From: Candidatus Micrarchaeia archaeon
GTDB taxonomy: Archaea > Micrarchaeota > Micrarchaeia > Anstonellales > J096
DNA length: 64,000 nucleotides
Assembly: GCA_041500865.1 (NCBI GenBank)
Contig: JBGQMY010000001.1
Span: 18,834 to 82,833, forward strand
Direction of reading: 5' to 3'
Numbering within the stretch: position 1 is the stretch's first letter; the number at the start of each line of letters is the position of its first letter. The notes beneath the pieces were generated by a model that worked only from the letters and a program-made list of their open reading frames with translations, ran no database searches and was not told the origin of the DNA. Shown one piece after another: positions 1-64,000 of this stretch. The translations under genes and the position numbers were made by a program.

Positions 1-214
1 CGCTGAAACGCTCAAGGGCGCCTGCGAACTTTGGCGAAGACGCATCCCCCAGGCTCAAGATGCGCCTTAGGGACAGATAGTCTGTCTCAAGCGAAGTGAA
101 CGCTTCCCTGAGCGGCGACTTGTCAAGCCTGCCCGTGGCTTTCTCAATTGAATTTGTCGTGTCCAACGCCCAGCGCATGGCCTCTGCGGCATTCTTTGTG
201 TAAAAATCCGGCAT
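1..214 (-). CDS. hypothetical protein, partial (C-terminus lies outside window)
   Basis: ATG at 214..212 opens a protein-like reading frame (MPDFYTKNAAEAMRWALDTTNSIEK...) that runs off the left edge. It is absent from the ORF track because it is truncated. Confidence 0.3.
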   Translation of the reverse strand, partial: MPDFYTKNAAEAMRWALDTTNSIEKATGRLDKSPLREAFTSLETDYLSLRRILSLGDASSPKFAGALERFS

Positions 215-346
215 GGGGGCCTTTTGGGGAATTGGCCCTTTCTCCTTTTCGGAATTTGGTTTCGCCGCGCGCAAAGCATCCTCAGCCATAAGGATATGTC
301 ATTGGGCATGTATTTAAACGCTGATGCTGGCAGCCAAAAATGGGCA

Positions 347-814
347 TTAGAGGAACATGCTGAAAACAAGCTCGTCCTCGCCCTTGTAATAATGGTCCTT
401 CAGCGTGGCCTCATGCCTGAACCCGAGCGTTCCGTAAAACGACTGGGCGTTCTTGTTTGACGCGTGCGTAAGCAGGTAAACCTTCCGGAGATTGTGGCCG
501 TTCAATCCATAGAATTTCTTGGCGTCCGCAAGCAGCGCGGAAAACAGGGCCGTCGCAATCCCCTTTGAACGGGATTCGGGAAGCACTGCAATCCTGTCCA
601 TCTCCGCAAGCCCGTGCTTCGTCAGGCCATGCATGGTCCAGCTCGCAAGGCCTACGATTTTGCCGTTGTCGTCAGCAACGACATAGCGGTGGCCGTGGGA
701 CAGTTCATTGAGGAAGGCGGCCTTCGCCTCTTCAAACGTTTCCATGTTGTAGCCTCGCAACAGCACTTCAGCTACGCCGCCAGCGTCGCCAACTGTCCCT
801 ATCCTAAGCATCAT
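347..814 (-). CDS. GNAT-family N-acetyltransferase, translationally coupled to glmS
   Basis: GNAT acetyl-CoA-binding motif (RSKGIATALF). The ATG at 814..812 overlaps the glmS TGA at 813..811, giving an ATGA junction. The MM start is preferred over the upstream MRHRQ extension. Confidence 0.75.
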   Translation of the reverse strand: MMLRIGTVGDAGGVAEVLLRGYNMETFEEAKAAFLNELSHGHRYVVADDNGKIVGLASWTMHGLTKHGLAEMDRIAVLPESRSKGIATALFSALLADAKKFYGLNGHNLRKVYLLTHASNKNAQSFYGTLGFRHEATLKDHYYKGEDELVFSMFL

Positions 815-2634
815 TCCACAGTCACCGACTTTGCAAGGTTCTTGGGCTTGTCTATGTCGCATTCCCTGAGCCTTGCTATATGGTATGCAAGCAATTGGAG
901 CGGAAGCACGGTAAGGAACGGATAGGCAAGGCCGCTTGTCTTTGGGACGAACAAAACGGTGTCGCTTATCCTCTTGATTTCCGTGTCGCCTTCCGTAGCT
1001 ATTGATATGACGATTCCTCCCCGCGCCCTTATCTCCTCTATGTTGCTCCTTATCTTGTCATAGGAGCTGTCCTGCACCGCGATTATCACGACCGGCATGG
1101 ACCTGTCTATGAGGGCTATCGGCCCGTGCTTCATCTCGGCTGCAGGATACCCTTCAGCATGGATGTAGCTGACCTCCTTCAGCTTCAGCGCGCCCTCCAG
1201 CGCTATGGGATAGTTGGTTCCCCTGCCAAGGTACAGGGCATTGGGCCTTGCGAAGTGCTTCTGCGCTGTTTTGACTATTTCGCTGTCCTTCTTCAGAAGC
1301 TCCGCCATCTGCGAGGGTATCCGCTCAAGGAACGCCAGCCTCTCTTTCAGGTGTTCTTCGTCCCATGAGCCCCTAAGCTGGGCAAGGTACACGCCGAAAA
1401 GGTAAAGCGCCGCAAGCTGGCTCGTGAACGCCTTTGTTGACGCAACGCCCATCTCCATCCCTGCCCTTGTGTATATGCATTCGTCACTCTCCCTCGGAAG
1501 CGAGCTGCCCATGACATTGCAGATAGAAAGCACCTTTGCGTTCTTGGATTTCGCCTCGCGGACAGCAGCAAGCGTGTCCGCCGTCTCCCCGGACTGGCTT
1601 ATCGCAATCACCAATGTGTCCTTGCCTATTATGGGGTTCCTGTACCTGAACTCCGAAGCGTAATCCACCTCGGTCGGGATTTTCGCAAGCGACTCGAGCA
1701 TGAACTTTCCGGCTATGCCTGCATGCCACGACGTCCCGCACGCGACAATCTTGACCATCTTTATTTTTTTTAGGTAATCTTCGTCAAGCCTGAAATTTTC
1801 AAAAACAACCTTTCCGCCATTTATCCTTCCGCGAAGCGTTTCCCTTATGGCGTCCGGCTGCTCGTATATCTCCTTCAGCATGAAATGCCCGTATTTGCCC
1901 TTCTGTGCCTGCGACATGCCGTAATCCAGCGTTTCTGCTTTCCTGTTTACCTTTTTCCCTGTCACGAAGTTGCTTATCTCCAGCGTCCCGTCAATGGCCG
2001 CCATGTCGCTGTCTTCCAGGAAAACGGCCTTGTTCGTGTATCCGAGGAATGCGGGGACGTCTGATGCCACGAAATGGCCCTTGTCGCCGATTCCAATGAC
2101 CAAGGGAGACGATTTCCTCGCTGCAAGCATGCCCCTGAAGCCTGAATGGATGGCGACTATGGCAAAGCTGCCTTCCAGTTGGTTAAGCGTCTCCCTGAAA
2201 GCGTCCCTGAAGCCCATGCCTTTCTTCATGTTATATTCTATTAGGCAGGGTATGACTTCGGTGTCAGTCTGGCTCCTGAACTGCACGCCGTTTTCCTCAA
2301 GGAATGATTTTAATTCGTAGTAGTTCTCTATTATGCCGTTGTGGACTACTGCGGTCTTCCTGTCTTGGGAAAGGTGCGGGTGCGCGTTTGACTCAGTGAC
2401 CTTTCCGTGCGTCGCCCACCTTGTGTGGCCTATCGTGAGGCCGCTTTGCGGAAGACCCAGCGAGGAGAGCTCAATGCCGCCTATCCTTCCCACTTTTCTG
2501 ACAAGGTTTATCTTTTCCTTGTCAGCCGAGGCGATGCCCCAGGAATCATAGCCCCTGTATTCTAGCTGCTTGAGCCCTTTGAGCACGATTTCGTTGGCGT
2601 CCCCTTCGCCAAGATAGCCGATTATCCCGCACAT
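811..2634 (-). CDS. glmS: glutamine--fructose-6-phosphate aminotransferase (isomerising)
   Basis: N-terminal MCGIIGY with the catalytic Cys of a class-II glutamine amidotransferase, followed by two SIS domains and a C-terminal ...VTVE. Full length of about 607 aa. Confidence 0.95.
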   Translation of the reverse strand: MCGIIGYLGEGDANEIVLKGLKQLEYRGYDSWGIASADKEKINLVRKVGRIGGIELSSLGLPQSGLTIGHTRWATHGKVTESNAHPHLSQDRKTAVVHNGIIENYYELKSFLEENGVQFRSQTDTEVIPCLIEYNMKKGMGFRDAFRETLNQLEGSFAIVAIHSGFRGMLAARKSSPLVIGIGDKGHFVASDVPAFLGYTNKAVFLEDSDMAAIDGTLEISNFVTGKKVNRKAETLDYGMSQAQKGKYGHFMLKEIYEQPDAIRETLRGRINGGKVVFENFRLDEDYLKKIKMVKIVACGTSWHAGIAGKFMLESLAKIPTEVDYASEFRYRNPIIGKDTLVIAISQSGETADTLAAVREAKSKNAKVLSICNVMGSSLPRESDECIYTRAGMEMGVASTKAFTSQLAALYLFGVYLAQLRGSWDEEHLKERLAFLERIPSQMAELLKKDSEIVKTAQKHFARPNALYLGRGTNYPIALEGALKLKEVSYIHAEGYPAAEMKHGPIALIDRSMPVVIIAVQDSSYDKIRSNIEEIRARGGIVISIATEGDTEIKRISDTVLFVPKTSGLAYPFLTVLPLQLLAYHIARLRECDIDKPKNLAKSVTVE

Positions 2635-2728
2635 CAAGGAAGGATTGGGACTGATGGGATTTTATTTGTTCCTGCAATCCAGCTTTTGCAAATGCGGGCC
2701 AAAATGCCATCATGGGACGGCAAGAACG

Positions 2729-2736
2729 TTTAAAAA
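2729..2736 (+). promoter_or_regulatory. TATA-like box (TTTAAAAA) about 33 nt upstream of tRNA-Asn
   Basis: AT-rich box at the spacing expected for an archaeal tRNA promoter. Confidence 0.35.
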
Positions 2737-2768
2737 CCTTAGCCGGCAAGTAAAGCAACTGCAATTTA

Positions 2769-2841
2769 GCCTCGATAGCTCAGCTGGTAGAGCGTCCGAC
2801 TGTTAATCGGAAGGTCGTAGGTTCAAATCCTACTCGGGGCG
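2769..2841 (+). tRNA. tRNA-Asn (anticodon GTT)
   Basis: Hand-folded cloverleaf. Acceptor stem GCCTCGA pairs with TCGGGGC. D-arm is GCTCAGCTGGTAGAGC. Anticodon stem TCCGA/TCGGA carries loop CTGTTAA. T-arm is GTAGG-TTCAAAT-CCTAC. Discriminator is G. No CCA is encoded. Confidence 0.9.
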
Positions 2842-2848
2842 ATATCGC

Positions 2849-3310
2849 CTATTTATTTATACACTCCTGGAACGCCGCTATGAATGCCTTTGACTGCTCC
2901 GGATTGGCAATTATCATCATATGGGCTTCAGCAATAGCCCATTTTTCTGGGTCTGGATTTTTGCTGCCAAAGAAAGCGATTTGCAACGGCGTCCTGTTGG
3001 TCATATTGCCCCTGGCATTAATGTCTGCGCCGTGTTCAATCAGAAGCGCATAGGTTTCGGAATTTCCGCACCATGCTGCATAGTGCAGCGCAGTCCAGCC
3101 CCCCGCATCTGTTGCGTTTATCTCGGCCCCAAGCTCCAGGAGACGCATTACTTCCTTATTGTTGCCAACATTGGCATAATCCAGAAGCTCACTATTGAGC
3201 CGCGCCTGGCGCTCTGCCGTAAGCCTCGGCCTTTCGCTCGGCAGGCCCTCCCTCGGAAGCCTGGGCTTTGGACGATTTGGGGCCCTGCCGGCTTCAAGAC
3301 GCTCTGTCAT
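2849..3310 (-). CDS. ankyrin-repeat protein with a KPRLP N-terminal motif and a C-terminal F-x-x-F-Q-E-C-INK tail
   Basis: Two to three ankyrin repeats (GWTALHYAAWCGN..., LLIEHGADINA). Belongs to the paralog family described in the findings. Confidence 0.8.
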   Translation of the reverse strand: MTERLEAGRAPNRPKPRLPREGLPSERPRLTAERQARLNSELLDYANVGNNKEVMRLLELGAEINATDAGGWTALHYAAWCGNSETYALLIEHGADINARGNMTNRTPLQIAFFGSKNPDPEKWAIAEAHMMIIANPEQSKAFIAAFQECINK

Positions 3311-3363
3311 GGATATTCAGTTAATAATAATGTTTAAAAATGTTTTGTATCATAATAGGCAAC

Positions 3364-3891
3364 ATGGACAAAAAACAGCTCGGCAAGAACAAATTGAAAG
3401 GTAACGCTACTCAGAAGATGCCTAATGTTAAAAAGGCCGTAAGCGCAGGCAAGGACGCCCTTGATGCAAAACTGGTTGCAGCCCAGGCTGTCAAAGCGCC
3501 GGCGCCAAAGGCTGCCGCTGACAAGCTGAAGCTGACGCAGGTGGAGCCTGAAGTTCCGCTTAAGGAAACGCTGAAGTCTGCGTGGAACAAGACTGCCCAC
3601 GTGGTCACCGTCCTGAAGAACATTGTCTGGAAGGCGGTTATCCCGGTTGCTGTAGCAGATTATGCCATCCAAACAATAAACGCATGCCAGCACACCACCA
3701 AGGGCCTGATTGTCGGCATTTCCACTGGATTTAACGCGGTTATGCAGCAGATTAAGCCTATTGTGGCATGGGGAGCAGGGCACACGTTGGGCGTAGTCTT
3801 AATAGTTGTTGGCTACATAGCGCTCAACAGGGCCCTGAAGTTCAGGTTCCATACCGCTTCCGCAAATGAATCCGCAGCGGAACAGAAATAA
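3364..3891 (+). CDS. hypothetical protein with a Lys/Ala-rich N-terminus and a C-terminal transmembrane segment
   Basis: ORF 3340..3891 in the track. The internal ATG at 3364 (MDKKQLGK) is the preferred start. An oligo-T tract follows the stop. Confidence 0.45.
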   Translation: MDKKQLGKNKLKGNATQKMPNVKKAVSAGKDALDAKLVAAQAVKAPAPKAAADKLKLTQVEPEVPLKETLKSAWNKTAHVVTVLKNIVWKAVIPVAVADYAIQTINACQHTTKGLIVGISTGFNAVMQQIKPIVAWGAGHTLGVVLIVVGYIALNRALKFRFHTASANESAAEQK

Positions 3892-3948
3892 TTTTATTTT
3901 TTTAGGTTTCTATTTTTCCTTCTTTTCACTAAAATTATAGAAGCGAGC

Positions 3949-5208
3949 TCAAAGCGATTTTAGTCCGCCTGCTATCCTCTTGATGCGCCTTGCCAGTGCG
4001 CCGGAATCCGCGCTCTCAAGGCAGGCAACAAGGTTCTTGTCTGAGACCTCTTGTGCGTATTTTTTGCAGCGCGCGCTTAGCTCCTCAGAGGCGCTGCCCA
4101 TATATGCCAGCGCAAGCCCGAATTTCAGGATTTCCATTGAATAGCCCACATTAATGCCTTCAAGGTCAGCCAACGTTATCGCCGCCTTGGCGCGTATTGA
4201 TTCCTTAGAAGATTCCATCTTCGGGAAGCCCTTGGCAAGGAGATATTCCATGATTGAGCGCTCATCCGCAAACTTTCCCCTGTGCGTTGAAAGCAGGTAT
4301 TTCAGGACTGCGCGGTATATGCGCTCCTCGTCTGCCCTGTTGGCCTTGGCATTGCCCCAAAGCCCGCCCGAAGGGAAGTCAGAAAGCGATTTGTTGGAAT
4401 AAATCCTTATCATGGTTTCTCCGGCAAAGGCAAGGAGCCGGAACTCGTCCTCCAAAAATCTGTCGGCAAGGATGGCTGGCCTCAAGGCGCCAATGTCCCC
4501 ATCATTCTCGCATCTTTCGCCGGAGACGAACTGGAACCTCCTGACCACGACGATATTGCCTATGCCCTCAGTTGCCTTGTCCCCATAAAGAAGGGCTTCC
4601 TGTATCGCGGCATTGAGCAGGTTGCCTTCGTCCCTAAGCGCGGATATTTTTTCAACTATTTCCTTCGTAGTGCCTTCATTAACCCTTATTGCGTCTGCAA
4701 TTGCTGAAACGTCCTTGGCAGAAAGCATGCGGATAATGGCAACCATATTCCTTGCCTGTAAAGGAAAATCCTGCGCCAGCCTGTTAAATTCATCTGCATA
4801 ATCAGTGCTAAGCGGCAGCATCATGCTTCCGTGCATGTACTCTATCAGGTCGGCCGTTATGAAGCCATCGCCCCTTTTCGCAGTCTCCCTTGGAGCCCTG
4901 ACCATGTCATGCAGAAGCCCTGCCATTATCGAAAGCGCAACCGCCTTTGGCCTTTCCGGGGAATGCTCCGGCATTGCATCCATTATGTATTCTGCCCCCG
5001 CCAGCGCTGTCCTGAGCATATGGCCGCTGTTGTGCGCAGCCTGCCTGATGTGCGTTGCTTCCTGCTTGGAATAGATAGAAATGCAGGAATCCGCGAATGC
5101 GCCGAGCTTTTTGGCCAGCGCATTGGAATTTGTAAAGACATCGCGGACGCGATTTGCTGCATAGACAGCCTCTTCCCCAATTGATTTATGGAGCTTGTTT
5201 TTTGTCAT
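3949..5208 (-). CDS. HD-domain metal-dependent phosphohydrolase
   Basis: H...HD motif (HSGHMLR...LLHDMV). The ATG at 5208..5206 overlaps the upstream methyltransferase TGA at 5207..5205, an ATGA junction, which favours the MTKNK start. Confidence 0.6.
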   Translation of the reverse strand: MTKNKLHKSIGEEAVYAANRVRDVFTNSNALAKKLGAFADSCISIYSKQEATHIRQAAHNSGHMLRTALAGAEYIMDAMPEHSPERPKAVALSIMAGLLHDMVRAPRETAKRGDGFITADLIEYMHGSMMLPLSTDYADEFNRLAQDFPLQARNMVAIIRMLSAKDVSAIADAIRVNEGTTKEIVEKISALRDEGNLLNAAIQEALLYGDKATEGIGNIVVVRRFQFVSGERCENDGDIGALRPAILADRFLEDEFRLLAFAGETMIRIYSNKSLSDFPSGGLWGNAKANRADEERIYRAVLKYLLSTHRGKFADERSIMEYLLAKGFPKMESSKESIRAKAAITLADLEGINVGYSMEILKFGLALAYMGSASEELSARCKKYAQEVSDKNLVACLESADSGALARRIKRIAGGLKSL

Positions 5209-6362
5209 GCAACCGCCTTTCTTTTTGCCATTGAGACGACATTGAGGTTGCCCTTGTTCCTCTTCTTGGTCACAAGCCTGTATTTTTCCATGCACTCCCT
5301 GTCAAAGCAGAAGCCGTTCTCAGCAAAGGCTGTTTCACGCCTCCACGCCCTTTCATGGCCCTCAACCACGTATATGGGCGACTTTGTCCCCTTTTCCGCA
5401 AAAATCTTGCCTACCTCAAACCAGAACTTCAGTATCGCCGCGTCAGCCTTCCTCTCGTCTTCAGAGAGGTTGGCAAATGCCAGGCCGCAGGAAAATGCGT
5501 CAAGATTAAAATATTTCCTGAATGCTGCTGCCCGTTCCTCCACAAAAGGCACCACAAGCGGCGCGCCTGCGCTAATGCGTTTAAAAACGTCTTTTTCTAT
5601 TTCCGCATTCCTGTGTCCTGAACTGTGGTTGGCAAGCAAAGTAAGAAGCCAGTAAACCCTTTCCGGCTTCTCCGAAAGCCCGTCATACCAGTCCCCGCTG
5701 ATGAGAGGGGCGTTTGGCTTAAGGGTCTTGGACATGGCCCCAAGATGGAAATTGAATGAGTTGTGGTGTATCGCCGCATTGGTTATGGCCATGTCAATTG
5801 AACCTGGCTTGATTTGCCGCAACGCCTCGGTTTCAGTCAGGTTATATACAACCGCAATGTTGGCTGCTGCCGTATTTATCTTCCTTATGGCATCAAGCGC
5901 TGCCTTTGTCCTGCTTGAGGACGGCTCAATGAGGGTAAGTTTTATGTTCGGGACTATTGTGCCGCCCAAGGCCGAAAGCATGGCCATTGACGTTGCGCCT
6001 GCGCCTGCGCCCACATCTAGCACAGATATGATTCCGTTCTTGCTGTGGGCAGATGCTGAGGCATATCCTCCTATTAGGGCATTCATGGTCGCATTCACGT
6101 CGCCGAGGCCCGCATTTTCCGAGGCCTTGCCCACAAGCGCGTTCAGCGAAGGGTCTGTGTCCTTCCATTCAACGGAATATGCCTCCTGCGATGCGCCATA
6201 AAGCCAGCCTATGTTTTCAGGGGTTATGCCTATGCCCCAGTTCCTGTATGAATACGAGGTTGCCCTCAGGATGCTGCCAAGCGGAACAGGGGACCAAGAC
6301 GTAAGGTCATCAATCTCGCGAACCCGCCTCTCTATGTCCTTTGTTGAGGTTAATATGTCCAT
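5205..6362 (-). CDS. class I SAM-dependent methyltransferase with a C-terminal extension
   Basis: Motif I (VLDVGAGAGATS) in a Rossmann-like fold. Translationally coupled to the downstream HD-domain gene. Confidence 0.65.
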   Translation of the reverse strand: MDILTSTKDIERRVREIDDLTSWSPVPLGSILRATSYSYRNWGIGITPENIGWLYGASQEAYSVEWKDTDPSLNALVGKASENAGLGDVNATMNALIGGYASASAHSKNGIISVLDVGAGAGATSMAMLSALGGTIVPNIKLTLIEPSSSRTKAALDAIRKINTAAANIAVVYNLTETEALRQIKPGSIDMAITNAAIHHNSFNFHLGAMSKTLKPNAPLISGDWYDGLSEKPERVYWLLTLLANHSSGHRNAEIEKDVFKRISAGAPLVVPFVEERAAAFRKYFNLDAFSCGLAFANLSEDERKADAAILKFWFEVGKIFAEKGTKSPIYVVEGHERAWRRETAFAENGFCFDRECMEKYRLVTKKRNKGNLNVVSMAKRKAVA

Positions 6363-6457
6363 GGTTGTATTGTGTAGATAAATGTTTAAAAATAGTGGTT
6401 ATTATCCGCTCTTTATAAAGATTACTTAGCCGTAACAGGGCATGATTTGGTGAGAAT

Positions 6458-7549
6458 ATGGTCTATGTGAAATCGGTTGCGCCAACAAATATAGCGGTCG
6501 TGAAATACTGGGGGAAGAACCCCTTGTGGGAAACGTACATGATACCCACCAAGAGCTCAGTCTCTTTTACTGTTGAGGGATTCCAGAGCGAAACCGAGCT
6601 GGACGCGCAGGCAGGCAGCGGCAAGGTGGAGTTCACGCTCAACGACAAAGCCATAACGCCGGACATGAAGGAATACGAATACGTGAAGGACATGTTCGGA
6701 AAGGCGTTTGAGCTGTTTCCAAACACCAAAAAGTACGATTATGCCGTAAAGAGCAGGAACAACTTCCCGACTGCGGCAGGATACGCCTCCTCGGCAAGCG
6801 GATTCGCGGCGCTTGCAAGGGCGCTCCAGGGCGCAATGAAGAGGCTTGAACCCGAGTTTTACGGAAAATACATGGCAAATGACAGGCTGCTTTCGGTTTT
6901 TGCGAGGCTGGGCAGCGGCTCCGCGACAAGGAGCGTGCCGAAGAAGGGTGGGTTCGTGCTTTGGAGGCGCGGCATGGGCCCAAAGGCCAAGAGTCCCGAA
7001 GGCATGGACGCAGCAGCAAAGGGGAAGGCAATATTCTCAAGCTGTTCCAAAAGCGTGCTTGCCCCGGAACACTGGCCGGAGCTCAGGATGATATACACAA
7101 AGGTGGAGGAGAAGGAGAAGAAGATAAAGAGCAGGGCAGGCATGAAAACATCTCTGCAGACGTGCCCGATATACTGGGACTGGGTGGATTACGAGGAGAA
7201 AAAGGACCTGCCGGCAGTCATTGACGCTGTCAGGGCAAAGGACTTCCAGGCATTCGCGAGGCTGGCAATGCAATGCAGCAACGGCCTGCATGCGATTATG
7301 GGATATACGTATCCAAGGATATCATACCTTACTGAGGGAAGCCTTGCCATAATAGACGCTGTCCATGCAATGAACGAGACGGAAACAAAGGCCGCGTACA
7401 CGTTTGATGCAGGGCCGAACGCGATAGTCTTCACGCTGGACAAGCATGAAAGCGAAGTGAAGTCCGCGCTTTCCGAGATAGTCGGAAGCGACAAGGTTGC
7501 AGTGACAAGGATGGGCAAGGGCTCACGGATAGAGAAGGTGGAAGGATGA
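6458..7549 (+). CDS. mvaD: diphosphomevalonate decarboxylase (GHMP family)
   Basis: N-terminal APTNIAVVKYWGK signature and a GHMP ATP-binding motif (AAGYASSASGFAA). First gene of a three-gene operon. Confidence 0.8.
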   Translation: MVYVKSVAPTNIAVVKYWGKNPLWETYMIPTKSSVSFTVEGFQSETELDAQAGSGKVEFTLNDKAITPDMKEYEYVKDMFGKAFELFPNTKKYDYAVKSRNNFPTAAGYASSASGFAALARALQGAMKRLEPEFYGKYMANDRLLSVFARLGSGSATRSVPKKGGFVLWRRGMGPKAKSPEGMDAAAKGKAIFSSCSKSVLAPEHWPELRMIYTKVEEKEKKIKSRAGMKTSLQTCPIYWDWVDYEEKKDLPAVIDAVRAKDFQAFARLAMQCSNGLHAIMGYTYPRISYLTEGSLAIIDAVHAMNETETKAAYTFDAGPNAIVFTLDKHESEVKSALSEIVGSDKVAVTRMGKGSRIEKVEG

Positions 7550-8643
7550 ATTCAGTAAACGTTCCTGGCAAGATACTGTTTTACGGCGGGTTCAGCGTGC
7601 TGGAAAGGGGCAACATTGCGCTAAGCGTCGCGGTCTGCGGGGAGGACGGCAGGGGCGTTGTGGCAGGTGCGGAAATAGGGGCAAGGAGGATTGTCTCGCC
7701 CCAGTTCGGGCTTGACATCAGCCCTTCGCTTGCCGACGGCCAGATAGTCTCTTATGCATACGTGTTTGCCGAGACCTACCTCAGGTCATGCGGCAAGTGG
7801 ACAGGCGACATAAGGCTGAAGGTGGAAAACAGCCCTGTGTTCGGGGCCAAGGACAGGAAGACCGGGCTCGGCAGCTCGGCTGCCGCAACCGTGGCCGTGG
7901 TCAAGGCGCTGTTTGAGGCAAACGGCCTGGACTCCAGCGCGCATGTCGAGACTGTGCACAAGCTTTCGCAGCTGGCATATGCCGCATTCTCAAAGAAGGT
8001 CGGCTCCGGGTTCGACATAGCGACAAGCGCATTCGGCAGAAGCATCATATACAATAGGTATGACCCGGCCGAGATTTCGCTTCCTTCTTCGCAGGAGGGA
8101 GCGGAAATCGGAAGGGCGATAGCCGCTTCTGTCAACAGGCCATGGGGGTGGGTGAAGGCAATCCCGTTTGCGTTTCCCAATGACTACAAGATTGTGTTCT
8201 TCAACATAATAAGGGGCAGCACGTCCACGATAAGCAGCGTCAAGGCTGCCATGGAATGGAAAAAGAGCAATGGCGACGAATACAAAAGGCTGATTGCGAA
8301 GCAAAGGGACGCCGAGGCAAAGGCCATTGAAGCCCTTTCTGCGCATAAGAGCGCCGACGTCAGAAAATACACCCATGTTGCGCGCGAGGCCCACCAGGAG
8401 CTGCAGAAAAGGGTCAAGGGGGCCGTGCCGGATTTTGACCCAATAGAGCCGGAACAGCTGACTGCCATAATACAGGATGCGGAGAAGATGGACGGAATTG
8501 TAGCCGGACGGTGCCCTGGCGCAGGCGGATATGACGGCGTGGCCTTCATAGCCGAAAGCAGATTTAGGGAAACTGGGGAGATAGCCGGGCTTGGGAAAAG
8601 GCATGGCCTGAAGCTCGAGCACATACCTTTGAGGGTGCTTTGA
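7546..8643 (+). CDS. phosphomevalonate kinase (Erg8/MvaK2-type GHMP kinase)
   Basis: N-terminal PGKILFYGGFSVLERG and a GHMP motif (KTGLGSSAAATVA). Four-nt ATGA overlap with the decarboxylase gene. Confidence 0.7.
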   Translation: MNSVNVPGKILFYGGFSVLERGNIALSVAVCGEDGRGVVAGAEIGARRIVSPQFGLDISPSLADGQIVSYAYVFAETYLRSCGKWTGDIRLKVENSPVFGAKDRKTGLGSSAAATVAVVKALFEANGLDSSAHVETVHKLSQLAYAAFSKKVGSGFDIATSAFGRSIIYNRYDPAEISLPSSQEGAEIGRAIAASVNRPWGWVKAIPFAFPNDYKIVFFNIIRGSTSTISSVKAAMEWKKSNGDEYKRLIAKQRDAEAKAIEALSAHKSADVRKYTHVAREAHQELQKRVKGAVPDFDPIEPEQLTAIIQDAEKMDGIVAGRCPGAGGYDGVAFIAESRFRETGEIAGLGKRHGLKLEHIPLRVL

Positions 8644-9522
8644 ATGCCTGGAACAGGATACGGCAAGGTCATTTTGTTTGGAGAGCATTTCGTCGTGCAT
8701 AACGAGCCTGCCATAGTCGCAGGACTGAAGAACATGAGGACTGTCATGGAGATAGAGGAAGGGCCGTGGAACCCTGAACTGGACGAGCAGTCAAAGGCAG
8801 GATATTCGGCTGTTGCAAAGGCCTGTGGCATTGAGGGAAAGACATTCACGCTGAATATCAAGGAGACTGTGCCAATAAAGCAGAACCTTGGAAGTTCGGC
8901 TGCATTTTTTGTTGCGTTCGCCAACGCGCTGAACAAAAAATACAGGCGCGGCATGAAAAAGGATGCGATAAACAGGGCGGCATATGAAGGCGAAAAATCC
9001 ATCCACGGCAAGCCCAGCGGCATAGACAATTCCGCGTCAACATACTGCAAGCCTTTGGTGTTCAGGAAAAACGCGGACGGCTCGTTCAGCATAAAGAAGC
9101 TTAGGATAGGGGCGCCGCTGCACCTTGTGATATCAAACACGGGGCCGAAAAAGGGGACAGGGGAGCTTGTTGCGCATTTCAGTTCGCTAAAAGAGAAAAA
9201 TGCCATTTCAAAGGACATGCTCTCGCTTTACAAAAAGATATTCACAAACGCTAAGACCGCGATAAAGGAAGGCAATGCAGATGGGCTCGGATTCCTGATG
9301 AACGTAAACCACGGGCTGCTTGCATCATTTGGCCTTTCCACACCCAAGATAGAGGAGGCGCGGTTCCTGATGCGGGAAAACGGGGCTTTGGGCTCAAAGA
9401 TAACCGGGGCAGGCGGCGGGGGCAACATAATAGGCCTTTTCAGGGGCGAGGAAGAGGCGAACAGGGCGAAGGCAGAAATGGAGAAGGAAGGATTCAAGTC
9501 CTTTTACGCAAGGATTGAGTGA
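8644..9522 (+). CDS. mvk: mevalonate kinase
   Basis: N-terminal GKVILFGEHFVVHNEPAIVAGL and a GHMP motif (NLGSSAAFFVA). The start codon directly abuts the stop of the preceding gene. Confidence 0.85.
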   Translation: MPGTGYGKVILFGEHFVVHNEPAIVAGLKNMRTVMEIEEGPWNPELDEQSKAGYSAVAKACGIEGKTFTLNIKETVPIKQNLGSSAAFFVAFANALNKKYRRGMKKDAINRAAYEGEKSIHGKPSGIDNSASTYCKPLVFRKNADGSFSIKKLRIGAPLHLVISNTGPKKGTGELVAHFSSLKEKNAISKDMLSLYKKIFTNAKTAIKEGNADGLGFLMNVNHGLLASFGLSTPKIEEARFLMRENGALGSKITGAGGGGNIIGLFRGEEEANRAKAEMEKEGFKSFYARIE

Positions 9523-9567
9523 TTCCATTGTTTTGTGCGGCCCAGCCATCGGTTTTGCCTGGGATTG

Positions 9568-10578
9568 TCACTCCGGGCAAAGAAGGGCCATGATGGACAG
9601 CGATTCCCAATCCTCTTGCGGGGTGTTGGCGCATTGCGTCCAAACCTCTTGGTTTGAAAGCTTAAGGAGCGTATTCAGGGCATGGAAAAAGGCCTTGCCG
9701 TCGCTCTCATGCATGGCATGCAGCAGGTATCTTGAAGTTTCGTCGTTTTTGGCAAGCATGCCAAGAATCACGCGCTTGATGTTAATCAGCACCCATAGCC
9801 CGTCCTGCCTTTTTGCCGAATACAAGAAGGGATAATATGTCTGCAGCTCTTTCATCTTACAGAGCGCGCAATCCAGTATGCATATTGACAGCACCGTTGA
9901 AAGGGCGTCCAGGGCCGCCTGCCTGTTGGGCGATGCGCAGGATGCGGCATATGCGCGCATCAGCCTGAGCCCATTAACTTCAAAAAGGACCGTTTTGCCG
10001 CCCTCAATATGATAATTAGCCTCAGGATGGCTGATGCCGATTCCGGAAATGTGCATCTTTCGCACAAGCGGGGCCAATGCCGGGTTCAGCTTATTTTCAG
10101 TTTCATCGCATTGACTGCAAAAGGCCTTGGCATGGCCAAAACTTTCCGAATCAGTTGGAGAATAAAGCATCCTGTAATACTGCTTCATGTTCTTGGCGCG
10201 CCTTGCCACAACGCCAGTCTCATCTGCAACAAAGTCGGAGTATGTCGCTGACATCATATGCCCGAAGCGCGAGAAGAGCCTTATCTCCTTGCATTCTGGG
10301 AAGTTTTCCGGGAACAGCGCCTTCGCAAGGCGCAGAGAGAAGAATTTCTGGAGGTGGTAGGCCGCGTCTGAAGGCGGCCATACTTTGTCGTACCCTTGCC
10401 TGATTGATATGGCAAATTCTTGACTCAGGAAAACATCATTGTGAAAGGGCTGGACGCGCTCAACCAGGTCCTTCTTGCCCGGACCCAGGCATATTCTCGA
10501 AACCCTTGCCTCGTCCCCCTTGCAAAGGGCCGTCCTTTTGCCAAGGCCGCGGACAGGCGGGGCTATCTTGACGCTCAT
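9568..10578 (-). CDS. hypothetical protein
   Basis: Track ORF is 9568..10659. The internal ATG at 10578 is preferred because an ATTTTTAAAT box sits about 27 nt upstream at roughly 10601..10610. No recognisable domain. Confidence 0.4.
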   Translation of the reverse strand: MSVKIAPPVRGLGKRTALCKGDEARVSRICLGPGKKDLVERVQPFHNDVFLSQEFAISIRQGYDKVWPPSDAAYHLQKFFSLRLAKALFPENFPECKEIRLFSRFGHMMSATYSDFVADETGVVARRAKNMKQYYRMLYSPTDSESFGHAKAFCSQCDETENKLNPALAPLVRKMHISGIGISHPEANYHIEGGKTVLFEVNGLRLMRAYAASCASPNRQAALDALSTVLSICILDCALCKMKELQTYYPFLYSAKRQDGLWVLINIKRVILGMLAKNDETSRYLLHAMHESDGKAFFHALNTLLKLSNQEVWTQCANTPQEDWESLSIMALLCPE

Positions 10579-10767
10579 GTTATAAATAATGGTTAATAGT
10601 ATTTTTAAATGGCATGGGACAGGGTCGTGTGAAGCATTATTACTAAAAAAACGCCTCACACAATGGATATATACCTCTTAATTTCCATAATGCCCCAGAA
10701 AATCCCTTTTTGAGCCGTAATCCGCCGATACAAACATATTTAAACACGTTTATACATAAATATACAC

Positions 10768-12201
10768 ATGCAGAGCAAAGCCCTCATCTCCTTCGGCGGG
10801 CCATTCCCCTATGACAGGTCGTTCCGCGGCCAAGGCATAGTCCAAGGCGACCTAATCAAGGAGGCGGCCAGCCGGGGCATGAAATCCGTCGTAATATCCA
10901 AGTACCACGGGCACAGGGACCCGCTCCTGGAAAGGGCGGAGTCCATGCAGAACGTCATAGCGGAAAAGGCGTTCTGCAGCGAAATGGCGTTCATGTACAA
11001 GTCCGATTTCTGCGACGCAAAGAACAGGTGCAAGATGGGCATGCAGACCGGAAAGCCGGGCGCAATAGGGCACTGGGGCAGGTTCTATGGCATAAACCAG
11101 GTAAGGAGGCTCGCTGAAACGTATGGGCAGGTATATTACTTCATGCATTACTACAACTCCAGGTTCATGGACGCGGAATACTTCTCAAGGCTTGTCAAGC
11201 ATGAGAATCTTGGCAGTGCAATAAAGGCATATTACTTCATACATGTCGCCCCGGACCAGCTTGTTGAAAGCGAAAGGGACGGCGGCTGGATGCTAAAGCA
11301 GAACACCGGAGGCGCGGTGGAATCGCTGGTAAAGGCGATTGAGGAGGACTGCTTCAAGGCATTCATAGCAGTAAGCCAGGCTGCAAGGGACATGTGGATA
11401 GAGCTGATAAAGGCATTTGGATATAGCCATGAAACCGTGTCAGCGGCAGAAAAAAGGATAAGGGCGGTGCCCAACGGCATAGACGCCAACCTCTACGGCT
11501 CGTCGTCCCTATTGGATTCCTCTGCCCTTGAAAAGGAAAGGGCGAAGCTGGGGTTCGACCCTTCAGTAAGGAAAATAGTGCTTGTAATGACCAGGCCCAG
11601 CATATCAAAGGGCATAGACAGGATAGAGGGCATCCTTGAGGAATTCAACGATTCAACAGAGGCGAGGCTGAAAAAGATAGGGTTTCTCGTCACAATGCCA
11701 GAAACAGAAGGAACGGAACAGTTCCTTGGAAAAATCAGGCACATGTCAAACCTGGTGGACGGCAACAGGCTGAAGGTCACGCTGGACATATCAAAGATAG
11801 TCAGGAACAGGCCCGAGCTTCACGAGGAGCTTGACAACATCCAGACTCTCATGCCGTTAAGCTACCAGGACGACAGGTTCTACATAAAGCCGATAGGTTA
11901 TCCGCTGACGTACGTTTCGGACGTTTTCCTGCACCTGCCGCATGCCGAGGCGTTCGGCCTTGTCGTTGCAGAGGCGCTGATGTCAGGCTGCGCTGTCGTG
12001 ACCACAGATGCAGGGGGAATACCAGAGGTGACAAAAAACTCGGAAAACAGCGTGATGTTCGACCACAGAAGGATTGACAGGGGCATTGTGGTTGAGGCTG
12101 TTGCCGACATCGAAAAGCCGGCTGCGCCGAACGGCGCGTTTGTCGAGCAGTTCAGTTTAAAAAGACAATTCGACAAGATAGTGGGTGATGGTAATGAATA
12201 G
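10768..12201 (+). CDS. glycosyltransferase family 1 (GT-B fold)
   Basis: C-terminal GT1 signature (EAFGLVVAEALMSGCAVVTTDAGGIPEV). A TATA-like box (ATATTTAAAC) lies about 27 nt upstream. Confidence 0.7.
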   Translation: MQSKALISFGGPFPYDRSFRGQGIVQGDLIKEAASRGMKSVVISKYHGHRDPLLERAESMQNVIAEKAFCSEMAFMYKSDFCDAKNRCKMGMQTGKPGAIGHWGRFYGINQVRRLAETYGQVYYFMHYYNSRFMDAEYFSRLVKHENLGSAIKAYYFIHVAPDQLVESERDGGWMLKQNTGGAVESLVKAIEEDCFKAFIAVSQAARDMWIELIKAFGYSHETVSAAEKRIRAVPNGIDANLYGSSSLLDSSALEKERAKLGFDPSVRKIVLVMTRPSISKGIDRIEGILEEFNDSTEARLKKIGFLVTMPETEGTEQFLGKIRHMSNLVDGNRLKVTLDISKIVRNRPELHEELDNIQTLMPLSYQDDRFYIKPIGYPLTYVSDVFLHLPHAEAFGLVVAEALMSGCAVVTTDAGGIPEVTKNSENSVMFDHRRIDRGIVVEAVADIEKPAAPNGAFVEQFSLKRQFDKIVGDGNE

Positions 12202-12775
12202 TGTGAATCCAAGCCTTGTGCATTACGGAATGAACAGGTATGTCTTCAGGCTGGACAGCAGAAGGAGAATAGAAATAAGGAAGATAGGCAACGATTCGAT
12301 CCTGTTCAAGATAATGAGAAAAAACAGGGCAACAGGCGAAGGCAATGCCCAAAGCTACCTGTTCCGCATGAAGGATATGGGTGAGGATGAAGAAAGCGAC
12401 CTGAAAAGAATCATGACAAACGTAAACATGCTGGCAGACATGATAAAGCTGAAAACAGACAGGGGCGACCAGGACGAGAAGTGGAAGAAGAAGCTCAATT
12501 TCTACCTGATGATACTCGGCCAGAGCAGCATGGCAGACAAGCACCTCAAGAGGATATACGAAAGGGAAGGCATAGCATACAGGAAAGAGGAGCTGCCCAG
12601 GATAAAGAGGCTTGTCATAAGGCTCTTCACCATACCCGAGCCTGAGCATGTGATTGCAAAGGCCGTTGAGAAAAAGATAAGCCTGAAGCCGGACGACGTG
12701 CCCAAAATCTGCTGGGGAATACACGCGTTCCAGCACGCGCTGGACGAGATAAGGGAAGGCAAAAGGATTTACTGA
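12185..12775 (+). CDS. hypothetical protein
   Basis: Charged, helical, 196 aa. Overlaps the end of the glycosyltransferase gene by 17 nt. Confidence 0.4.
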   Translation: MMVMNSVNPSLVHYGMNRYVFRLDSRRRIEIRKIGNDSILFKIMRKNRATGEGNAQSYLFRMKDMGEDEESDLKRIMTNVNMLADMIKLKTDRGDQDEKWKKKLNFYLMILGQSSMADKHLKRIYEREGIAYRKEELPRIKRLVIRLFTIPEPEHVIAKAVEKKISLKPDDVPKICWGIHAFQHALDEIREGKRIY

Positions 12776-12820
12776 TTGCAAAATCATTAGCTTTTTAAGG
12801 GTTTAACTTCAATTCTGCTT

Positions 12821-12863
12821 ATGGCAAACATTCACGATAACAGGGGATACCGTGGCGGCAGGC
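12821..12863 (+). repeat. 43-bp direct repeat, left copy (identical to 16921..16963, the start of the Nop5-like gene)
   Basis: Exact 43-nt identity (atggcaaacattcacgataacaggggataccgtggcggcaggc). Degenerate similarity also runs through the 25 nt of promoter sequence upstream. Confidence 0.9.
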
Positions 12864-13202
12864 GACAGCGGCAGGATTGCGAGGCTCCTGAGGCTCGGCG
12901 CCGACGTTTGGGCAAGGGACAATCTAGGCTTTACCGCACTCATGTGCGCCTCATTTGATGGGCACATCAGCATCTGCGCGCTGCTGCTTGAAAGGCTCGC
13001 GCAGGCAGGCGGGGACACAAGAAAGTATATCGAGACTGTGATAGAGGAAGGCATCCATAAGGGATGGGCTGCATTCACATATGCCGAATATAATCACAGG
13101 AAGCCGGCCAAGTTTCTAAAGGCGGCTCCGTTGCTTGCCGAGTCGATGGGAAACGCGGATTTCGCCAAGTTCCTTTCAGGCTTCAGGGAATGCATGGGCT
13201 GA
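12852..13202 (+). CDS. ankyrin-family C-terminal fragment driven by the duplicated Nop5 promoter/start
   Basis: One ankyrin repeat plus the family's C-terminal FAKFLSGFRECMG tail. GTG start in the track. Reading frame differs from that of the duplicated ATG. Confidence 0.5.
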   Translation: MAAGDSGRIARLLRLGADVWARDNLGFTALMCASFDGHISICALLLERLAQAGGDTRKYIETVIEEGIHKGWAAFTYAEYNHRKPAKFLKAAPLLAESMGNADFAKFLSGFRECMG

Positions 13203-13300
13203 TAATAGTCACAGAATCAAGATATGTTATAAAAATGTCAAAGAAGACGATATTTCTCAAATTTATATAGGTTACTTTTATAAATTATAATAAGTATTAA

Positions 13301-13660
13301 ATGGTCGGTGATTACATGGAAGATATAGAAGAAACTCCAGAGTCAATTACAGTTTCAGATTCTTATTCTTTTAAACTTTATCACGGAAGCAAAAAGAAAT
13401 ATTTACTAAAGGGAACAGGTAATGACAACGTTCAAAAAAGAATTTCAAGGAAACCATATGGTGCGCATGGTGCAATCCACCTAGTTATGGTAAAAGGAAA
13501 GTATGTTCATATCGATTGCAAAAACAAGGGATGCGGTAACAACTGGACAATGGAAAAAAATGGGAAGAATTATACTAACTTTTTTAGTGTGGAAAAAGAA
13601 GCATCTGGTATTGATTTGATTAAGTGCAAGAAATGTGGTGCTGAACACGAAAGTGGTTGA
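13301..13660 (+). CDS. small hypothetical protein with a Zn-ribbon-like CxxC...CxxC pair
   Basis: CKNKGC ... CKKCG. AT-rich (about 33% GC), unlike the surrounding genome. Confidence 0.4.
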   Translation: MVGDYMEDIEETPESITVSDSYSFKLYHGSKKKYLLKGTGNDNVQKRISRKPYGAHGAIHLVMVKGKYVHIDCKNKGCGNNWTMEKNGKNYTNFFSVEKEASGIDLIKCKKCGAEHESG

Positions 13661-13694
13661 TCCGAGATAGAGTAATAATGCAGCGACAAAAGAT

Positions 13695-14138
13695 TCAATC
13701 TTTTATTTTATAAACTTCAAAACCTTCTGCCAAAGCAACTTCTTTTAGATACTTATCCGCTGATGCAAATATTAGTTCATTGTGATTTTTCTTAGCTTCC
13801 AAGGCGCAAGCCAATTGCATTGCATCGAAAGATTCTAATTTTGCGTATTTTTCCATAAGCTGAACGCTTTTTTCCAATATTTCCTTAGTTATCTTTACTG
13901 TATTAAAGGATCTATATTCAACTAAAAAAGCATTTATATCGTTATGCTTCTTCGTCAGATTTGTTATTATTTCGTATGGCAAAAGGGATGAAATTATTAC
14001 ATTTTTAATGCCGCTGGATGCCTTTCCGTCAGATGATTCATTTAATATGGTCCAATATAAATTATTCATTTCGTTCGTACACTGCTCTTGCCTGAATATA
14101 CCAAACAATGCGCTGGTGTCACAGAAATAGTACTTCAT
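13695..14138 (-). CDS. PIN-domain (VapC-like) nuclease
   Basis: N-terminal YFCDTSAL with conserved acidic residues (SFDAMQLA). The ATG at 14138..14136 overlaps the restriction-modification gene TGA as an ATGA junction. AT-rich. Confidence 0.7.
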   Translation of the reverse strand: MKYYFCDTSALFGIFRQEQCTNEMNNLYWTILNESSDGKASSGIKNVIISSLLPYEIITNLTKKHNDINAFLVEYRSFNTVKITKEILEKSVQLMEKYAKLESFDAMQLACALEAKKNHNELIFASADKYLKEVALAEGFEVYKIKD

Positions 14139-16834
14139 TCTAGGCTTTCCTCTATTATTTTCCTTTCTTCATCCGTAATGTCATACAATTTATAGACTTC
14201 TTCATCAATTTCATTATCTAATTTTTGGATTTCTTTTTCAAGACGAATTTTTTCGTCGGTTTGCTTGTCTGATAATAATACAAATTTTTTTGCAAGACTA
14301 AGTCTATTATCAATTAATTTAATGATAATTTGCCTATTTGAATCAATAACTACGGGTAGTATATCTAGAAATTCGCTCCGATATCTCATATATCCTCCGC
14401 CCATATGCATTCCACCAAAAAGTACATTATATACAAAAGAAAGTAATTTACTATTTAATATACCCAATATGTATTTCAGTTCAATATCTTTAATTAAGGT
14501 GGCAAAGTAGACACCTCCTTGAGGAATTCTCTTGTCAAAATCAATAGTTGCACTAATCGTTAAAGCATCTTCCGCAATAATTAATTTATCTTTAAAAGAA
14601 TTCAGGAGCCGTTCAGACTTTTCTCCTGCAACAGTCATCAAATGATGTTTGCTAATATATGTGCCCTCCCTGATAGGGCCCCATTTTTCAAATTGATACT
14701 GTTTAACAATACCAAAATCATTCTTCTGTTTTTCTTCATAATCCACAGGAATTCTGAATCCTTCTGATATCTGTAAAATATCTGACAGTTTCCCATTTTG
14801 ACTCTCAAGTTTTAAAACTAAATTTATTGCTTTCTGGTTTGAGTTTATAGGAAATACTTTATAAGGAACAATAGAAAGATCATTGTTCTTTATATTAGAT
14901 ATTTCAAATTTGTTATTCAAAAAATATGCCAAATTTCTGATAAATCCTAACTTTAAATTTTTTAATTTTTCGCCTTTCCGTATGAGTATAATTACAGGGT
15001 AGTTGCTAGCGTCTTTAAAAATATCCAAATGACTAACACTTAATATTGAACAATCTTCAGAAGAATTCAGTAATAATTCCCGCAATTTTTTTGCTGAGGC
15101 AGCAGCACAAAATTTATTTGGAAGTATAAATCCGAGATACCCTCCTTTCTTTATTAATTTAAGAGATTGCTCAATAAAAAGATAATAAAGGTCGTATTTT
15201 CCTTCGGAAACAATAAACTCATCTTTCCAAAATTCCTTATCTTCTTTATCTAAACTATCAACTCTGACATACGGCGGATTACCAATCACCACGTCAAACC
15301 CATACCCTTCTTTCAGATTGCCGTTTTCGTCGTATTGTATGGTGTCCGGGAACTGCTCGTCCCAATTGAGCGGCTTCTTGTCATCCCACTTTTCGCCGAA
15401 GTATTTCTTCAGCTCCTCTTCCTTCCCGGAAATCAGCGAATTGCCGTTCTTTATGTTCCCGGAAAGCAGGGGGAACATTCCTCTTTTCCGCGAAGTTTCA
15501 ACCGCCTTAAGCAACAGGTTAAGCTCGGATATCTCAATGGCCTTTTTGTCAAGGTCTACGCCGTGTATGTTCTTGGTCAGAATCATGTGGGCATTGCGCG
15601 ATATGTCCTCCGTCAGCATCCCGCTGTCCCCGCCGTACGCCTTCCTGTACGCATCCGCGAACATCCCATAGGCGCGTATCAGGAACGAGCCCGAGCCGCA
15701 TGCCGGGTCAAGCACCTTTATCTTCTGCAGTTTCTCAGGTGTGTCTGCGCCCTTCAAGACCTCGCCAAGCGTGTTTTTGACAATATAATCGACAATGTAA
15801 CGGGGCGTGTAATAAATGCCCATTTCCTTCCTGTTGGCCTCTTTTGCCACCAAACGGCCGCTTTCACGCAATATCGTGGCAAGGTACTGCTCATATATCC
15901 CGCCCAGGACATCAACGTCTATGGCTGAAAAATCCCATTTATAAAGGCCGTCCTCTCCGTCTATGAGCTTCTCGACCACGGCATCGTCAATGTACATTTC
16001 CCCGGCAAAGTGGGGCGAAAACAGGTCACTGTCGTACCATTCTATGAAATCGTCAAAAACCTCCCTTAGGTGGCGCATGAGCTTCTTTTTCCCGTTTTCC
16101 CTCCATATGCGCACGGATTCCCGAAGCCGCTCATTCTCTATCCCAAGGCCCTCGCAGGTCCTTATGAACACGAAGCGGTTAAGCAGCTTCTGGACGCCCT
16201 CATCCACCTGCTCCTTGGAAAGCTTGTTGAGCCTGCTGTGCTCCATGATGTTGTTGGAAAGCGCCTTCCTCCATGCCATCAGGTCGTTAAGGAGCGCCTT
16301 GCCCACCGGCTCAGGCTTTATCTTCTTTCCCACCTTTTCAGCATAAGTGTCTATCTCATTGGAGGCAAACGCCTCCTTTCCAAGGAGCAGCAGTTCGCCA
16401 AGCCGTGAGACATAGTCATCCAGCGTGAATTTAAGGAACCGGCTGTCCTTGTTGTATTTTGCTTCGGCATTGTAGATAATCAGTTCCCTGAAGTTTGTCA
16501 GGACTGCCCATGGAACTGACTTGTAATAGGCATAATCAACCGACTGCTCCGCTTCCTTTTCCTCAAGCTCGACATTCACTGCCTTCGCCTCAAGGAAGAA
16601 CTTAAAGACCCCGGAAACCATGAAGGCATAGTCTGCCCTTGTGCGCAGGACATTGGACTCCATGGAGACTTCCCCAAGATCCTTCATATTCCAGCCAAGA
16701 GCCTCAAGAAGGGGCTCTATAAAAACCCTTTTTGTGTCGGGCTCCCCAAGGCCCTTTAGCATCCCCCTTGCCTCATATCCCTTATATTTTGAGACAAGCT
16801 CGGATATCTTGGCCTTTGCCGCTTCCGTATCCAT
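14135..16834 (-). CDS. Type IIG restriction-modification enzyme, MmeI-like: PD-(D/E)xK nuclease, gamma-class N6-adenine methyltransferase and target-recognition domain
   Basis: N-terminal D...EAK nuclease motif (ADYAF...FLEAKAV). Methyltransferase motif I LDPACGSGSFL at about aa 376 and motif IV GNPPY at aa 518-522. The 899-aa length matches MmeI. GC content drops sharply across the NPPY motif. Confidence 0.8.
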   Translation of the reverse strand: MDTEAAKAKISELVSKYKGYEARGMLKGLGEPDTKRVFIEPLLEALGWNMKDLGEVSMESNVLRTRADYAFMVSGVFKFFLEAKAVNVELEEKEAEQSVDYAYYKSVPWAVLTNFRELIIYNAEAKYNKDSRFLKFTLDDYVSRLGELLLLGKEAFASNEIDTYAEKVGKKIKPEPVGKALLNDLMAWRKALSNNIMEHSRLNKLSKEQVDEGVQKLLNRFVFIRTCEGLGIENERLRESVRIWRENGKKKLMRHLREVFDDFIEWYDSDLFSPHFAGEMYIDDAVVEKLIDGEDGLYKWDFSAIDVDVLGGIYEQYLATILRESGRLVAKEANRKEMGIYYTPRYIVDYIVKNTLGEVLKGADTPEKLQKIKVLDPACGSGSFLIRAYGMFADAYRKAYGGDSGMLTEDISRNAHMILTKNIHGVDLDKKAIEISELNLLLKAVETSRKRGMFPLLSGNIKNGNSLISGKEEELKKYFGEKWDDKKPLNWDEQFPDTIQYDENGNLKEGYGFDVVIGNPPYVRVDSLDKEDKEFWKDEFIVSEGKYDLYYLFIEQSLKLIKKGGYLGFILPNKFCAAASAKKLRELLLNSSEDCSILSVSHLDIFKDASNYPVIILIRKGEKLKNLKLGFIRNLAYFLNNKFEISNIKNNDLSIVPYKVFPINSNQKAINLVLKLESQNGKLSDILQISEGFRIPVDYEEKQKNDFGIVKQYQFEKWGPIREGTYISKHHLMTVAGEKSERLLNSFKDKLIIAEDALTISATIDFDKRIPQGGVYFATLIKDIELKYILGILNSKLLSFVYNVLFGGMHMGGGYMRYRSEFLDILPVVIDSNRQIIIKLIDNRLSLAKKFVLLSDKQTDEKIRLEKEIQKLDNEIDEEVYKLYDITDEERKIIEESLE

Positions 16835-16920
16835 AGAACCAGTATATTCTCAAACAATTATAAACCTTGCCAAGAGAACCCATCCCTCAGGTTTATAAGC
16901 ATTTAACCTAAACTACGTTC

Positions 16921-16963
16921 ATGGCAAACATTCACGATAACAGGGGATACCGTGGCGGCAGGC
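16921..16963 (+). repeat. 43-bp direct repeat, right copy (native 5' end of the Nop5-like gene)
   Basis: Identical to 12821..12863. Confidence 0.9.
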
Positions 16964-17814
16964 ATTACGGCGGAAAGCCCAGCGGAGGCTTTGGAAGGGA
17001 CGGGGGCCGGTTCGGGGGAGGCCAGGGCGGAGGCAGCAACCTCAGGGAAAAGTTCATGCACAGGGCACGCAAGAAGTTCGAGGAGTTCAGGGCAAGGGAA
17101 GATTTATTCTTAATGGAAGTGGACAGGGCCATTGACGACCTGGACAAGATGATAAACCTCATCGGCGAAAGGCTTGAGGAATGGATGGCATTCTACATAA
17201 GCGGCATAAGGCTGGGCGAAAAGGCCAAGCTGGCAAAGCTGACAATACTCATAGCAGACAAGAAGGACATAACAAAAGAGGATCTCAACGCATTCCTCAG
17301 CGAGAAGGAGACTGAAGCGGTCTTTGAAAAGCTGGGGCAAAGGACAAAGGAGGTCAAGGAAAAGGACCTCATTTACATGAAGAAATACGCGGAAATGCTG
17401 CTGAAGATGGTTGAGCTTAACGAGTTTTACGCGAACGAGATTGACGCACTGGCGAACAGGATTGCGCCGAACGCGACATACCTCGTGGGCGGAAAGGTCG
17501 TCGCGAAGATGATTACGCTGGCAAAGGGCCTTGACAGGCTGGCAAAGATGCCATCCAGCACCGTCCAGCTGCTTGGCGCCGAGAAGGCGCTGTTCAATTA
17601 CCTGAAGATGGGAAAGAAGGGCGACCCGCCAAAGCACGGCGTCATACTTTTCTCGCCCCAGGTTTCCGGCGTAAGGAAGGAATACAGGGGCAGGATGGCA
17701 AGGACGCTTGCTGCTAAGCTTTCAATAGCGTTCAGGGTTGACGACGCAAAAGGCGAGTTCTACGGCAAGCAGCTGAAGGAAGCGATAGACAGGAGAATGA
17801 AGGAACTGATTTAG
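16921..17814 (+). CDS. Nop5/Nop56-family (Nop-domain) C/D box RNP protein with an N-terminal Gly/Arg-rich (RGG) extension
   Basis: C-terminal Nop domain (LVGGKVVAKMITLAKGLDRLAKMPSSTVQLLGAEKALF...PKHGVILF...RGRMARTLAAKLSIAFRVD), preceded by a coiled-coil region. The first 40 aa are RGG/GGG-rich. A TTTATAAG box lies about 30 nt upstream of the ATG. Confidence 0.75.
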   Translation: MANIHDNRGYRGGRHYGGKPSGGFGRDGGRFGGGQGGGSNLREKFMHRARKKFEEFRAREDLFLMEVDRAIDDLDKMINLIGERLEEWMAFYISGIRLGEKAKLAKLTILIADKKDITKEDLNAFLSEKETEAVFEKLGQRTKEVKEKDLIYMKKYAEMLLKMVELNEFYANEIDALANRIAPNATYLVGGKVVAKMITLAKGLDRLAKMPSSTVQLLGAEKALFNYLKMGKKGDPPKHGVILFSPQVSGVRKEYRGRMARTLAAKLSIAFRVDDAKGEFYGKQLKEAIDRRMKELI

Positions 17815-17816
17815 GG

Positions 17817-18413
17817 ATGAGATTACTGTTCGTCTCTGACTTGCACGGAAGCGTTGAAGCGCTCAATGCGATAAAAAGGGCGGATTACGGCGCGCTGGTC
17901 ATAGCCGGGGACATCCAGTATGCTGACTGCGCCAGGGAAGTCGCAAAACTAAAAAACGTTTATTTTGTGCCTGGGAATATGGACACAGAACCGGTCCTTG
18001 ATGCAATGAAAGGCAAAAATATACACGGCAAAACTGTCAAGATTGGAAAGATAAAGGTTGCTGGCTTTGGCTTTGCCCCTCCTGGGCCGTTCCACACGCC
18101 AGGCGAGATAAGCGAGGAAAGCATTGCAGAAGGGCTGTCAAGGCTGGAAATTGACGACGATACGGTGCTTGTCACGCATGCCCCGCCTTACGGGATACTG
18201 GACAAATCCGATGGAGGCCGTGCAGGAAGCAAGAGCATAAGAAATTTCGTTCTCGCAAAAAAGCCGTTCATGCATGTTTTCGGCCATATACACGAGGCAA
18301 GCGGAAGCGTGCGCAAAGGAAACACCAATTTCGTGAAACTCCCTCCCGCATACTCGCTAAAGGGTGCATATCTTGATGATGAAACAAGGCAGTACATACT
18401 CTCTCTCATTTGA
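17817..18413 (+). CDS. calcineurin-like metallophosphoesterase
   Basis: Motifs DLHG ... GDI ... GNMD ... THAPP ... GHIH. Confidence 0.7.
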   Translation: MRLLFVSDLHGSVEALNAIKRADYGALVIAGDIQYADCAREVAKLKNVYFVPGNMDTEPVLDAMKGKNIHGKTVKIGKIKVAGFGFAPPGPFHTPGEISEESIAEGLSRLEIDDDTVLVTHAPPYGILDKSDGGRAGSKSIRNFVLAKKPFMHVFGHIHEASGSVRKGNTNFVKLPPAYSLKGAYLDDETRQYILSLI

Positions 18414-18789
18414 GAGAGCAGCCTTCACGGAACTCAGGGACATGGTAGAGCGCATCTTCCCGGATTGCCTTGTGACTGCGGAGAAGGGCGACGCCCTTTT
18501 CAGGGCCTATCTCATTTCCGGCACAATGGGGTTTGTCCACATAGGCATGAGGGACGGCGGATGGAGAATCGTTGGCATAGGCGTAAAGGAAGGCTCCAGG
18601 GGCAATGGATATGGAACGCGCATCCTGGATTTTGCGATAGACCTGATTAGGAGGATGGGCGGGCACAGGATAACGGTCTTGGTCGACAGGAACAATGCAA
18701 CAGCCATAAGGATGTACGCCAGGGCCGGCTTCAGGCTTGCCGGAAAGCACAAGAGCAGGCTCAGGATGGCGCTTGTGCTGAACAACTAG
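18364..18789 (+). CDS. GNAT-family acetyltransferase (start uncertain, probably near 18376-18379)
   Basis: Acetyl-CoA-binding motif (RGNGYGTRIL) and a C-terminal MYARAGFR. The 5' end overlaps the upstream gene. Confidence 0.6.
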   Translation: MHILMMKQGSTYSLSFERAAFTELRDMVERIFPDCLVTAEKGDALFRAYLISGTMGFVHIGMRDGGWRIVGIGVKEGSRGNGYGTRILDFAIDLIRRMGGHRITVLVDRNNATAIRMYARAGFRLAGKHKSRLRMALVLNN

Positions 18790-19625
18790 CGCGCCATTTT
18801 TTTATATATTTCTTTCATCCTCAGCGAATCCTCTGACGTATACGGCGTCTCCGAGATTATGGCCCCTGAATAGCCGTTCTCAGCGCACAGCTTCAGCAAC
18901 GGCCTTATAGGAGGCTCGTTGTTGGAGAACAGCGGCATGTGCGAAAGCTCCCCTGCCTTGCTGTACCTTATTTCCGAGAAATGGGAATGGAAGCTGCTTA
19001 CCGCCTTTTTGCCAAGCTCATTTTCCATGGCGTCAAAAATAACGGCGTAATCCTTTTCGCCCTTTATGGCTCCGCCGTGCCTTGCATGGTAGTGCGCGAA
19101 ATCAACGACAGGGACTGTGTTCGGTATTTCCTTTGCCAGCCGTATTATTTCGGGAAGGTCGCCGAAGGCGCTCTTCTTGCCGGTAAGCTCAGGCCCCAGC
19201 AGTATGTTGCTTATTTTTTTGCCTTCAAGCCATCCGTTTATGGACTCAAGCTCCTTCTTTACGATTTTGAAAACGTCCTCGCTATTCCGTGAAAGATAGA
19301 AGGCAGGATGGAAGACAACGACGCCCCCGCCTGCAAGGCTTAGCTTGCTTGCAGAATCAGTTATGAACTCAATGCTTCTCAAAACTTTGTGCTTTTCCTT
19401 TGCAGCGAGGTTTATCCAGTACGGGGCGTGGCATGAAAGCGCTATGCCGTTCTCCTTTGCCCTTCTGCCGACCTCTGTTGCCGTCGCGTCCGACATGTTG
19501 ACGCCCCTTACGAACTCCAGCTCCATGCAGTCAAGCCCGATTTGCTTCAGGAACTGGGGCGCCTCCAGGCTGCTTTTGCATCCGATTGGCACTCCAGCAG
19601 GTCCGAATTTCAGCATTTGTCGCAC
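18786..19625 (-). CDS. AP endonuclease family 2 / xylose-isomerase-like TIM-barrel protein (endonuclease IV-like)
   Basis: Segments alignable to Nfo: VVFHPA, PELTGKKSAFG, VDFAHYHA, FHSHFSEIRYSKAGELSHMPLF, ISETP. Confidence 0.55.
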   Translation of the reverse strand: MRQMLKFGPAGVPIGCKSSLEAPQFLKQIGLDCMELEFVRGVNMSDATATEVGRRAKENGIALSCHAPYWINLAAKEKHKVLRSIEFITDSASKLSLAGGGVVVFHPAFYLSRNSEDVFKIVKKELESINGWLEGKKISNILLGPELTGKKSAFGDLPEIIRLAKEIPNTVPVVDFAHYHARHGGAIKGEKDYAVIFDAMENELGKKAVSSFHSHFSEIRYSKAGELSHMPLFSNNEPPIRPLLKLCAENGYSGAIISETPYTSEDSLRMKEIYKKMAR

Positions 19626-20156
19626 TCACCTTGAATACGTCCCTACAAGCGTGGCCTGTGCGAGCACGTGCCCCTTCATGGCTTTCTCCAAATCCGCCTT
19701 TTCCGAATCCTCCCCGATGTCCAGCATCGTATCCAAAGCGTAAACTTTGAAGAAATACCTGTGGATGGAACCAGGCGGCGGACAGGGGCCATTGTACTGG
19801 TGCATGCCTCCGTCATTGACGCCTTCAACCGAGCCCTGCGGAACCTCCGCCTCGGGAATTGTTGAAATCGGCGTTATGTTCCATGCAATCCAATGCACCC
19901 AAATCTTCAGCGGCGCATCAGGGTCATCCACTATTATTGCAAGGCTTTTGGCATTGTCCGGAATGCCCTTTATGTCAATGCGCGGGCTGACGTTCTCGCC
20001 TTTGCACGTGTATCTGTCCGGAATCCTTCCCCCATCCGCAAAGGACGGACTTGATATGTTCATTCCCCCCATGTTGACAACCCCCTCCTGCTGGCTGCAG
20101 CCAGCTATAAGCATAAGCGAAACAAGAATTAAAATGCAAGACGTTTGCGCTTGCAT
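19626..20156 (-). CDS. YbhB/YbcL-type PEBP-family protein with signal peptide and lipobox-like Cys
   Basis: Motifs DPDAP...WVHW...GPCPPPGSIHRYFFKVYALD. N-terminal signal peptide ending in LIAGC. Confidence 0.7.
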   Translation of the reverse strand: MQAQTSCILILVSLMLIAGCSQQEGVVNMGGMNISSPSFADGGRIPDRYTCKGENVSPRIDIKGIPDNAKSLAIIVDDPDAPLKIWVHWIAWNITPISTIPEAEVPQGSVEGVNDGGMHQYNGPCPPPGSIHRYFFKVYALDTMLDIGEDSEKADLEKAMKGHVLAQATLVGTYSR

Positions 20157-20200
20157 GGAAGAGTTTGGGCCAGGCAGTTTAAAAGGCTAAAGGAAAGGGG

Positions 20201-21355
20201 TTAAAGGCCGGCCTCCTTCCTCAGCAGCTCCGCCTTGTCCGTCTTCTCCCATGTGAAGTCCGGGTCCTCCCTGCCGAAGTGGCCGTAAGACGCTGTCTTC
20301 CTGTATATCGGCCTTTTCAGATTCAGCTGCGCGACTATGTCCGCTGGCTTGACAGGGAAATATTTTTCCGCAAGCGCGGCAATCTTCTCCTCAGGTATCT
20401 TCGCGGTGCCGAATGTCTCCACATATATGGAAACGGGCTTTGCGACCCCGATGGAATACGCAAGCTGGACCTCGCACTTGTCGGCAAGGCCTGCCGCAAC
20501 GATGTTCTTTGCGATGTACCGCGCGGCGTATGCTGCGCTCCTGTCCACCTTGGACGGGTCTTTTCCAGAGAAGCATCCGCCCCCGTGCCTCGAGTATCCT
20601 CCATAAGTGTCCACTATGATTTTCCTTCCTGTCACGCCAGTGTCGGCCTCAGGGCCGCCGACCGAGAACACGCCTGTCTCGTTGACGAAGAACTTGGTGT
20701 CTGCGTCCAGCCACTTGCCGCAGACCGGCTTGATTATCTGCTCTATGACCTGCGACTTTATCTCCTCCCTTTTCATGTCTGGGTGGTGATGGACTGCGAC
20801 AACGACCGCATCCACCCTCTTGGGCATGCCATCAACATATTCAACTGTCACTTGGGACTTGCCGTCCGGCCTGACCCATTTCAGTATTTCCTTTTTTCTG
20901 ACCTCTGCGAGCCTCATCGTTATGCCGTGCGCGAGCATTATGGGCAATGGCATCAACTGCGGCGTCTCCTTGCACGCAAAGCCGTACATCATGCCCTGGT
21001 CCCCCGCGCCCTGTTCGTGCGACGCGGACGAATTGACGCCAACGGCGATGTTCTTGCTCTGCTCGTGTATCGAGACAAGCACCCCGCAGTCGGACGAATC
21101 AAGCCCGAACTCCGGATTCGTGTATCCGATGTCCTTGAGCGTCTTCCTTATGACGCTCGGTATGTCAACGTAGCAGTTGGTCGTTACCTCGCCCGCGACC
21201 ATGACAAGGCCTGTCGTGGTCAGGCATTCCACGGCGACCCTGGAATCGGGGTCTCCGGCCAGCATCGCGTCAAGTATCGCGTCTGAAACCTGGTCGCATA
21301 TCTTGTCAGGATGCCCCTCAGTAACGGACTCTGATGTCAATTTGAAGCTCTTCAT
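20201..21355 (-). CDS. metK: S-adenosylmethionine synthetase, bacterial/eukaryotic type
   Basis: GHPDKICDQ(V/I)SDA N-terminal signature and the Gly-rich loop GGGAFSGKD. Start taken at MKSFKL, 21 nt inside the track ORF. Confidence 0.9.
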
Positions 21356-21419
21356 CACATAACACCTTGAAACCATTTTAGGGGATAAATTTTTAAAGTA
21401 ATTTTTTCAAGTTGCAGCC

Positions 21420-21743
21420 ATGGCGGAAAAGGCGATAATGGTGGTTTCAACGTTCCCAAGAATGGCGGACGCAAGGAGGATATGCAAGGCGCTTGTCGTA
21501 AAAGGCATGGCCGCATGCGCAAACATAGTGAAAATTGAGAAGTCCATATACAGGTGGAGAGGGAAGGTCTGCGGGGGGCCTGAATGCGCGGCATTCATAA
21601 AGGCCAGGGAAAGGGACTACTTGAAGATTGAGAAGGCGATTAAATCGATGCATCCTTACGAAGTTCCGGAGATAATATCGTTCCGGATAGAAAAGGGAAA
21701 CCCCGGATACATTGCATGGGTTTTGGGCAGGAAAACGCGATAG
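21420..21743 (+). CDS. cutA: divalent-cation tolerance protein CutA
   Basis: About 107 aa with the CutA1 fold pattern (ACANIV...SIYRW.GK ... HPYEVPEII). TATA-like box at about 21389..21400. Confidence 0.75.
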   Translation: MAEKAIMVVSTFPRMADARRICKALVVKGMAACANIVKIEKSIYRWRGKVCGGPECAAFIKARERDYLKIEKAIKSMHPYEVPEIISFRIEKGNPGYIAWVLGRKTR

Positions 21744-21776
21744 GAACATATTTAAACCCTATTAGACACAGATGAT

Positions 21777-22421
21777 ATGATGAATCCCAACATACAAAAT
21801 GCGCCAGCAAAAGAAATGCGCCATGGTCCAGCCTGTGGCATACTGACCGGGGACTGCATGCTGGACGAATCGGAGCCTGCCACAAGAACAGAGATAGTCG
21901 TGAAAATGATGAGGCGGCTGAACAGGCTCCTGGGCCATTACTCAAAGGAGCATGAGGAAAAGCTTGCCATCGACATAATAAACCTCATAGAGAACGGCAT
22001 AAAGAAAGGGCCGCACAACGATTTGATGACAAGGGCTTTCGTGAACAAGCTGGCCAATAACGGAGACTTTCTCAAAGAGGTCTATCTCAGCGCGAAGAAC
22101 GTCACCCTTGAGTTCGGGCTGCTTATGAATGAAGGGGTCATTGAAAGCGGCGCCGAAGATGTGCATGACAATGAAAAGGTTGAGGAAGAAAGAAACAGGG
22201 CAAAAAACATAGTCTGGGTATTGAGGATGGCACTAAGGAGACTGGAACGCCTTATTGGGTTGGAGCAATATGACCATCTCATAACAGAGGGCGTGCAGGA
22301 AACCGCTGTGCAGTTCATAAAAGTCATGAGCTCAGACATAGACGAATTCTGCAAGGTGCATGGCATACAAGAGGATCAGTACAGTATAGTAGCGCCGCCT
22401 AATACCGCATCCCCAGAGTAA
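21777..22421 (+). CDS. hypothetical protein
   Basis: Helical, no recognised motif. The 3' end overlaps the convergent mnmA gene. Confidence 0.4.
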   Translation: MMNPNIQNAPAKEMRHGPACGILTGDCMLDESEPATRTEIVVKMMRRLNRLLGHYSKEHEEKLAIDIINLIENGIKKGPHNDLMTRAFVNKLANNGDFLKEVYLSAKNVTLEFGLLMNEGVIESGAEDVHDNEKVEEERNRAKNIVWVLRMALRRLERLIGLEQYDHLITEGVQETAVQFIKVMSSDIDEFCKVHGIQEDQYSIVAPPNTASPE

Positions 22422-23509
22422 AGGGCCGCAACCTGGCCCGGCGCGACCGCCCATACGGGTTTGCCGCGCATCCTGACTTCTGCAAAGCCGTTATTCTGGA
22501 TTATTACGGCATCCTGCGGCTCCATCCTGTTCCTTACGACGACTTGGCAATCCATCTTCTCTCCGGCTTTCAGCGGCCCAACAGAGGACCAGTTGATGTT
22601 TCCGACGCGGAATGAATCCCTGAGCAGCTCATTGAAGCTCCCGACCGTGACATTTCCTGATTTTACGTCTATCGCCTTTACGAAATGCGGCTCGCTGCCT
22701 TCTATCCCAAGGCCCCTTCTCTGGCCTATCGCGAAACAGTGCACGCCCTCATGCCTTGCAAGGGGCTTGCCTGAGGAATCAATGACATTTCCGCAGAGGC
22801 ATTTGCCCCCCATCCTTGCCCCGATATAGTCCCTTCTTGCCCCTTTCACAAAGCACAGGTCCTGGCTTTCTGCCTTGCCATCCATATGCAGGCCAAGCAT
22901 GGAGGCGATTTCCCTTGTCTTCTTCTTGGCAATGTGGCCAAGCGGAAACAGCGATTTGGACAGCATGCCCTGGGTAAGCATGGAAAGCACGTAGGTCTGG
23001 TCCTTGTTCCTGTCAACAGGCCTCATCAGGACGTGCCTTTTGCCGTTGAAAAACGACCTGGCATAATGCCCTGTTGCGTAAAAGTCGGAAAATTTGAGCG
23101 CATGCTGCATAAGCGCGCCGAACTTTATGGATTGGTTGCACGGGACGCAGGGGTTTGGGGTAAGCCCATTCATGTAGCTGTCAATAAAATAATTAACGAC
23201 TTTTTCCTTGAAAATGCTCTTGACATCCACTGTTTCAAGCCTGATGCCCAATTTGGATGCGACTGTTTTGGCGTCCTCAACCGCCTTGCCGTTGAATGCT
23301 TCGTCGCCTTCGGGCAACGTCAGCATATGGACGCCTGTCACGTCCGCGCCAGCCAGCTTGAGCAGCGCCGCCGTCGTTGAGCTGTCAACGCCGCCGCTCA
23401 TGGCTACTGCCACCTTCTTGCCTTTCACAGACTGGAGAAGGCACAGCATGTCGGCAGGAAGGGCTAGCTCATCTATTGATTCAGCCATAATAATGCACAT
23501 TTGCATCAA
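22376..23509 (-). CDS. mnmA: tRNA-specific 2-thiouridylase (MnmA/TrmU family)
   Basis: PP-loop motif SGGVDSS and catalytic NPCVPCN. The start may instead be MAESIDEL at 23488. Confidence 0.8.
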   Translation of the reverse strand: MMQMCIIMAESIDELALPADMLCLLQSVKGKKVAVAMSGGVDSSTTAALLKLAGADVTGVHMLTLPEGDEAFNGKAVEDAKTVASKLGIRLETVDVKSIFKEKVVNYFIDSYMNGLTPNPCVPCNQSIKFGALMQHALKFSDFYATGHYARSFFNGKRHVLMRPVDRNKDQTYVLSMLTQGMLSKSLFPLGHIAKKKTREIASMLGLHMDGKAESQDLCFVKGARRDYIGARMGGKCLCGNVIDSSGKPLARHEGVHCFAIGQRRGLGIEGSEPHFVKAIDVKSGNVTVGSFNELLRDSFRVGNINWSSVGPLKAGEKMDCQVVVRNRMEPQDAVIIQNNGFAEVRMRGKPVWAVAPGQVAALYSGDAVLGGATILY

Positions 23510-23542
23510 TATGTTTTAATTCCTTGCAGAAGATAGCCAACA

Positions 23543-24196
23543 ATGAAGGCTTTTGCGGCGTTCCTGCTGCTTGCTGTTGCAGCATCCCATGCATGGGACT
23601 GGGACACGCACCAGTGGTTCGCTGAACAGCTGTGCAACGCATACAACTGCAGCTGCATGGACCAAGTCAAGGAAGGCGCGATAGCCCCTGACCAGGTCTT
23701 CAAGGACACGTTTTATCACCATCTTTATGACCCATTGACCTGCGTACCAAGCCCGTATTACACCTGCCCAACGGAATATGACGGCGCAGCGATACAGAGG
23801 ATGGATGCCTGGCTGGCAAACGTTTCAACGCCGTGGGACTGCGAAGACTGGTACAGGATAGGCGTTGCATCGCATTATTTCACTGATTCAAAATGCATCT
23901 GGCACAACGTCAAGAACGAGGATTACGACAAGTGCCATAAGCCGTTCGAGGACAAGGTCGGCGAGTTCTTCAAAAAAGGGCAGACGGATTTCTCTGTCAC
24001 GCAGTGCGGGGAGACCGTTTACGGGAGCAACTTCACTGGATGGGGCAACGAGTTCATCAGGATGATTGAGCCTGGCGGAACCGCAAGGTTCAATGAAACC
24101 AGGCCGCAGGACACAGCTGGCTTGGCGGTCGCGGCGGCAGCGTTCCTGGCGGCAGCCGTCCTAATTGCCGCATTCCGCTTTTGGAGAAAAAGATAA
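23543..24196 (+). CDS. secreted zinc-dependent phospholipase C / P1-nuclease superfamily protein with C-terminal membrane anchor
   Basis: Signal peptide. W-D-W-D-T-H-Q-W N-terminus, HHLYDP and SHYFTD motifs matching the zinc ligands of the PLC/P1 family. C-terminal hydrophobic helix followed by RKR. Confidence 0.5.
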   Translation: MKAFAAFLLLAVAASHAWDWDTHQWFAEQLCNAYNCSCMDQVKEGAIAPDQVFKDTFYHHLYDPLTCVPSPYYTCPTEYDGAAIQRMDAWLANVSTPWDCEDWYRIGVASHYFTDSKCIWHNVKNEDYDKCHKPFEDKVGEFFKKGQTDFSVTQCGETVYGSNFTGWGNEFIRMIEPGGTARFNETRPQDTAGLAVAAAAFLAAAVLIAAFRFWRKR

Positions 24197-24300
24197 AGAC
24201 GCGGATTGATGCACATACACAAATGCGCCAAATTTGGGAAAAGGTTTATATATCCCGGCAATATATCCAAATAAGGATATAGTGGAAAGAGGTTTGCGGA

Positions 24301-25281
24301 ATGCAGTCAATACATGTAAAGGACCTGGCAAAAAGCTTCAACGGCTTCAAGGCAGTCGACGGCATATCGTTTGACGTCAATGAAGGCGAGCTGTTCGGCC
24401 TGCTCGGCCCGAACGGCGCGGGAAAAAGCACGACCATATACATGCTTACGACAATCATAGGGCAGAGCTCCGGCTCCGCAACGGTAAACGGCTTTGACAT
24501 CCGCACCCAAGCTGACGACGTGCGCAAATCCATAGGCATAGTGTTCCAGGACCCGACCGTCGACACGCGCCTAAGCGCATATGACAACCTAGACCTGCAC
24601 GGCAGGCTTTACGGCATGGACGCGAAAGCCAGGAAGGAAAGGATAAAGGAGGTCCTGGAGCTGGTTGAGCTCACGGAATGGAAGGAGAAGATGGTGAGGA
24701 CGTTCTCAGGCGGCATGCGCCGCCGTTTAGAGATTGCGCGCGGCCTGCTTCACACTCCGAAAATACTGTTCCTTGACGAGCCGACGCTTGGGCTTGACCC
24801 GCAGACCCGCAGGCACATCTGGAGCTACATCGAGAAGCTGAAAAAAGAGGGCATAACAATAATATTGACGACGCATTACCTTGAGGAGGCGGATTACCTG
24901 TGCGACAGGGTCGCGATAATAGACCACGGCAGGATAAAGATCATGGACACCCCAAAGAAGCTCAGGAACTCAATCGGCGGCAGCGTTGTGTCCATAGGCT
25001 CAAACGATTCAAATAAGCTCTGCCAGATACTCAGGAAAAACGGCCTTTGCGACGGCGCAAAGATAGACGAGGACGAGGTCTCGTTCAGCGTGAAGGACGG
25101 CGCAACGATGGTGCCGAAAATCATGCAGCTTGCGATGGAAGGCGGCATAAGCGTGGAAAGCATAGAGGTCCACCTTCCGAGCCTGGAGGACGTGTTCCTG
25201 CATTACACAGGCTCAAGCATAAGGGAAGAAGCCGGCGGGGAAGGCGAGATGAGAATGAGGATGAGGACGCATGCGCATTGA
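24301..25281 (+). CDS. ABC transporter ATP-binding protein (ABC-2 subfamily)
   Basis: Walker A GPNGAGKST, signature LSGGMRRRLEIA, Walker B ILFLDEPT. Confidence 0.85.
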   Translation: MQSIHVKDLAKSFNGFKAVDGISFDVNEGELFGLLGPNGAGKSTTIYMLTTIIGQSSGSATVNGFDIRTQADDVRKSIGIVFQDPTVDTRLSAYDNLDLHGRLYGMDAKARKERIKEVLELVELTEWKEKMVRTFSGGMRRRLEIARGLLHTPKILFLDEPTLGLDPQTRRHIWSYIEKLKKEGITIILTTHYLEEADYLCDRVAIIDHGRIKIMDTPKKLRNSIGGSVVSIGSNDSNKLCQILRKNGLCDGAKIDEDEVSFSVKDGATMVPKIMQLAMEGGISVESIEVHLPSLEDVFLHYTGSSIREEAGGEGEMRMRMRTHAH

Positions 25282-26023
25282 GATTTCAAAGGTTTATGCG
25301 GTATGGCTCCGCGAAGTCAAGAGGTTCACAAACTCCAAGTCAAGGATGGTCGGAAGCCTCGGCCAGCCGCTCCTGTTCCTGGTCGCATTGGGCGGAGGAC
25401 TTTCGGCAATGATGCCGGGCTTCAACTACCAGGCCTACATACTTCCGGGGATACTTGCGATGAGCCTGCTTTTCACGTCCATTTTCTCAGGCGTTTCAAT
25501 AATCTGGGACCGCGAGTTCGGATTTTTGAAGGAGATGCTGGTCGCTCCTGCAAGCCGCGAAACAATCGTCATAGGCAGGACGCTCGGCGGGGCAACGGCC
25601 GCGATATTGCAGGGAATCGTGATTTTGGCGCTTGGGATATTGATAACCGGTGTGCCAATCCCGTCAATCCTGCATCTTGCAGCCATGTTCGTGCTGATGG
25701 TGGCGTTCTCGTGCTTCCTTGTGGCAGTCGGCATCGCAATAGCATCCCTTGTGCAGGAGGTTGAGACGTTCCAGCTGATAATGAACCTGCTCATCATGCC
25801 GCTGTTCTTCCTTTCAAACGCGCTTTTCCCGATGAACCAGATGCCAGGCTGGCTTAGCACAATAAGCCAGCTGAACCCGATAAGCTATGCCGTTGACGGG
25901 CTGAGGACCCTGCTGATAGGCCAGGGCAGCTTCCCGCTGATGGTTGACGTGGCTGTTGTCGGCGTTTCGCTTGCGGCATCGCTTGGCGTGGCGTCATACC
26001 TGTTCTCAAAGACGTCGATATGA
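25271..26023 (+). CDS. ABC-2 type transporter permease
   Basis: Six predicted transmembrane segments. Overlaps the ATPase gene by 11 nt. Confidence 0.7.
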   Translation: MRIEISKVYAVWLREVKRFTNSKSRMVGSLGQPLLFLVALGGGLSAMMPGFNYQAYILPGILAMSLLFTSIFSGVSIIWDREFGFLKEMLVAPASRETIVIGRTLGGATAAILQGIVILALGILITGVPIPSILHLAAMFVLMVAFSCFLVAVGIAIASLVQEVETFQLIMNLLIMPLFFLSNALFPMNQMPGWLSTISQLNPISYAVDGLRTLLIGQGSFPLMVDVAVVGVSLAASLGVASYLFSKTSI

Positions 26024-26040
26024 GAGGAAACTGGCGAGCG

Positions 26041-28290
26041 TTAGACGCTGGACTCCAGGACTGGTTTGGTGGAGTCGCTTGCAGGCCCTTTCCTCTTGTA
26101 GTACCTCATAAGCAGCGCGTTGGAAACGACTGATATGGAGCTGAATGCCATTGCGGCTGCGCCCATCATCGGGTTAAGCATGAACCCAATGGGGTAGAGA
26201 ATGCCTGCGGCAACCGGAATGCCGATGCCGTTGTAAAAGAACGCCCAAAACAGGTTCTGCCTTATCTTGCCCAAGACGTATTTGCTGAGGTCGAATGCGG
26301 CAGCCACGTCCTTTATGCTGTTCCTGACGAGCACGATGTCGCCTGCCTCAAGCGCAACATCCGTGGCAGAGCCCATCGCTATTCCAATGTCTGCCTTTGC
26401 CAATGCAGGGGCGTCATTGACCCCGTCCCCGACCACTGCGACTATGCGGCCATTCTGCTGGAGCTTCGCTATCCTGGCCTCCTTGTCCTGCGGCATGATG
26501 CCGGATATCACGGTGCCTATGCCGAGCTTTGCAGCAACCGCTTTCGCAACCCTTTCATTGTCCCCTGTCATCATGGCGATGTCCTTGCCCATTGCCTTGA
26601 GCTCCGAGACTGCGGCCAGCGCATCGTCCCTTATCTCGTCCGCAACGCCTATGATGCCTGCCATCTTCCTGCCGTAAGCAATGAGTATTACGGTCTTGCC
26701 GTCCTTTTCCAGGGAAAGTATGGTTTTTCCGTTCTCCCCTGTTATATGGATTTTGCGCTCGTTGAGAAGCGCTATGCTGCCTGCCAGTATGTTCTTCCCC
26801 TTGTATGCGGCAACCGCGCCCTTTCCTGTTATTGATTCAAAGGAAGACGGCTTTTCCACCGCTATGCCGCTCATCTCTGCCCTTTCCATTATTGACCTTG
26901 CAAGCGGATGCCCGGATTTGCTTTCGGCGATTGCCGCAAGCTCAAGCAGGTCCTTGCTTGAAAGCTTGGCGTCAAACGGGATTATGTCGGTAACCGATAT
27001 CCTTCCGGTCGTGAGCGTGCCCGTCTTGTCGAAAACGACCGTCGTCGCCTTGTGCGCATTCTCCAGCGCCCTCGCGTTCTTGAACAGGATGCCGTTGTTG
27101 GCGCCTATGCCGCTGCCGACAAGTATCGCCGTCGGCGTGGCAAGCCCGAGCGCGCACGGGCATGCGATTATCAGGACCGCCACAAAAATGCCTATTGAGA
27201 ACGCAAAGCTTTGGCCAAGCATGTAATGCCAAGCTAAAAATGCAGCCAATGCAACCATGATGACGCCTATTGCGAAGTATCCGCTAACCTTGTCCGCAAG
27301 CCTCTGGATTGGCGCCTTGCTGGTCTGCGCATCCTCGACAAGGCGTATGATGTGGCTAAGAACCGTGTCCTTGCCGACCTTCGTGGCCCTGAACTCAAGG
27401 TACCCTGTCCCGTTGATGGTTCCGCCTATGACTGCGCTTCCCTCAGCCTTCCTTACAGGCATGCTTTCGCCTGTGACCATGGACTCGTCCACATGGGAAA
27501 GGCCTTCCGTCACCATGCCGTCCACTGCTATCCTCTGCCCCGGCTTTACCACGACTATGTCGCCAACCTTGATTTTTTCAGCCGGAATCTCCTCGTCCCT
27601 GCCGTTCCTTTTTACGATTGCGGTTTTTGGCTGCAGCTGTGCAAGCCTTGTTATCGCCTCTGACGCCTTTCCCTTGGCAACCGCCTCAAGCCATTTCCCA
27701 AAGAGCACTATCGTTATTATCAACGACGACGTCTCAAAATAGATGTTTCCGGACAGCTCGGTCCCAGGAAGCAGCAGCACAGCGGCGCTGTAGAAATATG
27801 CTGCTGACGTGCCTATTGCAATCAGCGTGTCCATGTTCGCGCTCAGCGACTTCAGCGCATAGAACGTTCCTCTATAGAACGTGAAGCCTGCGACGAACTG
27901 GACTGGCGTGGCAAGGGCGAAAAGGACGTATGGCGCATAGGGGATGCTTACGCCTATCCATGCCAGCGGCATTGCGATTATGAAAGCCGGCAGCGAAAAA
28001 AGCAATGACAGGAGAAACATGTCCCTTATCTCCCTTACCTCCTTGGCCTTCTGCTCCTTTTCCTTTTCCAGGATTTCCTCTTCAGCTGTGGCCCAGTAGC
28101 CGAGGCCTTCCACCTTCTTCATTATCTCCTCTTCGGTTATCTTTTTTTCGTCGAACTCGACATTGGCCTTCTCCTGCGTGAAATTGACCTTGAATGACGT
28201 TATGCCTTCTTCCCTTTCAAGCGACGACTCAATGTTGCTCGCGCATGACGCGCAGTGCATCCCGGTTATAAGGAATTTTGCCTTTTTCAT
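26041..28290 (-). CDS. copA: copper-translocating P1B-type ATPase
   Basis: N-terminal HMA domain (GMHCASCA), CPC transmembrane motif, DKTGTLT phosphorylation site, GDGVNDAP. Start taken at MKKAKF (28290), which sits within a repeated start module. Confidence 0.9.
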   Translation of the reverse strand: MKKAKFLITGMHCASCASNIESSLEREEGITSFKVNFTQEKANVEFDEKKITEEEIMKKVEGLGYWATAEEEILEKEKEQKAKEVREIRDMFLLSLLFSLPAFIIAMPLAWIGVSIPYAPYVLFALATPVQFVAGFTFYRGTFYALKSLSANMDTLIAIGTSAAYFYSAAVLLLPGTELSGNIYFETSSLIITIVLFGKWLEAVAKGKASEAITRLAQLQPKTAIVKRNGRDEEIPAEKIKVGDIVVVKPGQRIAVDGMVTEGLSHVDESMVTGESMPVRKAEGSAVIGGTINGTGYLEFRATKVGKDTVLSHIIRLVEDAQTSKAPIQRLADKVSGYFAIGVIMVALAAFLAWHYMLGQSFAFSIGIFVAVLIIACPCALGLATPTAILVGSGIGANNGILFKNARALENAHKATTVVFDKTGTLTTGRISVTDIIPFDAKLSSKDLLELAAIAESKSGHPLARSIMERAEMSGIAVEKPSSFESITGKGAVAAYKGKNILAGSIALLNERKIHITGENGKTILSLEKDGKTVILIAYGRKMAGIIGVADEIRDDALAAVSELKAMGKDIAMMTGDNERVAKAVAAKLGIGTVISGIMPQDKEARIAKLQQNGRIVAVVGDGVNDAPALAKADIGIAMGSATDVALEAGDIVLVRNSIKDVAAAFDLSKYVLGKIRQNLFWAFFYNGIGIPVAAGILYPIGFMLNPMMGAAAMAFSSISVVSNALLMRYYKRKGPASDSTKPVLESSV

Positions 28291-28397
28291 TGCTGTCCCC
28301 CGATGCCTGTTGCGTGGCAAGCCTTAAATATCCTATCTGGGTTTGCCATCATGCGCCCAGCTCGGATGCCTTGTAGCCGAGGCTTTCGATTATCCTG
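28280..28397 (-). repeat. about 118-bp repeat (copy 1): copZ 3' tail, intergenic promoter/RBS and copA start
   Basis: About 88% identical to 28557..28675. Offset of 277 bp, which equals one copZ unit. Confidence 0.8.
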
Positions 28398-28567
28398 ATT
28401 ATGTCCTTTGCCTGGATTTTCGTTTCGTCGAACTCCGCAACGGCCCTGCCGGTTACGGAATTTACTCCAATCGATACGATGCCCTTCTGCTTCCCAACGG
28501 CATTCTCGATGGCCGTCGCGCATGCCGCGCAGTCCATCCCCGATATCACAAACCTTGCCTTTTTCAT
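28349..28567 (-). CDS. copZ: copper chaperone CopZ (HMA domain)
   Basis: MKKARFVISGMDCAACA heavy-metal-associated motif. 72 aa from the preferred ATG at 28567. Confidence 0.8.
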   Translation of the reverse strand: MKKARFVISGMDCAACATAIENAVGKQKGIVSIGVNSVTGRAVAEFDETKIQAKDIIRIIESLGYKASELGA

Positions 28568-28675
28568 TGGTATCCCCCAACGGCTGTTGCGCGGCAAGCC
28601 TTAATTATCCTATCTGGATTTGCCATCAGGCTTCCGCCTCGGATGCCTTGTAGCCGAGGCTTTCGATTATCCTGA
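28557..28675 (-). repeat. about 119-bp repeat (copy 2): mini-ORF 3' tail, intergenic region and copZ start
   Basis: See copy 1. Includes a 37-nt identical coding tail (RIIESLGYKASE). Confidence 0.8.
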
Positions 28676-28760
28676 ACAGCCGTTTGGCACTGTGCATCCT
28701 TCTCACATAAGCCATGTAGCATTTGCATGCCCTTGATGCATTTTGCATAGCATTTTTCAT
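28626..28760 (-). CDS. 44-aa mini-ORF whose C-terminus matches CopZ (possible decayed HMA copy or small regulator)
   Basis: MKNAMQNASRACKCYMAYVRRMHSAKRLFRIIESLGYKASEAEA. A GGTGAT Shine-Dalgarno-like sequence lies 4 nt upstream. Below the size cutoff of the ORF track. Confidence 0.35.
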   Translation of the reverse strand: MKNAMQNASRACKCYMAYVRRMHSAKRLFRIIESLGYKASEAEA

Positions 28761-28764
28761 ATCA

Positions 28765-29469
28765 TCACCCCCCTATTTCCGTTGCCGGATACGTCTTGAA
28801 GATGCCCAAATTGAGTATGCCGTCTTTTGTCGTAACCGTTGAGTCGTATGACACTGCAAACTGGTTTGCTGGCGTGAATTTGACGTTTTTCACGCCATTG
28901 AGCTTGTAAAGCTCGCTTTCAATGAGCGGCGCATGGCCAGAACACGGAATGTCAACCCTTATTGTAAGCGTGCTCGGGGTTGTTTGAACGGCTGGCTGAG
29001 GCTGGGCCGTTGCCGGGATTTGGCATTCCGATGTCGCATTCAGGGGGCATAGGGACGCTGCAGCCGATACGCTAGCTGATGGCGCCGGTATCGCATTCGC
29101 CAATATCGGGAATATCACGAAGAAGAACAGCAGGTTGACCCCAATCGTGGTTCCGTACAGTACAGACAGGTATCCCTTGGCTCTTGCTATTCCCTGCGCT
29201 GAAAGCAGGCCCCTCTTGTTCAGGTAGATGGTTGCAGAGAGCGTTGCAAATGCAAACGACAGCAATATCAGCCCATAAAAGAGGTTCCTGTTCATGAGCA
29301 GCGGCTGGAACAGGGCGCTCATTGCCGTTGCGCCCACTATTGCAAATAGCACGAACGCAATGCACCCTGTATGCGGAATCAATCCGTAGATTATGCCCTC
29401 AAGCAGGCCGTTTGGCTTCCTTTCTTCGCTATCCTTTCCGGTTTCGCAGCACTTGTTTTTTTGTTCCAT
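28765..29469 (-). CDS. membrane protein of the copper locus with an N-terminal Cys-Cys pair and a C-terminal HMA-like domain
   Basis: N-terminal CCETG, 4-5 transmembrane segments, C-terminal beta-alpha region around IPCSGH. Possibly a MerT/CcdA-like metal handler. Confidence 0.45.
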   Translation of the reverse strand: MEQKNKCCETGKDSEERKPNGLLEGIIYGLIPHTGCIAFVLFAIVGATAMSALFQPLLMNRNLFYGLILLSFAFATLSATIYLNKRGLLSAQGIARAKGYLSVLYGTTIGVNLLFFFVIFPILANAIPAPSASVSAAASLCPLNATSECQIPATAQPQPAVQTTPSTLTIRVDIPCSGHAPLIESELYKLNGVKNVKFTPANQFAVSYDSTVTTKDGILNLGIFKTYPATEIGG

Positions 29470-29483
29470 GCCATTTTCCGCGA

Positions 29484-29563
29484 TGAAACGGGCTATTAAA
29501 TATTGTATGAAACTGGTTTCACAGGCGAAACGGCATATAAGCGTTTGTGCCTAACCGGTTTCA
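29484..29563 (-). promoter_or_regulatory. TGAAAC/GTTTCA palindromic half-sites flanking the TATA-like box of the copper-locus membrane gene
   Basis: TGAAACtgGTTTCA at 29508..29521, TGAAAC at 29484..29489, AACCGGTTTCA at 29553..29563, and a TATTAAATATT box at 29494..29504 about 27 nt upstream of the ATG at 29469. Confidence 0.35.
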
Positions 29564-30055
29564 TGCCTTGTGCTGGGGCGCCTTGAGGATTACGACGTTT
29601 GTCATGCCCCTCCTCTTGCGCTCTATCAGCCTGAGCCCCTCAAGCCTGTCCAGCAGCCGCGTGACCTTGACCTTCTGCATGCCGGTCTTGTCAACCAAAT
29701 CGGATTGGAACATGGCGCCTTCTGCCTCAATCAGCGTCCCGATTATGGCGTTTTCGTCTGCTGAAAGTATTTTCGTCACGCTTGCAAACTGCTCCTTTGT
29801 GGGCTTCTGCATGGGCTGGCCAGGCATGCCTTCCTTGAAGAAGAAGGCAAGATAGGCTCCGACAAGGAATATGAATGCCGTTATGCCAAGCGCCACCTTT
29901 GTCTGCGCGTCTATTGTTCCCCACATGGGGCAGGTAGACCCGTGAGAGCAAGACTCGTTGACTATGGCTGTTAGCGCGCTGTTGAATATGTACGTTATGA
30001 ACCCTATCAGGACAGCAACCCCTATCATGAGATAGCCGACATGTTTTGTTTCCAT
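29561..30055 (-). CDS. membrane-anchored winged-helix (MarR-like) transcriptional regulator with a CxxxxC motif
   Basis: Two N-terminal transmembrane helices bracket the sequence CSHGSTCPMWG. The C-terminal winged-helix region reads DLVDKTGMQKVKVTRLLDRLEGLRLIERKRRG. Confidence 0.6.
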   Translation of the reverse strand: METKHVGYLMIGVAVLIGFITYIFNSALTAIVNESCSHGSTCPMWGTIDAQTKVALGITAFIFLVGAYLAFFFKEGMPGQPMQKPTKEQFASVTKILSADENAIIGTLIEAEGAMFQSDLVDKTGMQKVKVTRLLDRLEGLRLIERKRRGMTNVVILKAPQHKA

Positions 30056-30100
30056 GCTCTTCTTTGGAATCAGGGATTTAAAAGGATGTTCTTCTGTAAA

Positions 30101-30973
30101 TCAGGGCGGCAGCCCTGCGCCTTCGCCAAAGCCATACATGATGTTCATGTTCTGCACTGCCTGGCCTGCGGCGCCTTTCATCAGGTTGTCGAGCACGGAA
30201 TGGATCAGAACTTCGCTGCCCTGCTGCCACACATGGATTTCGCAATTGTTGGTGCCTATCAGCGGGTGGGTCTCGACTGTGCTTTCCATCTTTGCCAAGC
30301 GAATTACATTGATGAAACGCTCGCGCATGTAGAACATCTCCAACGCGTTTGCGGCGTCAATCTCCTGTTTCAGCTGCGCATAAATTGTTGAGATGATGCC
30401 GCGGTCTATGTTTTCTATCACTCTCGGGGCAAACAGGATGCCCGTTAACCCAAGCTCCTTTTCCATTTCCGGCACATGGTCGTGCCCCTTTCCTGTCTTG
30501 TATGCCTTGATGTTTCCTATTGGCTTGGGATACTCGCCTGCCCCGGATATGCCAGAATCTGCGACTACAACTGCGCGTTCCACAACGCTTATTATTGGCA
30601 ATAAGCCGGATATCACGCTTGTTGCATAGCAGCCTGGATTGGATACCAGCTTAGCCGTCTTGATTTTTTGCCTGTTCTTCTCAGGGAGGCCATACACGGC
30701 GTCCTTGTCAAGGCGGTATGCCCTGCTGAGGTCAATCACTCTTTTTCCTGCCTTGATTAGCTCAGGCGCCTTTTGCAAGGATATCTGTGAAGGCAGTGCA
30801 AGGAACATCAGCTCTGTTTCATATCTGCTTCCTGTGCTTTTCTTGCTGGATTCGGTGTAGGCCAATTCAACAAGCGGATGGCAGGACAGCAATTCCTCAA
30901 GCACCTGTCCGCTCCTGCCGGTGTTGCCGGTTATGCCTACTTTGGGCTTTTTCCTGACTGTGTTTTGAGCCAT
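30101..30973 (-). CDS. N-acetyl-gamma-glutamyl-phosphate reductase-like semialdehyde dehydrogenase (ArgC/LysY family)
   Basis: N-terminal GITGNTGRSG NAD-binding motif and the catalytic SNPGCYATS motif. Shorter than typical ArgC at 290 aa. Confidence 0.55.
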   Translation of the reverse strand: MAQNTVRKKPKVGITGNTGRSGQVLEELLSCHPLVELAYTESSKKSTGSRYETELMFLALPSQISLQKAPELIKAGKRVIDLSRAYRLDKDAVYGLPEKNRQKIKTAKLVSNPGCYATSVISGLLPIISVVERAVVVADSGISGAGEYPKPIGNIKAYKTGKGHDHVPEMEKELGLTGILFAPRVIENIDRGIISTIYAQLKQEIDAANALEMFYMRERFINVIRLAKMESTVETHPLIGTNNCEIHVWQQGSEVLIHSVLDNLMKGAAGQAVQNMNIMYGFGEGAGLPP

Positions 30974-31021
30974 GGGTTTTTGTTATAGTTTAAGTTTAAA
31001 AAAGTATTCTTATCTCCAGCA

Positions 31022-31816
31022 TTACCTAAGATATGACCCTATGGGAGACGAGACACAGCCCAGAAACTCTTCAACGAACGGCCTTATTGTGTTTTTATTG
31101 AGAACATTGCGCACCTCCTTTTTTTCAAGGAATGTGTTCAGGAAGTTTATCTTGGCTGAGCTGTATTCCCATCCTTGTTTGTGCGCTCTGCGGAATGCAT
31201 CAAAAATAGATGTTCCAAGGCTTTCTTGGGAGCAGTCTGCGCCGTGGGATACGAGCATCGACACCATGGGCATCGACACATCAATTCTGCTGTTGCTTAT
31301 TGCCCAAAGCAACGGACGGTCTCCAAGGTTGGGGTTTGCGCCGGCCTCAAGAAGGGCGCTGGCGTTGTCCAGGCAGCCATTTTGTACGGCTAATGCAAGG
31401 GCCGTTTTTCCGGCACCGCACATTGCGTCCTTGTTTGCGCCGCATCCGATAAGGCACTTGACCACAAGCGTGTTTACTGACATGGAAGCGCTCATCAGCG
31501 GCGTGATGCCATCTTCGATGCTCATATTTACATCCGCCCCGTGCCTAACCAGGAGCGCACATATGTCAGGAAGCGGCTTTTGAACAGCCCTTGCAAGCGG
31601 CGTTGCCCCATATTCATCCCTTGCGTTGGGGTCTGTGCCAGCCTCAAGGCACGCCCTTGCGCCTTCATAATCGTCATTCTTTATTGTTCTGAACAGGCGG
31701 CTTGACTGTTCGGTTTTGAGGCTGTCAAGAATAAGCTCCCTTCCCCTGATTATGTCCTTCATTGGAACCGGGAGATTGGGGGTTTGCACTATGACCCTAA
31801 ACGACTTTTCTGCCAT
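31022..31816 (-). CDS. ankyrin-repeat protein with C-terminal FVEEFLGCVSS motif
   Basis: At least five ankyrin repeats. The internal start (MAEKSF) is preferred because the upstream extension is not protein-like. Confidence 0.75.
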   Translation of the reverse strand: MAEKSFRVIVQTPNLPVPMKDIIRGRELILDSLKTEQSSRLFRTIKNDDYEGARACLEAGTDPNARDEYGATPLARAVQKPLPDICALLVRHGADVNMSIEDGITPLMSASMSVNTLVVKCLIGCGANKDAMCGAGKTALALAVQNGCLDNASALLEAGANPNLGDRPLLWAISNSRIDVSMPMVSMLVSHGADCSQESLGTSIFDAFRRAHKQGWEYSSAKINFLNTFLEKKEVRNVLNKNTIRPFVEEFLGCVSSPIGSYLR

Positions 31817-31876
31817 TTTAACCGTTTGTTTTCGTGGTTGAAAGAGTTTATAATACCTTTCATGGAAAACCAATGC

Positions 31877-32812
31877 ATGAAAGAGAGGGAAAAGCCTGCC
31901 AAAATCCAGAAAAAGGTCCGCGGACGGGTAATCCGGCCAATGTACATGCTTGAATCCAAAAGGGGGCGGGAACTGTATATCCGGCTCCATGACGCGCTTG
32001 TTGGGGTGCCGGGACATCCGGATTGGGAGAAGGCAAGGCAAGCCATCAACGCAGGGGCGGATGTTGAATGCGTCCTGAATGAGCTGTTCAAGACTCCGCT
32101 TATATGCGCTGCCATTTACGGCAATGCGGAGACATGCGCCCTTTTACTGAACAAAGGGGCAGAGATTGATGCCGTTGACAGTGACGGAAGCACTGCATTG
32201 ACATCGGCTGCCATCATGGGAGGGCTTGAGGTTTGCAGGCTTCTGATAAGGAAGGGCGCGAACGTGAATGCAGAGAACGGACATAGCACTGCCCCGCTTG
32301 CGTATGCGGCATCAGGCGGCTGGACGGAGATTTGCAGATTGCTTGTCTCAAAGGGAGCGGATATCAACAATGCCAATATTCTGGGATATACCGCACTCAT
32401 GTCTGCGGCAAAGCAGGGCAAGGCAGAGACGTGCAGGGCTTTGCTGGACATGGGCGCCGACATGGATATGGCAGACAATAGTAACAATACAGCGCCTGAG
32501 CATGCCGCAAGGGAAGGAAACCCGGAAACGTGCAAGGTATTTTTGGAAAGAGGATTAGATATCAATGCAAAACGCTATGAGTCGAGCCTGCTCATGTGCG
32601 CCGCAGACAGCGGAAACATGAAAACCTGCGTGTTCCTGCTTGAGAACGGCGCAGATGTGTCCTCAACAGATGGTCCTGGCCACACGGCGGCGTACATGGC
32701 ACAGGCCAATAACCACAATGCAGTATCGGGATTCCTCAAGCTTATGGAATCGCTTGGCGATGATTCGATAATGCCGTTCCTTTCGGAGTTCAGGGCATGC
32801 GTAAGCCAGTAA
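31877..32812 (+). CDS. ankyrin-repeat protein ending in FLSEFRACVSQ
   Basis: Eight ankyrin repeats. A GTTTATAATA box at about 31845..31854 supports a leaderless start at MKEREKP. Confidence 0.8.
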   Translation: MKEREKPAKIQKKVRGRVIRPMYMLESKRGRELYIRLHDALVGVPGHPDWEKARQAINAGADVECVLNELFKTPLICAAIYGNAETCALLLNKGAEIDAVDSDGSTALTSAAIMGGLEVCRLLIRKGANVNAENGHSTAPLAYAASGGWTEICRLLVSKGADINNANILGYTALMSAAKQGKAETCRALLDMGADMDMADNSNNTAPEHAAREGNPETCKVFLERGLDINAKRYESSLLMCAADSGNMKTCVFLLENGADVSSTDGPGHTAAYMAQANNHNAVSGFLKLMESLGDDSIMPFLSEFRACVSQ

Positions 32813-32842
32813 TATTTAAACCTTTATCATCAAACCCAAACC

Positions 32843-33436
32843 ATGATTGCGGACAGGCTCAGGGACTGGCTTAATGTGAAGCTGTTTTTTCCCATAGGCA
32901 AAATGCTTTATTTCCTTGATCCTAATCTTATGACTGCGCTGGCATATCCGCTTTGCGCGATTGCCGGATATTTCGTTTATGCAAAAGACTATCCGCTTGC
33001 GCTTGTTTTTGTCGTCCTTTCGTCCATTGTCGACAACCTTGACGGAGCGATAGCGAAGGCGAACAACAAAAAGACGTCGTTCGGCTCTTATTTTGACGCG
33101 ATGACGGACAGGATACAGGAATTCTTCATACTTCTGGGTTTTGCGCTTTCCGGCTATGCGGTTGAGGCGTTCGTTGCGATTGCGGCAAGTTTCATGGTGA
33201 GCTACGCGAAGGCCCGCGCGGAAATGATTAAGCCGCTCGGCAACATGGACTGGCCGTCAATCGGCGAAAGGGCGGAGAGGCTGATAATAGTGATGCTGGC
33301 GATGTTGGCCGCGATATTCTACCCGGTCGTTTATGGATACAATACAATAAGCGCAGGGCTGTGGATACTGGCGATTGTCGCGTTCATAGGGACGGTGCAG
33401 AGGTTCTTCTTCGCGAAGCAACTGCTTTCAAAATGA
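32843..33436 (+). CDS. CDP-alcohol phosphatidyltransferase family protein
   Basis: Signature D-x2-DG-x2-AR-x8-G-x3-D-x3-D (DNLDGAIAKANNKKTSFGSYFDAMTDRIQE) in a multi-transmembrane protein. Confidence 0.75.
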   Translation: MIADRLRDWLNVKLFFPIGKMLYFLDPNLMTALAYPLCAIAGYFVYAKDYPLALVFVVLSSIVDNLDGAIAKANNKKTSFGSYFDAMTDRIQEFFILLGFALSGYAVEAFVAIAASFMVSYAKARAEMIKPLGNMDWPSIGERAERLIIVMLAMLAAIFYPVVYGYNTISAGLWILAIVAFIGTVQRFFFAKQLLSK

Positions 33437-34117
33437 GACGCATTCCAGGAAATTCATTCCGAACGCCTTTGCGGCGTATTCTGGGAGTATGTTGTGCAGC
33501 TTAACGAAACGTATCATATAATGTCTTGCGTCCTTTCCGATTGCCAGATCCCACGCGCTATAACTGTCAACATCCCTCTTTATGTTCGGGTCGGCGCCTG
33601 CAGCAAGCAGAACCATTGCCGCGTTAATCATAGTCATGCGATCTAAAGAACTTCCGGCAACGGCTTCGTGGAGCGGGGTGCTGCCGTATCTGTCAGTCGC
33701 ATTAACATTTGCTCCTTTGGTTATCAAGATGCTGCATATATCTGCGCATCCAGACCCTGCGGCAAGGTGCAGTGCTGTACTGCCACGGCTAGTCTTTGCG
33801 GTAATGAACCGCTTTACGCCTCCATTTGATTTTGCGCATTGTTCTATAAGCAGTGCGCAGGTTTGGTAATATCTCTTATTTGCAGCAAGATGCAGGGCAG
33901 TCCAGCCTGTATCGTCCTTTGCTGTGATGTTTGCGCCTTTCCTTATGAGCTTCACTATTTCCTCGTTGTTGCCGTTCCACGCGGCGCTGCGAAGCGCTTT
34001 ATTGAGCCGCCTCTGCTCTTTTGTGGATAATATGATCATTTCGCTCGGCAGTATGTCCATTGCCAGCCTTGGGCTTGAAGGCAGAATCTGTTTGATTTGG
34101 CTTTTTTCCTGCGCCAT
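33428..34117 (-). CDS. ankyrin-repeat protein, array member 4, ending in FGMNFLECVSF
   Basis: Ankyrin repeats. The start ATG directly follows the TAG of the upstream array gene. Confidence 0.8.
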   Translation of the reverse strand: MAQEKSQIKQILPSSPRLAMDILPSEMIILSTKEQRRLNKALRSAAWNGNNEEIVKLIRKGANITAKDDTGWTALHLAANKRYYQTCALLIEQCAKSNGGVKRFITAKTSRGSTALHLAAGSGCADICSILITKGANVNATDRYGSTPLHEAVAGSSLDRMTMINAAMVLLAAGADPNIKRDVDSYSAWDLAIGKDARHYMIRFVKLHNILPEYAAKAFGMNFLECVSF

Positions 34118-34684
34118 CTAGCCACCGCCCGATATGCATCCCTTGAATCCGGAAAGGAATTCCTTGAGGGATTTATTTCCAATCAGTTGCTGCAAAAACT
34201 CCATATTTTCAAGAAATAGGGCTGTGGCGGTGCTTTTCTGCTCTAGGGCAATCATGCGCGCAGTCCTTTTGAGATTGTCCCTTGCGCCGACATTTGCGCC
34301 TTTTTCAATCAGCAGTTTGCAGATTTTCGTATGGCCCTTGTATGCGGCAACCATGAGCGCGGTCCAGTTGTAGCTGGTCTTTGCCTCGATATCCGCGCCA
34401 TTTTCAATCAGGAGGGTGCAGATATCAAACTGCTCCTGTATTGCGGCCTTCATGAGCGCAGTAATCTCCTTAAGCGCATCCCTTGCGTTCGGGTTTGCGC
34501 CTTTGCCCAACAGAATCTTGACATCTTTTATCCGACCATACCTGACTTTCTGGAAAAGATCATCATTCAGCTGCTCTTGCGTCATTTCGCCAAACATAAT
34601 CCCATCTATTGCATACTTATGCTTGACAAGCCTTGGCTTCTCTTGTACGGGCATATCCTTCGGGAGATTCTTTAGCTGCGCCAT
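34118..34684 (-). CDS. ankyrin-repeat protein, array member 3, ending in FLSGFKGCISGGG
   Basis: Ankyrin repeats. N-terminal MAQLKN...EKPRL. Confidence 0.8.
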   Translation of the reverse strand: MAQLKNLPKDMPVQEKPRLVKHKYAIDGIMFGEMTQEQLNDDLFQKVRYGRIKDVKILLGKGANPNARDALKEITALMKAAIQEQFDICTLLIENGADIEAKTSYNWTALMVAAYKGHTKICKLLIEKGANVGARDNLKRTARMIALEQKSTATALFLENMEFLQQLIGNKSLKEFLSGFKGCISGGG

Positions 34685-35233
34685 TCAGGCACCGCCCCAT
34701 ATGCAATCCAGGAAGCTCTTTCCGAACGGGATTGTGTTACTGCCAATCAGCTCTTTTGTGTCCTCAAAATGGACGAGCGCAAGCCTCATCTTTCCCCTTC
34801 CGTTGGCAAAGTCCCATGCGTTGTTCGCCTCGCGGCTGCAAGTTTCGTAGATGTCGGGGTCTGCCCCATGGAAAACCAGCAGCAACGAGGCATCATAGTG
34901 GTTGTTGATTATGGCAGCCATAAGCGCATTGTAGCCATTGCTGTCCTGCTGGTTGGCGTTTGCCCCGTTTTTGAGAAGAATCCTGCATATGTCCGTACAG
35001 CCCTTGGAGGCGGCGATGGAAAGCATTGGCTGACGCTGAAACGGCTTGCCATTGGACTTTGTATTAGGGTTTGCGCCTTCCTTGATGCATCTGGAGACAA
35101 GGGAAACGTCCCCGGTCTTTACGGCATATTCAAGCGAATAATCCGCCAGGTCCTGCTTATCAGAATCAGTTGTTTTGAGCTTGGCAAGGTTTGGCTTCTT
35201 TTGCTGGTCTTTTTCCTGCTTTTGGAGCTGCAT
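34685..35233 (-). CDS. ankyrin-repeat protein, array member 2, ending in FGKSFLDCIWGGA
   Basis: Ankyrin repeats. Confidence 0.8.
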   Translation of the reverse strand: MQLQKQEKDQQKKPNLAKLKTTDSDKQDLADYSLEYAVKTGDVSLVSRCIKEGANPNTKSNGKPFQRQPMLSIAASKGCTDICRILLKNGANANQQDSNGYNALMAAIINNHYDASLLLVFHGADPDIYETCSREANNAWDFANGRGKMRLALVHFEDTKELIGSNTIPFGKSFLDCIWGGA

Positions 35234-35893
35234 TCAGGCACCACCCACGCATTCGCGGAAGGATTTCGTGAATGAAACCATTCCCTCTTGCCCTAGGGAC
35301 CTGCGCATGCGGTTAAAGAAAATCAGCAAACCTGCGACTTCGGGATGTTCGGCCCATACTGCCCTGCGCCAAGGCGCCCAGCCTTTTTTGTCCTTTGCTG
35401 TCATGTCGGCGCCGTTTTCAATCAGCAATGCGCATACGTCAATGTGCCCGGCCCAGGCTGCGCAATGGAGCGGCGTGTTGCCATCTTCGTCCTTTGCATT
35501 GACATCCGCTCCTTTGCTTATCAAAATGGCGCAGGCGCGGGCGTTTCCGCCGTTTGCGGCATGGTGCAGGGCCGCACTGCCGTGATTGTCCTTTAGCTCC
35601 ATGTCAGCGCCGTTTTCAATAAGCGCTGAACAGGCTTCCGGGGTGCCGTGCTTTATCGCATAATGCAGCGGCGTCTGGCCGTCCTTGTCCGTAGCATTGA
35701 CATTTGCTCCGTCATGAATGCTTTGCTGGATTCGTTCAATATCTCCATCAAGTGCGCCATTGAACAGCGCATTGGTCCTAAGAAGCTGGCCGTAGTCCTG
35801 CGGCTTTGGGCTTTTTTCCAGCAATGTTTCATCAGGCAGCCTGGGCTTCTGGGGCTGGGAACCGCTTTTTCCTGCTTTCCGGCTTTCCTGCAT
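35234..35893 (-). CDS. ankyrin-repeat protein, array member 1, ending in FTKSFRECVGGA
   Basis: Ankyrin repeats. N-terminal ...QKPRLP. A TATA-like box lies about 27 nt upstream, at roughly 35914..35925. Confidence 0.8.
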   Translation of the reverse strand: MQESRKAGKSGSQPQKPRLPDETLLEKSPKPQDYGQLLRTNALFNGALDGDIERIQQSIHDGANVNATDKDGQTPLHYAIKHGTPEACSALIENGADMELKDNHGSAALHHAANGGNARACAILISKGADVNAKDEDGNTPLHCAAWAGHIDVCALLIENGADMTAKDKKGWAPWRRAVWAEHPEVAGLLIFFNRMRRSLGQEGMVSFTKSFRECVGGA

Positions 35894-35933
35894 GCTTCCG
35901 CTTATTGCAACAGACCTGTTAAAAACCTATCCG

Positions 35934-35954
35934 GCACAGCCAAGTCGGCTGTGC
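35934..35954. promoter_or_regulatory. perfect 8-bp inverted repeat (GCACAGCC-aagtc-GGCTGTGC) between two divergent TATA-like boxes
   Basis: Lies between the promoter of the ankyrin array on the minus strand and the promoter of the 35995 ankyrin gene on the plus strand. Confidence 0.3.
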
Positions 35955-35994
35955 AAAAAGCTTAAAAAACCTTACAGATATATAGTAATTTTTA

Positions 35995-36588
35995 ATGGCC
36001 AATGAAACTTTCGCAAGAGGGGCGGAAAGGCCCGGAAACAGAACGCTTTCTTATGGCAAGGAACCTCTTTTTGACAGCCAAACGAAGCGCTGGCAGGATA
36101 GCGCGCTCCTAGTAGCAGTGCGCAACAGGAGCGTGGAAAGCGCGCTAATGGCAATAGACAAAGGCGCAAGCATAGACACAAAGGACATAAGCGGCAGCAC
36201 TGCGCTGATGATAGCGGCTGAAAGCGGTGATGCGGCTATGTGCAGGGCTCTTCTGTGCAAAGGGGCCGACATTGAGGCAAGGATGATAAACACCGATATC
36301 GGGCTCGGGACGTGCGAAACCGCGCTGATAACTTCGGCAAAGCACGGCAAAAAAGACGTTTGCATCCTTTTGCTGGAAAAAGGCGCAGACCCAAACGCAA
36401 AAGACAGGTACAAGACAACTGCGCTCATGTATGCTGCGCAGTTGGGGCATCCGGACGTTTGCACGGCCCTGCTGGAGCATGGGGCGGACCCGCGCCTAAA
36501 GGACGTGAACTTAATGACTGCGCTCCAGCTTTCAAGGAATGGCGCAAGCGAGGCCATACAGGAATACCTTGCCCATTTTAAAGTGTAA
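35995..36588 (+). CDS. ankyrin-repeat protein without the Cys-containing tail
   Basis: Five ankyrin repeats. Ends in ...EYLAHFKV. Confidence 0.8.
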   Translation: MANETFARGAERPGNRTLSYGKEPLFDSQTKRWQDSALLVAVRNRSVESALMAIDKGASIDTKDISGSTALMIAAESGDAAMCRALLCKGADIEARMINTDIGLGTCETALITSAKHGKKDVCILLLEKGADPNAKDRYKTTALMYAAQLGHPDVCTALLEHGADPRLKDVNLMTALQLSRNGASEAIQEYLAHFKV

Positions 36589-36630
36589 TCTGTGTTTAAA
36601 CGTGTATTTTTAAGTATTTCCTTTGATATT

Positions 36631-38058
36631 ATGGCTGTGCAAACGATAACCAAGGAAAAAAGCGTGCCCGCAAGGAGGATGGACCTTTCCAGATTCAAAC
36701 CAGACACAAAAAGGATAGAAAAGGAATGGGACCACCACGGCAGCTACCAGTGGACATATTTCGTTGAGGAGCAGAAACGACTCATTAATTTTTTCCTGTC
36801 AGAAAGGGCAGGCCCAAGGAACCTGGAAATCGGCGGGGGCTGGTACCAGTCATACCCAGGCTCAACCGCCATAGACGTATCAGCAGTATGCCTGGAATAC
36901 AACGAGGCGCGGAAAAAGGTGCAATATGACCTGGATTATGTAGCTGCCGGCTGCACGCTGCCGTTCAAGGACCGTTCGTTTGACTCCGCAACCATGATAA
37001 GCGTCTGGCAATACCTCCAAGACCCTGTTGCATTGCTGAAGGAGCTGGAAAGGGTGCTTGCGCCGGGCGGCGAGGTCTATGTCATCAACGGCCAGGGGGG
37101 AGGCGTGGAAGGGCTTGTGAAAAGCGCGTCAAGGTCTGAATCGATATTGGAAACGGCAATGCGATGCGGGTACGACGCAATGCTGCAAACCATCCCGACA
37201 ATGGATGGCGAGAGGGACACGTTCAAGTCTGTGTGCATCGCAATGCCGGACAGCACGCTGTTCGGCAAAAAATCGCAGATAATTGACAAAAGCAAAAGGG
37301 CAAGGAGATTGGGCAGCCCAGGGGAATTCCTTGAAAGATACGCGGAATGGGAACTTGAAAAAATCATGGGAAAGCTTTGGCAGCTTAGGACGTACCCGGT
37401 AACTGAATATTCTCGGCATTACCTTGAAGCGTGCGAGAATGCAAGCCAAGCGTTCAGCAAGAAAGCAGGAAGGTTCCCTGTCCTTTATTCGGAATCGCAC
37501 CAGGTCGAGATTGACATGTACGTCAAAGGCGGGTTCATAATGAGCCACGAGCTGATGATGGATGGTGTTTCCAACAAGGAGCCATTCAATGATTTTGCAA
37601 AACCGTTTGGGATTGGGTTCAGCGGATACTACGGCAGTTCTGTCAGCGATTACATCAAAAGGCACTTGGAAGGGAAGAACATCCTCCCGGAGATTCGCTC
37701 TGATTGGGGAAGGACGCGGGAAAGGGACGGCGCAATCTATAGCCTTGCAAGCTTCATCGTGTCAATACCGTTGAACAGCCATACGAAAAGCCTGCAGCAG
37801 TCCTTGCTTGAAAAGCTGGAGAAGGAGGCACCTAATGCAAAGGATGTGGTTGCTAGGGCAACGGCCAGGCGCCTGTATTCGTTATGCTACGAATACAAGC
37901 AAAGGAGGGGCATTGACAAGCTCATAAAAAGGAAAAGCGAACTAGGGGGAATGGAAGTAATCAAAGAGGCGGCCCTTGACATTGAAAAGGAGTTTCCCTA
38001 CTTCAGGAACTTCATTTTGGAGATTCCCATGGCTTGCGACGATTCCGGCATGGATTGA
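36631..38058 (+). CDS. SAM-dependent methyltransferase domain protein with a roughly 300-aa C-terminal domain of unknown function
   Basis: Motif I LEIGGGWY with DxxxxA downstream. The internal ATG at 36631 is preferred. Confidence 0.55.
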   Translation: MAVQTITKEKSVPARRMDLSRFKPDTKRIEKEWDHHGSYQWTYFVEEQKRLINFFLSERAGPRNLEIGGGWYQSYPGSTAIDVSAVCLEYNEARKKVQYDLDYVAAGCTLPFKDRSFDSATMISVWQYLQDPVALLKELERVLAPGGEVYVINGQGGGVEGLVKSASRSESILETAMRCGYDAMLQTIPTMDGERDTFKSVCIAMPDSTLFGKKSQIIDKSKRARRLGSPGEFLERYAEWELEKIMGKLWQLRTYPVTEYSRHYLEACENASQAFSKKAGRFPVLYSESHQVEIDMYVKGGFIMSHELMMDGVSNKEPFNDFAKPFGIGFSGYYGSSVSDYIKRHLEGKNILPEIRSDWGRTRERDGAIYSLASFIVSIPLNSHTKSLQQSLLEKLEKEAPNAKDVVARATARRLYSLCYEYKQRRGIDKLIKRKSELGGMEVIKEAALDIEKEFPYFRNFILEIPMACDDSGMD

Positions 38059-38106
38059 AAAAAGGCGATTGGCTTGCTTTTAAAAGCCAATGACTAAAAT
38101 GATTTC

Positions 38107-40899
38107 ATGCCTGGATTCAAGGACTTGGGCAACGCAACCTGGCTCATGGAAAAGGAAGGAATCATGCGGGTTCCTGCAGTCATAATCGGCACAAAGGCCT
38201 TGGTTGACGCCATGAGCAAGGACAGGACAATCGGCCAGCTCAGGAACATGGCATCATTGCCAGGAATAGTCAAGAACGCAGTGCTTATGCCAGACGGCCA
38301 CGAGGGCTACGGCTTCCCGATAGGCGGGGTTGCGGCTTTTGACAGCGAAGAAGGCATCGTTTCACCGGGCGGAATCGGATATGACATAAATTGTTTGCTT
38401 CCAAAAACGAGAATAACGAACGCGTATGGATATTATCGGAATATTGAAAACTATCAGTCTTACTTTTCAAAAAAATATGAAAAGAACGGGGTTTTATTGT
38501 TTGATGGAATGACAAGGATAAGTAGCGGAAGGAAATACGGAAATGCAACACATTACATGCACAAGAGATATTCCGGAAAAATCTATGAGATAACTGCCAT
38601 GGCCGGGAAGATAAAAGCTACGCCAGACCATCCCTTTATCACAAAAAAAGGGAAAATGCTGCCTGGGCATTTGAAAAGGAATGACTTCATACTATCCTAT
38701 CCTTTTGAAGGCATCCGCTATAGAAGATATTGCAAAAATGAGGATGAACTGGCGATTTACGCCAAACTTATAGGATATGCCACTGGAGACGGCAGCATAA
38801 CATCAGGTAATGGCAAGAGAAGTGTCCGGTTCTATAGCAAATACAAGAATGACCTTGAAGATATATTAAGAGATATAGAAAAGCTGGGGTATAATGGAAG
38901 TATATTTGAAAGGACCAGAAAGCATGATATAAATGGAAAAAAATTTACATCAACATCATTTGAGCTTGTGGTATATGCTAAGAAATTTGCCGAAAAAATG
39001 CTGGAATTTGGCTGTATAGAGGGACTCAAAACAGAAAAGGATGTTAGGGTGCCCAAATGGATAATGAAAGCGCCGTTGTGGATAAAACGATTGTATCTTG
39101 CCGCATTTTTTGGCGCGGAGATGTCTTCGCCAAAAACGTCAAGCAAAACCGGATTTTATATGCCGCAGATCAGCCAAAATAAGATAAAGTCCAAGGAAGG
39201 GAGCCTCAGGCAATTTTTTAGCGATATTTCAGAGATGCTGGATGAATTTGGGGTCAAAACAAACAAGGTAAGCTTTGTCGAAAAGATAAAATCAAAAATC
39301 AGATTGAGGATTATTCTTGGCGGAAGCGAAAATGACATAGAAAGACTTTATTCAACCATAGGCTTTGAATATAATGAGGAAAGGATGTTCAAGGCGCTTG
39401 CGGCCATTCTTTATATACGGATGAAAAGGCTGCATCGGCAAAAAAGGGAAGAAACAAGGAAAATGGCGCAAAAATACAGGAAAGCCGGAATTGGTCTGAA
39501 AAATGTCCAGAAAAAACTTGTTTCAAAATGGGCAAATTCCAGATTCATAGAAAGGGCATATTATGAAAACGTTTCTCCAAGAGCGCCATTGGATATCCAA
39601 AGCTTTAATGAATTTGAAAATCACCAGAAAAAGATATACAAAAAATATGGCGCACTTGAAGATATAGTGTTGGACATCAAAACAAGCGAGTATTCTGGAA
39701 AAGTATATGACTTCAGTGTTGAGAAGATGCATAAATTTGTAGCTAATGGCATATTGGTATCAAACTGCGGCGTCCGCCTGCTCAAGACCGGGCTGGAAAA
39801 GGGCGAGGTTGAAGAAAAGAGGCGCGACATAATAGAGTCAATATTCCACGAGGTGCCAAGCGGCGTAGGCAGTGAAAGCGACAACAGGATGACGGTTGAA
39901 TCGCTGGACAGCATCGCGGAGCTTGGGATGGACTGGGCAATTGACAACGGCTATGCAGAAAAATCCGAAAAAGGGAGGATAGAGGAATACGGCAGGATGG
40001 AAGGCGCAGAGCCGTCAAAGACGTCTGCGACTGCAAAGGCAAGGGGAAGGCGGCAGGTGGGAACGCTTGGCGCAGGCAACCATTTCCTTGAAATCCAATA
40101 CGTTGAAAAAATCCTGTATCCGGAGATTGCAAAGAAATTCGGGCTTCATGAAAATCAGGTGGTCATGATGATCCACACGGGCTCAAGGGGATATGGCCAC
40201 CAGATAGCGTCAGATTACATAAACGCGATAATGAGGGAAGGCCTGCCAAAAGGCATCCCCGACCCGGAGCTTGCATACGCAAAACTGGGAAGCAAGGTTG
40301 CGGACGATTACCTTTCGGCAATGAAGTGCGCGGTCAATTTCGCGTTCGTGAACAGGCAGATGATAACGCACAACGTGAGGAATGCGTTCAACAAGGTATT
40401 CGGCAACGTTGAGCTGGAGCTGCTTTACGACGTGGCGCACAATATAGGGAAATACGAGAAGCACAGCGTTGACGGGAAAAACAGGGAGCTGTTCATACAC
40501 AGGAAAGGCGCTACAAGGGCGTTCCCGGCAGGCAGGGAAGAGCTCCCTTCAATATACAGGGAAACCGGCCAGCCTGTCATAATCCCAGGCTCAATGGGCA
40601 CCGCAAGCTACGTGCTGGTCGGCGAGCAGAAAGGGCTGGACGTAAGCTTTGGCTCAACGTGCCATGGCGCAGGAAGGGCGCTGAGCAGGCATGCGGCGAT
40701 ACGGGAGTTCAAGAGCGACAATATAATAAAGCAGCTTGCGAAAAACGACATCTATTTCAGGTCGGATTCCAAAACCGCGGCATCGGAGGAGGCGCCTGGC
40801 GCGTACAAGGACATTGACGAGATAGTAAAATCGGTGGAATTGGCAGGCATAAGCAGGATTGTCGCAAGGCTGAGGCCGATTGGCGTTGTGAAAGGCTAA
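38107..40899 (+). CDS. rtcB: RNA-splicing ligase RtcB interrupted by a 458-aa intein (extein 472 aa)
   Basis: N-extein ...SPGGIGYDIN. C-extein CGVRLL...NHFLEIQYV...HTGSRGYGHQIA...CHGAGR contains the RtcB metal-binding motifs. Confidence 0.9.
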   Translation: MPGFKDLGNATWLMEKEGIMRVPAVIIGTKALVDAMSKDRTIGQLRNMASLPGIVKNAVLMPDGHEGYGFPIGGVAAFDSEEGIVSPGGIGYDINCLLPKTRITNAYGYYRNIENYQSYFSKKYEKNGVLLFDGMTRISSGRKYGNATHYMHKRYSGKIYEITAMAGKIKATPDHPFITKKGKMLPGHLKRNDFILSYPFEGIRYRRYCKNEDELAIYAKLIGYATGDGSITSGNGKRSVRFYSKYKNDLEDILRDIEKLGYNGSIFERTRKHDINGKKFTSTSFELVVYAKKFAEKMLEFGCIEGLKTEKDVRVPKWIMKAPLWIKRLYLAAFFGAEMSSPKTSSKTGFYMPQISQNKIKSKEGSLRQFFSDISEMLDEFGVKTNKVSFVEKIKSKIRLRIILGGSENDIERLYSTIGFEYNEERMFKALAAILYIRMKRLHRQKREETRKMAQKYRKAGIGLKNVQKKLVSKWANSRFIERAYYENVSPRAPLDIQSFNEFENHQKKIYKKYGALEDIVLDIKTSEYSGKVYDFSVEKMHKFVANGILVSNCGVRLLKTGLEKGEVEEKRRDIIESIFHEVPSGVGSESDNRMTVESLDSIAELGMDWAIDNGYAEKSEKGRIEEYGRMEGAEPSKTSATAKARGRRQVGTLGAGNHFLEIQYVEKILYPEIAKKFGLHENQVVMMIHTGSRGYGHQIASDYINAIMREGLPKGIPDPELAYAKLGSKVADDYLSAMKCAVNFAFVNRQMITHNVRNAFNKVFGNVELELLYDVAHNIGKYEKHSVDGKNRELFIHRKGATRAFPAGREELPSIYRETGQPVIIPGSMGTASYVLVGEQKGLDVSFGSTCHGAGRALSRHAAIREFKSDNIIKQLAKNDIYFRSDSKTAASEEAPGAYKDIDEIVKSVELAGISRIVARLRPIGVVKG
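38392..39765 (+). mobile_element. intein with a LAGLIDADG homing-endonuclease domain inserted in RtcB
   Basis: Begins with Cys, ends in SN, followed by extein Cys. Two LAGLIDADG blocks (LIGYATGDGS and LYLAAFFGAE). The insert is about 33% GC against about 55% in the exteins. Confidence 0.85.
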
Positions 40900-40902
40900 A
40901 AA

Positions 40903-43900
40903 TCAAAACGTTAGTTTGAAATACACGCTTACACCCCAGTTGTTGGGATTGAGCCTCTGCCTGGACATGTAGTTCCATGACCAGATGTCAGTACTGTAAT
41001 ACGGCAGCGGGCCTGTGCCCCCTGCAACGCCTATGCCCCATTCGTTCGGCAGCCTCGTGTGGGTGTATTCCGCCCCAAGGCCTATATAATCCCTGGCATC
41101 CATGTACCTTCCATAAGTCAGGTGGAACTGGAGCTTGCCTCCGACCTGGTTGACGTCAACCCAGGCGCGGTCCAGCCCGGCCGTCACCGACCAGTCCTTT
41201 TCCGTCTGAAAGGTGTCAGGCGCGATTATCAGCTTATGACGTTTCCTGTCAGCAAACACATACCATGCAGTTGCTGCATGCTCTACAAGCGTGGGCGCCT
41301 CTACAGTCGTCCCGGTTATTATTACTTGCCACTCGTTCAGCTCCGCGTCGTTCATCCTCTTGGTTCCTCCGACTAGCCCCAGTATGATGTCGGACTTTGC
41401 GGTCCTGCTCTGGTCGTCATTCTGCCTCAGGAATTTCCAAAGCAGCTGCCCGCTGCCGCCCCTTGTCGCAACAGCGGTTCCGGACACGTTCTGGTCGACC
41501 ATGAGCGTAGGCCCGCCCAGAACCCTGAACCGGTCCTTCAGGCCGCCGCCCAGGAACAGGTCCGGGTAGAACTCGCCCTGCGTGCCCCTCAGCGTTGAGG
41601 TGATGCCCTCAAGCCAGCCTTTGACATTCTGGTTTGCGTCGCTGAAGAATAAATATCCTCTCATGCTCGCGCTCCTTGCCTCAAGGTCCGTTGCCCCGAC
41701 AAGGTAGAACTTGCCGTCAACCCCCATGCCAAGCGCGTAGTTCTGCACATCCTTGGACTTGAGCTGGTCAGCGACTTCCTGGATTGCTGCTTTGTATATT
41801 ATCGCAGCTTCTTGGGGATTTAGCGTCGCCTGCTCTTCTGCATTCGTGATGGTCTGGTTTATGCCGTTCATCCATTGCGGCACCTTCTCGCCTGCGGCGA
41901 GCATGTTGAACCTGTGGGCCCAGACAATCAGGGTCGCCATCCCGTATCCCTGCTGCTCAAGGTCGCCCATCTGGTCCCTGACCATTGAATACATGTAGGT
42001 TCCGGAAACGAACGCCCCTGTGTTTTGCGCGTCGTTCCTCTTCCAGCCATAGACGTTGGTGAGGAAATTGGACATGTTTGACTGCAGCCCAAGCAGCTGC
42101 GTCTCGTCTATTCCGCTGTAAACGAGCGTTCCGCCAAGGCCGCTGAGGCCGGCCATTTTCTCTGTCTTTACCTGCAGGCCGCCCACATTGCTTCCTCCCA
42201 ATACCGCTATTACTGCAGCGGACTTTGAGATCTCAGCAGGCACATACCTGTACTTTAGCTCAATGTTGAAGTTGTATTGCTCATTCCCTATGGAGGTTCT
42301 CCTGTACGTGCCGATTACCGCGTCGTCCTTGTTGAACACGTTTGACTTGGACAGGCTTGCCGCCTGCTCGTTGGCCACCGTGCTCAGGCTGTTCCCGTTC
42401 CTAAGGACTATCTGGTTCCATAGGCCTGAGGCTGCGACAGTCCCTGCAGTGAAGCCCACAGCGGCACCGTTGAATGGCGCGTCCTTGTCCGGTATGTACG
42501 TTTTCAGGCTCGCAAGCACGTTGGTTGCGTTCGCCTCGCCGAACTGGTAGTTCATCAGCTTGTCCCTTGTGTCGGTGCCCATCCTGACCTCGTAGGCATC
42601 GCCGCCCTTTGTGACCCAGTACCAGCCCTCCTTTGTCCTTGAGTCCTTGTCATACGGGGAAAGCCCCCAGTTGCCCGTGAAATACGTAAGCATGTCCCCT
42701 TTGTCCTTTGCGACAGGGGCGAAAAGCCTGGCTGCCTCGGTTGCCATGTTCCTTTCCTCATAGGTTCCGGCTGCCGTTGCCGTGTTGACGTTGAAGCCCA
42801 TGTTGACCTTGCTGGCGTCAATGTCATGTGTCATGATGAAATTGTCGCCGGTCTTGCCGCCAGTCACTTCCGTTGTCACTCCGCCGCCGGCGCCGGTCTT
42901 TGCCACGCCCCTTGCGCCGACCTCGACGTACCTGTTCGCGGCCCCGAACCCGCCCTCCATGGAGCCGCCTATCCAGTCATTGTAATACTGTTCGTTGCCG
43001 TACCTTTTCGCGAATATCTTGTTCAGTTCCGTTATCAACGTATTGACATGCGCCCTCTCTATCCGGGCCATCTGCGGTACAGGCGGCCTGAAGTTGTTTC
43101 CTGGCGGGTTTAGCTCCGCATTGAGCCTGTTGTATATGTCAAAGGCGCCTTGCATCAGCAAAGGCATGGACCAGGAGAAGTAGCCGTTGTGGTAGTTCGC
43201 CTGGTTCGGCATGAGGCTCAGCGTCCTGTACTGCATAGGCACGTTGAGCATCGGGAAATAACTCCCCATCTTCGTCATCTCAGACTGTTTCACGTCATAA
43301 TAATACGGGCTCTCGTACGTCCTTGTCTTGTTCCAGATGTCATAGAAGAGGTCCTTGTGCGTGACGTTCGCCACCGGTATTCTTGGAAGGTCAGCGGAGA
43401 TGGCTCTGAACCTCGAAAGCATGTTCTCCCTTTCTGTCATGTTGAAGACATTTTTGCTGAGCCTGGTCTGCAGTTGGGCGCCGAATGTCGCGAAAAACAG
43501 CTGCACGTCGGTGTCTGCATTGGACAGCTGGGCAAACGCCGGAACGACGTAATGCAGGTATCCTGCAATTAGGTACGGGTCCCTGGTTGAAAGCGTCATT
43601 ATGTTCTCCATGAGCCCAGCATATGTCTTGGTGTCCGTTAGGCCCTTTGCCTCCAGGGCGTCGAGCGCGCCTCCAAGGAGCTTTACGTCCATGAGCGTCA
43701 TTATTGAGAATGCCTTGTCAATCGCCAATGCCTTTGACGAAAGCGAGTCCTCTGTCATGCCGCCTGTGCCCTGGTAGTAATTCATTACCTTGGACTTCAG
43801 GGCCTGGAACCTGCTCTTGTCGGATGAAAGCGCGTCGTAGTTCTGCGATATCCACTTGCCGAGCTGGACGGGATTAGATATTCCAAGCGCATCGCCGAGC

Positions 43901-45060
43901 GTTTGGAAGTCTATCCACTTTCCCATTGTCCTGTAGCTTCCATTGAAGACTGCATTGTAGTCGTTGAGCGCGTCATTGAACGTGCTCTTTTGCGCGGTGG
44001 ACGCGCTGAGCGACATGAGCACCTCGCCCTTCAGTGGGTCTATCTTCCTAAGGGCGTCCACCGCGCCAGCAGATTTTTGGCGGCCGTAGAAGTCCGGCCT
44101 GAACAGGTATTTCCATTCATCGAAAATGCCTGCTTTGTCCAGATAGTATTTTATCATGCCAAGGTACAGCTTGTTTGCATCCGAAGACATCTTCATGCCC
44201 GAATAGATGTTGTAGGACCTGTCGAAGTTTGCCTTGTATTTCTCGTCCGTGGTGGAGACATATAGCGTGAAATTCTTCATCATGTTGGAAATGTCGTTTA
44301 TCTTGTCCTGGTTCAGCATCCCTGTGTAAAACGAGACCATGGACGTCTTCGTGTCATTGTAGTTTTTTTCTCCGGATTCGTAGGCCTTTCTCATGCCGTC
44401 TATCGCCGTTTCGGCGCTGGCCGCATAATTGAATATCATTGCCGATAGGTCCTTGTCGCCCATGGACTCAACTTTCTTGGAGTACGCCTGCAGGTCGACA
44501 AGTATGTCGTGTATCTTTGCCACTGTGTTCTTGACCCTGGTTGTGTCGGCAGGAGTCGTGCCTTCCTTCGGGAAAAGCTTCTGCGCCGCTTTTTTTGCCA
44601 CCACCTCGGAGGACATGACGTTCGCGAAATCGGGGCCGTATTTTTCCCTTACGGCGTCTGGATTGGAGACGACGCTGTCCCTTGCATACTGGATGGCGTC
44701 AAGGAAGTCTGCCCTTGAGAACCTGCCTGCCTTCTTCACGTACGCTTCCCTGAGCTCAGAATAGACATTCGGCTGGGAGGGCTTGGCCAGCTCCGACGGG
44801 CCGTACTTGTCGGCAAAGGACTTTATCGCCTTGTCCGCCTTTGCCTTGTTTTCGGCGCCGCCTTTCATGACGAAAGATTCAAAGGCCTTGAAGACTGCTT
44901 CCCTGTCCTTCTCAATGCCCTTTTCCACTGCAACAGCGTTCTTGGATGTATCGCCCATGTTTTCACCGGCCGTTTTGAACTTCGCATAGGCCGGCCCTAA
45001 TGCCAGCCCTGCAACAATGCTACTGTATATGATAGCTTTTTTAAAGTCAATGTGAGCCAT
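40903..45060 (-). CDS. large secreted or surface protein, 1385 aa, with a beta-rich C-terminus ending in aromatic residues
   Basis: Signal peptide MAHIDFKKAIIYSSIVAGLALGPAYA. No catalytic motifs recognised. The C-terminal 120 aa are rich in G/Y/W with alternating hydrophobic residues, ending VSVYFKLTF. Confidence 0.55.
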   Translation of the reverse strand: MAHIDFKKAIIYSSIVAGLALGPAYAKFKTAGENMGDTSKNAVAVEKGIEKDREAVFKAFESFVMKGGAENKAKADKAIKSFADKYGPSELAKPSQPNVYSELREAYVKKAGRFSRADFLDAIQYARDSVVSNPDAVREKYGPDFANVMSSEVVAKKAAQKLFPKEGTTPADTTRVKNTVAKIHDILVDLQAYSKKVESMGDKDLSAMIFNYAASAETAIDGMRKAYESGEKNYNDTKTSMVSFYTGMLNQDKINDISNMMKNFTLYVSTTDEKYKANFDRSYNIYSGMKMSSDANKLYLGMIKYYLDKAGIFDEWKYLFRPDFYGRQKSAGAVDALRKIDPLKGEVLMSLSASTAQKSTFNDALNDYNAVFNGSYRTMGKWIDFQTLGDALGISNPVQLGKWISQNYDALSSDKSRFQALKSKVMNYYQGTGGMTEDSLSSKALAIDKAFSIMTLMDVKLLGGALDALEAKGLTDTKTYAGLMENIMTLSTRDPYLIAGYLHYVVPAFAQLSNADTDVQLFFATFGAQLQTRLSKNVFNMTERENMLSRFRAISADLPRIPVANVTHKDLFYDIWNKTRTYESPYYYDVKQSEMTKMGSYFPMLNVPMQYRTLSLMPNQANYHNGYFSWSMPLLMQGAFDIYNRLNAELNPPGNNFRPPVPQMARIERAHVNTLITELNKIFAKRYGNEQYYNDWIGGSMEGGFGAANRYVEVGARGVAKTGAGGGVTTEVTGGKTGDNFIMTHDIDASKVNMGFNVNTATAAGTYEERNMATEAARLFAPVAKDKGDMLTYFTGNWGLSPYDKDSRTKEGWYWVTKGGDAYEVRMGTDTRDKLMNYQFGEANATNVLASLKTYIPDKDAPFNGAAVGFTAGTVAASGLWNQIVLRNGNSLSTVANEQAASLSKSNVFNKDDAVIGTYRRTSIGNEQYNFNIELKYRYVPAEISKSAAVIAVLGGSNVGGLQVKTEKMAGLSGLGGTLVYSGIDETQLLGLQSNMSNFLTNVYGWKRNDAQNTGAFVSGTYMYSMVRDQMGDLEQQGYGMATLIVWAHRFNMLAAGEKVPQWMNGINQTITNAEEQATLNPQEAAIIYKAAIQEVADQLKSKDVQNYALGMGVDGKFYLVGATDLEARSASMRGYLFFSDANQNVKGWLEGITSTLRGTQGEFYPDLFLGGGLKDRFRVLGGPTLMVDQNVSGTAVATRGGSGQLLWKFLRQNDDQSRTAKSDIILGLVGGTKRMNDAELNEWQVIITGTTVEAPTLVEHAATAWYVFADRKRHKLIIAPDTFQTEKDWSVTAGLDRAWVDVNQVGGKLQFHLTYGRYMDARDYIGLGAEYTHTRLPNEWGIGVAGGTGPLPYYSTDIWSWNYMSRQRLNPNNWGVSVYFKLTF

Positions 45061-45182
45061 AAATAATAGAATATAGATATAATAAGGTTTTTAAATAGTG
45101 TCTCAACGTGGATAAATGTATCAAACAGAAACATGAATAGTGGCAACAAAAGTTTAAAATGTTATATGCTGGAATGGTGCTT

Positions 45183-46622
45183 ATGGGCAAATACGAGACA
45201 ATACTCAACTTCTGCTTCAAGAAGGGCTATTTTTACCCGAGCAACGAAATTTACGAGAACATCGCGGGATTCTATGATTACGGCCCGATAGGTGCGAGAA
45301 TAAAGCGGAAGATAGTCGACATCTGGAGGAATGTGTTCATAGACAGGCCAGGATTCCATGAGGTCGAGTCCACCATAATAGGCCCCGAAATAATGTACAA
45401 GGCCTCAGGCCACGTTGACGAGTTCACTGACCCGGCAGCCGAGTGCCTCAACTGCCACTCAATAATAAGGGTGGACAAGCTTATAGAAGAAAAGCTCGGC
45501 ATCCCATGGGACGGCAAGATGGAGACGCTGGAAAGCATACACAACCAGCACAAGCTCAAGTGCCCCGTATGCGGCGGAGAGATAGGCAAGTTCAGGAAAG
45601 TCAATTTGATGTTCAGCACGACCATAGGGTATGGCGGAACTGCGGCGTACCTTAGGCCTGAAACCGCGCAGGGCATTTACACCTCTGCAATAAGGAACGC
45701 CAAGACGCTTGGCCTGAAGTTGCCTTTCGGCATAGGGCAGATGGGAAAAGTTTTCAGGAACGAGATAAGCCCGAGGCAGGGCCTTTTGAGGCTGAGGGAG
45801 TTCTCGCAGCTTGAGCTTGAGTATTTCGTTGACCCGAGCAACTTCAGCTGCAGCATTTACGACAGGTACAAGGATATGGCGATTCCGTTCATGGCTCAGG
45901 ACGGCAAGACCGTGAAGAATGTGAAGATAGGCAAACTGCTTGACGACAAAAAGATAAACAAGCCTTTCGGCTCTCTGCTCGGCATGGACATGGAAATGCT
46001 CACAAGGGCTGGCGTAGACATGTCAAAGGTCCGGTTCAGGCATTTGAGGGACGATGAGAAGGCGCACTACTCAAAGATAAGCGTTGACGTTGAGATTGAG
46101 ACGTCTGCGGGCATCCTTGAGGTCATAAGCAACGCGCACAGGGCTGATTACGACCTCGGAAGGCACCAGCAGTTCTCTGGAAAGAATTTAACGCTTCAGA
46201 CGGAAAAGGGAAACATAGTGCCGAACTGCGTTGAATCGTCTATAGGGCTTGACAGGCTGTTCTACTGCATAATAGACCACAGCTACAAGGAGGCGTCCAA
46301 GGAAAGGGAGAATGAGTGGCTCAGCATAAGCAAGGAGATAGCCCCTTACAGCGTTGCCGTGTTCCCGCTTGAAAGGAGGGACGGCCTTGACGCCAAGGCA
46401 AAGGAGGCCATGGACATGCTGACATCCAACGGCCTTTCGGTGTTCTACAGCGAGACAGGGAGCATCGGCAGGAGGTATGCCCGCGCGGATGAGATAGGGA
46501 TTCCGCTTTCCATCACTGTTGACTATGAGATGCTTGATTCCGGAACTATAACGCTCAGGGACAGGGAAACCATGAAGCAGGAAAGGATAAAGGTTTCGGA
46601 TGCGCTGAAGAGGATATCATGA
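45183..46622 (+). CDS. glyS: glycyl-tRNA synthetase, alpha2 (archaeal/eukaryotic) type
   Basis: AGFYDYGPIG motif 1 region and class II motifs. A TATA-like box at about 45148..45156 supports the MGKYE start. Confidence 0.9.
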   Translation: MGKYETILNFCFKKGYFYPSNEIYENIAGFYDYGPIGARIKRKIVDIWRNVFIDRPGFHEVESTIIGPEIMYKASGHVDEFTDPAAECLNCHSIIRVDKLIEEKLGIPWDGKMETLESIHNQHKLKCPVCGGEIGKFRKVNLMFSTTIGYGGTAAYLRPETAQGIYTSAIRNAKTLGLKLPFGIGQMGKVFRNEISPRQGLLRLREFSQLELEYFVDPSNFSCSIYDRYKDMAIPFMAQDGKTVKNVKIGKLLDDKKINKPFGSLLGMDMEMLTRAGVDMSKVRFRHLRDDEKAHYSKISVDVEIETSAGILEVISNAHRADYDLGRHQQFSGKNLTLQTEKGNIVPNCVESSIGLDRLFYCIIDHSYKEASKERENEWLSISKEIAPYSVAVFPLERRDGLDAKAKEAMDMLTSNGLSVFYSETGSIGRRYARADEIGIPLSITVDYEMLDSGTITLRDRETMKQERIKVSDALKRIS

Positions 46623-47173
46623 AACTGCTTTTCGCGACGCACAACAAGGGGAAGCTTGCAGAGGCGCGGCAAATCCTTGGCCAGAAGGGGGTTGAGATAG
46701 GGCACCTTGAGGTTGAGTATGGCGAGCCGCGCGGGGAGGACACTTCCGAGATAGCGCGCAAGAGCGCTGAGCAGCTTTATCCGATCGTGAAAAAGCCGCT
46801 TTTCCTTGACGACAGCGGGCTTTTCGTTGATGCGCTGAAGGGATTTCCTGGGCCTTATTCCGCTTTTGTCTATAAAAGAATCGGATATGCCGGCATACTT
46901 AATTTGCTTAGCGGGAATTCCAACAGGAAGGCATATTTCAAGTGCTCAATTGCATATGCTGACGAAGACGGCGTCAAGGTTTTTGACGGGACAGTAAACG
47001 GCGGCATATCAAATGCGCCAAGGGGAGATGACGGATTCGGCTATGACCCTGTTTTCGTGCCTGACGGATTTTCCGAGACGTTTGCTGAGATGGATGACAA
47101 GGAGAAGAACGCGATTTCGCACAGGGGAAAGGCATTGGCCCTGTTCGCGGAATGGGTGGCAAAGAAGGATTAG
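46619..47173 (+). CDS. non-canonical purine NTP pyrophosphatase (Ham1/RdgB/ITPase)
   Basis: FATHNKGK N-terminus, FVPDG, and the SHRG C-terminal motif. ATGA overlap with glyS. Confidence 0.85.
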   Translation: MKLLFATHNKGKLAEARQILGQKGVEIGHLEVEYGEPRGEDTSEIARKSAEQLYPIVKKPLFLDDSGLFVDALKGFPGPYSAFVYKRIGYAGILNLLSGNSNRKAYFKCSIAYADEDGVKVFDGTVNGGISNAPRGDDGFGYDPVFVPDGFSETFAEMDDKEKNAISHRGKALALFAEWVAKKD

Positions 47174-47943
47174 GCGGCGAGGCAATCGCTGAAGGATTTC
47201 ATGAATGGGCTGAATGCTTCATTCCCAACCATTACCTCAAGCAATTTGGACGCAAGGAACTCCATGGGCAAGACATGCCCGCTCAGTATGGCCATGCCCA
47301 ATGGCGTATTGCCTGAATTGCTCCTTATGGCGATATCGGCGCCGTTTTCCATCAGCAGGGCGCAAGTCCTGGTGTCGATGTTGGTTGCGGCATAGTGCAG
47401 TGGCGTCATTCCGGCATAGTCTTTTGAGTTGATGAGCTCTATTACGTTTCCGCCTGCTTTTGCGTATTCTTCTATCAGCAGTTTGCAGATGTCGGTATTT
47501 CCAGACGCTGCGGCACGGTGAAGGGCTGTCTTGCCGGCATTGTCCTTTGCGTTCACGTCCGCTCCCTTTTCAAGCAGTAAAGCGCAGGTCTCGGTATGTC
47601 CGTTCGCTACGGCATACATGAGCGCAGTTGTACCATAATTGCTCTTTGCGTTCACGTCCGCTCCGTTCTTTATCAGCATGGTGCAGGTGTCGGTGTGTCC
47701 GTTCACTGCGGCAAGCATGAGCGCAGTCCAGCCGTCCTTGTCCTTTGCCTCGATGGTTGCGCCTTTCTTGATGAGCCGCTCTATCTCATTGATATTGCTA
47801 TTCTTTGCGGCGCTGATGAGTTCATCATTGAGTTTCTTCTGCGCTTCTTCTGGCACTTTTGGCTTCTCGCTTGGCAAAATATCGGCTTTATGGTTTATTG
47901 GTTTCTTTGTTGTACTCTTTAGGCTCCGCTTCCTTTCCTGCAT
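47170..47943 (-). CDS. ankyrin-repeat protein ending in FMKSFSDCLAA
   Basis: Six ankyrin repeats. The internal start MQERKR is preferred because the upstream extension overlaps the divergent MBL gene and is not protein-like. Confidence 0.75.
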   Translation of the reverse strand: MQERKRSLKSTTKKPINHKADILPSEKPKVPEEAQKKLNDELISAAKNSNINEIERLIKKGATIEAKDKDGWTALMLAAVNGHTDTCTMLIKNGADVNAKSNYGTTALMYAVANGHTETCALLLEKGADVNAKDNAGKTALHRAAASGNTDICKLLIEEYAKAGGNVIELINSKDYAGMTPLHYAATNIDTRTCALLMENGADIAIRSNSGNTPLGMAILSGHVLPMEFLASKLLEVMVGNEAFSPFMKSFSDCLAA

Positions 47944-47994
47944 GCATCCATCGTGCGGCAAAGGGATTAAAATGCTATTGGGCAATGAGATTCC

Positions 47995-48579
47995 ATGGAC
48001 GAAGTCAAGGTTCTTGTTGAAGGCTATGCCAGGAGGATGAAAAACGGCTGGGCGGCAAGCTCCGCAGCTATATTGGTAAGAAGCAGCGGCAAAACGATAA
48101 TCGTTGACCCTGGCTGCAACAGGCAAAGGCTGATGGGCGCGCTGAAAAGGGAAAGGCTCAGGACCGGCGATATTGATTTTGTTTTTCTCACGCACAGCCA
48201 TTTTGACCATTCCATGCTTGCCGGCATATTTGAGAATGCGAAAGTGATTGACTGCGAGGAGATTTTCGACGGCGACATGCAGGTCTCCCATCACGGGGCC
48301 ATACCTGGAACAGGACTGAAAATAATCCAGACGCCGGGCCACACCGACGACCATTGCTCGCTGCTTGCAAACACGGAAAAAGGCGTGTGCGCGATAGCCG
48401 GAGACGTCTTCTGGTGGGAAGAAGGCGAGAGGCAGTCAATTGACATAGGCAAGCCTGACGCCGCGCATCCCAGCGACGTGAAAAAACTTGCAAAAAGCAG
48501 GAAAATGCTGCTGGAAAGGGCGGACTGGGTAATACCGGGCCATGGCGGGCCGTTTAACACAAAGGGACGGCCAGATTGA
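47995..48579 (+). CDS. MBL-fold metallo-hydrolase
   Basis: Metallo-beta-lactamase metal-binding motif LTHSHFDH (HxHxDH) with downstream His and Asp ligands. Confidence 0.75.
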   Translation: MDEVKVLVEGYARRMKNGWAASSAAILVRSSGKTIIVDPGCNRQRLMGALKRERLRTGDIDFVFLTHSHFDHSMLAGIFENAKVIDCEEIFDGDMQVSHHGAIPGTGLKIIQTPGHTDDHCSLLANTEKGVCAIAGDVFWWEEGERQSIDIGKPDAAHPSDVKKLAKSRKMLLERADWVIPGHGGPFNTKGRPD

Positions 48580-48751
48580 AGAGGCTCGCCTTCTTTGACA
48601 GCTTCAAGGGGTGCATTTCAGCGAAGGCACATGCCAAACGATAGTTTCTAAGCAAGGCAGCGCTTGGAGCGCTCCGACGCAGGTATAACCCGCAAAATAG
48701 GGATAAGTTTAAAAATGCTATCCTGCATATAATGTGTCAAGGTGTTGAAAT

Positions 48752-49288
48752 ATGGCAGGACCATGCGAAAAAGCAGCTACTGAGTTGGTTAATGCTCTGT
48801 TCAAGGAGATGCCCGATGCATCCATAAAATCCTACATGGAAACGAAGCTCAACGAGAAATTCGTTGCGCAGTTCAAGTCCATGAAGGAGGATTTCCTCAT
48901 GGAGGTCGTCCCAAAGCTGAACGACGTACAGGAAGACATGAAAGCAATCATAGCCAAGAAGGGCAAGGAGAACGTGAACTACGGCGTCGCAATGCTCATG
49001 TATTATGCGGCAGCATGCAACGTCGGGAAGGACGAAATAAACAGCTTCCTTGTGTCATACGGCAAGGGCGGAAAGGAGCTGCTTGCGAAGTATCTCAGCG
49101 CTTCAGGAAATGCCGCTCTTATTGAGAAAAAGACTGTGTCTGCGATGGAAGTCGCGCTCAGCCTTGAGGAAGCAGTGTCTGAAACTACGTTCAGGGCCTT
49201 CAGCACCGAACTCTACAAATTCGCGGAAAAGGGCAAGAAGGGCGCTGAAACTGAAGGAACGGACGTGCTTTACCACAAAGTAGCGTGA
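48752..49288 (+). CDS. hypothetical helical protein, first gene of the AAA+/VWA operon
   Basis: 178 aa, no motif recognised. TTTAAAAA box at 48708..48715. Confidence 0.45.
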   Translation: MAGPCEKAATELVNALFKEMPDASIKSYMETKLNEKFVAQFKSMKEDFLMEVVPKLNDVQEDMKAIIAKKGKENVNYGVAMLMYYAAACNVGKDEINSFLVSYGKGGKELLAKYLSASGNAALIEKKTVSAMEVALSLEEAVSETTFRAFSTELYKFAEKGKKGAETEGTDVLYHKVA

Positions 49289-49294
49289 TAGCCT

Positions 49295-51925
49295 ATGCCA
49301 CAGGCGACCGTGCAGAGGTTCCCCTCGCTAGAGGAGGGCAAAAAAACCAAGCTGCACGGCGCACTTTCTTCTAAAACCGGAAAGTACGGGGAAATGCTTA
49401 GGGTAATCCCACAGATAAGCACTTTTACGGTAAACAACACCATAAAGATGCACCCCGCGTTCACGTGCAACGCGATGTGCATGTTCCTGGACATGACCAT
49501 GGGCGAGAAGCAGCCCTTTGTCCCCTATCTTGTCGGAAACCCCGGGACGGGCAAGACGTTTGCGGCGGAGATGCTGCTTGACGTAGCCCTAACTAAGATG
49601 AAGGGCGTGTTCTCGTCCCAGGAAGGCACCGAAAAAGGCATCACTGAAACGCTTGCGAAATGCGTGGACAACGGCATGCTGGAGTCCGACTTCAGGCCCG
49701 AAAAATCCAAGGCATTCGTCAAATACTTCGGAAAATCAAACGTGCTTGCTGAAATCGCCTCTGCCATGGCCGACGCGTATGCTGCCTCGCCGCCTGCAAA
49801 GATGGGGCAGATAAAGAGCAGGTTCGAGGAGATGATGATATCGCTCAAGGCGATAGCCAACGCGTCCGGGAAATCAAGGGATGAAATCGCGAAGGAGCTT
49901 GACAAAAGCATAAGCACGGATGTTTACGTTTTGCCTTCGGCGTCCTCCGCAACCGACATAATATCCGAAGAGGCCTATGTCATAAGCTCGTCAGGCATAG
50001 AAAGGGTGGTGAAGCACCCGATAATAAGGATGCTCGCAGAGGCTTACGAGGGAAAGATAAGCACGCTGATAATAGACGAGGCAAGCGAGACGCTGAAGGA
50101 GAAGGCCGCGGCAAGGGTGAAGAACCTCCATCCGCTGATTGACGCGCAGGTCAACGGAAAAACGCTGCTGGTTTCCATAAACCCGGAAAACGTGGACGAG
50201 GAAGGCAGGGACATGCTTGCGCAGCTCGGGTCCGCAGTGGAAAAAAGGATGAAGGAAGGCGGACTATGGGCAGAGGACAACATGGACGACATGAAGGCGC
50301 TGTCAAAGGACATAGGCGCAGCGCTTGAAGGAAAGAGAATCCAGCTGTCCATACCGATGCCCAATACGTCATGCATCATCATGACAGGCAACGTGAGGCA
50401 GGAATACGAGCAGATAGGGCTTACAGGGGCGACTTGGAGAAGGATACAGCCCATAATGTTCTCGTACCTGCCGCCGGAGCACATGGGGAAGTTCCTCAAC
50501 GACCTTAAGGACAGGTACAAGCAGGAGCTAAGCGCCGCGATGGGAAGCGACTTCAATTCCATAGAGGCGGACATGGGCCAGAGGAGGGACGAGTTCGTGA
50601 GGAGGCTTGTTGACGTATACAGGAGCATGTACGACAGCTACGTGGCCGAGCCCGCTAAGTTCGCAAACAGGATGCTGCCTTCGCTCAGGAGCATGGCATA
50701 CGCGCTCAGGTCGTTTGAGAGCTACTACGCAATGTCAAGCATAATAAGGGAGTCCGATGACTTTGACAAGGTGGAGTGCGCGGAAATCTCGCTCAACCTG
50801 ACTTCGCATGGCGGCCAAAGGTTCGTGGAGATGAAGAAGGACAAAAAAGGCCTGAAGGGGGTTCTGCCGAGCCAGCAGAGGTACGGCGAATTCCTGCTGG
50901 CGTCAATGGAGCTCTCGACATACATACCGGTCGGCAGCTTCACCGAGACCAGCGAGAGCAGGAGCGGCGAAAGCGAGATGACGCTCAGGTCAAAGGCAAG
51001 GGAGATATTCGCGGCAAGGGGCCTCAAGGGAGGCAGCACGCAGGAAAGGATGATATCCATAAGGCTCGGAAAAAAGGAATATGTGTATTCGGAGCCGAAC
51101 TACATGTACGTGATGTACGGGCTTGCAAACTCCCTGTCAAGGCAGAGGCTGATGCTGCTTGTCGGGGAAAGCCAGGAGGGAAAGACGACGACTGTTGATT
51201 TCACGCAGGCGTTCCTCAGGGAAAACGGGAAGAGCTTCGGTTTCGACGAAGTGAAATACGTCGGCATAGACGACATAGAGGAGTTCACGCTAAGGACCCC
51301 GAACATAAAAAGGAGGGAACAGGGGACTGAAAGGGCCGTGAAGAAATCCCTGCTCAGGGAAACGGTGGAAGACGCCAACGCAAACCCCGAAACGACGTTC
51401 ATAGTCCGCGTGGACGAAGTAGACAATTTAAGGTTCTCGCAGGAGCTCAATGCGCTGTTCACCAGGGACAGGATAACGATGGGCGGCAAGGCATACAACA
51501 TAGGGAACATCGTAATCATGGGAACGTCCAACATATCCCGGATTATGCTGGACAACTTCGTGAGCAGGGGCGGCATACCCCTTGTCTTCACCGGGTCAAC
51601 GTCAAAGGTTGAATATCCCGGCCAGAACTTCGACATAAGGAACATCTACCTCATGCATGCCGCTATGGAAAGGTCTCTCGGCAGCGCCGGAAAGGCCAAT
51701 GAGATAATGGGGCACCTGCTGAGCGACGCGAACACGGTTGACCAGATATCAAGGATAGACTTTTATGAGATAGCGAAGACGCAGGGCAAGCTTGCATCCA
51801 AGTACATGGCTGCAGTTGAGAAAGGGATGCCGGCAGAGGACTACGTCGGCGCTGTCTCCGCATACATAAGGTCCATCACCCAAACCGACACTGAGCGGGA
51901 GCAGGTGAAGAGGGGGGCGGTCTGA
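49295..51925 (+). CDS. tandem MoxR-type AAA+ ATPase with two AAA+ modules in one polypeptide
   Basis: Module 1: Walker A GNPGTGKT (aa 81-88), Walker B TLIIDEAS (about aa 257), sensor-1 SINPENVDEEG. Module 2: Walker A GESQEGKT (aa 624-631), Walker B FIVRVDEVDN (about aa 703), sensor-1 IMGTSN...LDNF. The NPxxxEG and LD(R/N)F pattern is typical of the MoxR class. Confidence 0.75.
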   Translation: MPQATVQRFPSLEEGKKTKLHGALSSKTGKYGEMLRVIPQISTFTVNNTIKMHPAFTCNAMCMFLDMTMGEKQPFVPYLVGNPGTGKTFAAEMLLDVALTKMKGVFSSQEGTEKGITETLAKCVDNGMLESDFRPEKSKAFVKYFGKSNVLAEIASAMADAYAASPPAKMGQIKSRFEEMMISLKAIANASGKSRDEIAKELDKSISTDVYVLPSASSATDIISEEAYVISSSGIERVVKHPIIRMLAEAYEGKISTLIIDEASETLKEKAAARVKNLHPLIDAQVNGKTLLVSINPENVDEEGRDMLAQLGSAVEKRMKEGGLWAEDNMDDMKALSKDIGAALEGKRIQLSIPMPNTSCIIMTGNVRQEYEQIGLTGATWRRIQPIMFSYLPPEHMGKFLNDLKDRYKQELSAAMGSDFNSIEADMGQRRDEFVRRLVDVYRSMYDSYVAEPAKFANRMLPSLRSMAYALRSFESYYAMSSIIRESDDFDKVECAEISLNLTSHGGQRFVEMKKDKKGLKGVLPSQQRYGEFLLASMELSTYIPVGSFTETSESRSGESEMTLRSKAREIFAARGLKGGSTQERMISIRLGKKEYVYSEPNYMYVMYGLANSLSRQRLMLLVGESQEGKTTTVDFTQAFLRENGKSFGFDEVKYVGIDDIEEFTLRTPNIKRREQGTERAVKKSLLRETVEDANANPETTFIVRVDEVDNLRFSQELNALFTRDRITMGGKAYNIGNIVIMGTSNISRIMLDNFVSRGGIPLVFTGSTSKVEYPGQNFDIRNIYLMHAAMERSLGSAGKANEIMGHLLSDANTVDQISRIDFYEIAKTQGKLASKYMAAVEKGMPAEDYVGAVSAYIRSITQTDTEREQVKRGAV

Positions 51926-52300
51926 ATGGCAAAAATGATTACTGCGGCCGAGGCAAGGCAGGTTATCATGACGCTGGAAGGCGCGGAAAGGTTCGCGCCG
52001 GCCTGGATAGCGTCCGGCTCAAGGAAGAACGTTTCCGGCTTCAGGGACGCATACCAGTTCCTGGCAAAAAGGTTCGCAAAATACCTGGAAGGCAGGTTCG
52101 GCGCGGAAAAGATGGAAAAGGAGGCGTTCTCCCGCCTTTTCACCAAATTCCTCATGCCATTCTGCTCGCCTGAGTTCATGGAAGGGCATGAAAAAAGCCA
52201 GTACAAGGCATGGAAGGCCATTGAAAGGATGCTTGACAGCTGCATGGACGGCATGGACCTGGCCTACGCCATAGGGAACGGCGAGTTCGTGGCGGCTTAG
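51926..52300 (+). CDS. small hypothetical protein between the AAA+ and VWA genes
   Basis: 124 aa, helical. Its start abuts the stop of the AAA+ gene. Confidence 0.45.
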   Translation: MAKMITAAEARQVIMTLEGAERFAPAWIASGSRKNVSGFRDAYQFLAKRFAKYLEGRFGAEKMEKEAFSRLFTKFLMPFCSPEFMEGHEKSQYKAWKAIERMLDSCMDGMDLAYAIGNGEFVAA

Positions 52301-52313
52301 GAGGCGGCTGACC

Positions 52314-55300
52314 ATGGCCCAATCCGCTTTTGACGTGATGAAAGAGGAGCCTACGCAGCGGAAGGGCGGCCCTCGCGAAAGAAAAAGGCTAATGGAATCC
52401 TCAGGCCTTGGCACGGCGGGGATGGAAAAGGGTGTAAGGCTTTTCACCGACTATGGGGCATTCACGGATTTTGCTTCAAGATTCAATGGGGACGTGGTGA
52501 CGGCATACGAGGCCGCGAAGCAGGGCACGGTCGAGGAGGCAGGCAGGATAGCCGAAGACCTGTTTCCGACAAAGGGCAACAGGGCCACGTTCGGGAAAGC
52601 GGTGCGGAAATTCTGCGACGACTCGTTCTCAATGCTGTTCGCGATGGTGCTCATGGAAGGCCAGCTGGACAGGAATTACACGGCCCACGTGGAATCCGCG
52701 CTTTCCCAAAGGGCGAAGAACCTGATGAGCTTCATAAGGGATTTTGAGGACATGAAGAGCCCGGAAAGGATGAGGGAAAGGGTGATTTCAACTATTGGGA
52801 CATTCAAGGACGAGTTTCCCTTTGCATTGATGCAGCAGCTTGACAAGTTCGAGGCAGGGGTAAGGAAAGGGGCTTATGACGACATGCTTGCGCAGATATC
52901 AAAGGCCTACATGGAGACCAGGATGGGGGAGCAAAAGGGGTTTGAGGCGTACTTTTTCATAAATTACAGGGAAAACGCGTTCTTTGACATCATAACGCTT
53001 GCGATGGAGAACTCCGCCATGGGCATGATAAAGAAGGACGACATGCTGGCCATGTTCAGGCGCGAAAGCCCTGAGCAGGTATTCCTGTTTCCCTCGCTTT
53101 TCGTCCCCATATACGGGGCGGACGAGTTCATGAGGCTCAGAGCCGGCAAGGTCGTAGCGGACATTCCGATAGACGACGGCCTGAGAGCCGTGCTCTCGGA
53201 GCAGGAGATGTGGAAGGACATCCCGATAAGGCCGGCAGAGCAGGTAATACCGCCGCTGGGCAACGTCGCGCAGCTCATAAGGGATATGCCGTCCGCTAAC
53301 GTGGACGCGGTCAGCAGGGCAGAGGCCAACACGCTGCCGCCGCAGGAGATGAAAAGCTTCATATTCAGGAGGATGGCCGAAAGGAAGATATCGCCAGTGC
53401 TTGACGTGGTCCCGTCAGGGTGCTCCATAGGCGAAAGGGACAGGATAAGGGCCAATGCCTCCACGAGGACCGTGCAGTACGGCGTAAACGACACCTTCCC
53501 GGAAATGGACATGGGAATCGGCATAAGCATCATGTTCCACCACCTTTCCGACAGGATGAAATTCGTAAACAGGATGGAAAACGCCCTTGGCTACACTGAC
53601 GGCGCAGGCATATACCTGTTCCCGTATTACTCAAGGATGCCGACAAGGGACCTCAATGCGTACCTGCTGTTCAACGTGGGCAGGCACGAGTGGGGCCACA
53701 TATCCATGGGCTCCTTTGAGTACACTGCCGGAAATGTGCCGAAGATAGACCTTTTCGCTCCGCTTGAAAGGGACGCCTCGTATGCCAAAAGGTATGAAGA
53801 AAAGGGAAAGGAGAACATAGCGCAGCTGCAGGAATTCATCAATGGGATCATGCGCTCAGTGGACGCTGAGCTCAGCAAAAGGGAGAACGGCAAGGCAACG
53901 CTCAGGGAGATATACAAGACGATAGACGGCACAATCAAGTCGCACTACAAAAAAGAGGAGCACAGCAAAAACCCCTACATCAAGAGGTTCTACGAGTATT
54001 TCGGGACAGAGCTGTACAGGCACATAGACAACGTGATAGACGACTACAGGATAGACAGGTCGTTCTATGACGGCAAGGGAAGGGACGAGATACTGTATGA
54101 GATGGGCGTGGCTGAAACGGACAAGCTGAGGAAGATTTACAGGGTTTCAACGTATCTCAGGGCCATGAACAGGGCGGTATCTATGCATGAGCAGTTCAAG
54201 GAGGAGCCAAACAAGTCAAATGCCGTGGACACGCTTTTCCTGAGGACGATACTTGATGAAAAGTCTTTCAGCGAACTGGTTGGCCCAAGCGTGGACCCGC
54301 TGTTCAGGGACATTTGCGAGATAGCGATGTCAGAGGTGTACAAGGGGGCGGATACGCCAAGAAGGGTGAACGAGGTCATGTGCGCGTCAATGGAATTCAT
54401 GGCGCTTGCGATGATTTTTGACGACGCCATAAAGCCGCCAAAGGTCGTAAGGCAGAAAAAGAAAGGTGAAGGCGGCGAGAAAGGTGGCGAAAAGGGGGAG
54501 AAGGGCGAGGGAGAACAGCAGGGCGGCACGCCAAAAGAGGACCTTGACAAGGAAAAGGGGGAGAAAGAAAAGGGCGGCAAGGGGGATAAGAAAGGGGACA
54601 AAGGAGATGAAGACGAAGGCCAGGGGGACAGCCTTATTGACAAAGACCAGGACGGAAACGTCAACATCAACAAGGATGACAAGAAGGTAGAAGGAAGGGA
54701 AAAGGAAGTTGAGAATTTAAATGCAGCGGAGAAGCACGGGTACGAGACAATTGAGGTCCGGGCTGAAAAGGTGGAGATGTTCAAGCAGTTCTTCCGCGAC
54801 CTGAGGATAGACAGGATGGTCATCATAACGGAACTCGGCAAGAGGGGCGCAAGGGTTGACGTTGACGAGCTTGTGAAATTCATGTACAGGAAAGGCGCAA
54901 GGGAAGCGACGTTTTTGGAAAAGAAGGTCATGGAAACCGACGTCGGAAGCCACCTGGAGGCAAGGCCCATAGACATATACATAGGCGTTGACACGAGCGG
55001 CAGCATGACCGGCGATTCCGGAAGGATGAAAAACTCCAAGAGGATATCGCTTGAGATGCTTGCAGGCTACAACGAGGTTGCGGCCGAGATGAGGTCCGCC
55101 AACATAAGGCTGCACCTGATATCCGTTGCCACGGAAGGCGACCATATCGCCATAAGGGACTGGGACGCCACAAAGGGCCTGATGGTGGAGAAGAAAGGCG
55201 ACTTCTACTCTATTTCATACAAGTTCAGCGAGATAAACGGGGCCACGGACCTGCCGGCCATGATAACCCAGTTCCAGTCGTTCGTTGAGGAAATAAAGAA

Positions 55301-55691
55301 GAACACGATAGGCGAGATAATCAGGGGCAGGAATGCGCTGAACCCTTCAGTGATGATAATGTACATAACGGATTTCGGGGACAACGCCGGTGACCTGGAA
55401 GGCGTAGTTTCGGCCACAAGGCAATTCGGGACGTTTGCCAGAAAATACAGGGCAGATTCCAAGACTGTCAATTACATCTCCAACGACGCGGGCATAGCCA
55501 CGCTGTTCGTTGTCCCGGACGAGCACAGCGACAGCGACGACATAATGGGCGCGGTTGAAAGGGCGACAAGCGGGGCCGTTGTCAAGTTCACCGGCGAGAA
55601 CGAGAGGGACGTTCTTGACAAGATGAACGCGCTCAGGCCCGTCCTTGAGGGGCTCAGGGCAAGCAACGTGGCTGAGAAGGCTGAAAAGTGA
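52314..55691 (+). CDS. large VWA-domain protein with MIDAS motif, HExxH motif and K/E/G-rich low-complexity linker
   Basis: HEWGH at aa 458-462 (nt 53685..53699). K/E/G-rich linker at about aa 716-800. C-terminal VWA domain with MIDAS motif DTSGS at aa 893-897 (nt 54990..55004). This is the AAA+ partner architecture seen in CobT, ChlD and NorD. Confidence 0.75.
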   Translation: MAQSAFDVMKEEPTQRKGGPRERKRLMESSGLGTAGMEKGVRLFTDYGAFTDFASRFNGDVVTAYEAAKQGTVEEAGRIAEDLFPTKGNRATFGKAVRKFCDDSFSMLFAMVLMEGQLDRNYTAHVESALSQRAKNLMSFIRDFEDMKSPERMRERVISTIGTFKDEFPFALMQQLDKFEAGVRKGAYDDMLAQISKAYMETRMGEQKGFEAYFFINYRENAFFDIITLAMENSAMGMIKKDDMLAMFRRESPEQVFLFPSLFVPIYGADEFMRLRAGKVVADIPIDDGLRAVLSEQEMWKDIPIRPAEQVIPPLGNVAQLIRDMPSANVDAVSRAEANTLPPQEMKSFIFRRMAERKISPVLDVVPSGCSIGERDRIRANASTRTVQYGVNDTFPEMDMGIGISIMFHHLSDRMKFVNRMENALGYTDGAGIYLFPYYSRMPTRDLNAYLLFNVGRHEWGHISMGSFEYTAGNVPKIDLFAPLERDASYAKRYEEKGKENIAQLQEFINGIMRSVDAELSKRENGKATLREIYKTIDGTIKSHYKKEEHSKNPYIKRFYEYFGTELYRHIDNVIDDYRIDRSFYDGKGRDEILYEMGVAETDKLRKIYRVSTYLRAMNRAVSMHEQFKEEPNKSNAVDTLFLRTILDEKSFSELVGPSVDPLFRDICEIAMSEVYKGADTPRRVNEVMCASMEFMALAMIFDDAIKPPKVVRQKKKGEGGEKGGEKGEKGEGEQQGGTPKEDLDKEKGEKEKGGKGDKKGDKGDEDEGQGDSLIDKDQDGNVNINKDDKKVEGREKEVENLNAAEKHGYETIEVRAEKVEMFKQFFRDLRIDRMVIITELGKRGARVDVDELVKFMYRKGAREATFLEKKVMETDVGSHLEARPIDIYIGVDTSGSMTGDSGRMKNSKRISLEMLAGYNEVAAEMRSANIRLHLISVATEGDHIAIRDWDATKGLMVEKKGDFYSISYKFSEINGATDLPAMITQFQSFVEEIKKNTIGEIIRGRNALNPSVMIMYITDFGDNAGDLEGVVSATRQFGTFARKYRADSKTVNYISNDAGIATLFVVPDEHSDSDDIMGAVERATSGAVVKFTGENERDVLDKMNALRPVLEGLRASNVAEKAEK

Positions 55692-56284
55692 TGGCAACCA
55701 GGATACGGCAAGCCAACCAAGGGGGCGGCGGGACAGAGACTGTATTAAATCTTGCGAAGCCTGAGCCAGATAAAAATCCAAATGCTTTTGCATCCAAGCC
55801 GGATACAGACAAAGAGGCGCTTTCGGCAGAGAATATGGATATTCTTACCGACGCGCTTATTTTTGAGATACGGCATGGCGGCATAAAAAACGTAAATTAC
55901 AGGCTTAGTGAAGGAGCCGACCCGAACAGGACAGACAAGGAAGGCATCTTGCCGATGGCAGCGGCAGTTTGCGTAAATAAAATCAATGTATGCAGGCTGT
56001 TGCTGAAAAAAGGGGCGGATGTAGATGGCAAGGACAGGCGCGGCTGGACTGCGCTCATGTATGCCGCCTGGGCCAACAACGCGATGATGTGCAGGTTTTT
56101 GCTGGGCCATGGGGCAGACGCCCTGATAATGGACAAAGAGAAAAATTCAACATACGGCCTGCCGAATGAAAAGGAAACGAAGGCACTGTTGAAGATGTTT
56201 GCATGGAAAAGCAAGGCCCTGAAAAGCCTGCTCAGTGGCAGGATTGGGGCGTTCAAGGAGCATTTTGGGCTCTGCGTTTCTTGA
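55691..56284 (+). CDS. ankyrin-repeat protein translationally coupled to the VWA gene, ending in FKEHFGLCVS
   Basis: TGATG overlap with the VWA stop. The track ORF begins with GTG at 55688. Confidence 0.75.
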   Translation: MATRIRQANQGGGGTETVLNLAKPEPDKNPNAFASKPDTDKEALSAENMDILTDALIFEIRHGGIKNVNYRLSEGADPNRTDKEGILPMAAAVCVNKINVCRLLLKKGADVDGKDRRGWTALMYAAWANNAMMCRFLLGHGADALIMDKEKNSTYGLPNEKETKALLKMFAWKSKALKSLLSGRIGAFKEHFGLCVS

Positions 56285-56414
56285 TAATCTGTATTCTAAG
56301 TAAGAAAATCCTTCCGTCTAAGCGGAAACTACAGCAACATTTATAAAACCTATCATGACATCATCATGATTGTATCGTGACTTCGTCAAGGCGAAATCAT
56401 GACACGGTGTAAGC

Positions 56415-56867
56415 ATGGAAGAAAGGGAATTTAAAGGTTCGCCCGATTGGGAGAACGACATAGAGAAGGAAGCCAAGAAAACGCTCACAAGGCTCAGAGA
56501 GGACCCAGTGATGCTCGGAGTTCTCATGTCCAAGATTCTGGAGGAACGGGAAAACACCAATAGGCTGCTAAAGAACCTGCTTCAAAGGATAGAGCAGCTT
56601 GAATCCAGGACCGTCAAGAACAGCGAGGTACAAGAGATTCGCGAAGCGATGCTGCCGGAAATCGACGAGCAGATTGTGGGATACATAAGGGAGAAGGGAA
56701 AGGCGAGCGCGGAGGACGTACGGGTTAGATTCAATTATAAAGGCACCAATGCGGCCTCCGCGCGGCTGAACAGGCTTTATAGCATCGGCATAGTAGACAA
56801 GAAACAGGCGGGCAAAAGGGTTTATTTCTTTTTGCCGTCATGGCAAGGCGACCAACCCCCCGGTTAG
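56415..56867 (+). CDS. winged-helix DNA-binding protein
   Basis: C-terminal winged-helix pattern (IVGYIREKGKASAEDVRVRFNY...RLNRLYSIGIV). TCATGA repeats lie upstream. Confidence 0.5.
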   Translation: MEEREFKGSPDWENDIEKEAKKTLTRLREDPVMLGVLMSKILEERENTNRLLKNLLQRIEQLESRTVKNSEVQEIREAMLPEIDEQIVGYIREKGKASAEDVRVRFNYKGTNAASARLNRLYSIGIVDKKQAGKRVYFFLPSWQGDQPPG

Positions 56868-56905
56868 TCCCCGCACTATACAGGCCATATACACCCCAAG
56901 AGAAA

Positions 56906-58393
56906 TCAGCCGAACTCGCTTCCCTTTTCCATCCTTTTCATTGAGAAATCGGATTGGCTTGCCTTCCACCAGTTTTTGTCGTACCTGTCAAACAGCTGCT
57001 CCTCTATCGTCTTTGCGTGGTTTATGGCTTCCAAAACGTGCCTTTTCTCTATCAGGCTGCTTCCTTCTCCTACTGCGCTGTCCCCGGAAAGGCGCACGAT
57101 GCCCGAAAGCTTCCTTAGCCTCAGCGTAAGGGACTTGGGCGCATTGTCCACGTTGTCCGCAATCCTCTTGGCCTCCTTGATTATCTCTTCAACGGCCTCC
57201 CTCGTGGCATGGGGTATCTTCTTGTCCCTTGCCACTTCCTGCGCCACGAACTGCACGAGCTTTGCCCTGCTCTCCGGCGTGTCAGGGACCTTGACGTCAA
57301 GCAAGACCTCGTAGCCTTCCCCCCTTATCCTGCTCCTGAGCGCGGGGTTTATCTCAGATATGTCGGTAACGTTCATTGCGCCTATGAATATGAAGTCGCA
57401 CGGCACGCCGTCCACCCTCACTATGGCACCTGTGCTTGTCGTGTTCCTTCCCAGTATCGGGAAGTTCTTGTCCTGCATCGCGGTAAGTATGCACTTCTGC
57501 AAAGGATAGTCTATGGACGTCAGCTCGTCAATGAAAAGCACGCCCTCGTGCGCCGAATGCACTGCCCCTGGGACGACCCTCATGAACGGCGGGATGCCTA
57601 TCTCCGGATGCCCCCCGTACGGGTCATGCTGTATGTCGCCAAGAAGCTCGCTTTCGCTTGCTCCCGTCGCCTGCACGAACGTGCTCCTGTTTATGGGCAC
57701 AAGGACCTTCTTTTCGTCCTTTATGCTGCTGGACGCCTTTTTCATCTCATCCTGCGTCAGCACCCTTATCTTTCCCTCGAACTGCTCGTAGATGACGATT
57801 TCCTTCTTGCCCAGCGGGTCCCTCTTTTCCGCCTTGACGAACTTCTTCCTTGAAGGCACGTCCCTTTGGGGGGCAATGAGGTCGTTGAACGGGTTTGAGA
57901 AGCTGGCATGCTTGGCCGCGCTGCAGTTCGGGCAGATGCCCAATTCGGGGTTGCTCAGCTCCCCGCAGCGCGAGCACCTGAATCCCAGCTCTTCAGCAAC
58001 GAAGATGGGCGCGTCCTGCGGCTCTATCAGCTTGCCTATTGAGGGCTGCGACGGCGCCTTTGTTGCCACGTCCTCCCTCCTTTCCAGCTTGAGTATGGGC
58101 CTTTCAGGCTTCCCGGCATTGTGCAGCACCGATATCTGCATCTTCGGCATCGGAAGGATTGTTGCCACGGCCCTTGCTATCATGCTTTTGCCTGTGCCCG
58201 GCGGGCCTACGAGGAGAAGATGCCTTTTCTGCATGGCCGAGACTCGCGCGAACTTCACTGCCCTTTCCTGGCCGATAATGCAGAAGAACGGGTCGTCCGG
58301 AACCGGTATCTCCGATGTGTCGCTGTAAGCCTCAACGGATTTCATGAGCTCCTGCTCGACTTTCTCCTTCAGGTGGCTGACGGCTGAAAACAT
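56906..58393 (-). CDS. LonB-like AAA+ ATPase lacking the protease domain, with an inserted Zn-ribbon
   Basis: IIGQERAV...LLLVGPPGTGKSM...ILP matches the archaeal LonB N-terminal module. Inserted CSRCG...CPNCS. Ends after the AAA helical subdomain. No S16 protease Ser-Lys dyad. Confidence 0.65.
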   Translation of the reverse strand: MFSAVSHLKEKVEQELMKSVEAYSDTSEIPVPDDPFFCIIGQERAVKFARVSAMQKRHLLLVGPPGTGKSMIARAVATILPMPKMQISVLHNAGKPERPILKLERREDVATKAPSQPSIGKLIEPQDAPIFVAEELGFRCSRCGELSNPELGICPNCSAAKHASFSNPFNDLIAPQRDVPSRKKFVKAEKRDPLGKKEIVIYEQFEGKIRVLTQDEMKKASSSIKDEKKVLVPINRSTFVQATGASESELLGDIQHDPYGGHPEIGIPPFMRVVPGAVHSAHEGVLFIDELTSIDYPLQKCILTAMQDKNFPILGRNTTSTGAIVRVDGVPCDFIFIGAMNVTDISEINPALRSRIRGEGYEVLLDVKVPDTPESRAKLVQFVAQEVARDKKIPHATREAVEEIIKEAKRIADNVDNAPKSLTLRLRKLSGIVRLSGDSAVGEGSSLIEKRHVLEAINHAKTIEEQLFDRYDKNWWKASQSDFSMKRMEKGSEFG

Positions 58394-58519
58394 ATGGTTT
58401 AAGGTTGCATATACCTGTTTATAACGCTTTGCGCAGTCGGAAAAAGAAAAGCGTTTTTAACCTATGCCAAGAATATATGGTAAGCCTTTTAGCAAAAGGC
58501 TTAAGCGAAAAACGTATGT

Positions 58520-58593
58520 GGGGCCTTGGGGTAACCTGGTTAGCCTGTTGGCTTCGGGAGCCAGAGATCCGAGTTCAAATCTCGGAGGCCCCA
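58520..58593 (+). tRNA. tRNA-Pro (anticodon CGG); coordinates uncertain by about 1 nt
   Basis: Hand-folded. Acceptor GGGGCCT/AGGCCCC, anticodon stem TTGGC/GCCAG with loop TTCGGGA, T-arm CCGAG-TTCAAAT-CTCGG, discriminator A, no CCA. A TTTATAAA box lies immediately downstream. Confidence 0.85.
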
Positions 58594-58626
58594 TTCTTTA
58601 TAAAACGTTTAATGCAAAATAAAGGC

Positions 58627-59187
58627 ATGGCGCAGGAAAGGCATAGGCTTGCTGCTAAGATTACCGAGCAAAAACGGCCCAAACTGGCAGGCAAGAAGCT
58701 GCCGGCAGACAAAGGCATTCAATACGAGAAGAAACAGAAGCGGCTCAACGGACAACTGCTTAAAGTTGCCGGAAAGGGAAATGCTGAAAAGGTGAAGCGC
58801 CTGCTGGAGCTTGGCGCAGACATAAATGCAAAAGACAGCGAGGGCTTTACAGCGCTCATGTTTGCCTTGAACGCGAGACATACCGATATCGCCATGTTCC
58901 TGATAGGATTAGGGGCGGACGTGCATGGAAAGGAAAGAGGCATGACTCCCCTTATGATTGCCGCATCATACGGCTATATAGGCATTTGCGAGCTGCTGAT
59001 TGGAAAAGGCGCGGATATCGGAGCAGAGGATCAGGCACGCCGGACTGCATATGACTGGGCAAAGATAAGGTTTGAGGAAGAAATGGTCGACTTCCTGATA
59101 TATGCGAAGCGTTTGGTGAAAGTGACTGGCAAGGACGGCTTCAGGACATTCCTTTCGGATTTCAGGGCTTGCGCCGGAAGCGCCTAG
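58627..59187 (+). CDS. ankyrin-repeat protein ending in FLSDFRACAGSA
   Basis: The track ORF 58405..59187 runs through the tRNA. The start is taken at MAQERH, about 25 nt downstream of the TTTATAAA box. Confidence 0.7.
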   Translation: MAQERHRLAAKITEQKRPKLAGKKLPADKGIQYEKKQKRLNGQLLKVAGKGNAEKVKRLLELGADINAKDSEGFTALMFALNARHTDIAMFLIGLGADVHGKERGMTPLMIAASYGYIGICELLIGKGADIGAEDQARRTAYDWAKIRFEEEMVDFLIYAKRLVKVTGKDGFRTFLSDFRACAGSA

Positions 59188-59226
59188 TTTTATAAACTCT
59201 TTTCAACATGAATTGAAACGATTGTA

Positions 59227-59988
59227 ATGAAGCTGGCCCGCAGAATAACCAACACTAAAAAGGTCGCTGGCAGCTTAATTTATAGAACAAATGTCCTTGA
59301 CCAGGAAGCGTTAAACAAAAAGCTTTTTGAGACAATAGATAACTTTGGCGGAAGGCCTGAAGTCTCATACTGGATAATGCAGGGCGCAAACATAGAGGCA
59401 AGGAACTCTAAAAAAGAGACACCGCTATTCATGGCAGTGTACCGCGGCGGGCCGGCAATAATAAATCTCCTGCTGGAATGCGGCGCAAATATAGACGCAA
59501 AGGACAAATGGGGCCGGACGCCGCTCATGAATGCAGTAATGCAATCAGACCGCGGCACAGAGGCATGGCTCCTTATAGAAAAGGGGGCGGATGTGCATGC
59601 AAAGGACAAAGGGGGCACGCCCGTCATTTGCTTTGCTGCGCTGTACGGAAGGAACCAAATTGTGTATGACCTCCTCAAAAAAGGCGCTGACATAAACGCA
59701 ACGGACAGGTGGGGCAAGACGCCGCTGATGATTGCAGTAAAGGAAAACAATCTCAAACTTATAGCGATGCTCATAGAGATGGGCGCGGACATAACGATAA
59801 TGGACAATGAAGGAATGACAGTGCTTGACCAAGCCAGAAGGCAGGAAAATGCCGAAAAATTCGGAACACTGCAGATAATATTCCTTGCAGGATTCGGAAA
59901 AGAGACATTCACGGCATTCAGGAAAAGCTTCAGGGAATGCATCGTCAAGGAAAGGGGATACATTTCCGCATCCAGCTACCTTTTATAA
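59227..59988 (+). CDS. ankyrin-repeat protein with FRKSFRECIV near the C-terminus
   Basis: Six ankyrin repeats. Confidence 0.8.
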   Translation: MKLARRITNTKKVAGSLIYRTNVLDQEALNKKLFETIDNFGGRPEVSYWIMQGANIEARNSKKETPLFMAVYRGGPAIINLLLECGANIDAKDKWGRTPLMNAVMQSDRGTEAWLLIEKGADVHAKDKGGTPVICFAALYGRNQIVYDLLKKGADINATDRWGKTPLMIAVKENNLKLIAMLIEMGADITIMDNEGMTVLDQARRQENAEKFGTLQIIFLAGFGKETFTAFRKSFRECIVKERGYISASSYLL

Positions 59989-60014
59989 AGGCTTTGCACC
60001 CAGAGGATTATTGC

Positions 60015-61133
60015 ATGAAGATTGGATTTTTCGTTGACAGGCTTCACCTTACCGACGGCGTAAGCATAGCCCTCGAGCTTCTGAGGAAGGAGCTGGAAGC
60101 AAAGGGCCATGAGGCATACGTGTTCTCGCCTGGGGAAAGGAAAAGGAAGGAGGAAAACAAGGACCCGAAGGTGTTCTTCTTCACCTCGCCCATATTCAAG
60201 GACTACCCGGACTTCAACATTGTAACGTTTCCGAACAACTCTGCCTACGAACTGGCAAAGAAGCTTGATTTGGACATAATACACTCGTTCGCGATGGGCA
60301 CGATGGGCGTGGCCGCGTCAAACGTGGCAAGCAAGATGAAAAAGCCTTCCGTTCTAACTGCCTACAGCCTGCCGCACAGGCAGATAGACAGCATTTTTGG
60401 GGACGGGCTGGGCAGCATAGTGCACAAGCTTTCCACCAAATACATGAGGTGGTACCTCTCAAGCTTCAGGTGCTTCTGCGTGCCGTCTGAATACGTGAAG
60501 GCCAGCATAGAGAAAGAAATGGGGATAAAGGCCAACGAGGTGCTGTCCCTGGGCATAGACTACGAGGCAGCGAAGGCCGGCCTGAAGTCAAAAAAGGAAC
60601 GGGGCAAGTTCGTCTATGCCGGAAAGATAGCGAAGGAGAAGGACCTGGACCTCCTGGTTTCGTCAATGCCGTCAATATCCAACAGGCTCAACGACGCGGA
60701 CATCCTCATATACGGCGAAGGCCCGTACAGGGAGACGCTGATAGAGAAGGCCATATCCACGAAGATAGACGACCACGTTTTCGTGGGCTCTTTCCTTACC
60801 AAGAGGAGGCTCATGGCAGAGCTTTCCAACGCGTCATTGTTCCTTTTCCCTTCGCAGAGCGACACCCAGAGCCTTTCGCTGGTTGAGGCCATGGCTGAAG
60901 GCGTAATCCCGATATGCCCGCAGGACTCCTGCGCATACGAGCTTGTGAAGGGCACCCCGCTTGAGAGGTTCAGCTTCAACAACAAAAAAGATTTTTCAGA
61001 AAAGGTGGTGTCGGCATACAGCGACGTCAACGACAATGACAGGGCGCTTGCGTCCGAAATCGCATCCCGTTATGACATAAGGGAGATAGCGAAAAGGCAC
61101 GTGGCGCTTTACGAGTCGCTGTCAAAAAAGTAG
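60015..61133 (+). CDS. glycosyltransferase family 4 (GT-B)
   Basis: EAMAEGVIPI motif. The internal start MKIGFF is preferred, with a TTTTATAAAGG box about 30 nt upstream. Confidence 0.75.
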   Translation: MKIGFFVDRLHLTDGVSIALELLRKELEAKGHEAYVFSPGERKRKEENKDPKVFFFTSPIFKDYPDFNIVTFPNNSAYELAKKLDLDIIHSFAMGTMGVAASNVASKMKKPSVLTAYSLPHRQIDSIFGDGLGSIVHKLSTKYMRWYLSSFRCFCVPSEYVKASIEKEMGIKANEVLSLGIDYEAAKAGLKSKKERGKFVYAGKIAKEKDLDLLVSSMPSISNRLNDADILIYGEGPYRETLIEKAISTKIDDHVFVGSFLTKRRLMAELSNASLFLFPSQSDTQSLSLVEAMAEGVIPICPQDSCAYELVKGTPLERFSFNNKKDFSEKVVSAYSDVNDNDRALASEIASRYDIREIAKRHVALYESLSKK

Positions 61134-61135
61134 AC

Positions 61136-63625
61136 TCAGCCTTTCAGCTGCTTGAGCTTGCTCTCCAGCTCGCTTAGCGTCATCAGCATGACATCGCCCG
61201 TGTCAATGTAGAACTTGAGCGTTGAGGAAAGCCTGCTGCCATCCGATATGGCATCAAGGAAGTCCCTCTTGGACGCATCGTCCTCGAAAACTATGAAGAC
61301 GAGGCCGTTCTTGACAAGGCCCCTGAAGTTGTCCTTTATGTACTTTATCTCCTTTGGTTCGTAGAAATAGACAAAGAACGAGTTCCACATGAGCTTGAGC
61401 TCCACATGGTATCCCTTGCTCCTGCCTATCTCGCTGAACGGGACGGTGTTCTCTATGCACATGTCCCTCAACGAGCGGAACATGGAAAGCTGCTTTATCG
61501 TGAAGCCGGAGTCCTTTTCCCACGACATAAGGCCATAGAAGTCGTTTTCCTCCTTGACGTCGCCCTCCTTCTTGAGTATGTCCATTATGTATTCTATGTT
61601 GAAGTCGCTCGCGTATATCCTGCTTCCCTTGTAGTATATGCTGGAAAGCTGCCTCTTTATGTCCTGTATTGAAACAGGCGTGTAATTCCACTTGTAGAAC
61701 TCGTTTATGTCCTCGAAAAGCTTCAGGAACGTGTTCCTGCTGAGCGGTATCCTTATGGCCTCTATGGACGGGAAGTCCGGAACGTCTATGCCGAATACCA
61801 GCTCTTCCTTCCGTGTCAGGAATACCCCGGCAAAGTAAATCAGCAGCGAGACTATGCCCACGAGTATGTTTGTAGTGTTGAAGACCCTGCCGAGGCCCGT
61901 CGTGTCCGGCCTTGAGACGGTAATCACGGTCTTGAAGCTGCCGGCCTGGACCGTGAAGTTGTATTTTCCGACAGGCACCGCGCCGTTGAAATAGTCGGAC
62001 ATGGATACCTTGAAGTTGGTCCTCCTTCCGGTGAATGAGTAGGACCTGTTGCCGCATGAGGTGCACGTGACCGTTGCGCTCTCGACCTCCTGCGGCCTTC
62101 CCTGCGAGCTGAAATTGAAGACGAACGCGGCATCATTGAAGTTGGGAATTACCTTTACGTCAAGCCCGCCGAACTGGATGTACGTGCGCGCGTACCTTTC
62201 GCTTCCGGACACGTCAAAGATGTAGGGCGCCGCGCCGAGTTCGTTCTTGACGTATTGGTAGTAAATTGGCGAGTTCAGGTTTGACTGGTCCAAATGGACT
62301 TTGTCGTCTTCCGTTCCATTGGCCGCAATCACGGACATGCTCATCGTCGGGTCTGAGTCGGCCCCTACCGTGCCATCCGCTATAAGCTCAAGCCTGGAGC
62401 CCTGGCCCGAGATGGAATAGGCGAGAAGCTTTGGCGCCTCAGTGTCTTGCGCATACAGGCTTCCGGCATAATCCTTCAGCGCGGACCTTATGTCAAGCGT
62501 TGAAAACGAAACGTTTTTCGGGTTGTAGACGTCAAACCTGATAAGCTCGAACACGTGGCTTCCGAGCTTGAACATGTCCGAGCCAAAGTAGTGGCTTTTG
62601 CCAATCGCGGGGTTCGCCATGACTACGGGACCTGGCATGAAAGCCGCCCACTTGTCAAACGAGGACGCAACCTTGAAGGCGTCCATTGCGGCGCTCTTGC
62701 CGTCGTCCCATCCGTTGTCCAGCGAGTTCGGGATGAACACCATGTTCCAATTCGAGTTTTTTGGCGCTATTATGGACACCGCGTCGTAGACCTTCGTTGC
62801 GTCGCTGGCCACGTAGAGGGCATTTCTCATATTGAGCGCCTTTATCTGTATGTCAGTTTGCACCTGGAACGAGATTCCCAGGCTGTTCCAGAACGGCATC
62901 AGGGGGGCCTGGTTCCCGTCCGGGTTGATTTTGAAATCCGGCATCACGCCGATGTACATGAACGTTATGTATTTCATCCTGTTCTGGCTGAATTGCGAAA
63001 CCAGCTCGTCCTGCGGATAGTCGTACGGCACCATGACCGTGGAGCCGTCAGGCACCCTTGACAGGTCAAGCCCGTTGACCACGACCGGATTGAGGCCCGA
63101 GGCGGTTGCGCTCTTGGAAAACTGGAAAACGAACTCGTCAAGCCTGGATTCGTTGCCGCCTGGCTGGATGCTTCTGGGCAGGACCAGGTAAACGTCCTTG
63201 GACAGGGGCCTGTCCGTGACATACACGGTCAGCGCGGAGGTGGAATTCTCGGATGCTGAGAGGTTTATTACGTTGACAACGGCATTCTGCTTGTTTTCGT
63301 AGCTGCCATAGTCGGCATACTGGACGCCCTTTATGTCCATTGACCCGTAGGGCGGCACAGGCTGCACGTTCAGCAGCGCGCTTATCTGGGATGCGAAGGA
63401 GGATATGAACAGGATTATCCCAAAAAAGACCAGCAGCCCCACGAGGACTGGCACGTAATTCACGAAATTGATTGGCTTCTTCGGCGCCTCTTCCTCGCCC
63501 TTCCTTGCAACGCGCCTGCCGAATATGGACTCCCTAATTGCCTCAAGCAGGGGCTTTTCGACTCTCTTCAGCCTGTACTTGACCTCAAAGGGCTTGAGCA
63601 GCTGCAGCCTTACCTTGTCCTTCAT
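61136..63625 (-). CDS. large membrane protein with an extracytoplasmic domain of about 560 aa and a cytoplasmic C-terminal domain
   Basis: Transmembrane segment near aa 50-75 and a second near aa 600. No catalytic motif recognised. Flanked by glycosyltransferases. Confidence 0.45.
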   Translation of the reverse strand: MKDKVRLQLLKPFEVKYRLKRVEKPLLEAIRESIFGRRVARKGEEEAPKKPINFVNYVPVLVGLLVFFGIILFISSFASQISALLNVQPVPPYGSMDIKGVQYADYGSYENKQNAVVNVINLSASENSTSALTVYVTDRPLSKDVYLVLPRSIQPGGNESRLDEFVFQFSKSATASGLNPVVVNGLDLSRVPDGSTVMVPYDYPQDELVSQFSQNRMKYITFMYIGVMPDFKINPDGNQAPLMPFWNSLGISFQVQTDIQIKALNMRNALYVASDATKVYDAVSIIAPKNSNWNMVFIPNSLDNGWDDGKSAAMDAFKVASSFDKWAAFMPGPVVMANPAIGKSHYFGSDMFKLGSHVFELIRFDVYNPKNVSFSTLDIRSALKDYAGSLYAQDTEAPKLLAYSISGQGSRLELIADGTVGADSDPTMSMSVIAANGTEDDKVHLDQSNLNSPIYYQYVKNELGAAPYIFDVSGSERYARTYIQFGGLDVKVIPNFNDAAFVFNFSSQGRPQEVESATVTCTSCGNRSYSFTGRRTNFKVSMSDYFNGAVPVGKYNFTVQAGSFKTVITVSRPDTTGLGRVFNTTNILVGIVSLLIYFAGVFLTRKEELVFGIDVPDFPSIEAIRIPLSRNTFLKLFEDINEFYKWNYTPVSIQDIKRQLSSIYYKGSRIYASDFNIEYIMDILKKEGDVKEENDFYGLMSWEKDSGFTIKQLSMFRSLRDMCIENTVPFSEIGRSKGYHVELKLMWNSFFVYFYEPKEIKYIKDNFRGLVKNGLVFIVFEDDASKRDFLDAISDGSRLSSTLKFYIDTGDVMLMTLSELESKLKQLKG

Positions 63626-63637
63626 CCGCGTTCATCC

Positions 63638-63997
63638 TCAGATTGGCTTGACGTAGTCATTCGATATCATGTCCTGCACGACGTTCATGACCCTTTGCTC
63701 GGCTATCTCGTAACGCTCCGAAAATGCCCCTATGTCAAGCTCGCCGCCATGGTCCTTGAGCCATTCAGATATCTTGAGCTGCAGCACCTCGTCGCTGAAC
63801 TTCATGAACTTCTCCAGCTTCGCCTCGGTCGAGGAAAGCCTGTTGCCGACTGTGTAGAGCTTCTTGGTCATCTCCTCGTTCTCGTGCTTGTAGTTGTTCA
63901 GCAGCGCCGTGGTCTCGTTGAGCTTGCTCTTGAGCTTGTCCCTTTCGATGTAAACGTCCTTGGAGCCTGCCGGTATCATGGATTCCATGTCTTTCAC
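63638..63997 (-). CDS. coiled-coil hypothetical protein; the ORF may extend beyond the window edge
   Basis: Heptad-like charged sequence. Start not certain. Confidence 0.35.
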   Translation of the reverse strand: MKDMESMIPAGSKDVYIERDKLKSKLNETTALLNNYKHENEEMTKKLYTVGNRLSSTEAKLEKFMKFSDEVLQLKISEWLKDHGGELDIGAFSERYEIAEQRVMNVVQDMISNDYVKPI

Positions 63998-64000
63998 GAG

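What the first reader, a model, noticed from the sequence alone, without database searches (positions are those of the whole stretch)
2849..59988. Thirteen ankyrin-repeat paralogs sharing a C-terminal F-x-x-F-R-E-C motif, several of them CaaX-like
Almost every ankyrin protein in the window ends with (F/L)xx(F/M)(R/K/L)(E/A/D/G)C followed by 2 to 5 residues. The endings seen are ...FQECINK, ...FRECMG, ...FLGCVSS, ...FRACVSQ, ...FLECVSF, ...FKGCISGGG, ...FLDCIWGGA, ...FRECVGGA, ...FSDCLAA, ...FGLCVS, ...FRACAGSA and ...FRECIV.

Four end in exactly Cys plus three residues (CVSQ, CVSF, CLAA, CINK), the geometry of a prenylation CaaX box. Host-prenylated ankyrin effectors are known from Legionella. 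Many members also share an N-terminal KPRLP or KPKVP motif.

This density, about one ankyrin gene per 5 kb, together with a conserved Cys tail suggests a secreted or membrane-targeted effector family with a lipidation, sorting or disulfide tag. That would fit a host-associated lifestyle.
Basis: seen in the sequence. Interest (0 to 1): 0.75.

Follow-up and report, generated by a model that had tools for sequence, protein, structure and literature searches.

The report
Archaeal ankyrin family with cysteine tail
A small symbiotic-type archaeon (probably Micrarchaeota) carries a fast-evolving, much-duplicated family of ankyrin-repeat proteins that all end in the same short helix with an invariant cysteine; the helix is real and family-specific, but it is not a prenylation (CaaX) signal.

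Summary
The window has 13 ankyrin-repeat genes, 13% of its bases, and 12 of them end in F-x3-F-x2-C. Two endings were misread and run 10 and 15 residues past the Cys.

The contig is archaeal. Relatives with this tail were found only in contigs of Micrarchaeota/Micrarchaeia-type MAGs. Across 43 distinct tails, F(-7) and the Cys (which the selection pattern required) are in all 43, and F(-3) is in 40.

None of about 145 bacterial ankyrin ORFs and none of 116 generic ankyrin database hits carry the tail. No non-ankyrin ORF carries it either.

The CaaX reading fails:
- 2 to 15 residues follow the Cys, and only 20 of 43 tails have exactly three.
- The second position after the Cys is Ser, Gly or Ala, not aliphatic.
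- The Cys lies inside a predicted helix.
- The longer "GG[AVGK]" endings are Shine-Dalgarno sequences for the next gene of a tandem array (8/8 versus 0/28).

My best reading is a family-specific C-terminal helical module that caps the repeat stack or serves as an interaction surface. It sits on rapidly diversifying soluble binding proteins. Orthologues are 43-63% identical where neighbouring housekeeping genes are 75-93%.

The family also has Cys at one buried position of 85% of its repeats, against 2-5% in other ankyrins. The function is untested.

The parts
2849..3310 (-). Ankyrin family member, 153 aa. Leader contains RPKPRLP; tail is ...FIAAFQECINK (Cys+3). Leaderless-type promoter with TATA at -29. 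Abuts tRNA-Asn (2769-2841).
12852..13202 (+). N-terminally truncated family fragment, 116 aa with a GTG start and no leader. Tail is ...FLSGFRECMG (Cys+2). Lies at the edge of the 40% GC island.
31022..31816 (-). Family member, 264 aa. Tail is ...FVEEFLGCVSSPIGSYLR (Cys+10). No orthologue in the syntenic relative L081.
31862..32812 (+). Family member, 316 aa with several ankyrin repeats. Tail is ...FLSEFRACVSQ (Cys+3). No orthologue in L081.
33428..34117 (-). Last gene of the tandem array, 229 aa. Tail is ...FGMNFLECVSF (Cys+3). 50% identical to L081 11132-11809.
34118..34684 (-). Array gene 3 (= P0001), 188 aa. Tail is ...FLSGFKGCISGGG (Cys+5). First structure model.
34685..35233 (-). Array gene 2, 182 aa. 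Tail is ...FGKSFLDCIWGGA (Cys+5).
35234..35893 (-). First gene of the array, 219 aa. Leader contains QKPRLP; tail is ...FTKSFRECVGGA (Cys+4). TATA at -31. Second structure model. 63% identical to L081 8828-9493.
34115..34138 (-). Array junction: TGC ATA TCG GGC GGT GGC TAG|ATG. The codons after the Cys form a Shine-Dalgarno-like GGCGGTG 6-12 nt upstream of the next gene's ATG. The same arrangement occurs at 34682-34705 and 35231-35254.
35995..36588 (+). Ankyrin protein, 197 aa, with the family's Cys-containing repeats (MCRALL, VCILLL, VCTALL) but no Cys tail; it ends ...EYLAHFKV.
47170..47943 (-). Family member, 257 aa. Leader contains KADILPSEKPKVP; tail is ...FMKSFSDCLAA (Cys+3). TATA at -29.
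55691..56284 (+). Family member, 197 aa. Tail is ...FKEHFGLCVS (Cys+2). Its ATG overlaps the stop codon of the upstream 1125-aa gene by one base.
58612..59187 (+). Family member, 191 aa. Leader contains QKRPKL...KKLPAD; tail is ...FLSDFRACAGSA (Cys+4). Starts 18 nt after tRNA-Pro.
59227..59988 (+). Family member, 253 aa. Tail is ...FRKSFRECIVKERGYISASSYLL (Cys+15). Followed by a glycosyltransferase whose likely start, ATG at about 60014, has a GAGG 7-12 nt upstream.

Best explanation
The tails are the end of a roughly 40-residue C-terminal helical module that belongs to one lineage-specific family of small, soluble ankyrin-repeat proteins. The family lives in an archaeon, probably Micrarchaeota (DPANN).

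Each protein has three parts:
- A basic, disordered N-terminal leader with loose KPxL and K(L/I)LP(S/T)E motifs.
- Two to eight ankyrin repeats.
- A long last helix, a 'G-polar-polar-polar' turn and a final amphipathic helix. The hydrophobic stripe of that helix is phi(-10), F(-7), phi(-6), F(-3), C(0), I/V(+1).

I read the Cys as one residue of that buried stripe. I think the helix folds back to cap the otherwise exposed face of the last repeat. On this reading the tail is a structural part of the domain, not a lipidation box.

The few residues after the Cys are unconstrained in the protein. In tandem arrays they are dictated by the Shine-Dalgarno sequence of the next gene.

The repeats between the two conserved ends diversify quickly. 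They most likely act as a repertoire of protein-binding modules for the symbiont's dealings with its host or with its own proteins.

Shown: family membership, tail conservation and specificity, helix prediction, the Shine-Dalgarno link, fast divergence.
Inferred: intramolecular capping, the binding-repertoire role.
For: - Tail conservation: F(-7) is present in 43/43 distinct tails and F(-3) in 40/43. The Cys is in all 43, although the selection pattern required it. C+1 is I/V/L in 39/43.
- The hydrophobic residues are spaced as on one face of a helix; mean hydrophobic moment is 0.45.
- AlphaFold model of P0001: pLDDT 89, helix 152-168, a 4-residue loop, then helix 173-185 at pLDDT about 80. 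The conserved 'G-[KNRD]-[DEN]-x-phi' before the last helix fits a helix stop and restart.
The last ~30 residues are not a further canonical repeat.
- Cys is this family's habitual core residue. Canonical repeat position 18 is Cys in 61/72 repeats, against 10/474 and 18/382 in other ankyrins.
- Residues after the Cys vary from 2 to 15. All 8 'GG' extensions are followed at once by the next ATG, against 0 of 28 other tails (p = 3e-8). Internal operon genes of this window use GGTG or GAGG at -8 to -14.
- No transmembrane segment or signal peptide.
- Ankyrin orthologues are 43-63% identical where flanking housekeeping genes are 75-93%. Copy number differs between the two relatives.
Against: - The second AlphaFold model (35234-35893) draws one continuous 34-residue helix through the tail instead of a hairpin. 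So the fold-back is not a robust prediction.
- I could not inspect coordinates, contacts or PAE.
- The Cys is in all 43 tails against 85% at the repeat core position. R(-2) and E(-1) on the polar side are also semi-conserved. Both hint at a constraint beyond simple packing.
- An ankyrin with the same Cys-bearing repeats (35995-36588) does without the tail, so the tail is not needed for folding of such a stack.
- No experiment exists.
Confidence: 0.45

Rival explanations
1. Intermolecular docking or oligomerisation helix. The last helix projects from the domain. Its hydrophobic stripe binds a common partner or pairs with the same helix of another family member as a coiled coil. The Cys sits at the interface, possibly bridged by a disulfide or a metal. 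The conserved ends plug variable ankyrin binders into one common hub.
For: - The second model shows a single projecting helix 184-217 at pLDDT 75-94.
- The hydrophobic residues have heptad-like spacing.
- The Cys is present in all 43 tails, and R(-2)/E(-1) are semi-conserved.
- The architecture of constant ends around a variable, fast-evolving middle resembles adaptor families.
- Tandem, co-translated paralogues would be made together.
Against: - The heptad register breaks at the conserved Gly-polar turn (alignment).
- No candidate partner gene is conserved next to the family. Neighbours differ at each locus.
- No multimer prediction was possible with these tools.
Confidence: 0.25
2. Export, translocation or sorting signal. 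The conserved N-terminal leader and/or the Cys tail mark the proteins for delivery out of the symbiont, for instance into the attached host cell. That would make the family an effector repertoire.
For: - A host-dependent type of organism.
- Massive expansion: 13 genes, 13% of the window.
- Fast divergence and gain or loss between close relatives.
- Conserved termini around variable repeats.
- Ankyrin proteins are listed among domains common in symbionts (PMC7414124).
Against: - No Sec or Tat signal, no transmembrane segment, no known C-terminal sorting domain.
- No secretion-system genes seen in the window.
- The tail is a well-predicted helix rather than a flexible tag.
- Two members carry 10-15 extra residues after it.
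- As far as I know, no translocation signal of this kind is known in archaea.
Confidence: 0.1
3. Membrane attachment without CaaX. The amphipathic helix lies in the membrane surface, or the Cys is lipidated (thioether or thioester) by an archaeal enzyme.
For: - A terminal amphipathic helix with an invariant Cys.
- Isoprenoid-modified proteins have been reported in haloarchaea (my own knowledge, not checked here).
- Mevalonate-pathway genes and a CDP-alcohol phosphatidyltransferase gene lie in the window.
Against: - The residue next to the Cys is acidic in 31/43 tails, and the helix is not flanked by basic residues. That is unfavourable for binding anionic lipids.
- Mean hydrophobicity is low, at 0.18.
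- No candidate transferase was found.
Confidence: 0.07
4. One reading: a CaaX-like box farnesylated or geranylgeranylated by a eukaryotic host, as in Legionella AnkB.
For: - 20 of 43 tails have exactly three residues after the Cys.
- C+1 is usually aliphatic.
- A few tails (CILS, CVSL, CLAA) look acceptable as CaaX boxes.
- Prenylated ankyrin proteins exist in eukaryotes and poxviruses (PMC1847700).
Against: - 23 of 43 tails have 2, 4, 5, 9, 10 or 15 residues after the Cys.
- The a2 position is S/G/A/N/E/T in nearly all Cys+3 tails.
- The tail lengths track downstream Shine-Dalgarno sequences.
- The Cys is inside a helix.
- The three prenyltransferases are eukaryotic (PMC1847700), and there is no sign of a eukaryotic host.
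- A conserved Cys in CaaX position can have other roles (PMC1847700).
Confidence: 0.03

Closest known systems
Legionella pneumophila AnkB (F-box, ankyrin, CaaX effector)
   Same: A prokaryotic ankyrin-repeat protein with a Cys close to the C-terminus, in an organism that depends on another cell.
   Different: AnkB has an F-box, a strict Cys+3 CaaX (CLVC, from my own knowledge), a Dot/Icm secretion system and a eukaryotic host. Here there is no F-box hit and the Cys-to-end distance varies. Matches to Legionella T4SS ankyrin models reach only 16-98 bits against cut-offs of 450-1400. The organism is an archaeon.
Poxvirus, Wolbachia and Orientia ANK-PRANC proteins; eukaryotic ASB (ankyrin plus SOCS box) proteins
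   Same: Large paralogous families that pair a variable ankyrin array with a short conserved C-terminal helical module. The SOCS BC-box even has a conserved Leu and Cys (my own knowledge).
   Different: No PRANC, F-box or SOCS-box Pfam hit at E <= 0.01. The spacing of conserved residues differs. The ubiquitin-ligase partners of those modules are eukaryotic.
Designed and natural capped ankyrin domains (DARPin N- and C-caps)
   Same: The core of the model superposes on N2C DARPins at about 1 A over about 122 residues. A terminal helix that shields the last repeat is the standard solution for ankyrin stacks.
   Different: The tail is not a recognisable ankyrin half-repeat: hhalign probability is 0.1%, and rmsd is 4.2-4.5 A when forced onto a third internal repeat. 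It has its own invariant F/F/C signature.
Expanded 'eukaryote-like' ankyrin repertoires of symbionts (sponge symbionts, Rickettsiales, amoeba symbionts)
   Same: High copy number, tandem arrays, fast divergence, and an organism thought to depend on a host.
   Different: Those symbionts live with eukaryotes and many of the proteins are secreted. This is a DPANN-type archaeon. One DPANN survey notes ankyrin proteins among symbiont-typical domains but reports none in Undinarchaeota (PMC7414124). I found no paper describing this family.

Membership tests
Ankyrin repeat proteins (Pfam PF00023/PF12796 clan) | Two or more tandem ~33-residue repeats scoring above the Pfam gathering threshold | tested here: met
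   All 13 ORFs: Ank_2 28.7-186 bits against a cut-off of 27.3, and Ank 30-124 bits against 21.1.
Ankyrin repeat proteins (Pfam PF00023/PF12796 clan) | Stacked helix-turn-helix repeat fold | tested here: met
   AlphaFold models with pLDDT 89-90. Foldseek to DARPins gives E about 4e-9 and rmsd about 1 A.
CaaX prenylation substrates | Cys exactly four residues from the C-terminus | tested here: not met
   4 of 12 window tails and 20 of 43 family tails have it. The others have 2, 4, 5, 9, 10 or 15 residues after the Cys.
CaaX prenylation substrates | Aliphatic residue at a2 (second residue after the Cys) | tested here: not met
   C+2 is S (16), G (11) or A (5) of 43. Among the Cys+3 tails only CILS has an aliphatic a2. 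The a2 preference itself is from my own knowledge.
CaaX prenylation substrates | Exposure of a flexible C-terminus to eukaryotic farnesyl- or geranylgeranyltransferase | not testable with these tools
   The enzymes are eukaryotic (PMC1847700). The contig is archaeal, and the family was found only in Micrarchaeota-type contigs. The Cys lies in a predicted helix.
Legionella Dot/Icm ankyrin effectors (NCBIfam T4SS_Ank*) | Score above the curated equivalog cut-off | tested here: not met
   Best score is 98 bits against cut-offs of 450-1400. The matches cover ankyrin repeats only.
ANK-PRANC, F-box and SOCS-box adaptor proteins | A recognisable PRANC, F-box or SOCS-box domain beside the repeats | tested here: not met
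   No such Pfam family at E <= 0.01 in any of the 13 proteins.
C-terminal sorting signals (PGF-CTERM/archaeosortase, LPXTG-type) | Motif followed by a transmembrane helix and a basic tail | tested here: not met
   The maximum 19-residue Kyte-Doolittle mean is below 1.6 in all 13 proteins, and usually 2-5 residues follow the Cys. No NCBIfam sorting domain was hit.
Sec/Tat-exported proteins and lipobox lipoproteins | N-terminal hydrophobic signal segment (plus a lipobox Cys for lipoproteins) | tested here: not met
   The N-termini are basic and hydrophilic and are predicted disordered, with pLDDT 50-70. No dedicated signal-peptide predictor was available.

The most novel reading that the evidence does not exclude
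The family is the effector repertoire of a DPANN episymbiont. The conserved N-terminal leader is a translocation signal for passage into the attached host cell. The invariant-Cys helix anchors or docks the proteins there, through a thiol-dependent link or lipidation in an archaeal membrane. The unusual cysteine at the core of every repeat may be part of the same chemistry. The diversifying repeats target host proteins.
Probability: 0.1. Interest if true: 0.8.

Novelty: new variant of a known kind. Interest (0 to 1): 0.4.

Why it matters
How DPANN archaea manipulate or attach to their hosts is largely unknown, and few candidate interaction proteins are known.

This is a reduced-type genome that spends 13% of a 64-kb stretch on one fast-evolving, gain-and-loss-prone ankyrin family with constant ends. 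That offers a concrete, testable set of candidates for host or partner binding.

The finding also gives a clean caution for motif hunting. A conserved C-terminal Cys with three residues after it need not be a CaaX box. Part of a protein's C-terminal sequence can be written by the ribosome-binding site of the next gene.

The family-wide replacement of a buried Val by Cys in the repeats is an unexplained structural oddity that protein engineers may find interesting.

Tried and rejected
- **Tail-only profile search of the 5.8-billion protein set:** 41 candidates, none scored. The profile was too short for the word index and the database size.
- **Genome scan with A4:** it used generic ankyrin patterns. 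It returned mostly bacterial ankyrins, which served as negative controls, plus three Micrarchaeota contigs.
- **Metagenome scans with the FLS[GD]FREC pattern:** the 29-aa query confirmed nothing. The 59-aa query confirmed one locus, L080.
- **Profile search with A2 against the protein set:** swamped by generic ankyrins. Only P0126 and P0131 were new family members.
- **Search of 1.84 billion representatives with tails plus seven full-length proteins (A8):** sequence weighting turned it into a 220-position generic ankyrin profile with 887,625 hits.
- **Tail as a degenerate ankyrin repeat:** rejected by hhalign at 0.1% probability and by the structural superpositions.
- **Viral origin:** no relatives in viral contigs.
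- **Defence-system link:** PADLOC gave only repeat-level matches.
- **Literature:** nothing on ankyrins in Micrarchaeota, and nothing on the MAG accessions.
- **AFDB fold search:** the library was unavailable.
- **Upstream frames of 12852-13202:** searched for a frameshifted N-terminus; none found.

Full report

Six-frame translation and Pfam confirm 13 ankyrin-repeat ORFs between 2849 and 59988. Together they cover 8,325 nt, 13% of the window, about one gene per 5 kb.

Twelve end with F-x3-F-x2-C close to the C-terminus. In an alignment of the 12 tails, the two Phe and the Cys are the only invariant columns.

The thirteenth gene (35995-36588, +) has the family's repeats but stops at ...AHFKV.

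The 'FLGCVSS' protein continues PIGSYLR, and the 'FRECIV' protein continues KERGYISASSYLL.

Several start positions needed correction:
- tRNA-Pro lies inside the long ORF 58405-59187, so the gene starts at 58612.
- The public gene call for 47170-48354 is 257 aa.
- 12852-13202 is an N-terminally truncated remnant with no leader in any upstream frame.

The N-terminal motif exists but is loose: [KRQS]-P-x-[LFVM] in 16 of 43 family members, a K(L/I)LP(S/T)E-like motif in 20, and Q-x2-L-N at the start of the first helix in 28.

**2. Where does the window come from?**

The contig is archaeal. It carries:
- Nop5/Nop56.
- RtcB interrupted by an intein with a LAGLIDADG endonuclease.
- A class II tRNA synthetase that JGI calls glycyl-tRNA synthetase.
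- A mevalonate-decarboxylase-like gene followed by two GHMP kinases.

The same sequence is in NCBI assembly GCA_041480205.1, contig JBGOZM010000007.1.

I could not obtain a name for that MAG. The only labelled genomes that hold relatives of the family are a 'Candidatus Micrarchaeia archaeon' MAG (JBGQMB01; L003, L004) and a 'Candidatus Micrarchaeota archaeon' MAG from Lac Pavin sediment (JAPLWW01; L006, L087 and P0037).

The assignment to Micrarchaeota (DPANN) is therefore an inference from the family's relatives, not from marker genes.

**3. Anatomy of the family**

I collected 43 distinct tail-bearing ankyrin proteins. They come from the window, from another contig of the same MAG (L084), from a syntenic relative (L081), and from further contigs and database hits: L003, L004, L080, L083, L085, P0002, P0003, P0006, P0016, P0018, P0037 and P0126.

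Each has three parts:
- A basic N-terminal leader of about 35 residues, predicted disordered.
- Two to eight repeats.
- A C-terminal module with the consensus FL-x(6-9)-(L/M)-G-polar(2-3)-phi-x2-F-phi-x2-F-(R/K)-E-C-(I/V)-(S/G).

Counted from the Cys:

| Position | Residue | Count (of 43) |
|---|---|---|
| -7 | F | 43 |
| -3 | F | 40 |
| -1 | E | 27 |
| +1 | I, V or L | 39 |
| +2 | S, G or A | 32 |

The selection pattern required the Cys itself. No tail-like end lacking it was seen among the other ankyrin ORFs of these loci; the tail-less ones simply stop after a repeat.

The hydrophobic positions (-10, -7, -6, -3, 0, +1) fall on one face of a helix; mean hydrophobic moment is 0.45.

There is no transmembrane segment or N-terminal hydrophobic stretch in any window member.

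No Pfam or NCBIfam family other than ankyrin matches them. Matches to Legionella T4SS ankyrin models are far below their cut-offs.

**4. A cysteine in every repeat**

The repeats themselves are unusual. The buried helix-B position, canonical ankyrin position 18 and normally Val, is Cys in 61 of 72 family repeats (85%), giving the consensus (D/E)-(I/T)-C-x-L-L-I-E-x-G-A-D.

In ankyrin repeats of the bacterial control loci it is Cys in 10 of 474. In generic database ankyrins it is Cys in 18 of 382.

So this family habitually uses Cys as a core residue. That weakens the argument that a conserved Cys must be chemically reactive. Why the family does this remains unexplained.

**5. Specificity of the tail**

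- None of about 145 ankyrin ORFs in the 74 non-archaeal genome loci carries the tail.
- Of 118 generic ankyrin hits to the family profile, only two do (P0126, P0131), and both sit in the same kind of archaeal contig.
- A 27-column tail HMM was run over 11,879 six-frame ORFs from 155 kb of archaeal loci and 1.14 Mb of bacterial loci. Every ORF scoring E <= 0.02 is an ankyrin ORF of the archaeal loci, and its tail match ends 0-14 residues from the C-terminus. The next best score is 8.6 bits.
- The HMM was built from these same proteins. This shows specificity, not sensitivity.
- Not every ankyrin in the lineage has the tail: one window gene lacks it, as do two of the three ankyrin ORFs seen in the Lac Pavin MAG.
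- No relatives were found in viral contigs.

**6. Test of the CaaX idea**

A CaaX box needs the Cys exactly four residues from the end. FTase and GGTase-I are eukaryotic enzymes (PMC1847700).

The number of residues after the Cys in the 43 tails is:

| Residues after the Cys | Tails |
|---|---|
| 2 | 9 |
| 3 | 20 |
| 4 | 4 |
| 5 | 7 |
| 9 | 1 |
| 10 | 1 |
| 15 | 1 |

Among the 20 Cys+3 tails, the a2 residue is S, G, A, N, E or T in all but one (CILS). The preference for an aliphatic a2 is from my own knowledge.

In both structure models the Cys lies inside a helix.

No prenyltransferase, CaaX-protease or ICMT family was hit in the ORFs of the window that were scanned.

The same paper notes that a conserved Cys in CaaX position can serve prenylation-independent roles.

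**7. What sets the length after the Cys**

All eight tails that end in GG[AVGK] and for which DNA is available are followed, with no spacer, by the ATG of the next gene in a tandem array. They carry four or five residues after the Cys. None of the other 28 tails is followed in this way (Fisher p = 3e-8).

The codons read GGC GGT GGC TAG|ATG, GGC GGT GCC TGA|ATG, GGT GGT GCC TGA|ATG and GGT GGT GTC TGA|ATG. This places a Shine-Dalgarno-like GGnGGTG 6-12 nt upstream of the start.

This fits how genes in the window start in general:
- First genes have a TTTAAA or TTTATA box about 28-29 nt upstream of the ATG, the leaderless type. This includes the stand-alone family genes at 2849 and 47170 and the first array gene at 35234.
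- Internal operon genes have GGTG or GAGG at -8 to -14.

In other arrays (L080, L004) each stop codon is instead followed directly by a TTTTTAA box.

The residues beyond C+1/C+2 are therefore not constrained by the protein. In tandem arrays they are written by the neighbour's translation signals.

**8. Structure**

The model of P0001 (34118-34684) has pLDDT 89. It shows a disordered leader (pLDDT 50-70), ankyrin helices, a long helix 152-168, a four-residue loop and a tail helix 173-185 at pLDDT about 80.

Foldseek aligns it to N2C designed ankyrins at about 1 A over about 122 columns. Alignment to proteins with one more repeat costs 4.2-4.5 A, so the last ~30 residues are not a canonical extra repeat.

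A profile-profile comparison of tail against family repeat is null, at 0.1% probability.

The second model (35234-35893, pLDDT 89.7) draws a single helix 184-217 straight through the tail. The two models disagree on hairpin versus projecting helix.

The conserved Gly followed by polar or N-cap-type residues before the last helix favours a turn in most members. I could not see coordinates or PAE.

**9. Evolution**

The region from about 21.8 to 46.6 kb is syntenic with a 179-kb JGI contig (L081). Identities between the two are as follows:

| Gene | Identity (%) |
|---|---|
| GlyRS | 91.5 |
| ABC transporter (two genes) | 92, 92.6 |
| RtcB, outside the intein | 87.6 |
| Cu-ATPase | 86.5 |
| MarR | 85.4 |
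| CDP-alcohol phosphatidyltransferase | 81.7 |
| MnmA | 75 |
| Ankyrin array orthologues | 63, 43, 50 |
| Fourth array gene | no clear orthologue |

Repeat number also differs. The relative has five array genes to the window's four. The window has two extra family genes plus a semialdehyde dehydrogenase inserted between the CDP-alcohol phosphatidyltransferase gene and MarR.

Only two other genes diverge as fast: the 1385-aa protein without Pfam hits (41%) and a 214-aa protein (42%).

So the family is under much weaker or diversifying constraint in the repeats, while the termini stay recognisable.

**10. Mechanism**

My best-supported reading (0.45) is that the tail is a structural element. It is the hydrophobic stripe of a terminal helix that folds back to cap the last repeat, with the Cys as one more buried Cys in a family that favours buried Cys.

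The proteins would be soluble binding modules whose repeats diversify.

The main rival (0.25) is that the helix projects and docks onto a common partner or another family member. The presence of the Cys in every tail, the semi-conserved R-E before it, and the second model all favour this.

A translocation or sorting signal (0.10) and non-CaaX membrane attachment (0.07) cannot be excluded, but no positive evidence supports them. CaaX prenylation by a eukaryotic host is unlikely (0.03).

**11. Comparison with what is known**

The family works most like other 'variable ankyrin array plus constant short terminal module' families: ANK-PRANC in poxviruses and Wolbachia, ASB proteins with a SOCS box, and Legionella AnkB. 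It fails every membership test for them (see the membership table).

It is a bona fide ankyrin family with an N-terminal leader and a C-terminal module that no library I searched describes. I found no paper on ankyrin expansions in Micrarchaeota. One DPANN study mentions ankyrin proteins only to say that Undinarchaeota lack them.

I class it as a new variant of a known kind, with moderate interest.

**12. Limits**

The global distribution of the tail is not established. All three attempts at a tail-only search of large databases failed for technical reasons.

The taxonomy of the MAG is inferred. The structural conclusions rest on two AlphaFold summaries that disagree.

Noticed in passing
window 38107-40899 (+): RtcB RNA ligase of 930 aa interrupted by an intein with a LAGLIDADG homing endonuclease. 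The orthologue in the close relative L081 (5825-7243) is 472 aa and intein-free, at 87.6% identity outside the intein.
   Followed up: partly
window ~12000-16900: A low-GC island, 40% against about 52% elsewhere. It holds a Type IIG restriction-modification enzyme (14135-16834, -, 899 aa; PADLOC REase_MTase_IIG 352 bits) and small unannotated ORFs. The truncated ankyrin fragment 12852-13202 sits at its edge. It looks like a recent insertion.
   Followed up: partly
all family repeats, e.g. window 34118-34684, 35234-35893, 47170-47943: 'Cysteine ladder': the buried helix-B position that is Val in ordinary ankyrin repeats is Cys in 85% of this family's repeats, against 2-5% in control ankyrins. 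The reason is unknown.
   Followed up: partly
window 40903-45060 (-), 52314-55691 (+), 61136-63625 (-): Three large proteins of 1385, 1125 and 829 aa with no Pfam family. The 1385-aa one is syntenic with a 1470-aa protein in L081 but only 41% identical, diverging as fast as the ankyrins. They may be surface or host-contact proteins.
   Followed up: no
window 48752-56284 (+): An apparent operon: a 178-aa protein, an 876-aa protein with two P-loop regions (AAA_22, weak STAND/Orc1-like matches), a 124-aa protein, a 1125-aa unknown and an ankyrin family member whose ATG overlaps the previous stop codon. No defence system was recognised.
   Followed up: partly
window, all gene starts: Two clean classes of translation start. 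First genes have TTTAAA or TTTATA about 28-29 nt upstream of the ATG (leaderless type). Internal genes have GGTG or GAGG at -8 to -14.
   Followed up: yes
window 2769-2841 (+) and 58519-58594 (+): tRNA-Asn and tRNA-Pro each lie directly beside a family gene: 8 nt from the stop of 2849-3310, and 18 nt before the start of 58612-59187. This may be coincidence, or the tRNA genes may act as insertion sites.
   Followed up: no
window 6458-9522 (+), 20201-21376 (-), 22376-23509 (-): A mevalonate-decarboxylase-like gene plus two GHMP kinases in a row. From my own knowledge this resembles the Thermoplasma-type mevalonate route. A bacterial-type S-adenosylmethionine synthetase and an MnmA-type tRNA thiolase also occur in this archaeal contig.
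   Followed up: no
window 36592-38058 (+); L081 7293-8783: A 488-aa class I methyltransferase with about 300 residues of unknown sequence lies next to the ankyrin array in both relatives, at 64% identity. This may be plain synteny. No link to the tail was shown.
   Followed up: no

Follow-up and report, generated by a model that had tools for sequence, protein, structure and literature searches.

The 5' end of the Nop5 gene occurs twice in the DNA analysed here, a stretch of 64,000 nt from a Candidatus Micrarchaeia archaeon (contig JBGQMY010000001.1; hereafter the window, to which all positions refer). One copy belongs to the intact gene and the other lies upstream of it, with a restriction-modification (RM) gene among the genes in between. 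This raises the question of how the arrangement arose, and from which promoter Nop5 is now transcribed. The following features were considered.

12185–12775, plus strand: left flanking core gene (195/196 aa, from the ORF list), directly upstream of Nop5 in relatives with an empty site
12789–12820, plus strand: P_A, the native Nop5 promoter
12821–12863, plus strand: left 43-bp copy, Nop5 codons 1–14 plus 1 nt, exact match to 16921–16963
12852–13202, plus strand: ank', 5'-truncated ankyrin-family gene (116 aa, GC 0.56; Pfam Ank, Ank_2, Ank_4)
13301–13660, plus strand: putative zinc ribbon (119 aa by ORF translation, GC 0.35; Cys pairs C-x4-C and C-x2-C)
13695–14138, minus strand: PIN-domain gene (GC 0.33; Pfam PIN 1.5e-9)
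14135–16834, minus strand: type IIG RM gene (899 aa; PADLOC REase_MTase_IIG 2e-105, Pfam Eco57I 3.4e-36)
16835–16920, unstranded: divergent promoter region of the RM cassette, common with contig L005 up to 16907 (88% identity)
16921–16963, plus strand: right 43-bp copy, 5' end of the intact Nop5 gene
16921–17814, plus strand: Nop5, intact (297 aa, RGG tail and Nop domain; Pfam Nop 8e-44)

The 43-bp repeat

The original prediction of an exact 43-bp direct repeat was confirmed, with exactly two copies in the window (12821–12863 and 16921–16963), both on the plus strand. Shuffling the sequence 100 times gave an expectation of 0 matches for the 43-mer, and no third copy was present in the window even when up to 3 mismatches were allowed. 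A repeat finder extended the pair to 75 nt with 85% identity (12789–12863 and 16889–16963). The 43 nt are identical, while the 32 nt located 5' of each copy agree at 21 positions only, a clearly uneven distribution of differences (11/32 against 0/43; Fisher p = 2.6e-5). A 45-codon out-of-frame ORF (12821–12958) begins at the left copy. The gene content of the segment was also found as first described: the ankyrin gene, the four-Cys 119-aa gene, the PIN gene and the type IIG RM gene, followed by Nop5.

The repeat structure was detected in the JGI contig Ga0534157_0000243 with 1 mismatch over 16.9 kb, and in NCBI JBGOZM010000006.1 with 99.95% identity over 22.7 kb. Diverged repeats in the same arrangement had been named as evidence against the prediction; the 99.95% identical genome is the sole one with this arrangement, and its repeat is exact too. 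A Logan contig (L010, k = 31) spans the left junction 12863/12864 and ends exactly 30 nt inside the repeat. Taken together, four assemblies obtained with different assemblers display the structure, so that neither the repeat nor the insert is an assembly artefact.

Empty sites in relatives and the two promoters of Nop5

Two more distant Ca. Micrarchaeia relatives display an empty site, with the 196-aa gene 42–50 nt from Nop5. The gene order in L004 is GT1, a 188-aa gene, 50 nt and Nop5, and the spacer between the 196-aa-gene ortholog and Nop5 measures 42 nt in the P0123 contigs. An insertion next to Nop5 is thus borne out by the very comparison which had been proposed as a check. According to these relatives, the segment 12864–16920 (4,057 bp) is a recent insertion bounded by the 43-bp repeat. 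The insertion point lies within the first 14 codons of Nop5 and not merely beside the gene, and the repeat is duplicated target sequence. The closest relative, L003 (88–92% nucleotide identity), harbours a different cargo of 1.39 kb (GC 0.385) at the same locus, inserted 28 nt upstream of the Nop5 ATG between 14-nt direct repeats. Window positions 12779–12850 are 96% identical to the region upstream of Nop5 in L003, so that the ancestral sequence is preserved at the left junction. Both 43-bp copies contain CGTGGC at a place where L003 and L004 have AGGGGA. The product of the flanking 196-aa gene had no match in Pfam, NCBIfam or PADLOC.

As claimed earlier, neither an integrase nor a transposase was found in the segment itself or in some 10 kb on either side (window 2188–26834). 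No tRNA or Rfam RNA was detected at the insertion site, and terminal inverted repeats at the insert ends did not exceed 7 nt. The term target-site duplication holds in the sense of a duplicated target sequence, but a duplication of the transposase type is unlikely, since 43 bp is too long and both terminal inverted repeats and transposase are missing.

The two copies of the repeat are preceded by different promoters. P_A contains the TATA-like sequence CTTTTTAAGG about 22–31 nt before the ATG, in agreement in position and sequence with the TTTTTAAAC/TATTTAAAC boxes located 5' of further leaderless genes of the window. Cut off from Nop5, P_A is now directed towards the ankyrin fragment. The divergent promoter region on the right carries a 10-nt inverted repeat, TTATAAACCT (16858–16867) and AGGTTTATAA (16889–16898), whose arms provide the RM gene and Nop5 with a TATA box each; the Nop5 promoter on this side was named P_B (16889–16920). 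P_B agrees with the Nop5 promoters of the relatives at 21–23 of 32 positions. Unrelated promoters agree with them at 9.7 positions on average and at no more than 17, and the cassette's own RM promoter at 19. P_B is thus a foreign, diverged homolog of the Nop5 promoter and part of the RM cassette. The view that the repeats duplicate the Nop5 promoter has to be abandoned: P_A is the native one (30/32 positions in common with L003 and 29/32 with L004) and P_B was imported. From this anatomy, the intact Nop5 gene (product 96–97% identical to the L003 ortholog and 82% to that of L004) would now be transcribed from P_B. The native P_A and 43 nt of Nop5 would have been left upstream, out of frame with the ankyrin fragment which has captured the promoter.

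Origin of the inserted genes

The proposed defence cargo does include a type IIG RM gene, but the cargo is not uniform, and at least three blocks of different composition form a mosaic: the ankyrin fragment (GC 0.56), the Zn-ribbon and PIN genes with the C-terminal half of the RM gene (about 0.30–0.35), and the N-terminal half of the RM gene (0.51). The switch within the RM gene occurs near 15290, at the NPPY motif, with a GC of 0.30 on the C-terminal side. The RM protein is composed of an N-terminal PD-(D/E)xK-type nuclease, a gamma-class N6-adenine methyltransferase and a TaqI_C-like specificity domain (further Pfam matches: N6_Mtase, HSDR_N, TaqI_C). Assignment to type IIG is supported; the likeness to MmeI is not, as only the shared methyltransferase model matches, and weakly, while the best Pfam match is Eco57I.

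A stretch comprising the RM gene and the distal part of P_B (14142–16907) is 88% identical to three contigs of a much more distant Micrarchaeon (L005–L007). The RM gene reaches this nucleotide identity over its whole length, while core genes of that lineage are only 64–75% identical to those of the window. There, too, the RM gene lies divergently beside Nop5, and its GC mosaic recurs. The RM gene and P_B are thus of foreign origin. In L005, the RM gene is followed at a distance of 7 nt by the 3' part of a 196-aa-gene homolog, a passenger fragment with 67% identity to the window 196-aa gene over 30 aa. Compared by eye, its C-terminal motifs look more like those of the window/L004 type than those of the full-length copy of L005 itself; at the nucleotide level, alignment over about 140 nt gave no clear separation (0.51–0.54 against 0.48). 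L005 shows that pieces of the locus move between lineages with fragments of flanking core genes attached. No viral relative of the RM protein was found, and the 43-mer was absent from 2.9 million viral contigs.

The claim of an ankyrin 3' fragment placed out of frame behind the duplicated start proved correct. The start of ank' is a GTG inside the repeat, in a frame different from that of the ATG at 12821. It aligns with eight paralogs in the window, which share its C-terminal motif and have about 60–80 more N-terminal residues. A search of 5.8 billion proteins gave no close homolog. The gene, whose GC is host-like, belongs to the host clade's own ankyrin family but has lost its 5' part. Read in the ankyrin frame, the end of the repeat (T-V-A-A-G) fits the family pattern including the invariant Gly; a similar nucleotide sequence was found in none of the ankyrin paralogs. 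The 119-aa four-Cys protein had no match in Pfam, PADLOC or NCBIfam. The start of the PIN gene overlaps the RM stop codon (ATGA), thus both genes are probably co-transcribed. No PIN gene is present downstream of the RM gene in L005.

Possible routes of insertion

With moderate confidence, the repeat is regarded as a scar left when DNA was recently inserted, with long target duplication, by host recombination anchored on the Nop5 start. The donor DNA would be a chromosomal stretch from the same locus of another Micrarchaeon which comprises the truncated ankyrin paralog and the Zn-ribbon, PIN and RM genes and ends on the right with the Nop5 promoter of the donor. Integration would rely on the general recombination machinery of the host without a dedicated recombinase, by homologous pairing over the Nop5 promoter and start at the right end and by an illegitimate join at position +43, probably through microhomology, at the left end. 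A linear fragment could have entered by one-sided homology-facilitated illegitimate recombination; alternatively, a fragment circularised beforehand could have been integrated by a single crossover. The two 43-bp copies are identical although the promoters differ at 11 of 32 positions, which implies that donor and recipient were identical over 43 nt or that repair of a heteroduplex made them alike. None of the collections searched contained the donor arrangement (full-length ankyrin gene, Zn-ribbon, PIN, RM, P_B and Nop5, without the left repeat). Recombination between the copies would precisely delete the island and restore the native P_A–Nop5 configuration; the RM gene may serve in defence, and post-segregational killing could stabilise the insert.

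As part of the same explanation, the gap between the conserved 196-aa gene and Nop5 is probably a recombination hot spot in a Ca. Micrarchaeia lineage. In related genomes this locus is empty or holds a 430-aa gene, an RM island, or mevalonate genes with the RM gene, and thus resembles defence islands at core-gene hot spots, where variable cargo occupies the same intergenic position. Exchange by flanking homology normally leaves no duplication, whereas here the 43-bp scar and the passenger fragment expose the junctions.

Homology-facilitated illegitimate recombination was reportedly the subject of work by de Vries and Wackernagel and by Prudhomme and co-workers, both in 2002. A description is also available (PMC3240628). 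On the proposed route, the locus would share with it homologous anchoring of one end, an illegitimate join of the other through microhomology and the lack of a dedicated recombinase; the passenger fragment in L005, derived from a flanking core gene, fits as well. The join here lies downstream of the start of the anchor and results in a duplication, not in the usual deletion. Demonstrations of the process come only from bacteria, in transformation or conjugation.

Archaeal and bacterial integrases targeting tRNA genes, and phage 21 at icd, rebuild the end of their target gene. Similarly, a decayed or non-autonomous mobile element could have integrated site-specifically here, the 43 bp being the attL/attR core, the tyrosine or serine recombinase being lost or acting in trans from elsewhere in the genome, and the replacement promoter and start keeping the essential gene alive. 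The exact core is of typical att length, identity falls sharply on both sides, direct repeats of tens of bp over a gene end with a functional replacement copy are common to both, and an RM gene beside Nop5 in two distant lineages could reflect site preference. This is nevertheless considered unlikely. Besides the missing integrase and transposase and the lack of viral matches, the target is the 5' end and promoter of a protein gene, not a tRNA 3' end. Nor is the unit conserved between genomes: L005 shares only the RM gene and promoter and lacks a 43-mer-like att pair. Moreover, the truncated host-family gene and the donor homolog of the target promoter in the cargo point to a chromosomal, not an episomal, origin.

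Equally improbable is an insertion driven by the restriction enzyme itself, as has been proposed for long target duplication: the incoming enzyme would introduce staggered double-strand breaks into two copies of the chromosome, and their repair around the RM DNA would duplicate the stretch between them. The structure does agree with the long-target-duplication class in every published feature tested (PMC2853133), and cleavage by type IIG enzymes takes place away from the recognition site; yet the target-promoter homolog at the insert end and the non-RM cargo of L003 with its 14-nt duplication are left unexplained. An in-situ tandem duplication of the 75-bp promoter and start, with later divergence of the promoter part and filling-in of cargo, would account for homology over 75 nt, but is very unlikely and already contradicted by the promoter comparison and the L005–L007 cassette match: all differences fall in the promoter positions, the copy in use is the diverged one while the idle left copy still resembles the L003/L004 promoters, and the diverged part is common with the distant RM cassette. 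An assembly chimera of two strains joined at a shared 43-mer, conceivable in view of the metagenomic source and the sharp GC jumps inside the segment, is hardly credible given the four concordant assemblies, the k = 31 contig across the left junction, a 75-nt repeat shorter than the k-mer of the k = 141 contigs, and the recurrence of the GC mosaic in another lineage.

Insertion of RM genes with long target duplication was described in earlier work (Nobusato et al. 2000, Gene 259:99; Furuta, Abe and Kobayashi 2010, NAR 38:2428, PMC2853133). The repeats of this class are typically 46–47 bp or longer and often lie across a start or stop codon, so that the target gene survives; double-strand breakage is suspected as common factor, and type IIG genes were also reported to swap their target-recognition domains (PMC2853133). 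The GC mosaic of the present RM gene resembles such a swap. The present case shares an RM gene in a short insert (<20 kb), direct repeats >30 bp, the lack of mobility genes, and repeats which align once to the empty site of a related genome. It differs in that the insert brings a diverged target promoter, so that an essential gene changes promoter, that a truncated host-family gene and a PIN/Zn-ribbon pair are added to the cargo, and that the same RM-plus-promoter cassette lies beside Nop5 in a second, distant lineage. It also differs in its host, an archaeon of the DPANN group (Ca. Micrarchaeia); the 2010 screen yielded no archaeal case (PMC2853133). The pattern has thus already been described for bacterial restriction genes, and the archaeal case reported here is new.

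The 43-bp repeat and the genes of the insert

The 43-mer ATGGCAAACATTCACGATAACAGGGGATACCGTGGCGGCAGGC was found in two exact copies in the window (12821-12863 and 16921-16963), in agreement with the original prediction. No third copy was detected in the 64-kb window with up to three mismatches allowed, and a chance origin is ruled out by an expectation of 0 matches in shuffled sequence. A repeat finder extended the pair to 75 nt (12789-12863 / 16889-16963) with 85% identity (64/75). All 11 differences between the copies lie in the upstream 32 nt, where 21 of 32 positions match, and none in the 43 nt (43/43; Fisher p = 2.6e-5).

The structure is present in four assemblies, which rules out an assembly chimera. 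The JGI contig Ga0534157_0000243 differs from the window by 1 base in 16.9 kb, and the NCBI contig JBGOZM010000006.1 (GCA_041480205.1), with 99.95% identity over 22.7 kb, has an identical repeat pair. A Logan contig (SRR29605729) spans the 12863/12864 junction with 0 mismatches and ends exactly 30 nt into the repeat, as expected of a k = 31 graph at a true repeat.

The insert between the two copies measures 4,057 bp (12864-16920). The features of the insert and its flanks are listed below with their GC content, the host average being 0.51.

10768-12201, GT1 glycosyltransferase, left flank
12185-12775, gene of 195/196 aa (196-aa gene), no match in Pfam, NCBIfam or PADLOC, left flank
12821, ATG opening a 45-codon ORF
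12852-13202, ankyrin ORF (ank'), 116 aa, GTG start inside the repeat and in a frame different from that of the ATG at 12821, GC 0.56
13203-13300, intergenic, GC 0.19
13301-13660, four-Cys protein (putative Zn-ribbon), 119 aa, GC 0.35
13695-14138, minus strand, PIN gene, start overlapping the stop of the restriction-modification (RM) gene, GC 0.33
14135-16834, minus strand, type IIG RM gene, 899 aa, GC 0.30 in the C-terminal half and 0.51 in the N-terminal half
16921-17814, Nop5, right flank

The insert is a mosaic. At least eight paralogs of ank' are encoded in the window, all of which have the C-terminal F..F.EC motif in common with ank' and are about 60-80 residues longer at the N-terminus. 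The shared motif and the additional N-terminus indicate that ank' represents a clade-specific chromosomal gene, here truncated at the 5' end, and not a gene of a mobile element. In a collection of 5.8 billion proteins, neither a close homolog nor a full-length parent of ank' was found apart from the fragment itself. The ankyrin-repeat family is large in the window (33428-35893, 35995-36588, 47170-48354, 58477-59187 and 2849-3310) and includes a four-gene tandem array; its members have an N-terminal K-P-R-L region in common and a conserved C-terminal F..F.EC.GG motif.

The RM gene is a single type IIG fusion (PADLOC REase_MTase_IIG, 2e-105) with Pfam matches to an HSDR_N nuclease, Eco57I/N6_Mtase and TaqI_C, so that the insert is predicted to encode both restriction and modification. 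Its earlier description as MmeI-like type IIG holds for the type and fails for the family: the MmeI_Mtase match is weak (2.3e-12, versus 3.4e-36 for Eco57I), and none of the MmeI-specific Pfam domains MmeI_N, MmeI_hel, MmeI_TRD and MmeI_C was matched in the protein. By sequence, the match to the nearest solved relatives is confined to the methyltransferase core. The GC content of the gene switches at the NPPY motif, near 15275-15300, and the low-GC half comprises the rest of the methyltransferase and the specificity domain. The same mosaic is found in the 88% identical RM gene of L005-L007, three assemblies of a distant Micrarchaeon (0.49 and 0.30 in L005). Consequently, the mosaic predates both transfers, and the GC switch is ruled out as a sign of a chimeric contig. 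The mosaic points to an ancient exchange of the specificity half via recombination inside the conserved motif. Between the window and JBGOZM010000006.1, nine of the 12 differences are packed into 57 nt of the RM gene (15941-15997), several of them 3 nt apart and some matching the L005 allele; this cluster resembles a small patch of recombination or a mix of strain alleles.

The insertion site in relatives and the origin of the two promoters

Relatives were obtained from a metagenome scan and a genome scan, at least one from each. The comparison with empty sites confirmed that an insertion had taken place beside Nop5. In L004, a relative with about 74-84% nucleotide identity, the GT1 gene is followed by a 188-aa gene, 50 nt and Nop5, with one copy of the repeat sequence. 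According to the gene coordinates, two further contigs whose Nop5 protein is 86% identical show the order GT1, 192-aa gene, 42 nt and Nop5.

The closest relative, L003 (88-92% nucleotide identity; Nop5 96-97% at the amino acid level), carries other cargo between the same two genes and a single copy of the 43-nt target. This cargo of 1,389 bp (GC 0.385 versus about 0.50 in the flanks) sits upstream of the TATA box and contains a 430-aa gene on the minus strand, for whose product no family match was obtained. It is flanked by the 14-nt direct repeat CAAAATCATT[G/A]GCT (1077-1090 and 2480-2493), a sequence which occurs once each in the window (12779-12792) and L004. The repeat marks another insertion into this spacer, again with duplication of the target and with no RM gene. 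At least three independent states of the spacer that separates the 196-aa gene from Nop5 (empty, with the L003 cargo, with the window insert) make it a hot spot. A remoter relative (L011, Nop5 53% identical) shows no synteny and is hence uninformative on the site. The metallophosphoesterase gene between Nop5 and an acetyltransferase gene (17817-18413) is present in the window, absent in L004 and present at least in part in L003, where the contig breaks off within it; this is another indel just downstream of Nop5.

The 32 nt preceding each repeat copy, P_A on the left (12789-12820) and P_B on the right (16889-16920), were compared with the Nop5 promoters of the relatives. P_A matches at 30/32 (L003) and 29/32 positions (L004), and the region 12779-12850 is 96% identical to the Nop5 upstream region of L003. 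Therefore, the segment from the 196-aa gene through +43 of the left copy represents the ancestral empty site. P_B matches the same promoters at only 21-23 of 32 positions. Unrelated promoters of the same genome gave a mean of 9.7 (SD 2.9, maximum 17), and since P_B lies well over this null, it is a diverged homolog of a Nop5 promoter. The sole promoter above the null maximum was the RM promoter, the inverted-repeat partner of P_B (19/32); aligned in the same register, the RM promoter and P_B agree at 19 of 32 positions. The view that the repeat duplicates the Nop5 promoter thus had to be revised: P_A is native and P_B is a foreign, diverged homolog. A perfect 10-nt inverted repeat (TTATAAACCT at 16858-16867 and AGGTTTATAA at 16889-16898), conserved in L005, forms the two divergent TATA boxes of the RM gene and Nop5.

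The RM gene in full and the adjoining intergenic sequence as far as the TTTAAC of P_B make up the stretch 14142-16907, which has 88% identity to L005-L007. There too the RM gene lies divergently beside Nop5, despite core genes which are only 64-75% identical to those of the window. The presence of this block beside Nop5 in both lineages indicates that the RM gene and its promoter region travel between lineages as one cassette. Together with the promoter comparison, the block also rules out a duplication in situ followed by drift.

The Nop5 proteins of the clade (window; 401-aa form P0125 of the L005 lineage; L003, 2522-3412; L004, 3897-4787) consist of a Nop domain (residues 71-294) preceded by a hypervariable RGG-rich tail of about 40 aa in the window and about 145 aa in P0125. 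They are devoid of the additional N-terminal PF21572 of archaeal homologs of about 400 aa, and their genes have no fibrillarin gene as neighbour. The body of the window protein differs from that of L003 at 1 aa, and the tail at about 10 of 40 positions.

Mode of insertion

Several known kinds of insertion were considered. Integrase-mediated elements contain or adjoin a gene for a tyrosine or serine recombinase, and the unit is conserved at its att site or episomal. Neither recombinase gene was found in the insert or its flanks of about 10 kb, and only the RM gene and promoter are common to L005-L007, so that the unit is not conserved. As originally stated, an integrase or transposase is lacking: no Pfam match to either was obtained in the insert or about 10 kb on either side (genes of 2188-26834). 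DNA transposons have terminal inverted repeats, a transposase and a short target duplication (under about 15 bp). The proposed transposon-like target-site duplication was therefore discarded, given that 43 bp are duplicated, that a transposase is missing and that no terminal inverted repeat above 7 nt was found, the longest terminal inverted match being 7 nt. A tRNA-like or RNA att site is ruled out by the lack of any tRNA or Rfam match in 12000-18000, and, as regards a viral or plasmid origin, neither the 43-mer nor the RM protein had a match in viral contigs.

[quoted passage not shown] It is defined by restriction and modification functions, an insert below 20 kb, a duplication above 30 bp, no linked mobility genes, a repeat not belonging to a multi-copy element and, in a related genome, an empty site with one copy. 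The published repeats range from 46-47 bp up to hundreds of bp and often cross a start or stop codon, whereby the target gene survives. No archaeal case passed the 2010 screen, and the mechanism is regarded as open, double-strand breakage having been suggested by the authors (PMC2853133). Here, the insert of 4,057 bp and the 43/43 identical duplication fall on the required side of both limits; no mobility genes are linked in 2188-26834, and the 43-mer occurs only twice in 64 kb. The repeats align to the one-copy empty site of L004, and the two contigs compared by gene coordinates are alike. Since all the defining features are found, the locus is an archaeal member of the class. Two features are added to those of the published cases: a homolog of the target promoter has been imported, and the cassette is found beside Nop5 a second time, in a distant lineage.

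Projected onto the ancestral sequence, the foreign DNA is joined at +43 of Nop5 on its left side and somewhere from about -13 to the ATG on its right; the offset between the two accounts for the duplication. The right end of the insert is a 75-nt homolog of the target (P_B and the 43 bp). Nop5 is intact and has its promoter homolog supplied by the insert. The native P_A and 43 nt now face ank', for which the repeat supplies the GTG start, preceded by AGGGGA.

Homology-facilitated illegitimate recombination combines a homologous anchor at one end with microhomology at the illegitimate junction, and such an anchor is present at the right end of the insert. Host recombination would have integrated the insert by homologous pairing at the Nop5 start on the right, and the left end would have been joined illegitimately. 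The incoming fragment may have been linear and integrated through homology-facilitated illegitimate recombination, or it may have circularised first and entered by a single crossover. An exchange between the two repeat copies would regenerate the exact empty site.

Translated in the ankyrin frame, the repeat ends (last 12-15 nt) in T-V-A-A-G. This agrees with the x-[AV]-x-x-G pattern of the family, in which the Gly is invariant, and hints at a candidate microhomology junction. At the nucleotide level, the comparison of the repeat end with the ankyrin paralogs was uninformative (15/27 matches at most). Under the microhomology model, the donor ankyrin gene would read ...GTGGCGGCAGGC followed at the truncation point by GAC... 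The weak point of the mechanism is that both repeat copies have CGTGGC where L003 and L004 have AGGGGA: either donor and recipient did not differ within the 43 nt, or repair turned a heteroduplex into a single type. No boundary of a donor-derived tract beyond +43 in Nop5 could be called from the divergence profile against L003 and L004. The RGG-tail region 16951-17070 is hypervariable (65-78% versus L003, 48-68% versus L004), and L003 and L004 differ from each other there too.

The cassette in the distant lineage and its implications

In L005, a 3' fragment of a homolog of the 196-aa gene (ending ...DDVAMICWGIHAFEKALDEFREKGSIE and its stop) is located 7 nt past the RM stop (3083-3225), with 67% identity to the window gene over 30 aa. 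The own full-length copy of L005 (193 aa, 7483-8064) lies 4 kb off, adjoining GT1. By eye, the C-terminal motifs of the fragment look nearer to the window/L004 type than to this copy; nucleotide alignment over about 140 nt gave no clear separation (0.51-0.54 versus 0.48). The passenger fragment suggests that the L005 RM gene came in on a piece of chromosome from a genome where it lay between the 196-aa gene and Nop5, together with parts of both flanks.

In L005, the segment made up of the promoter, RM gene and 196-aa-gene fragment has a 15-nt direct repeat at its two edges, AACAGAAGGAAC[G/T]GT (271-257 and 3249-3235, minus strand). One copy falls in codons 3-7 of Nop5, the other in the final codons of the AcnX-swivel gene. 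The repeat may reflect junction microhomology or chance. Between the 193-aa gene and RM/Nop5 (3225-7482), L005 has archaeal-type mevalonate genes, which encode AcnX large and small subunits, UbiD-like, flavoprotein/UbiX-like and AA_kinase/IPK-like proteins. The window has MVD-like and GHMP-kinase genes instead, upstream of GT1 (~6458-9522). Related Micrarchaeia appear to differ in the variant of the mevalonate pathway that they use.

The RM gene and its bidirectional promoter could also be a self-propagating cassette which homes to the Micrarchaeia Nop5 start without a recombinase of its own and replaces an essential promoter, a reading considered rather improbable. If it were true, imprecise deletion of the cassette would also silence Nop5, adding a layer of addiction to post-segregational killing, and the Nop5 adjacency in two lineages with core genes of 64-75% identity would reflect targeting and not a shared locus history. 

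In a DPANN archaeon, the locus exemplifies, at good resolution, a known and mechanistically unexplained form of RM mobility. As a clean archaeal case, it has all states in hand: empty, with alternative cargo, filled, and with the same cassette in a distant lineage. A mechanistic clue comes from the homolog of the target promoter with which the insert terminates and from the L005 passenger piece of the other flanking gene: both argue for the capture of chromosomal fragments anchored by homology and not for a dedicated recombinase. To our knowledge, no mechanism of genetic exchange is known in Micrarchaeia. The locus documents gene flow between their lineages and indicates that an essential ribonucleoprotein gene can change its promoter via island insertion.

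What the first reader, a model, noticed from the sequence alone, without database searches (positions are those of the whole stretch)
15245..15300. Sharp GC-content break inside the restriction-modification gene at the NPPY catalytic motif
Upstream of about nt 15280, which encodes the N-terminal nuclease and methyltransferase motifs I to IV, the gene is about 50-55% GC like the host. From the NPPY codons (15269..15280) to the stop at 14135 it drops to about 33-36% GC, together with the downstream PIN and Zn-ribbon genes (13203..15270 overall).

This implies a chimeric enzyme whose C-terminal half, the helical and target-recognition domains, was replaced by foreign DNA. The crossover sits at the most conserved motif. 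A specificity swap like this is known for type I hsdS genes but is rarely documented for MmeI-like enzymes.
Basis: seen in the sequence. Interest (0 to 1): 0.65.

Follow-up and report, generated by a model that had tools for sequence, protein, structure and literature searches.

The report
Swapped specificity half in restriction enzyme
A single-chain restriction-modification gene in a Micrarchaeia (DPANN) archaeon is a real composite whose DNA-recognition half was replaced by AT-rich foreign DNA exactly after the catalytic NPPY motif, and the same splice point turns out to be used again and again across this enzyme family, a known kind of specificity swapping.

Summary
In the 899-aa gene at 14135..16834 (-), GC falls from 0.51 (GC3 0.66) to 0.30 (GC3 0.23). 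The change point is nt 15272 (support 15249-15289), which lies in the NPPY codons.

It is not an assembly artefact. Three near-identical assemblies carry it. A 91%-identical allele, assembled three more times, breaks at the same nucleotide.

- **Recurrent swap.** Among 105 relatives, at least 30 C-half replacements are implied, and 53 of 59 discordant pairs break at aa 522-524. In three locus pairs DNA homology stops 1-2 nt before the end of the Tyr codon and resumes about 200 nt before the stop codon. The family therefore exchanges a cassette between two conserved arms.
- **PIN and Zn-ribbon genes.** These are not demonstrably part of the same event, because the sister allele lacks them.
- **"Host-like" N-half.** It is not native. 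The whole gene lies in a 4.1-kb insertion, flanked by a 43-nt perfect repeat of the Nop56 5' end, that a sister species lacks.
- **Family.** The enzyme is an Eco57I/TaqI_C-type type IIG enzyme, not MmeI family.

LlaGI/LlaBIII, Campylobacter Cj0031 and H. pylori mod genes are precedents. This is a well-resolved new member of a known kind.

The parts
14135..16834 (-). Single-chain type IIG restriction-modification gene, 899 aa. It combines a PD-ExK nuclease, a gamma-class N6-adenine methyltransferase and a TaqI_C-type recognition domain.
   Evidence: Pfam Eco57I 3.4e-36, N6_Mtase 2.5e-21, HSDR_N 5.8e-8, TaqI_C 4.5e-5. PADLOC REase_MTase_IIG 2e-105. AF2 model pLDDT 83.
15269..16834 (-). N-terminal scaffold half, aa 1-522: nuclease, helical region and the AdoMet-binding part of the methyltransferase up to NPPY. 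GC 0.51, GC3 0.66.
   Evidence: Family-invariant D68, E82, K84 and DPACGSGSFL (aa 376-385). Nearest relatives are Micrarchaeota/DPANN proteins at 61% or less.
16424..16669 (-). PD-(D/E)xK nuclease core, aa 56-137, with D68 and E82-x-K84.
   Evidence: HSDR_N/HSDR_N_2 Pfam matches. These residues are invariant in a 45-sequence alignment. The AF2 model shows a strand-rich core at 56-137.
15680..15712 (-). Methyltransferase motif I (AdoMet binding), aa 375-385, LDPACGSGSFL.
   Evidence: Invariant columns L375-L385. Translation.
15249..15289 (-). Recombination junction. It contains the NPPY codons 15269-15280, and the GC change point is at 15272.
   Evidence: The ML change point has delta lnL 62.5 and support 15249-15289. 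The L014 allele has the same change point. Family breakpoints lie at aa 522-524 in 53 of 59 pairs. DNA homology ends 1-2 nt before the end of the Tyr codon in 3 locus pairs.
14138..15268 (-). Imported C-terminal specificity half, aa 523-899: the remaining methyltransferase strands (motifs after IV), the recognition domain and the C-terminal helices. GC 0.30, GC3 0.23.
   Evidence: The best relatives are 51-54% identical and sit in 33-38% GC genomes. Against L014, dN/dS is 0.10.
14138..14344 (-). Conserved C-terminal helical tail, aa 831-899. This is the usual downstream recombination arm of the family. In this gene it is still low in GC.
   Evidence: Column conservation is 0.55 for the last 30 aa. 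In L053/L056, L019/L024 and L070/L085, homology resumes about 195-210 nt before the stop codon. Identity in swapped pairs is 0.57 here versus 0.24-0.31 in the cassette.
13695..14138 (-). PIN-domain gene, 147 aa. Its ATG overlaps the RM stop codon (ATGA). Low GC. Absent from the sister allele's locus.
   Evidence: Pfam PIN 1.5e-9. The only match in the protein database is itself. It is not present downstream of the RM gene in L014-L016.
13301..13660 (+). 119-aa ORF with a CX4C...CX2C pattern (putative zinc ribbon). Low GC. Convergent with the PIN gene.
   Evidence: No Pfam, NCBIfam, PADLOC or PHROGs match. Sequence. Found only in the three near-identical assemblies.
13203..15270 (.). Whole low-GC tract (about 0.27-0.36 GC): Zn-ribbon ORF, PIN gene and the RM C-half.
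12852..13202 (+). Ankyrin-repeat ORF, 116 aa, with host-like GC. It lies inside the 4.1-kb insertion. Many paralogues occur elsewhere in the window.
   Evidence: Pfam Ank/Ank_2. tblastn paralogue hits.
12789..12863 (+). Left copy of the direct repeat: the ancestral Nop56 promoter plus the first 43 nt of the Nop56 coding sequence, now orphaned.
   Evidence: the repeat finder family D1, with 43 nt perfect at 12821-12863 = 16921-16963. Its upstream part matches the Nop56 upstream region in L012.
16889..16963 (+). Right copy of the direct repeat: an island-borne promoter region plus the 5' end of the functional Nop56 gene (16921..17814).
   Evidence: The intergenic region shared with L014 aligns up to 16907.

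Best explanation
**What the gene is.** The gene at 14135..16834 (-) encodes an intact single-chain type IIG-type restriction-modification enzyme. It has an N-terminal PD-ExK nuclease, a gamma-class N6-adenine methyltransferase and a TaqI_C-type recognition domain.

**How it was built (inferred).** It is a recombinant. The scaffold half (aa 1-522, Micrarchaeota-like, 51% GC) is joined in frame, at the Tyr codon of NPPY, to a specificity half (aa 523-899, 30% GC). That half was imported from an AT-rich donor.

**Why the join is at NPPY.**
- The roughly 33 nt encoding GFDVVIGNPPY are the last DNA-level conserved block before the variable region.
- The last 65 or so codons form a second conserved block.
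- Recombination or gene conversion between diverged alleles at these two arms replaces the cassette in between. The cassette holds the rest of the Rossmann fold, the recognition domain and the C-terminal helices.
- One recognition domain serves both cutting and methylation. One exchange is therefore expected to re-target both activities together (inferred).

**What is shown.** The compositional and phylogenetic chimerism, the position of the junction, its recurrence across the family, and purifying selection on both halves after the fusion.

**What is inferred.** The homology-driven mechanism and the change of recognition sequence.

**Setting in this genome.** The already-chimeric gene sits in a 4.1-kb insertion at the 5' end of Nop56, flanked by direct repeats. 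The adjacent low-GC PIN and Zn-ribbon genes are most likely a separable acquisition.
For: Composition and junction:
- The GC change point is at 15272, with GC3 0.66 to 0.23.
- Independent assemblies and a diverged allele share the junction.

Discordant relatives of the two halves:
- The best N-half relatives, P0002 and P0003, are 61% identical in the N-half and 30-31% in the C-half.
- P0019 is 47% in the N-half and 53% in the C-half.
- The cassette's relatives lie in 33-38% GC genomes.

Polarity:
- In L014 the low-GC piece is bounded by GC-normal DNA on both sides. The cassette is therefore the incoming piece.

Family-wide pattern:
- 18 of 23 N-half clusters (at least 80% identity) hold two or more unrelated C-halves. 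This implies at least 30 replacements.
- 53 of 59 discordant pairs break at aa 522-524. One example is P0064/P0082, N 0.99 and C 0.26.
- Nucleotide homology of 80-95% over about 1.8 kb stops 1-2 nt before the end of the Tyr codon. It resumes about 200 nt before the stop codon, in L053/L056, L019/L024 and L070/L085.
- 12 of 23 genes with a significant GC change point have it within 10 nt of the end of NPPY (P about 2.5e-19).
- The 33 nt before the junction are 74% identical across the family, versus 32% just after it.

Function:
- dN/dS is 0.04-0.16 in all segments between the window and L014 alleles.
- The catalytic residues are intact.

Precedent:
- LlaGI/LlaBIII show the same pattern (PMC3553950).
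Against: - No relative with a near-identical N-half and a different cassette was found for this particular gene. The next-best N-half is 61% identical. The swap here therefore rests on composition and discordance, not on a direct before-and-after pair.
- The donor is not identified; the best cassette match is 54%.
- In this gene the low GC runs through the C-terminal tail and on into PIN and the Zn-ribbon gene. The downstream crossover is therefore not at the family's usual arm.
- C-halves average 6-7 GC points below N-halves and flanks across the family. Part of the drop could be intrinsic to this region.
- Average identical runs at the junction are only about 8 nt, which is short for classical homologous recombination.
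- Recognition specificity was not measured.
Confidence: 0.78

Rival explanations
1. One-block import. A single 2.07-kb foreign fragment (13203-15270) carrying the C-half, PIN and the Zn-ribbon gene replaced the 3' half of a resident RM gene and its downstream DNA in one event.
For: - The three parts are contiguous and have similar GC, 0.27-0.36.
- The PIN start codon overlaps the RM stop codon (ATGA), as in an operon.
- The low-GC tract ends sharply at 13202.
Against: - The 91%-identical allele (L014-L016) has the same junction and the same cassette but no PIN or Zn-ribbon gene.
- Homology between the two alleles ends within the last two RM codons.
- In L014 the RM stop codon is followed by GC-normal DNA with a relic of an o196-type gene.
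- PIN and the Zn-ribbon ORF have no detectable relatives, next to RM genes or anywhere else.
- A precise later deletion in the L014 lineage is still possible.
Confidence: 0.17
2. No recombination. The C-terminal half is intrinsically AT-rich, because of amino-acid composition or relaxed or different selection on the recognition region, and it drifted in place.
For: Across 69 family genes with at least 2 kb of flank, the C-half is on average 0.063 below flank GC and 0.070 below the N-half.
Against: - C-half GC still tracks host GC (slope 0.84). A 0.51-GC host predicts about 0.44, not 0.30.
- The window's N-minus-C difference of 0.214 is the largest of 76 genes (family mean 0.066, sd 0.049).
- The step is confined to about 40 nt and is strongest at third codon positions, 0.66 to 0.23.
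- Relatives with 91-99% identical N-halves carry unrelated C-halves.
Confidence: 0.03
3. Assembly chimera. A metagenome assembler joined reads from two organisms at the conserved NPPY-coding k-mer.
For: The source is a metagenome-assembled genome, and the junction lies in a conserved sequence.
Against: - Two junctions would be needed, and the one at 13202 is in unconserved DNA.
- The same structure appears in three near-identical assemblies from different records.
- It also appears in a diverged allele assembled independently by ENA, JGI and Logan pipelines. That allele is 88% identical in nucleotides and has accumulated synonymous changes on both sides of the junction.
Confidence: 0.01
4. Programmed switching. 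The C-half is one of several alternative cassettes exchanged within the genome by a recombinase (a shufflon or inverton type of phase variation), rather than by horizontal transfer.
For: Cassette architecture with conserved arms resembles phase-variable hsdS loci.
Against: - There is no second copy of either half anywhere in the 64-kb window (tblastn).
- No inverted repeats of the arms and no recombinase gene lie nearby.
- The foreign composition argues for an external source.
Confidence: 0.01

Closest known systems
LlaGI / LlaBIII (Type ISP single-chain RM enzymes of Lactococcus plasmids)
   Same: This is a natural pair with more than 95% identity through the nuclease, the motor and the AdoMet-binding part of the methyltransferase. 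Identity is below 50% in the final third (methyl-transfer catalysis plus recognition domain), and the last 100 or so residues are again closer (PMC3553950). That is the same conserved arm, variable cassette, conserved tail pattern.
   Different: It is a different family, with a helicase motor and translocation-collision cleavage. It is one pair in bacteria. The junction was not mapped to a codon, and no compositional scar was reported.
Campylobacter jejuni type IIG Cj0031 alleles
   Same: It is a single-chain type IIG enzyme. Its alleles are conserved in N-terminal regions I-II and C-terminal region V, and they diverge in regions III/IV (the recognition domain). The alleles have different methylation motifs (PMC4889913).
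   Different: The variation is between strains of one species. It is combined with polyG phase variation. The crossover position relative to motif IV is not defined.
Helicobacter pylori TRD movement (Type III mod, Type I and IIG S genes; Furuta and Kobayashi)
   Same: The proposed mechanism is recombination at DNA encoding conserved methyltransferase motifs, or at repeats, that flank the recognition domain (PMC3575425, PMC3077401).
   Different: In beta-class mod genes the recognition domain lies between motif blocks, so the whole catalytic core stays with the scaffold. Here the upstream arm is motif IV itself, and part of the catalytic domain travels with the cassette.
M.TaqI / CamA / M.BseCI (gamma-class adenine methyltransferases with a TaqI_C recognition domain) and BREX PglX
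   Same: These are the closest solved structures and sequences for the methyltransferase plus recognition module: Foldseek CamA E 4e-27, PglX, BseCI, TaqI. They share the NPPY pocket and a C-terminal recognition domain.
   Different: They have no N-terminal nuclease; CamA is an orphan methylase. PglX works within a multi-protein BREX system.
MmeI (Type IIL)
   Same: It is a single-chain nuclease-methylase-recognition enzyme in which one recognition domain sets both activities. Its specificity has been re-engineered (PMC2731914 and PMC4833311, listed).
   Different: None of the MmeI-specific domains match. Only the generic MmeI_Mtase profile does, at 47 bits versus 125 for Eco57I. MmeI is not among the 50 structural matches listed.

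Membership tests
Type IIG single-chain restriction-modification enzymes | N-terminal PD-(D/E)xK nuclease domain with catalytic residues in the same polypeptide | tested here: met
   HSDR_N 5.8e-8 and HSDR_N_2 7.1e-6. D68, E82 and K84 are invariant in 45 relatives.
Type IIG single-chain restriction-modification enzymes | Gamma-class N6-adenine methyltransferase with motif I followed by motif IV, NPP(Y/F/W) | tested here: met
   Eco57I 3.4e-36 and N6_Mtase 2.5e-21. DPACGSGSFL at aa 376-385 and NPPY at 519-522.
Type IIG single-chain restriction-modification enzymes | Target-recognition domain fused at the C-terminus | tested here: met
   TaqI_C scores 24.1 bits, just under the Pfam cut-off of 26.5. 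However, the AF2 model aligns over more than 620 columns to CamA, BseCI and TaqI (chains of 380-580 residues), at TM 0.65-0.73 normalised to the target.
Type IIG single-chain restriction-modification enzymes | Match to a curated type IIG profile | tested here: met
   PADLOC REase_MTase_IIG PDLC03604, E 2e-105, aa 5-697.
Type IIG single-chain restriction-modification enzymes | [quoted passage not shown] | not testable with these tools
   This needs biochemistry or a methylome.
MmeI family (Type IIL) | MmeI-specific N-terminal, helical-spacer, TRD and C-terminal domains | tested here: not met
   The Pfam scan returned only MmeI_Mtase (47 bits) among MmeI profiles. MmeI is not among the 50 Foldseek matches listed.
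Specificity-cassette exchange at conserved flanking blocks (hsdS, mod, LlaGI/LlaBIII type) | Variable segment bounded by two conserved sequence blocks | tested here: met
   Conservation is 0.49-0.71 before aa 540, 0.17-0.35 across aa 571-870 (minimum 0.17 at 631-660), and 0.55 in the last 30 aa. Nucleotide homology stops at NPPY and resumes about 200 nt before the stop codon in three pairs.
Specificity-cassette exchange at conserved flanking blocks (hsdS, mod, LlaGI/LlaBIII type) | Near-identical scaffolds carrying unrelated cassettes | tested here: inconclusive
   This is met repeatedly in the family: 59 pairs and at least 30 events. For the window gene itself, the only close relative (P0242) has the same cassette, and the next scaffold relative is 61% identical.
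Specificity-cassette exchange at conserved flanking blocks (hsdS, mod, LlaGI/LlaBIII type) | Different evolutionary origin of cassette and scaffold | tested here: met
   GC3 is 0.66 versus 0.23. The hit lists and the identity ranks are discordant.
Specificity-cassette exchange at conserved flanking blocks (hsdS, mod, LlaGI/LlaBIII type) | Exchange changes the recognised DNA sequence | not testable with these tools
   This needs methylome sequencing or expression of the alleles.
Phase-variable shufflon/inverton RM loci | Silent alternative cassettes, inverted repeats and a recombinase at the locus | tested here: not met
   There is no second copy of either half in the 64-kb window. There are no arm-derived inverted repeats and no recombinase among the neighbouring genes.
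Integrated genomic island | Direct repeats of the target at both ends, and absence from a related genome | tested here: met
   A 75-nt repeat with a 43-nt perfect core lies at 12789-12863 and 16889-16963. In L012, o196 and Nop56 are adjacent.
Integrated genomic island | Integrase or other mobility gene inside the element | tested here: not met
   The four ORFs are ankyrin, a putative Zn-ribbon protein, PIN and the RM gene. There is no integrase or transposase profile match.

The most novel reading that the evidence does not exclude
The post-NPPY cassette is a self-contained specificity module that circulates horizontally. It is shared by DPANN archaea and by CPR and other uncultivated bacteria. 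Exchange at two portable arms (the GFDVVIGNPPY codons and the C-terminal tail) is frequent enough that cassettes keep an AT-rich composition of their own. The family would then be a natural combinatorial library with a defined splice rule. That rule cuts through the catalytic domain rather than at a domain boundary. Whether a dedicated mechanism exists, beyond microhomology plus selection, is open.
Probability: 0.3. Interest if true: 0.6.

Novelty: new member of a known kind. Interest (0 to 1): 0.42.

Why it matters
**Engineering.** The result gives a codon-precise, naturally validated splice point for single-chain RM enzymes: immediately after NPPY, and again about 65 residues before the C-terminus. 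The position was worked out from dozens of natural recombinants. That is directly usable for building type IIG enzymes or methylases with new specificities. It also indicates that the methyltransferase strands after motif IV co-travel with the recognition domain, presumably because the two are co-adapted.

**Evolution.** Defence specificities in DPANN and CPR-type organisms turn over by cassette exchange much faster than the scaffold genes do. RM genes also move between Micrarchaeia lineages as complete units.

**Annotation.** An intragenic GC step in an RM gene is a reliable marker of a specificity swap, not an assembly error.

Tried and rejected
- **Source record (corrected).** I first took GCA_041480205.1 as the source and inferred a contig join near 37112. 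One search showed that the window matches P0241 and L013. GCA_041480205.1 is a 99.95% identical strain, so there is no join.
- **C-half search.** It missed the gene's own protein and P0242, because of the limits of the word index. Its list of 'short proteins' was therefore not taken as evidence of a separate half-gene family. P0132 of Atribacter is the C-part of a gene split by IS21. P0123 has a separate upstream nuclease ORF.
- **Synteny of the closest N-half relative.** P0003 (L002-L005) is not syntenic with the window.
- **Donor search.**
  - A viral-contig scan with the C-half found nothing.
  - The PIN search found only itself.
  - PADLOC and PHROGs gave nothing for PIN or the Zn-ribbon ORF.
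  - No locus among the 96 fetched has PIN or Zn-ribbon homologues.
- **Silent cassettes or invertons in the window.** None were found.
- **Literature.** Four searches found no paper naming NPPY as the crossover in single-chain type IIG enzymes. They did find clear precedents for the phenomenon.


Full report
**1. Observation**

The ORF 14135..16834 (-) encodes 899 aa.

- Sliding GC is 0.49-0.55 above about 15300 and 0.26-0.35 between 13200 and 15200. It is 0.54 again below 13200.
- A two-segment likelihood scan puts the break at gene nt 1563, which is window 15272. The support interval is 15249-15289 and delta lnL is 62.5.
- GC falls from 0.511 to 0.297. Third-position GC falls from 0.661 to 0.230.
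- The other edge of the tract is at 13202, the stop codon of an ankyrin ORF.
- In the whole 64-kb window only one other patch has 1-kb GC below 0.40. It is an intein with a LAGLIDADG domain inside RtcB, which is also an intragenic mobile element.

**2. Not an artefact**

The window's protein is P0241 exactly. The JGI contig L013 differs from the window by 2 nt in 19.7 kb. The NCBI MAG contig L001 differs by 12 nt in 22.7 kb.

A diverged allele, P0242 (901 aa, 91% amino-acid and 88% nucleotide identity), was assembled independently in ENA, JGI and Logan data (L014-L016). Its GC change point is at the same gene nucleotide, 1563.

Both halves have accumulated synonymous differences between the two alleles. 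dN/dS is 0.04-0.16 throughout. The fused protein has therefore been under purifying selection since the fusion.

**3. What the gene is**

- Pfam finds Eco57I (3.4e-36), N6_Mtase, HSDR_N nuclease and a near-threshold TaqI_C match.
- PADLOC's type IIG profile matches at 2e-105.
- D68, E82-x-K84, motif I (DPACGSGSFL) and NPPY are invariant in relatives.
- An AlphaFold model (pLDDT 83, pTM 0.79) places NPPY just after strand 513-518. After NPPY come the remaining Rossmann strands (561-572, 592-599, 613-620), a recognition domain (about 631-830) and C-terminal helices 835-898.
- The nearest solved structures are CamA, BREX PglX, M.BseCI and M.TaqI. No MmeI-specific domain matches.
- The host is a Micrarchaeia (DPANN) archaeon. 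Nop56 lies next door. The nearest genome-collection relative is titled Candidatus Micrarchaeia archaeon.

**4. The two halves have different histories**

- The N-half finds proteins of about 900 aa at 61% identity or less. The named top hits are Micrarchaeota and Ca. Iainarchaeum.
- The C-halves of those same proteins are only 26-32% identical to ours.
- The C-half's best matches (51-54%) are P0019/L006, L018 and P0123/L007-L010. They are on other scaffolds, in genomes of 0.33-0.38 GC.
- In L014 the low-GC piece is flanked by GC-normal DNA on both sides. The cassette, not the scaffold, is therefore the incoming piece.

**5. The junction is the family's recurrent crossover**

I aligned 105 full-length relatives.

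- Mean pairwise identity is 0.50 in the N-half and 0.29 in the C-half.
- 59 pairs are at least 80% identical in the N-half and at most 45% identical in the C-half. One example is P0064/P0082, at 0.99 versus 0.26.
- In 53 of these 59 pairs the identity change point is at aa 522-524.
- 18 of 23 scaffold clusters contain two or more unrelated cassettes. This implies at least 30 replacements.

At the DNA level, three independent locus pairs are 80-95% identical over about 1.8 kb:

- The pairs are L053/L056, L019/L024 and L070/L085.
- In each, homology stops 1-2 nt before the end of the NPPY Tyr codon.
- In each, homology resumes 195-210 nt before the stop codon.

Composition points the same way.

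- Among 75 family genes with DNA, the N-half matches flank GC (mean difference +0.007). The C-half averages 0.063 lower.
- 23 genes have a significant GC change point. In 12 of them it lies within 10 nt of the end of NPPY (P about 2.5e-19).
- The window gene's N-minus-C difference (0.214) is the largest seen. L002, a Micrarchaeota-type relative with an unrelated cassette, shows the same break.
- The 33 nt encoding GFDVVIGNPPY are 74% identical across the family, versus 32% immediately after them.

**6. Mechanism**

*Shown:* a cassette from the NPPY Tyr codon to roughly 65 residues before the C-terminus is replaced while the scaffold is kept.

*Inferred:* the replacement occurs by recombination or gene conversion between diverged alleles, using the two conserved coding blocks as arms. 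Selection retains only junctions that give a working enzyme. Because one recognition domain directs both methylation and cleavage, the exchange should re-target both at once.

In the window gene the low GC runs through the tail. Here the downstream crossover therefore lay at or beyond the end of the gene.

**7.

A 75-nt direct repeat lies at 12789-12863 and 16889-16963, with 43 nt perfect.

- The left copy is the ancestral Nop56 promoter plus the first 43 nt of the coding sequence. It matches the sister species L012.
- The right copy leads into the functional Nop56 gene.
- In L012 the o196 homologue and Nop56 are directly adjacent, and the 4.1-kb block is absent.

The whole RM gene, including its 'host-like' half, therefore lies in an insertion.

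In L014-L016 the same chimeric gene sits next to an RGG-rich ORF start that resembles the Nop56 N-terminus. The intergenic region between them is shared with the window.

- Its homology to the window ends in the last two RM codons.
- There it is followed by a relic of an o196-type C-terminus, not by PIN and the Zn-ribbon gene.
- The flanking glycosyltransferase gene is only 64-75% identical, against 88% for the RM gene. This suggests that the gene has moved between lineages as a unit.
- Synonymous divergence is lower in the cassette (dS 0.35) than in the scaffold (0.62-0.76). This hints that the cassette shares a more recent ancestor than the scaffold does.
- PIN and the Zn-ribbon ORF have no detectable relatives.

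Their co-arrival with the cassette is possible but unsupported.

**8. Comparison with what is known**

- LlaGI/LlaBIII show the same pattern. They are conserved through the AdoMet-binding part, diverge in the final third (catalysis plus recognition domain), and are closer again in the last 100 or so residues (PMC3553950).
- Cj0031 alleles in Campylobacter have conserved ends and a variable recognition region, with different motifs (PMC4889913).
- Furuta and Kobayashi proposed recombination at motif-coding DNA flanking the recognition domain for H. pylori mod genes (PMC3575425).
- I found no paper that maps the crossover to NPPY in single-chain type IIG enzymes. My searches covered open-access text only.

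**9. Verdict**

This is a clean, well-resolved new instance of a known evolutionary mechanism. What is added here:

- a codon-exact splice point that recurs across the family;
- the fact that this splice point cuts through the catalytic domain;
- the exceptional compositional scar in this gene.

Interest is moderate.

Noticed in passing
window 38107-40899 (+), low-GC patch about 38400-39750: The RtcB tRNA ligase gene carries an intein with a LAGLIDADG homing-endonuclease domain (Pfam RtcB 2.3e-159, Intein_splicing 1e-13, LAGLIDADG_3 1.5e-9). The insert is the only other sub-40% GC patch in the window.
   Followed up: partly
window 12789-12863 and 16889-16963: A 4.1-kb insertion (ankyrin, Zn-ribbon, PIN and RM genes) sits at the 5' end of Nop56. 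It is flanked by a 75-nt direct repeat (43 nt perfect) that duplicates the Nop56 promoter and start. The island brings its own replacement promoter, and it contains no integrase.
   Followed up: partly
L014 3106-3195 (-), versus window 12185-12775: Directly after the RM stop codon in the sister allele's locus lies a 30-aa relic of the C-terminus of an o196-type protein. It is closer to the window and L012 versions (67%) than to L014's own full-length copy. This suggests the RM gene moved together with a fragment of its former neighbour.
   Followed up: partly
window about 7000-10659, versus L014 3225-7482: Two related Micrarchaeia carry different mevalonate-pathway gene sets in the same neighbourhood. 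The window has GHMP kinases plus an MVD-like decarboxylase. L014 has AcnX, UbiD-like, flavoprotein and amino-acid-kinase-family genes.
   Followed up: no
window gene aa 1-180 (nt 16295-16834): The nuclease domain is much more diverged between the window and L014 alleles (79% aa, dS 0.76, dN/dS 0.16) than the adjacent region (95% aa). It also has lower GC in L014. There may be a second mosaic boundary near aa 180.
   Followed up: no
window 33782-36567, 47425-47784, 56000-56122, 58777-58905, 3035-3166: There are many ankyrin-repeat paralogues of the small ORF at 12852-13202, an expanded family in this DPANN genome.
   Followed up: no
L011 (Atribacter laminatus CP065383.1) 899-7212: A large methyltransferase next to an SNF2/PLD helicase-nuclease gene is split by an IS21 insertion. 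This separates a 403-aa C-part that is homologous to the window's cassette. The same cassette type therefore also serves a different RM architecture.
   Followed up: partly
L007-L010, genes at e.g. L007 4146-4823 and 5049-6845: In one cassette relative the nuclease domain (225 aa) and the methyltransferase plus recognition part (598 aa) are separate ORFs about 225 nt apart. The split is conserved in four assemblies, so it is either a natural two-gene version or a fixed disruption.
   Followed up: no
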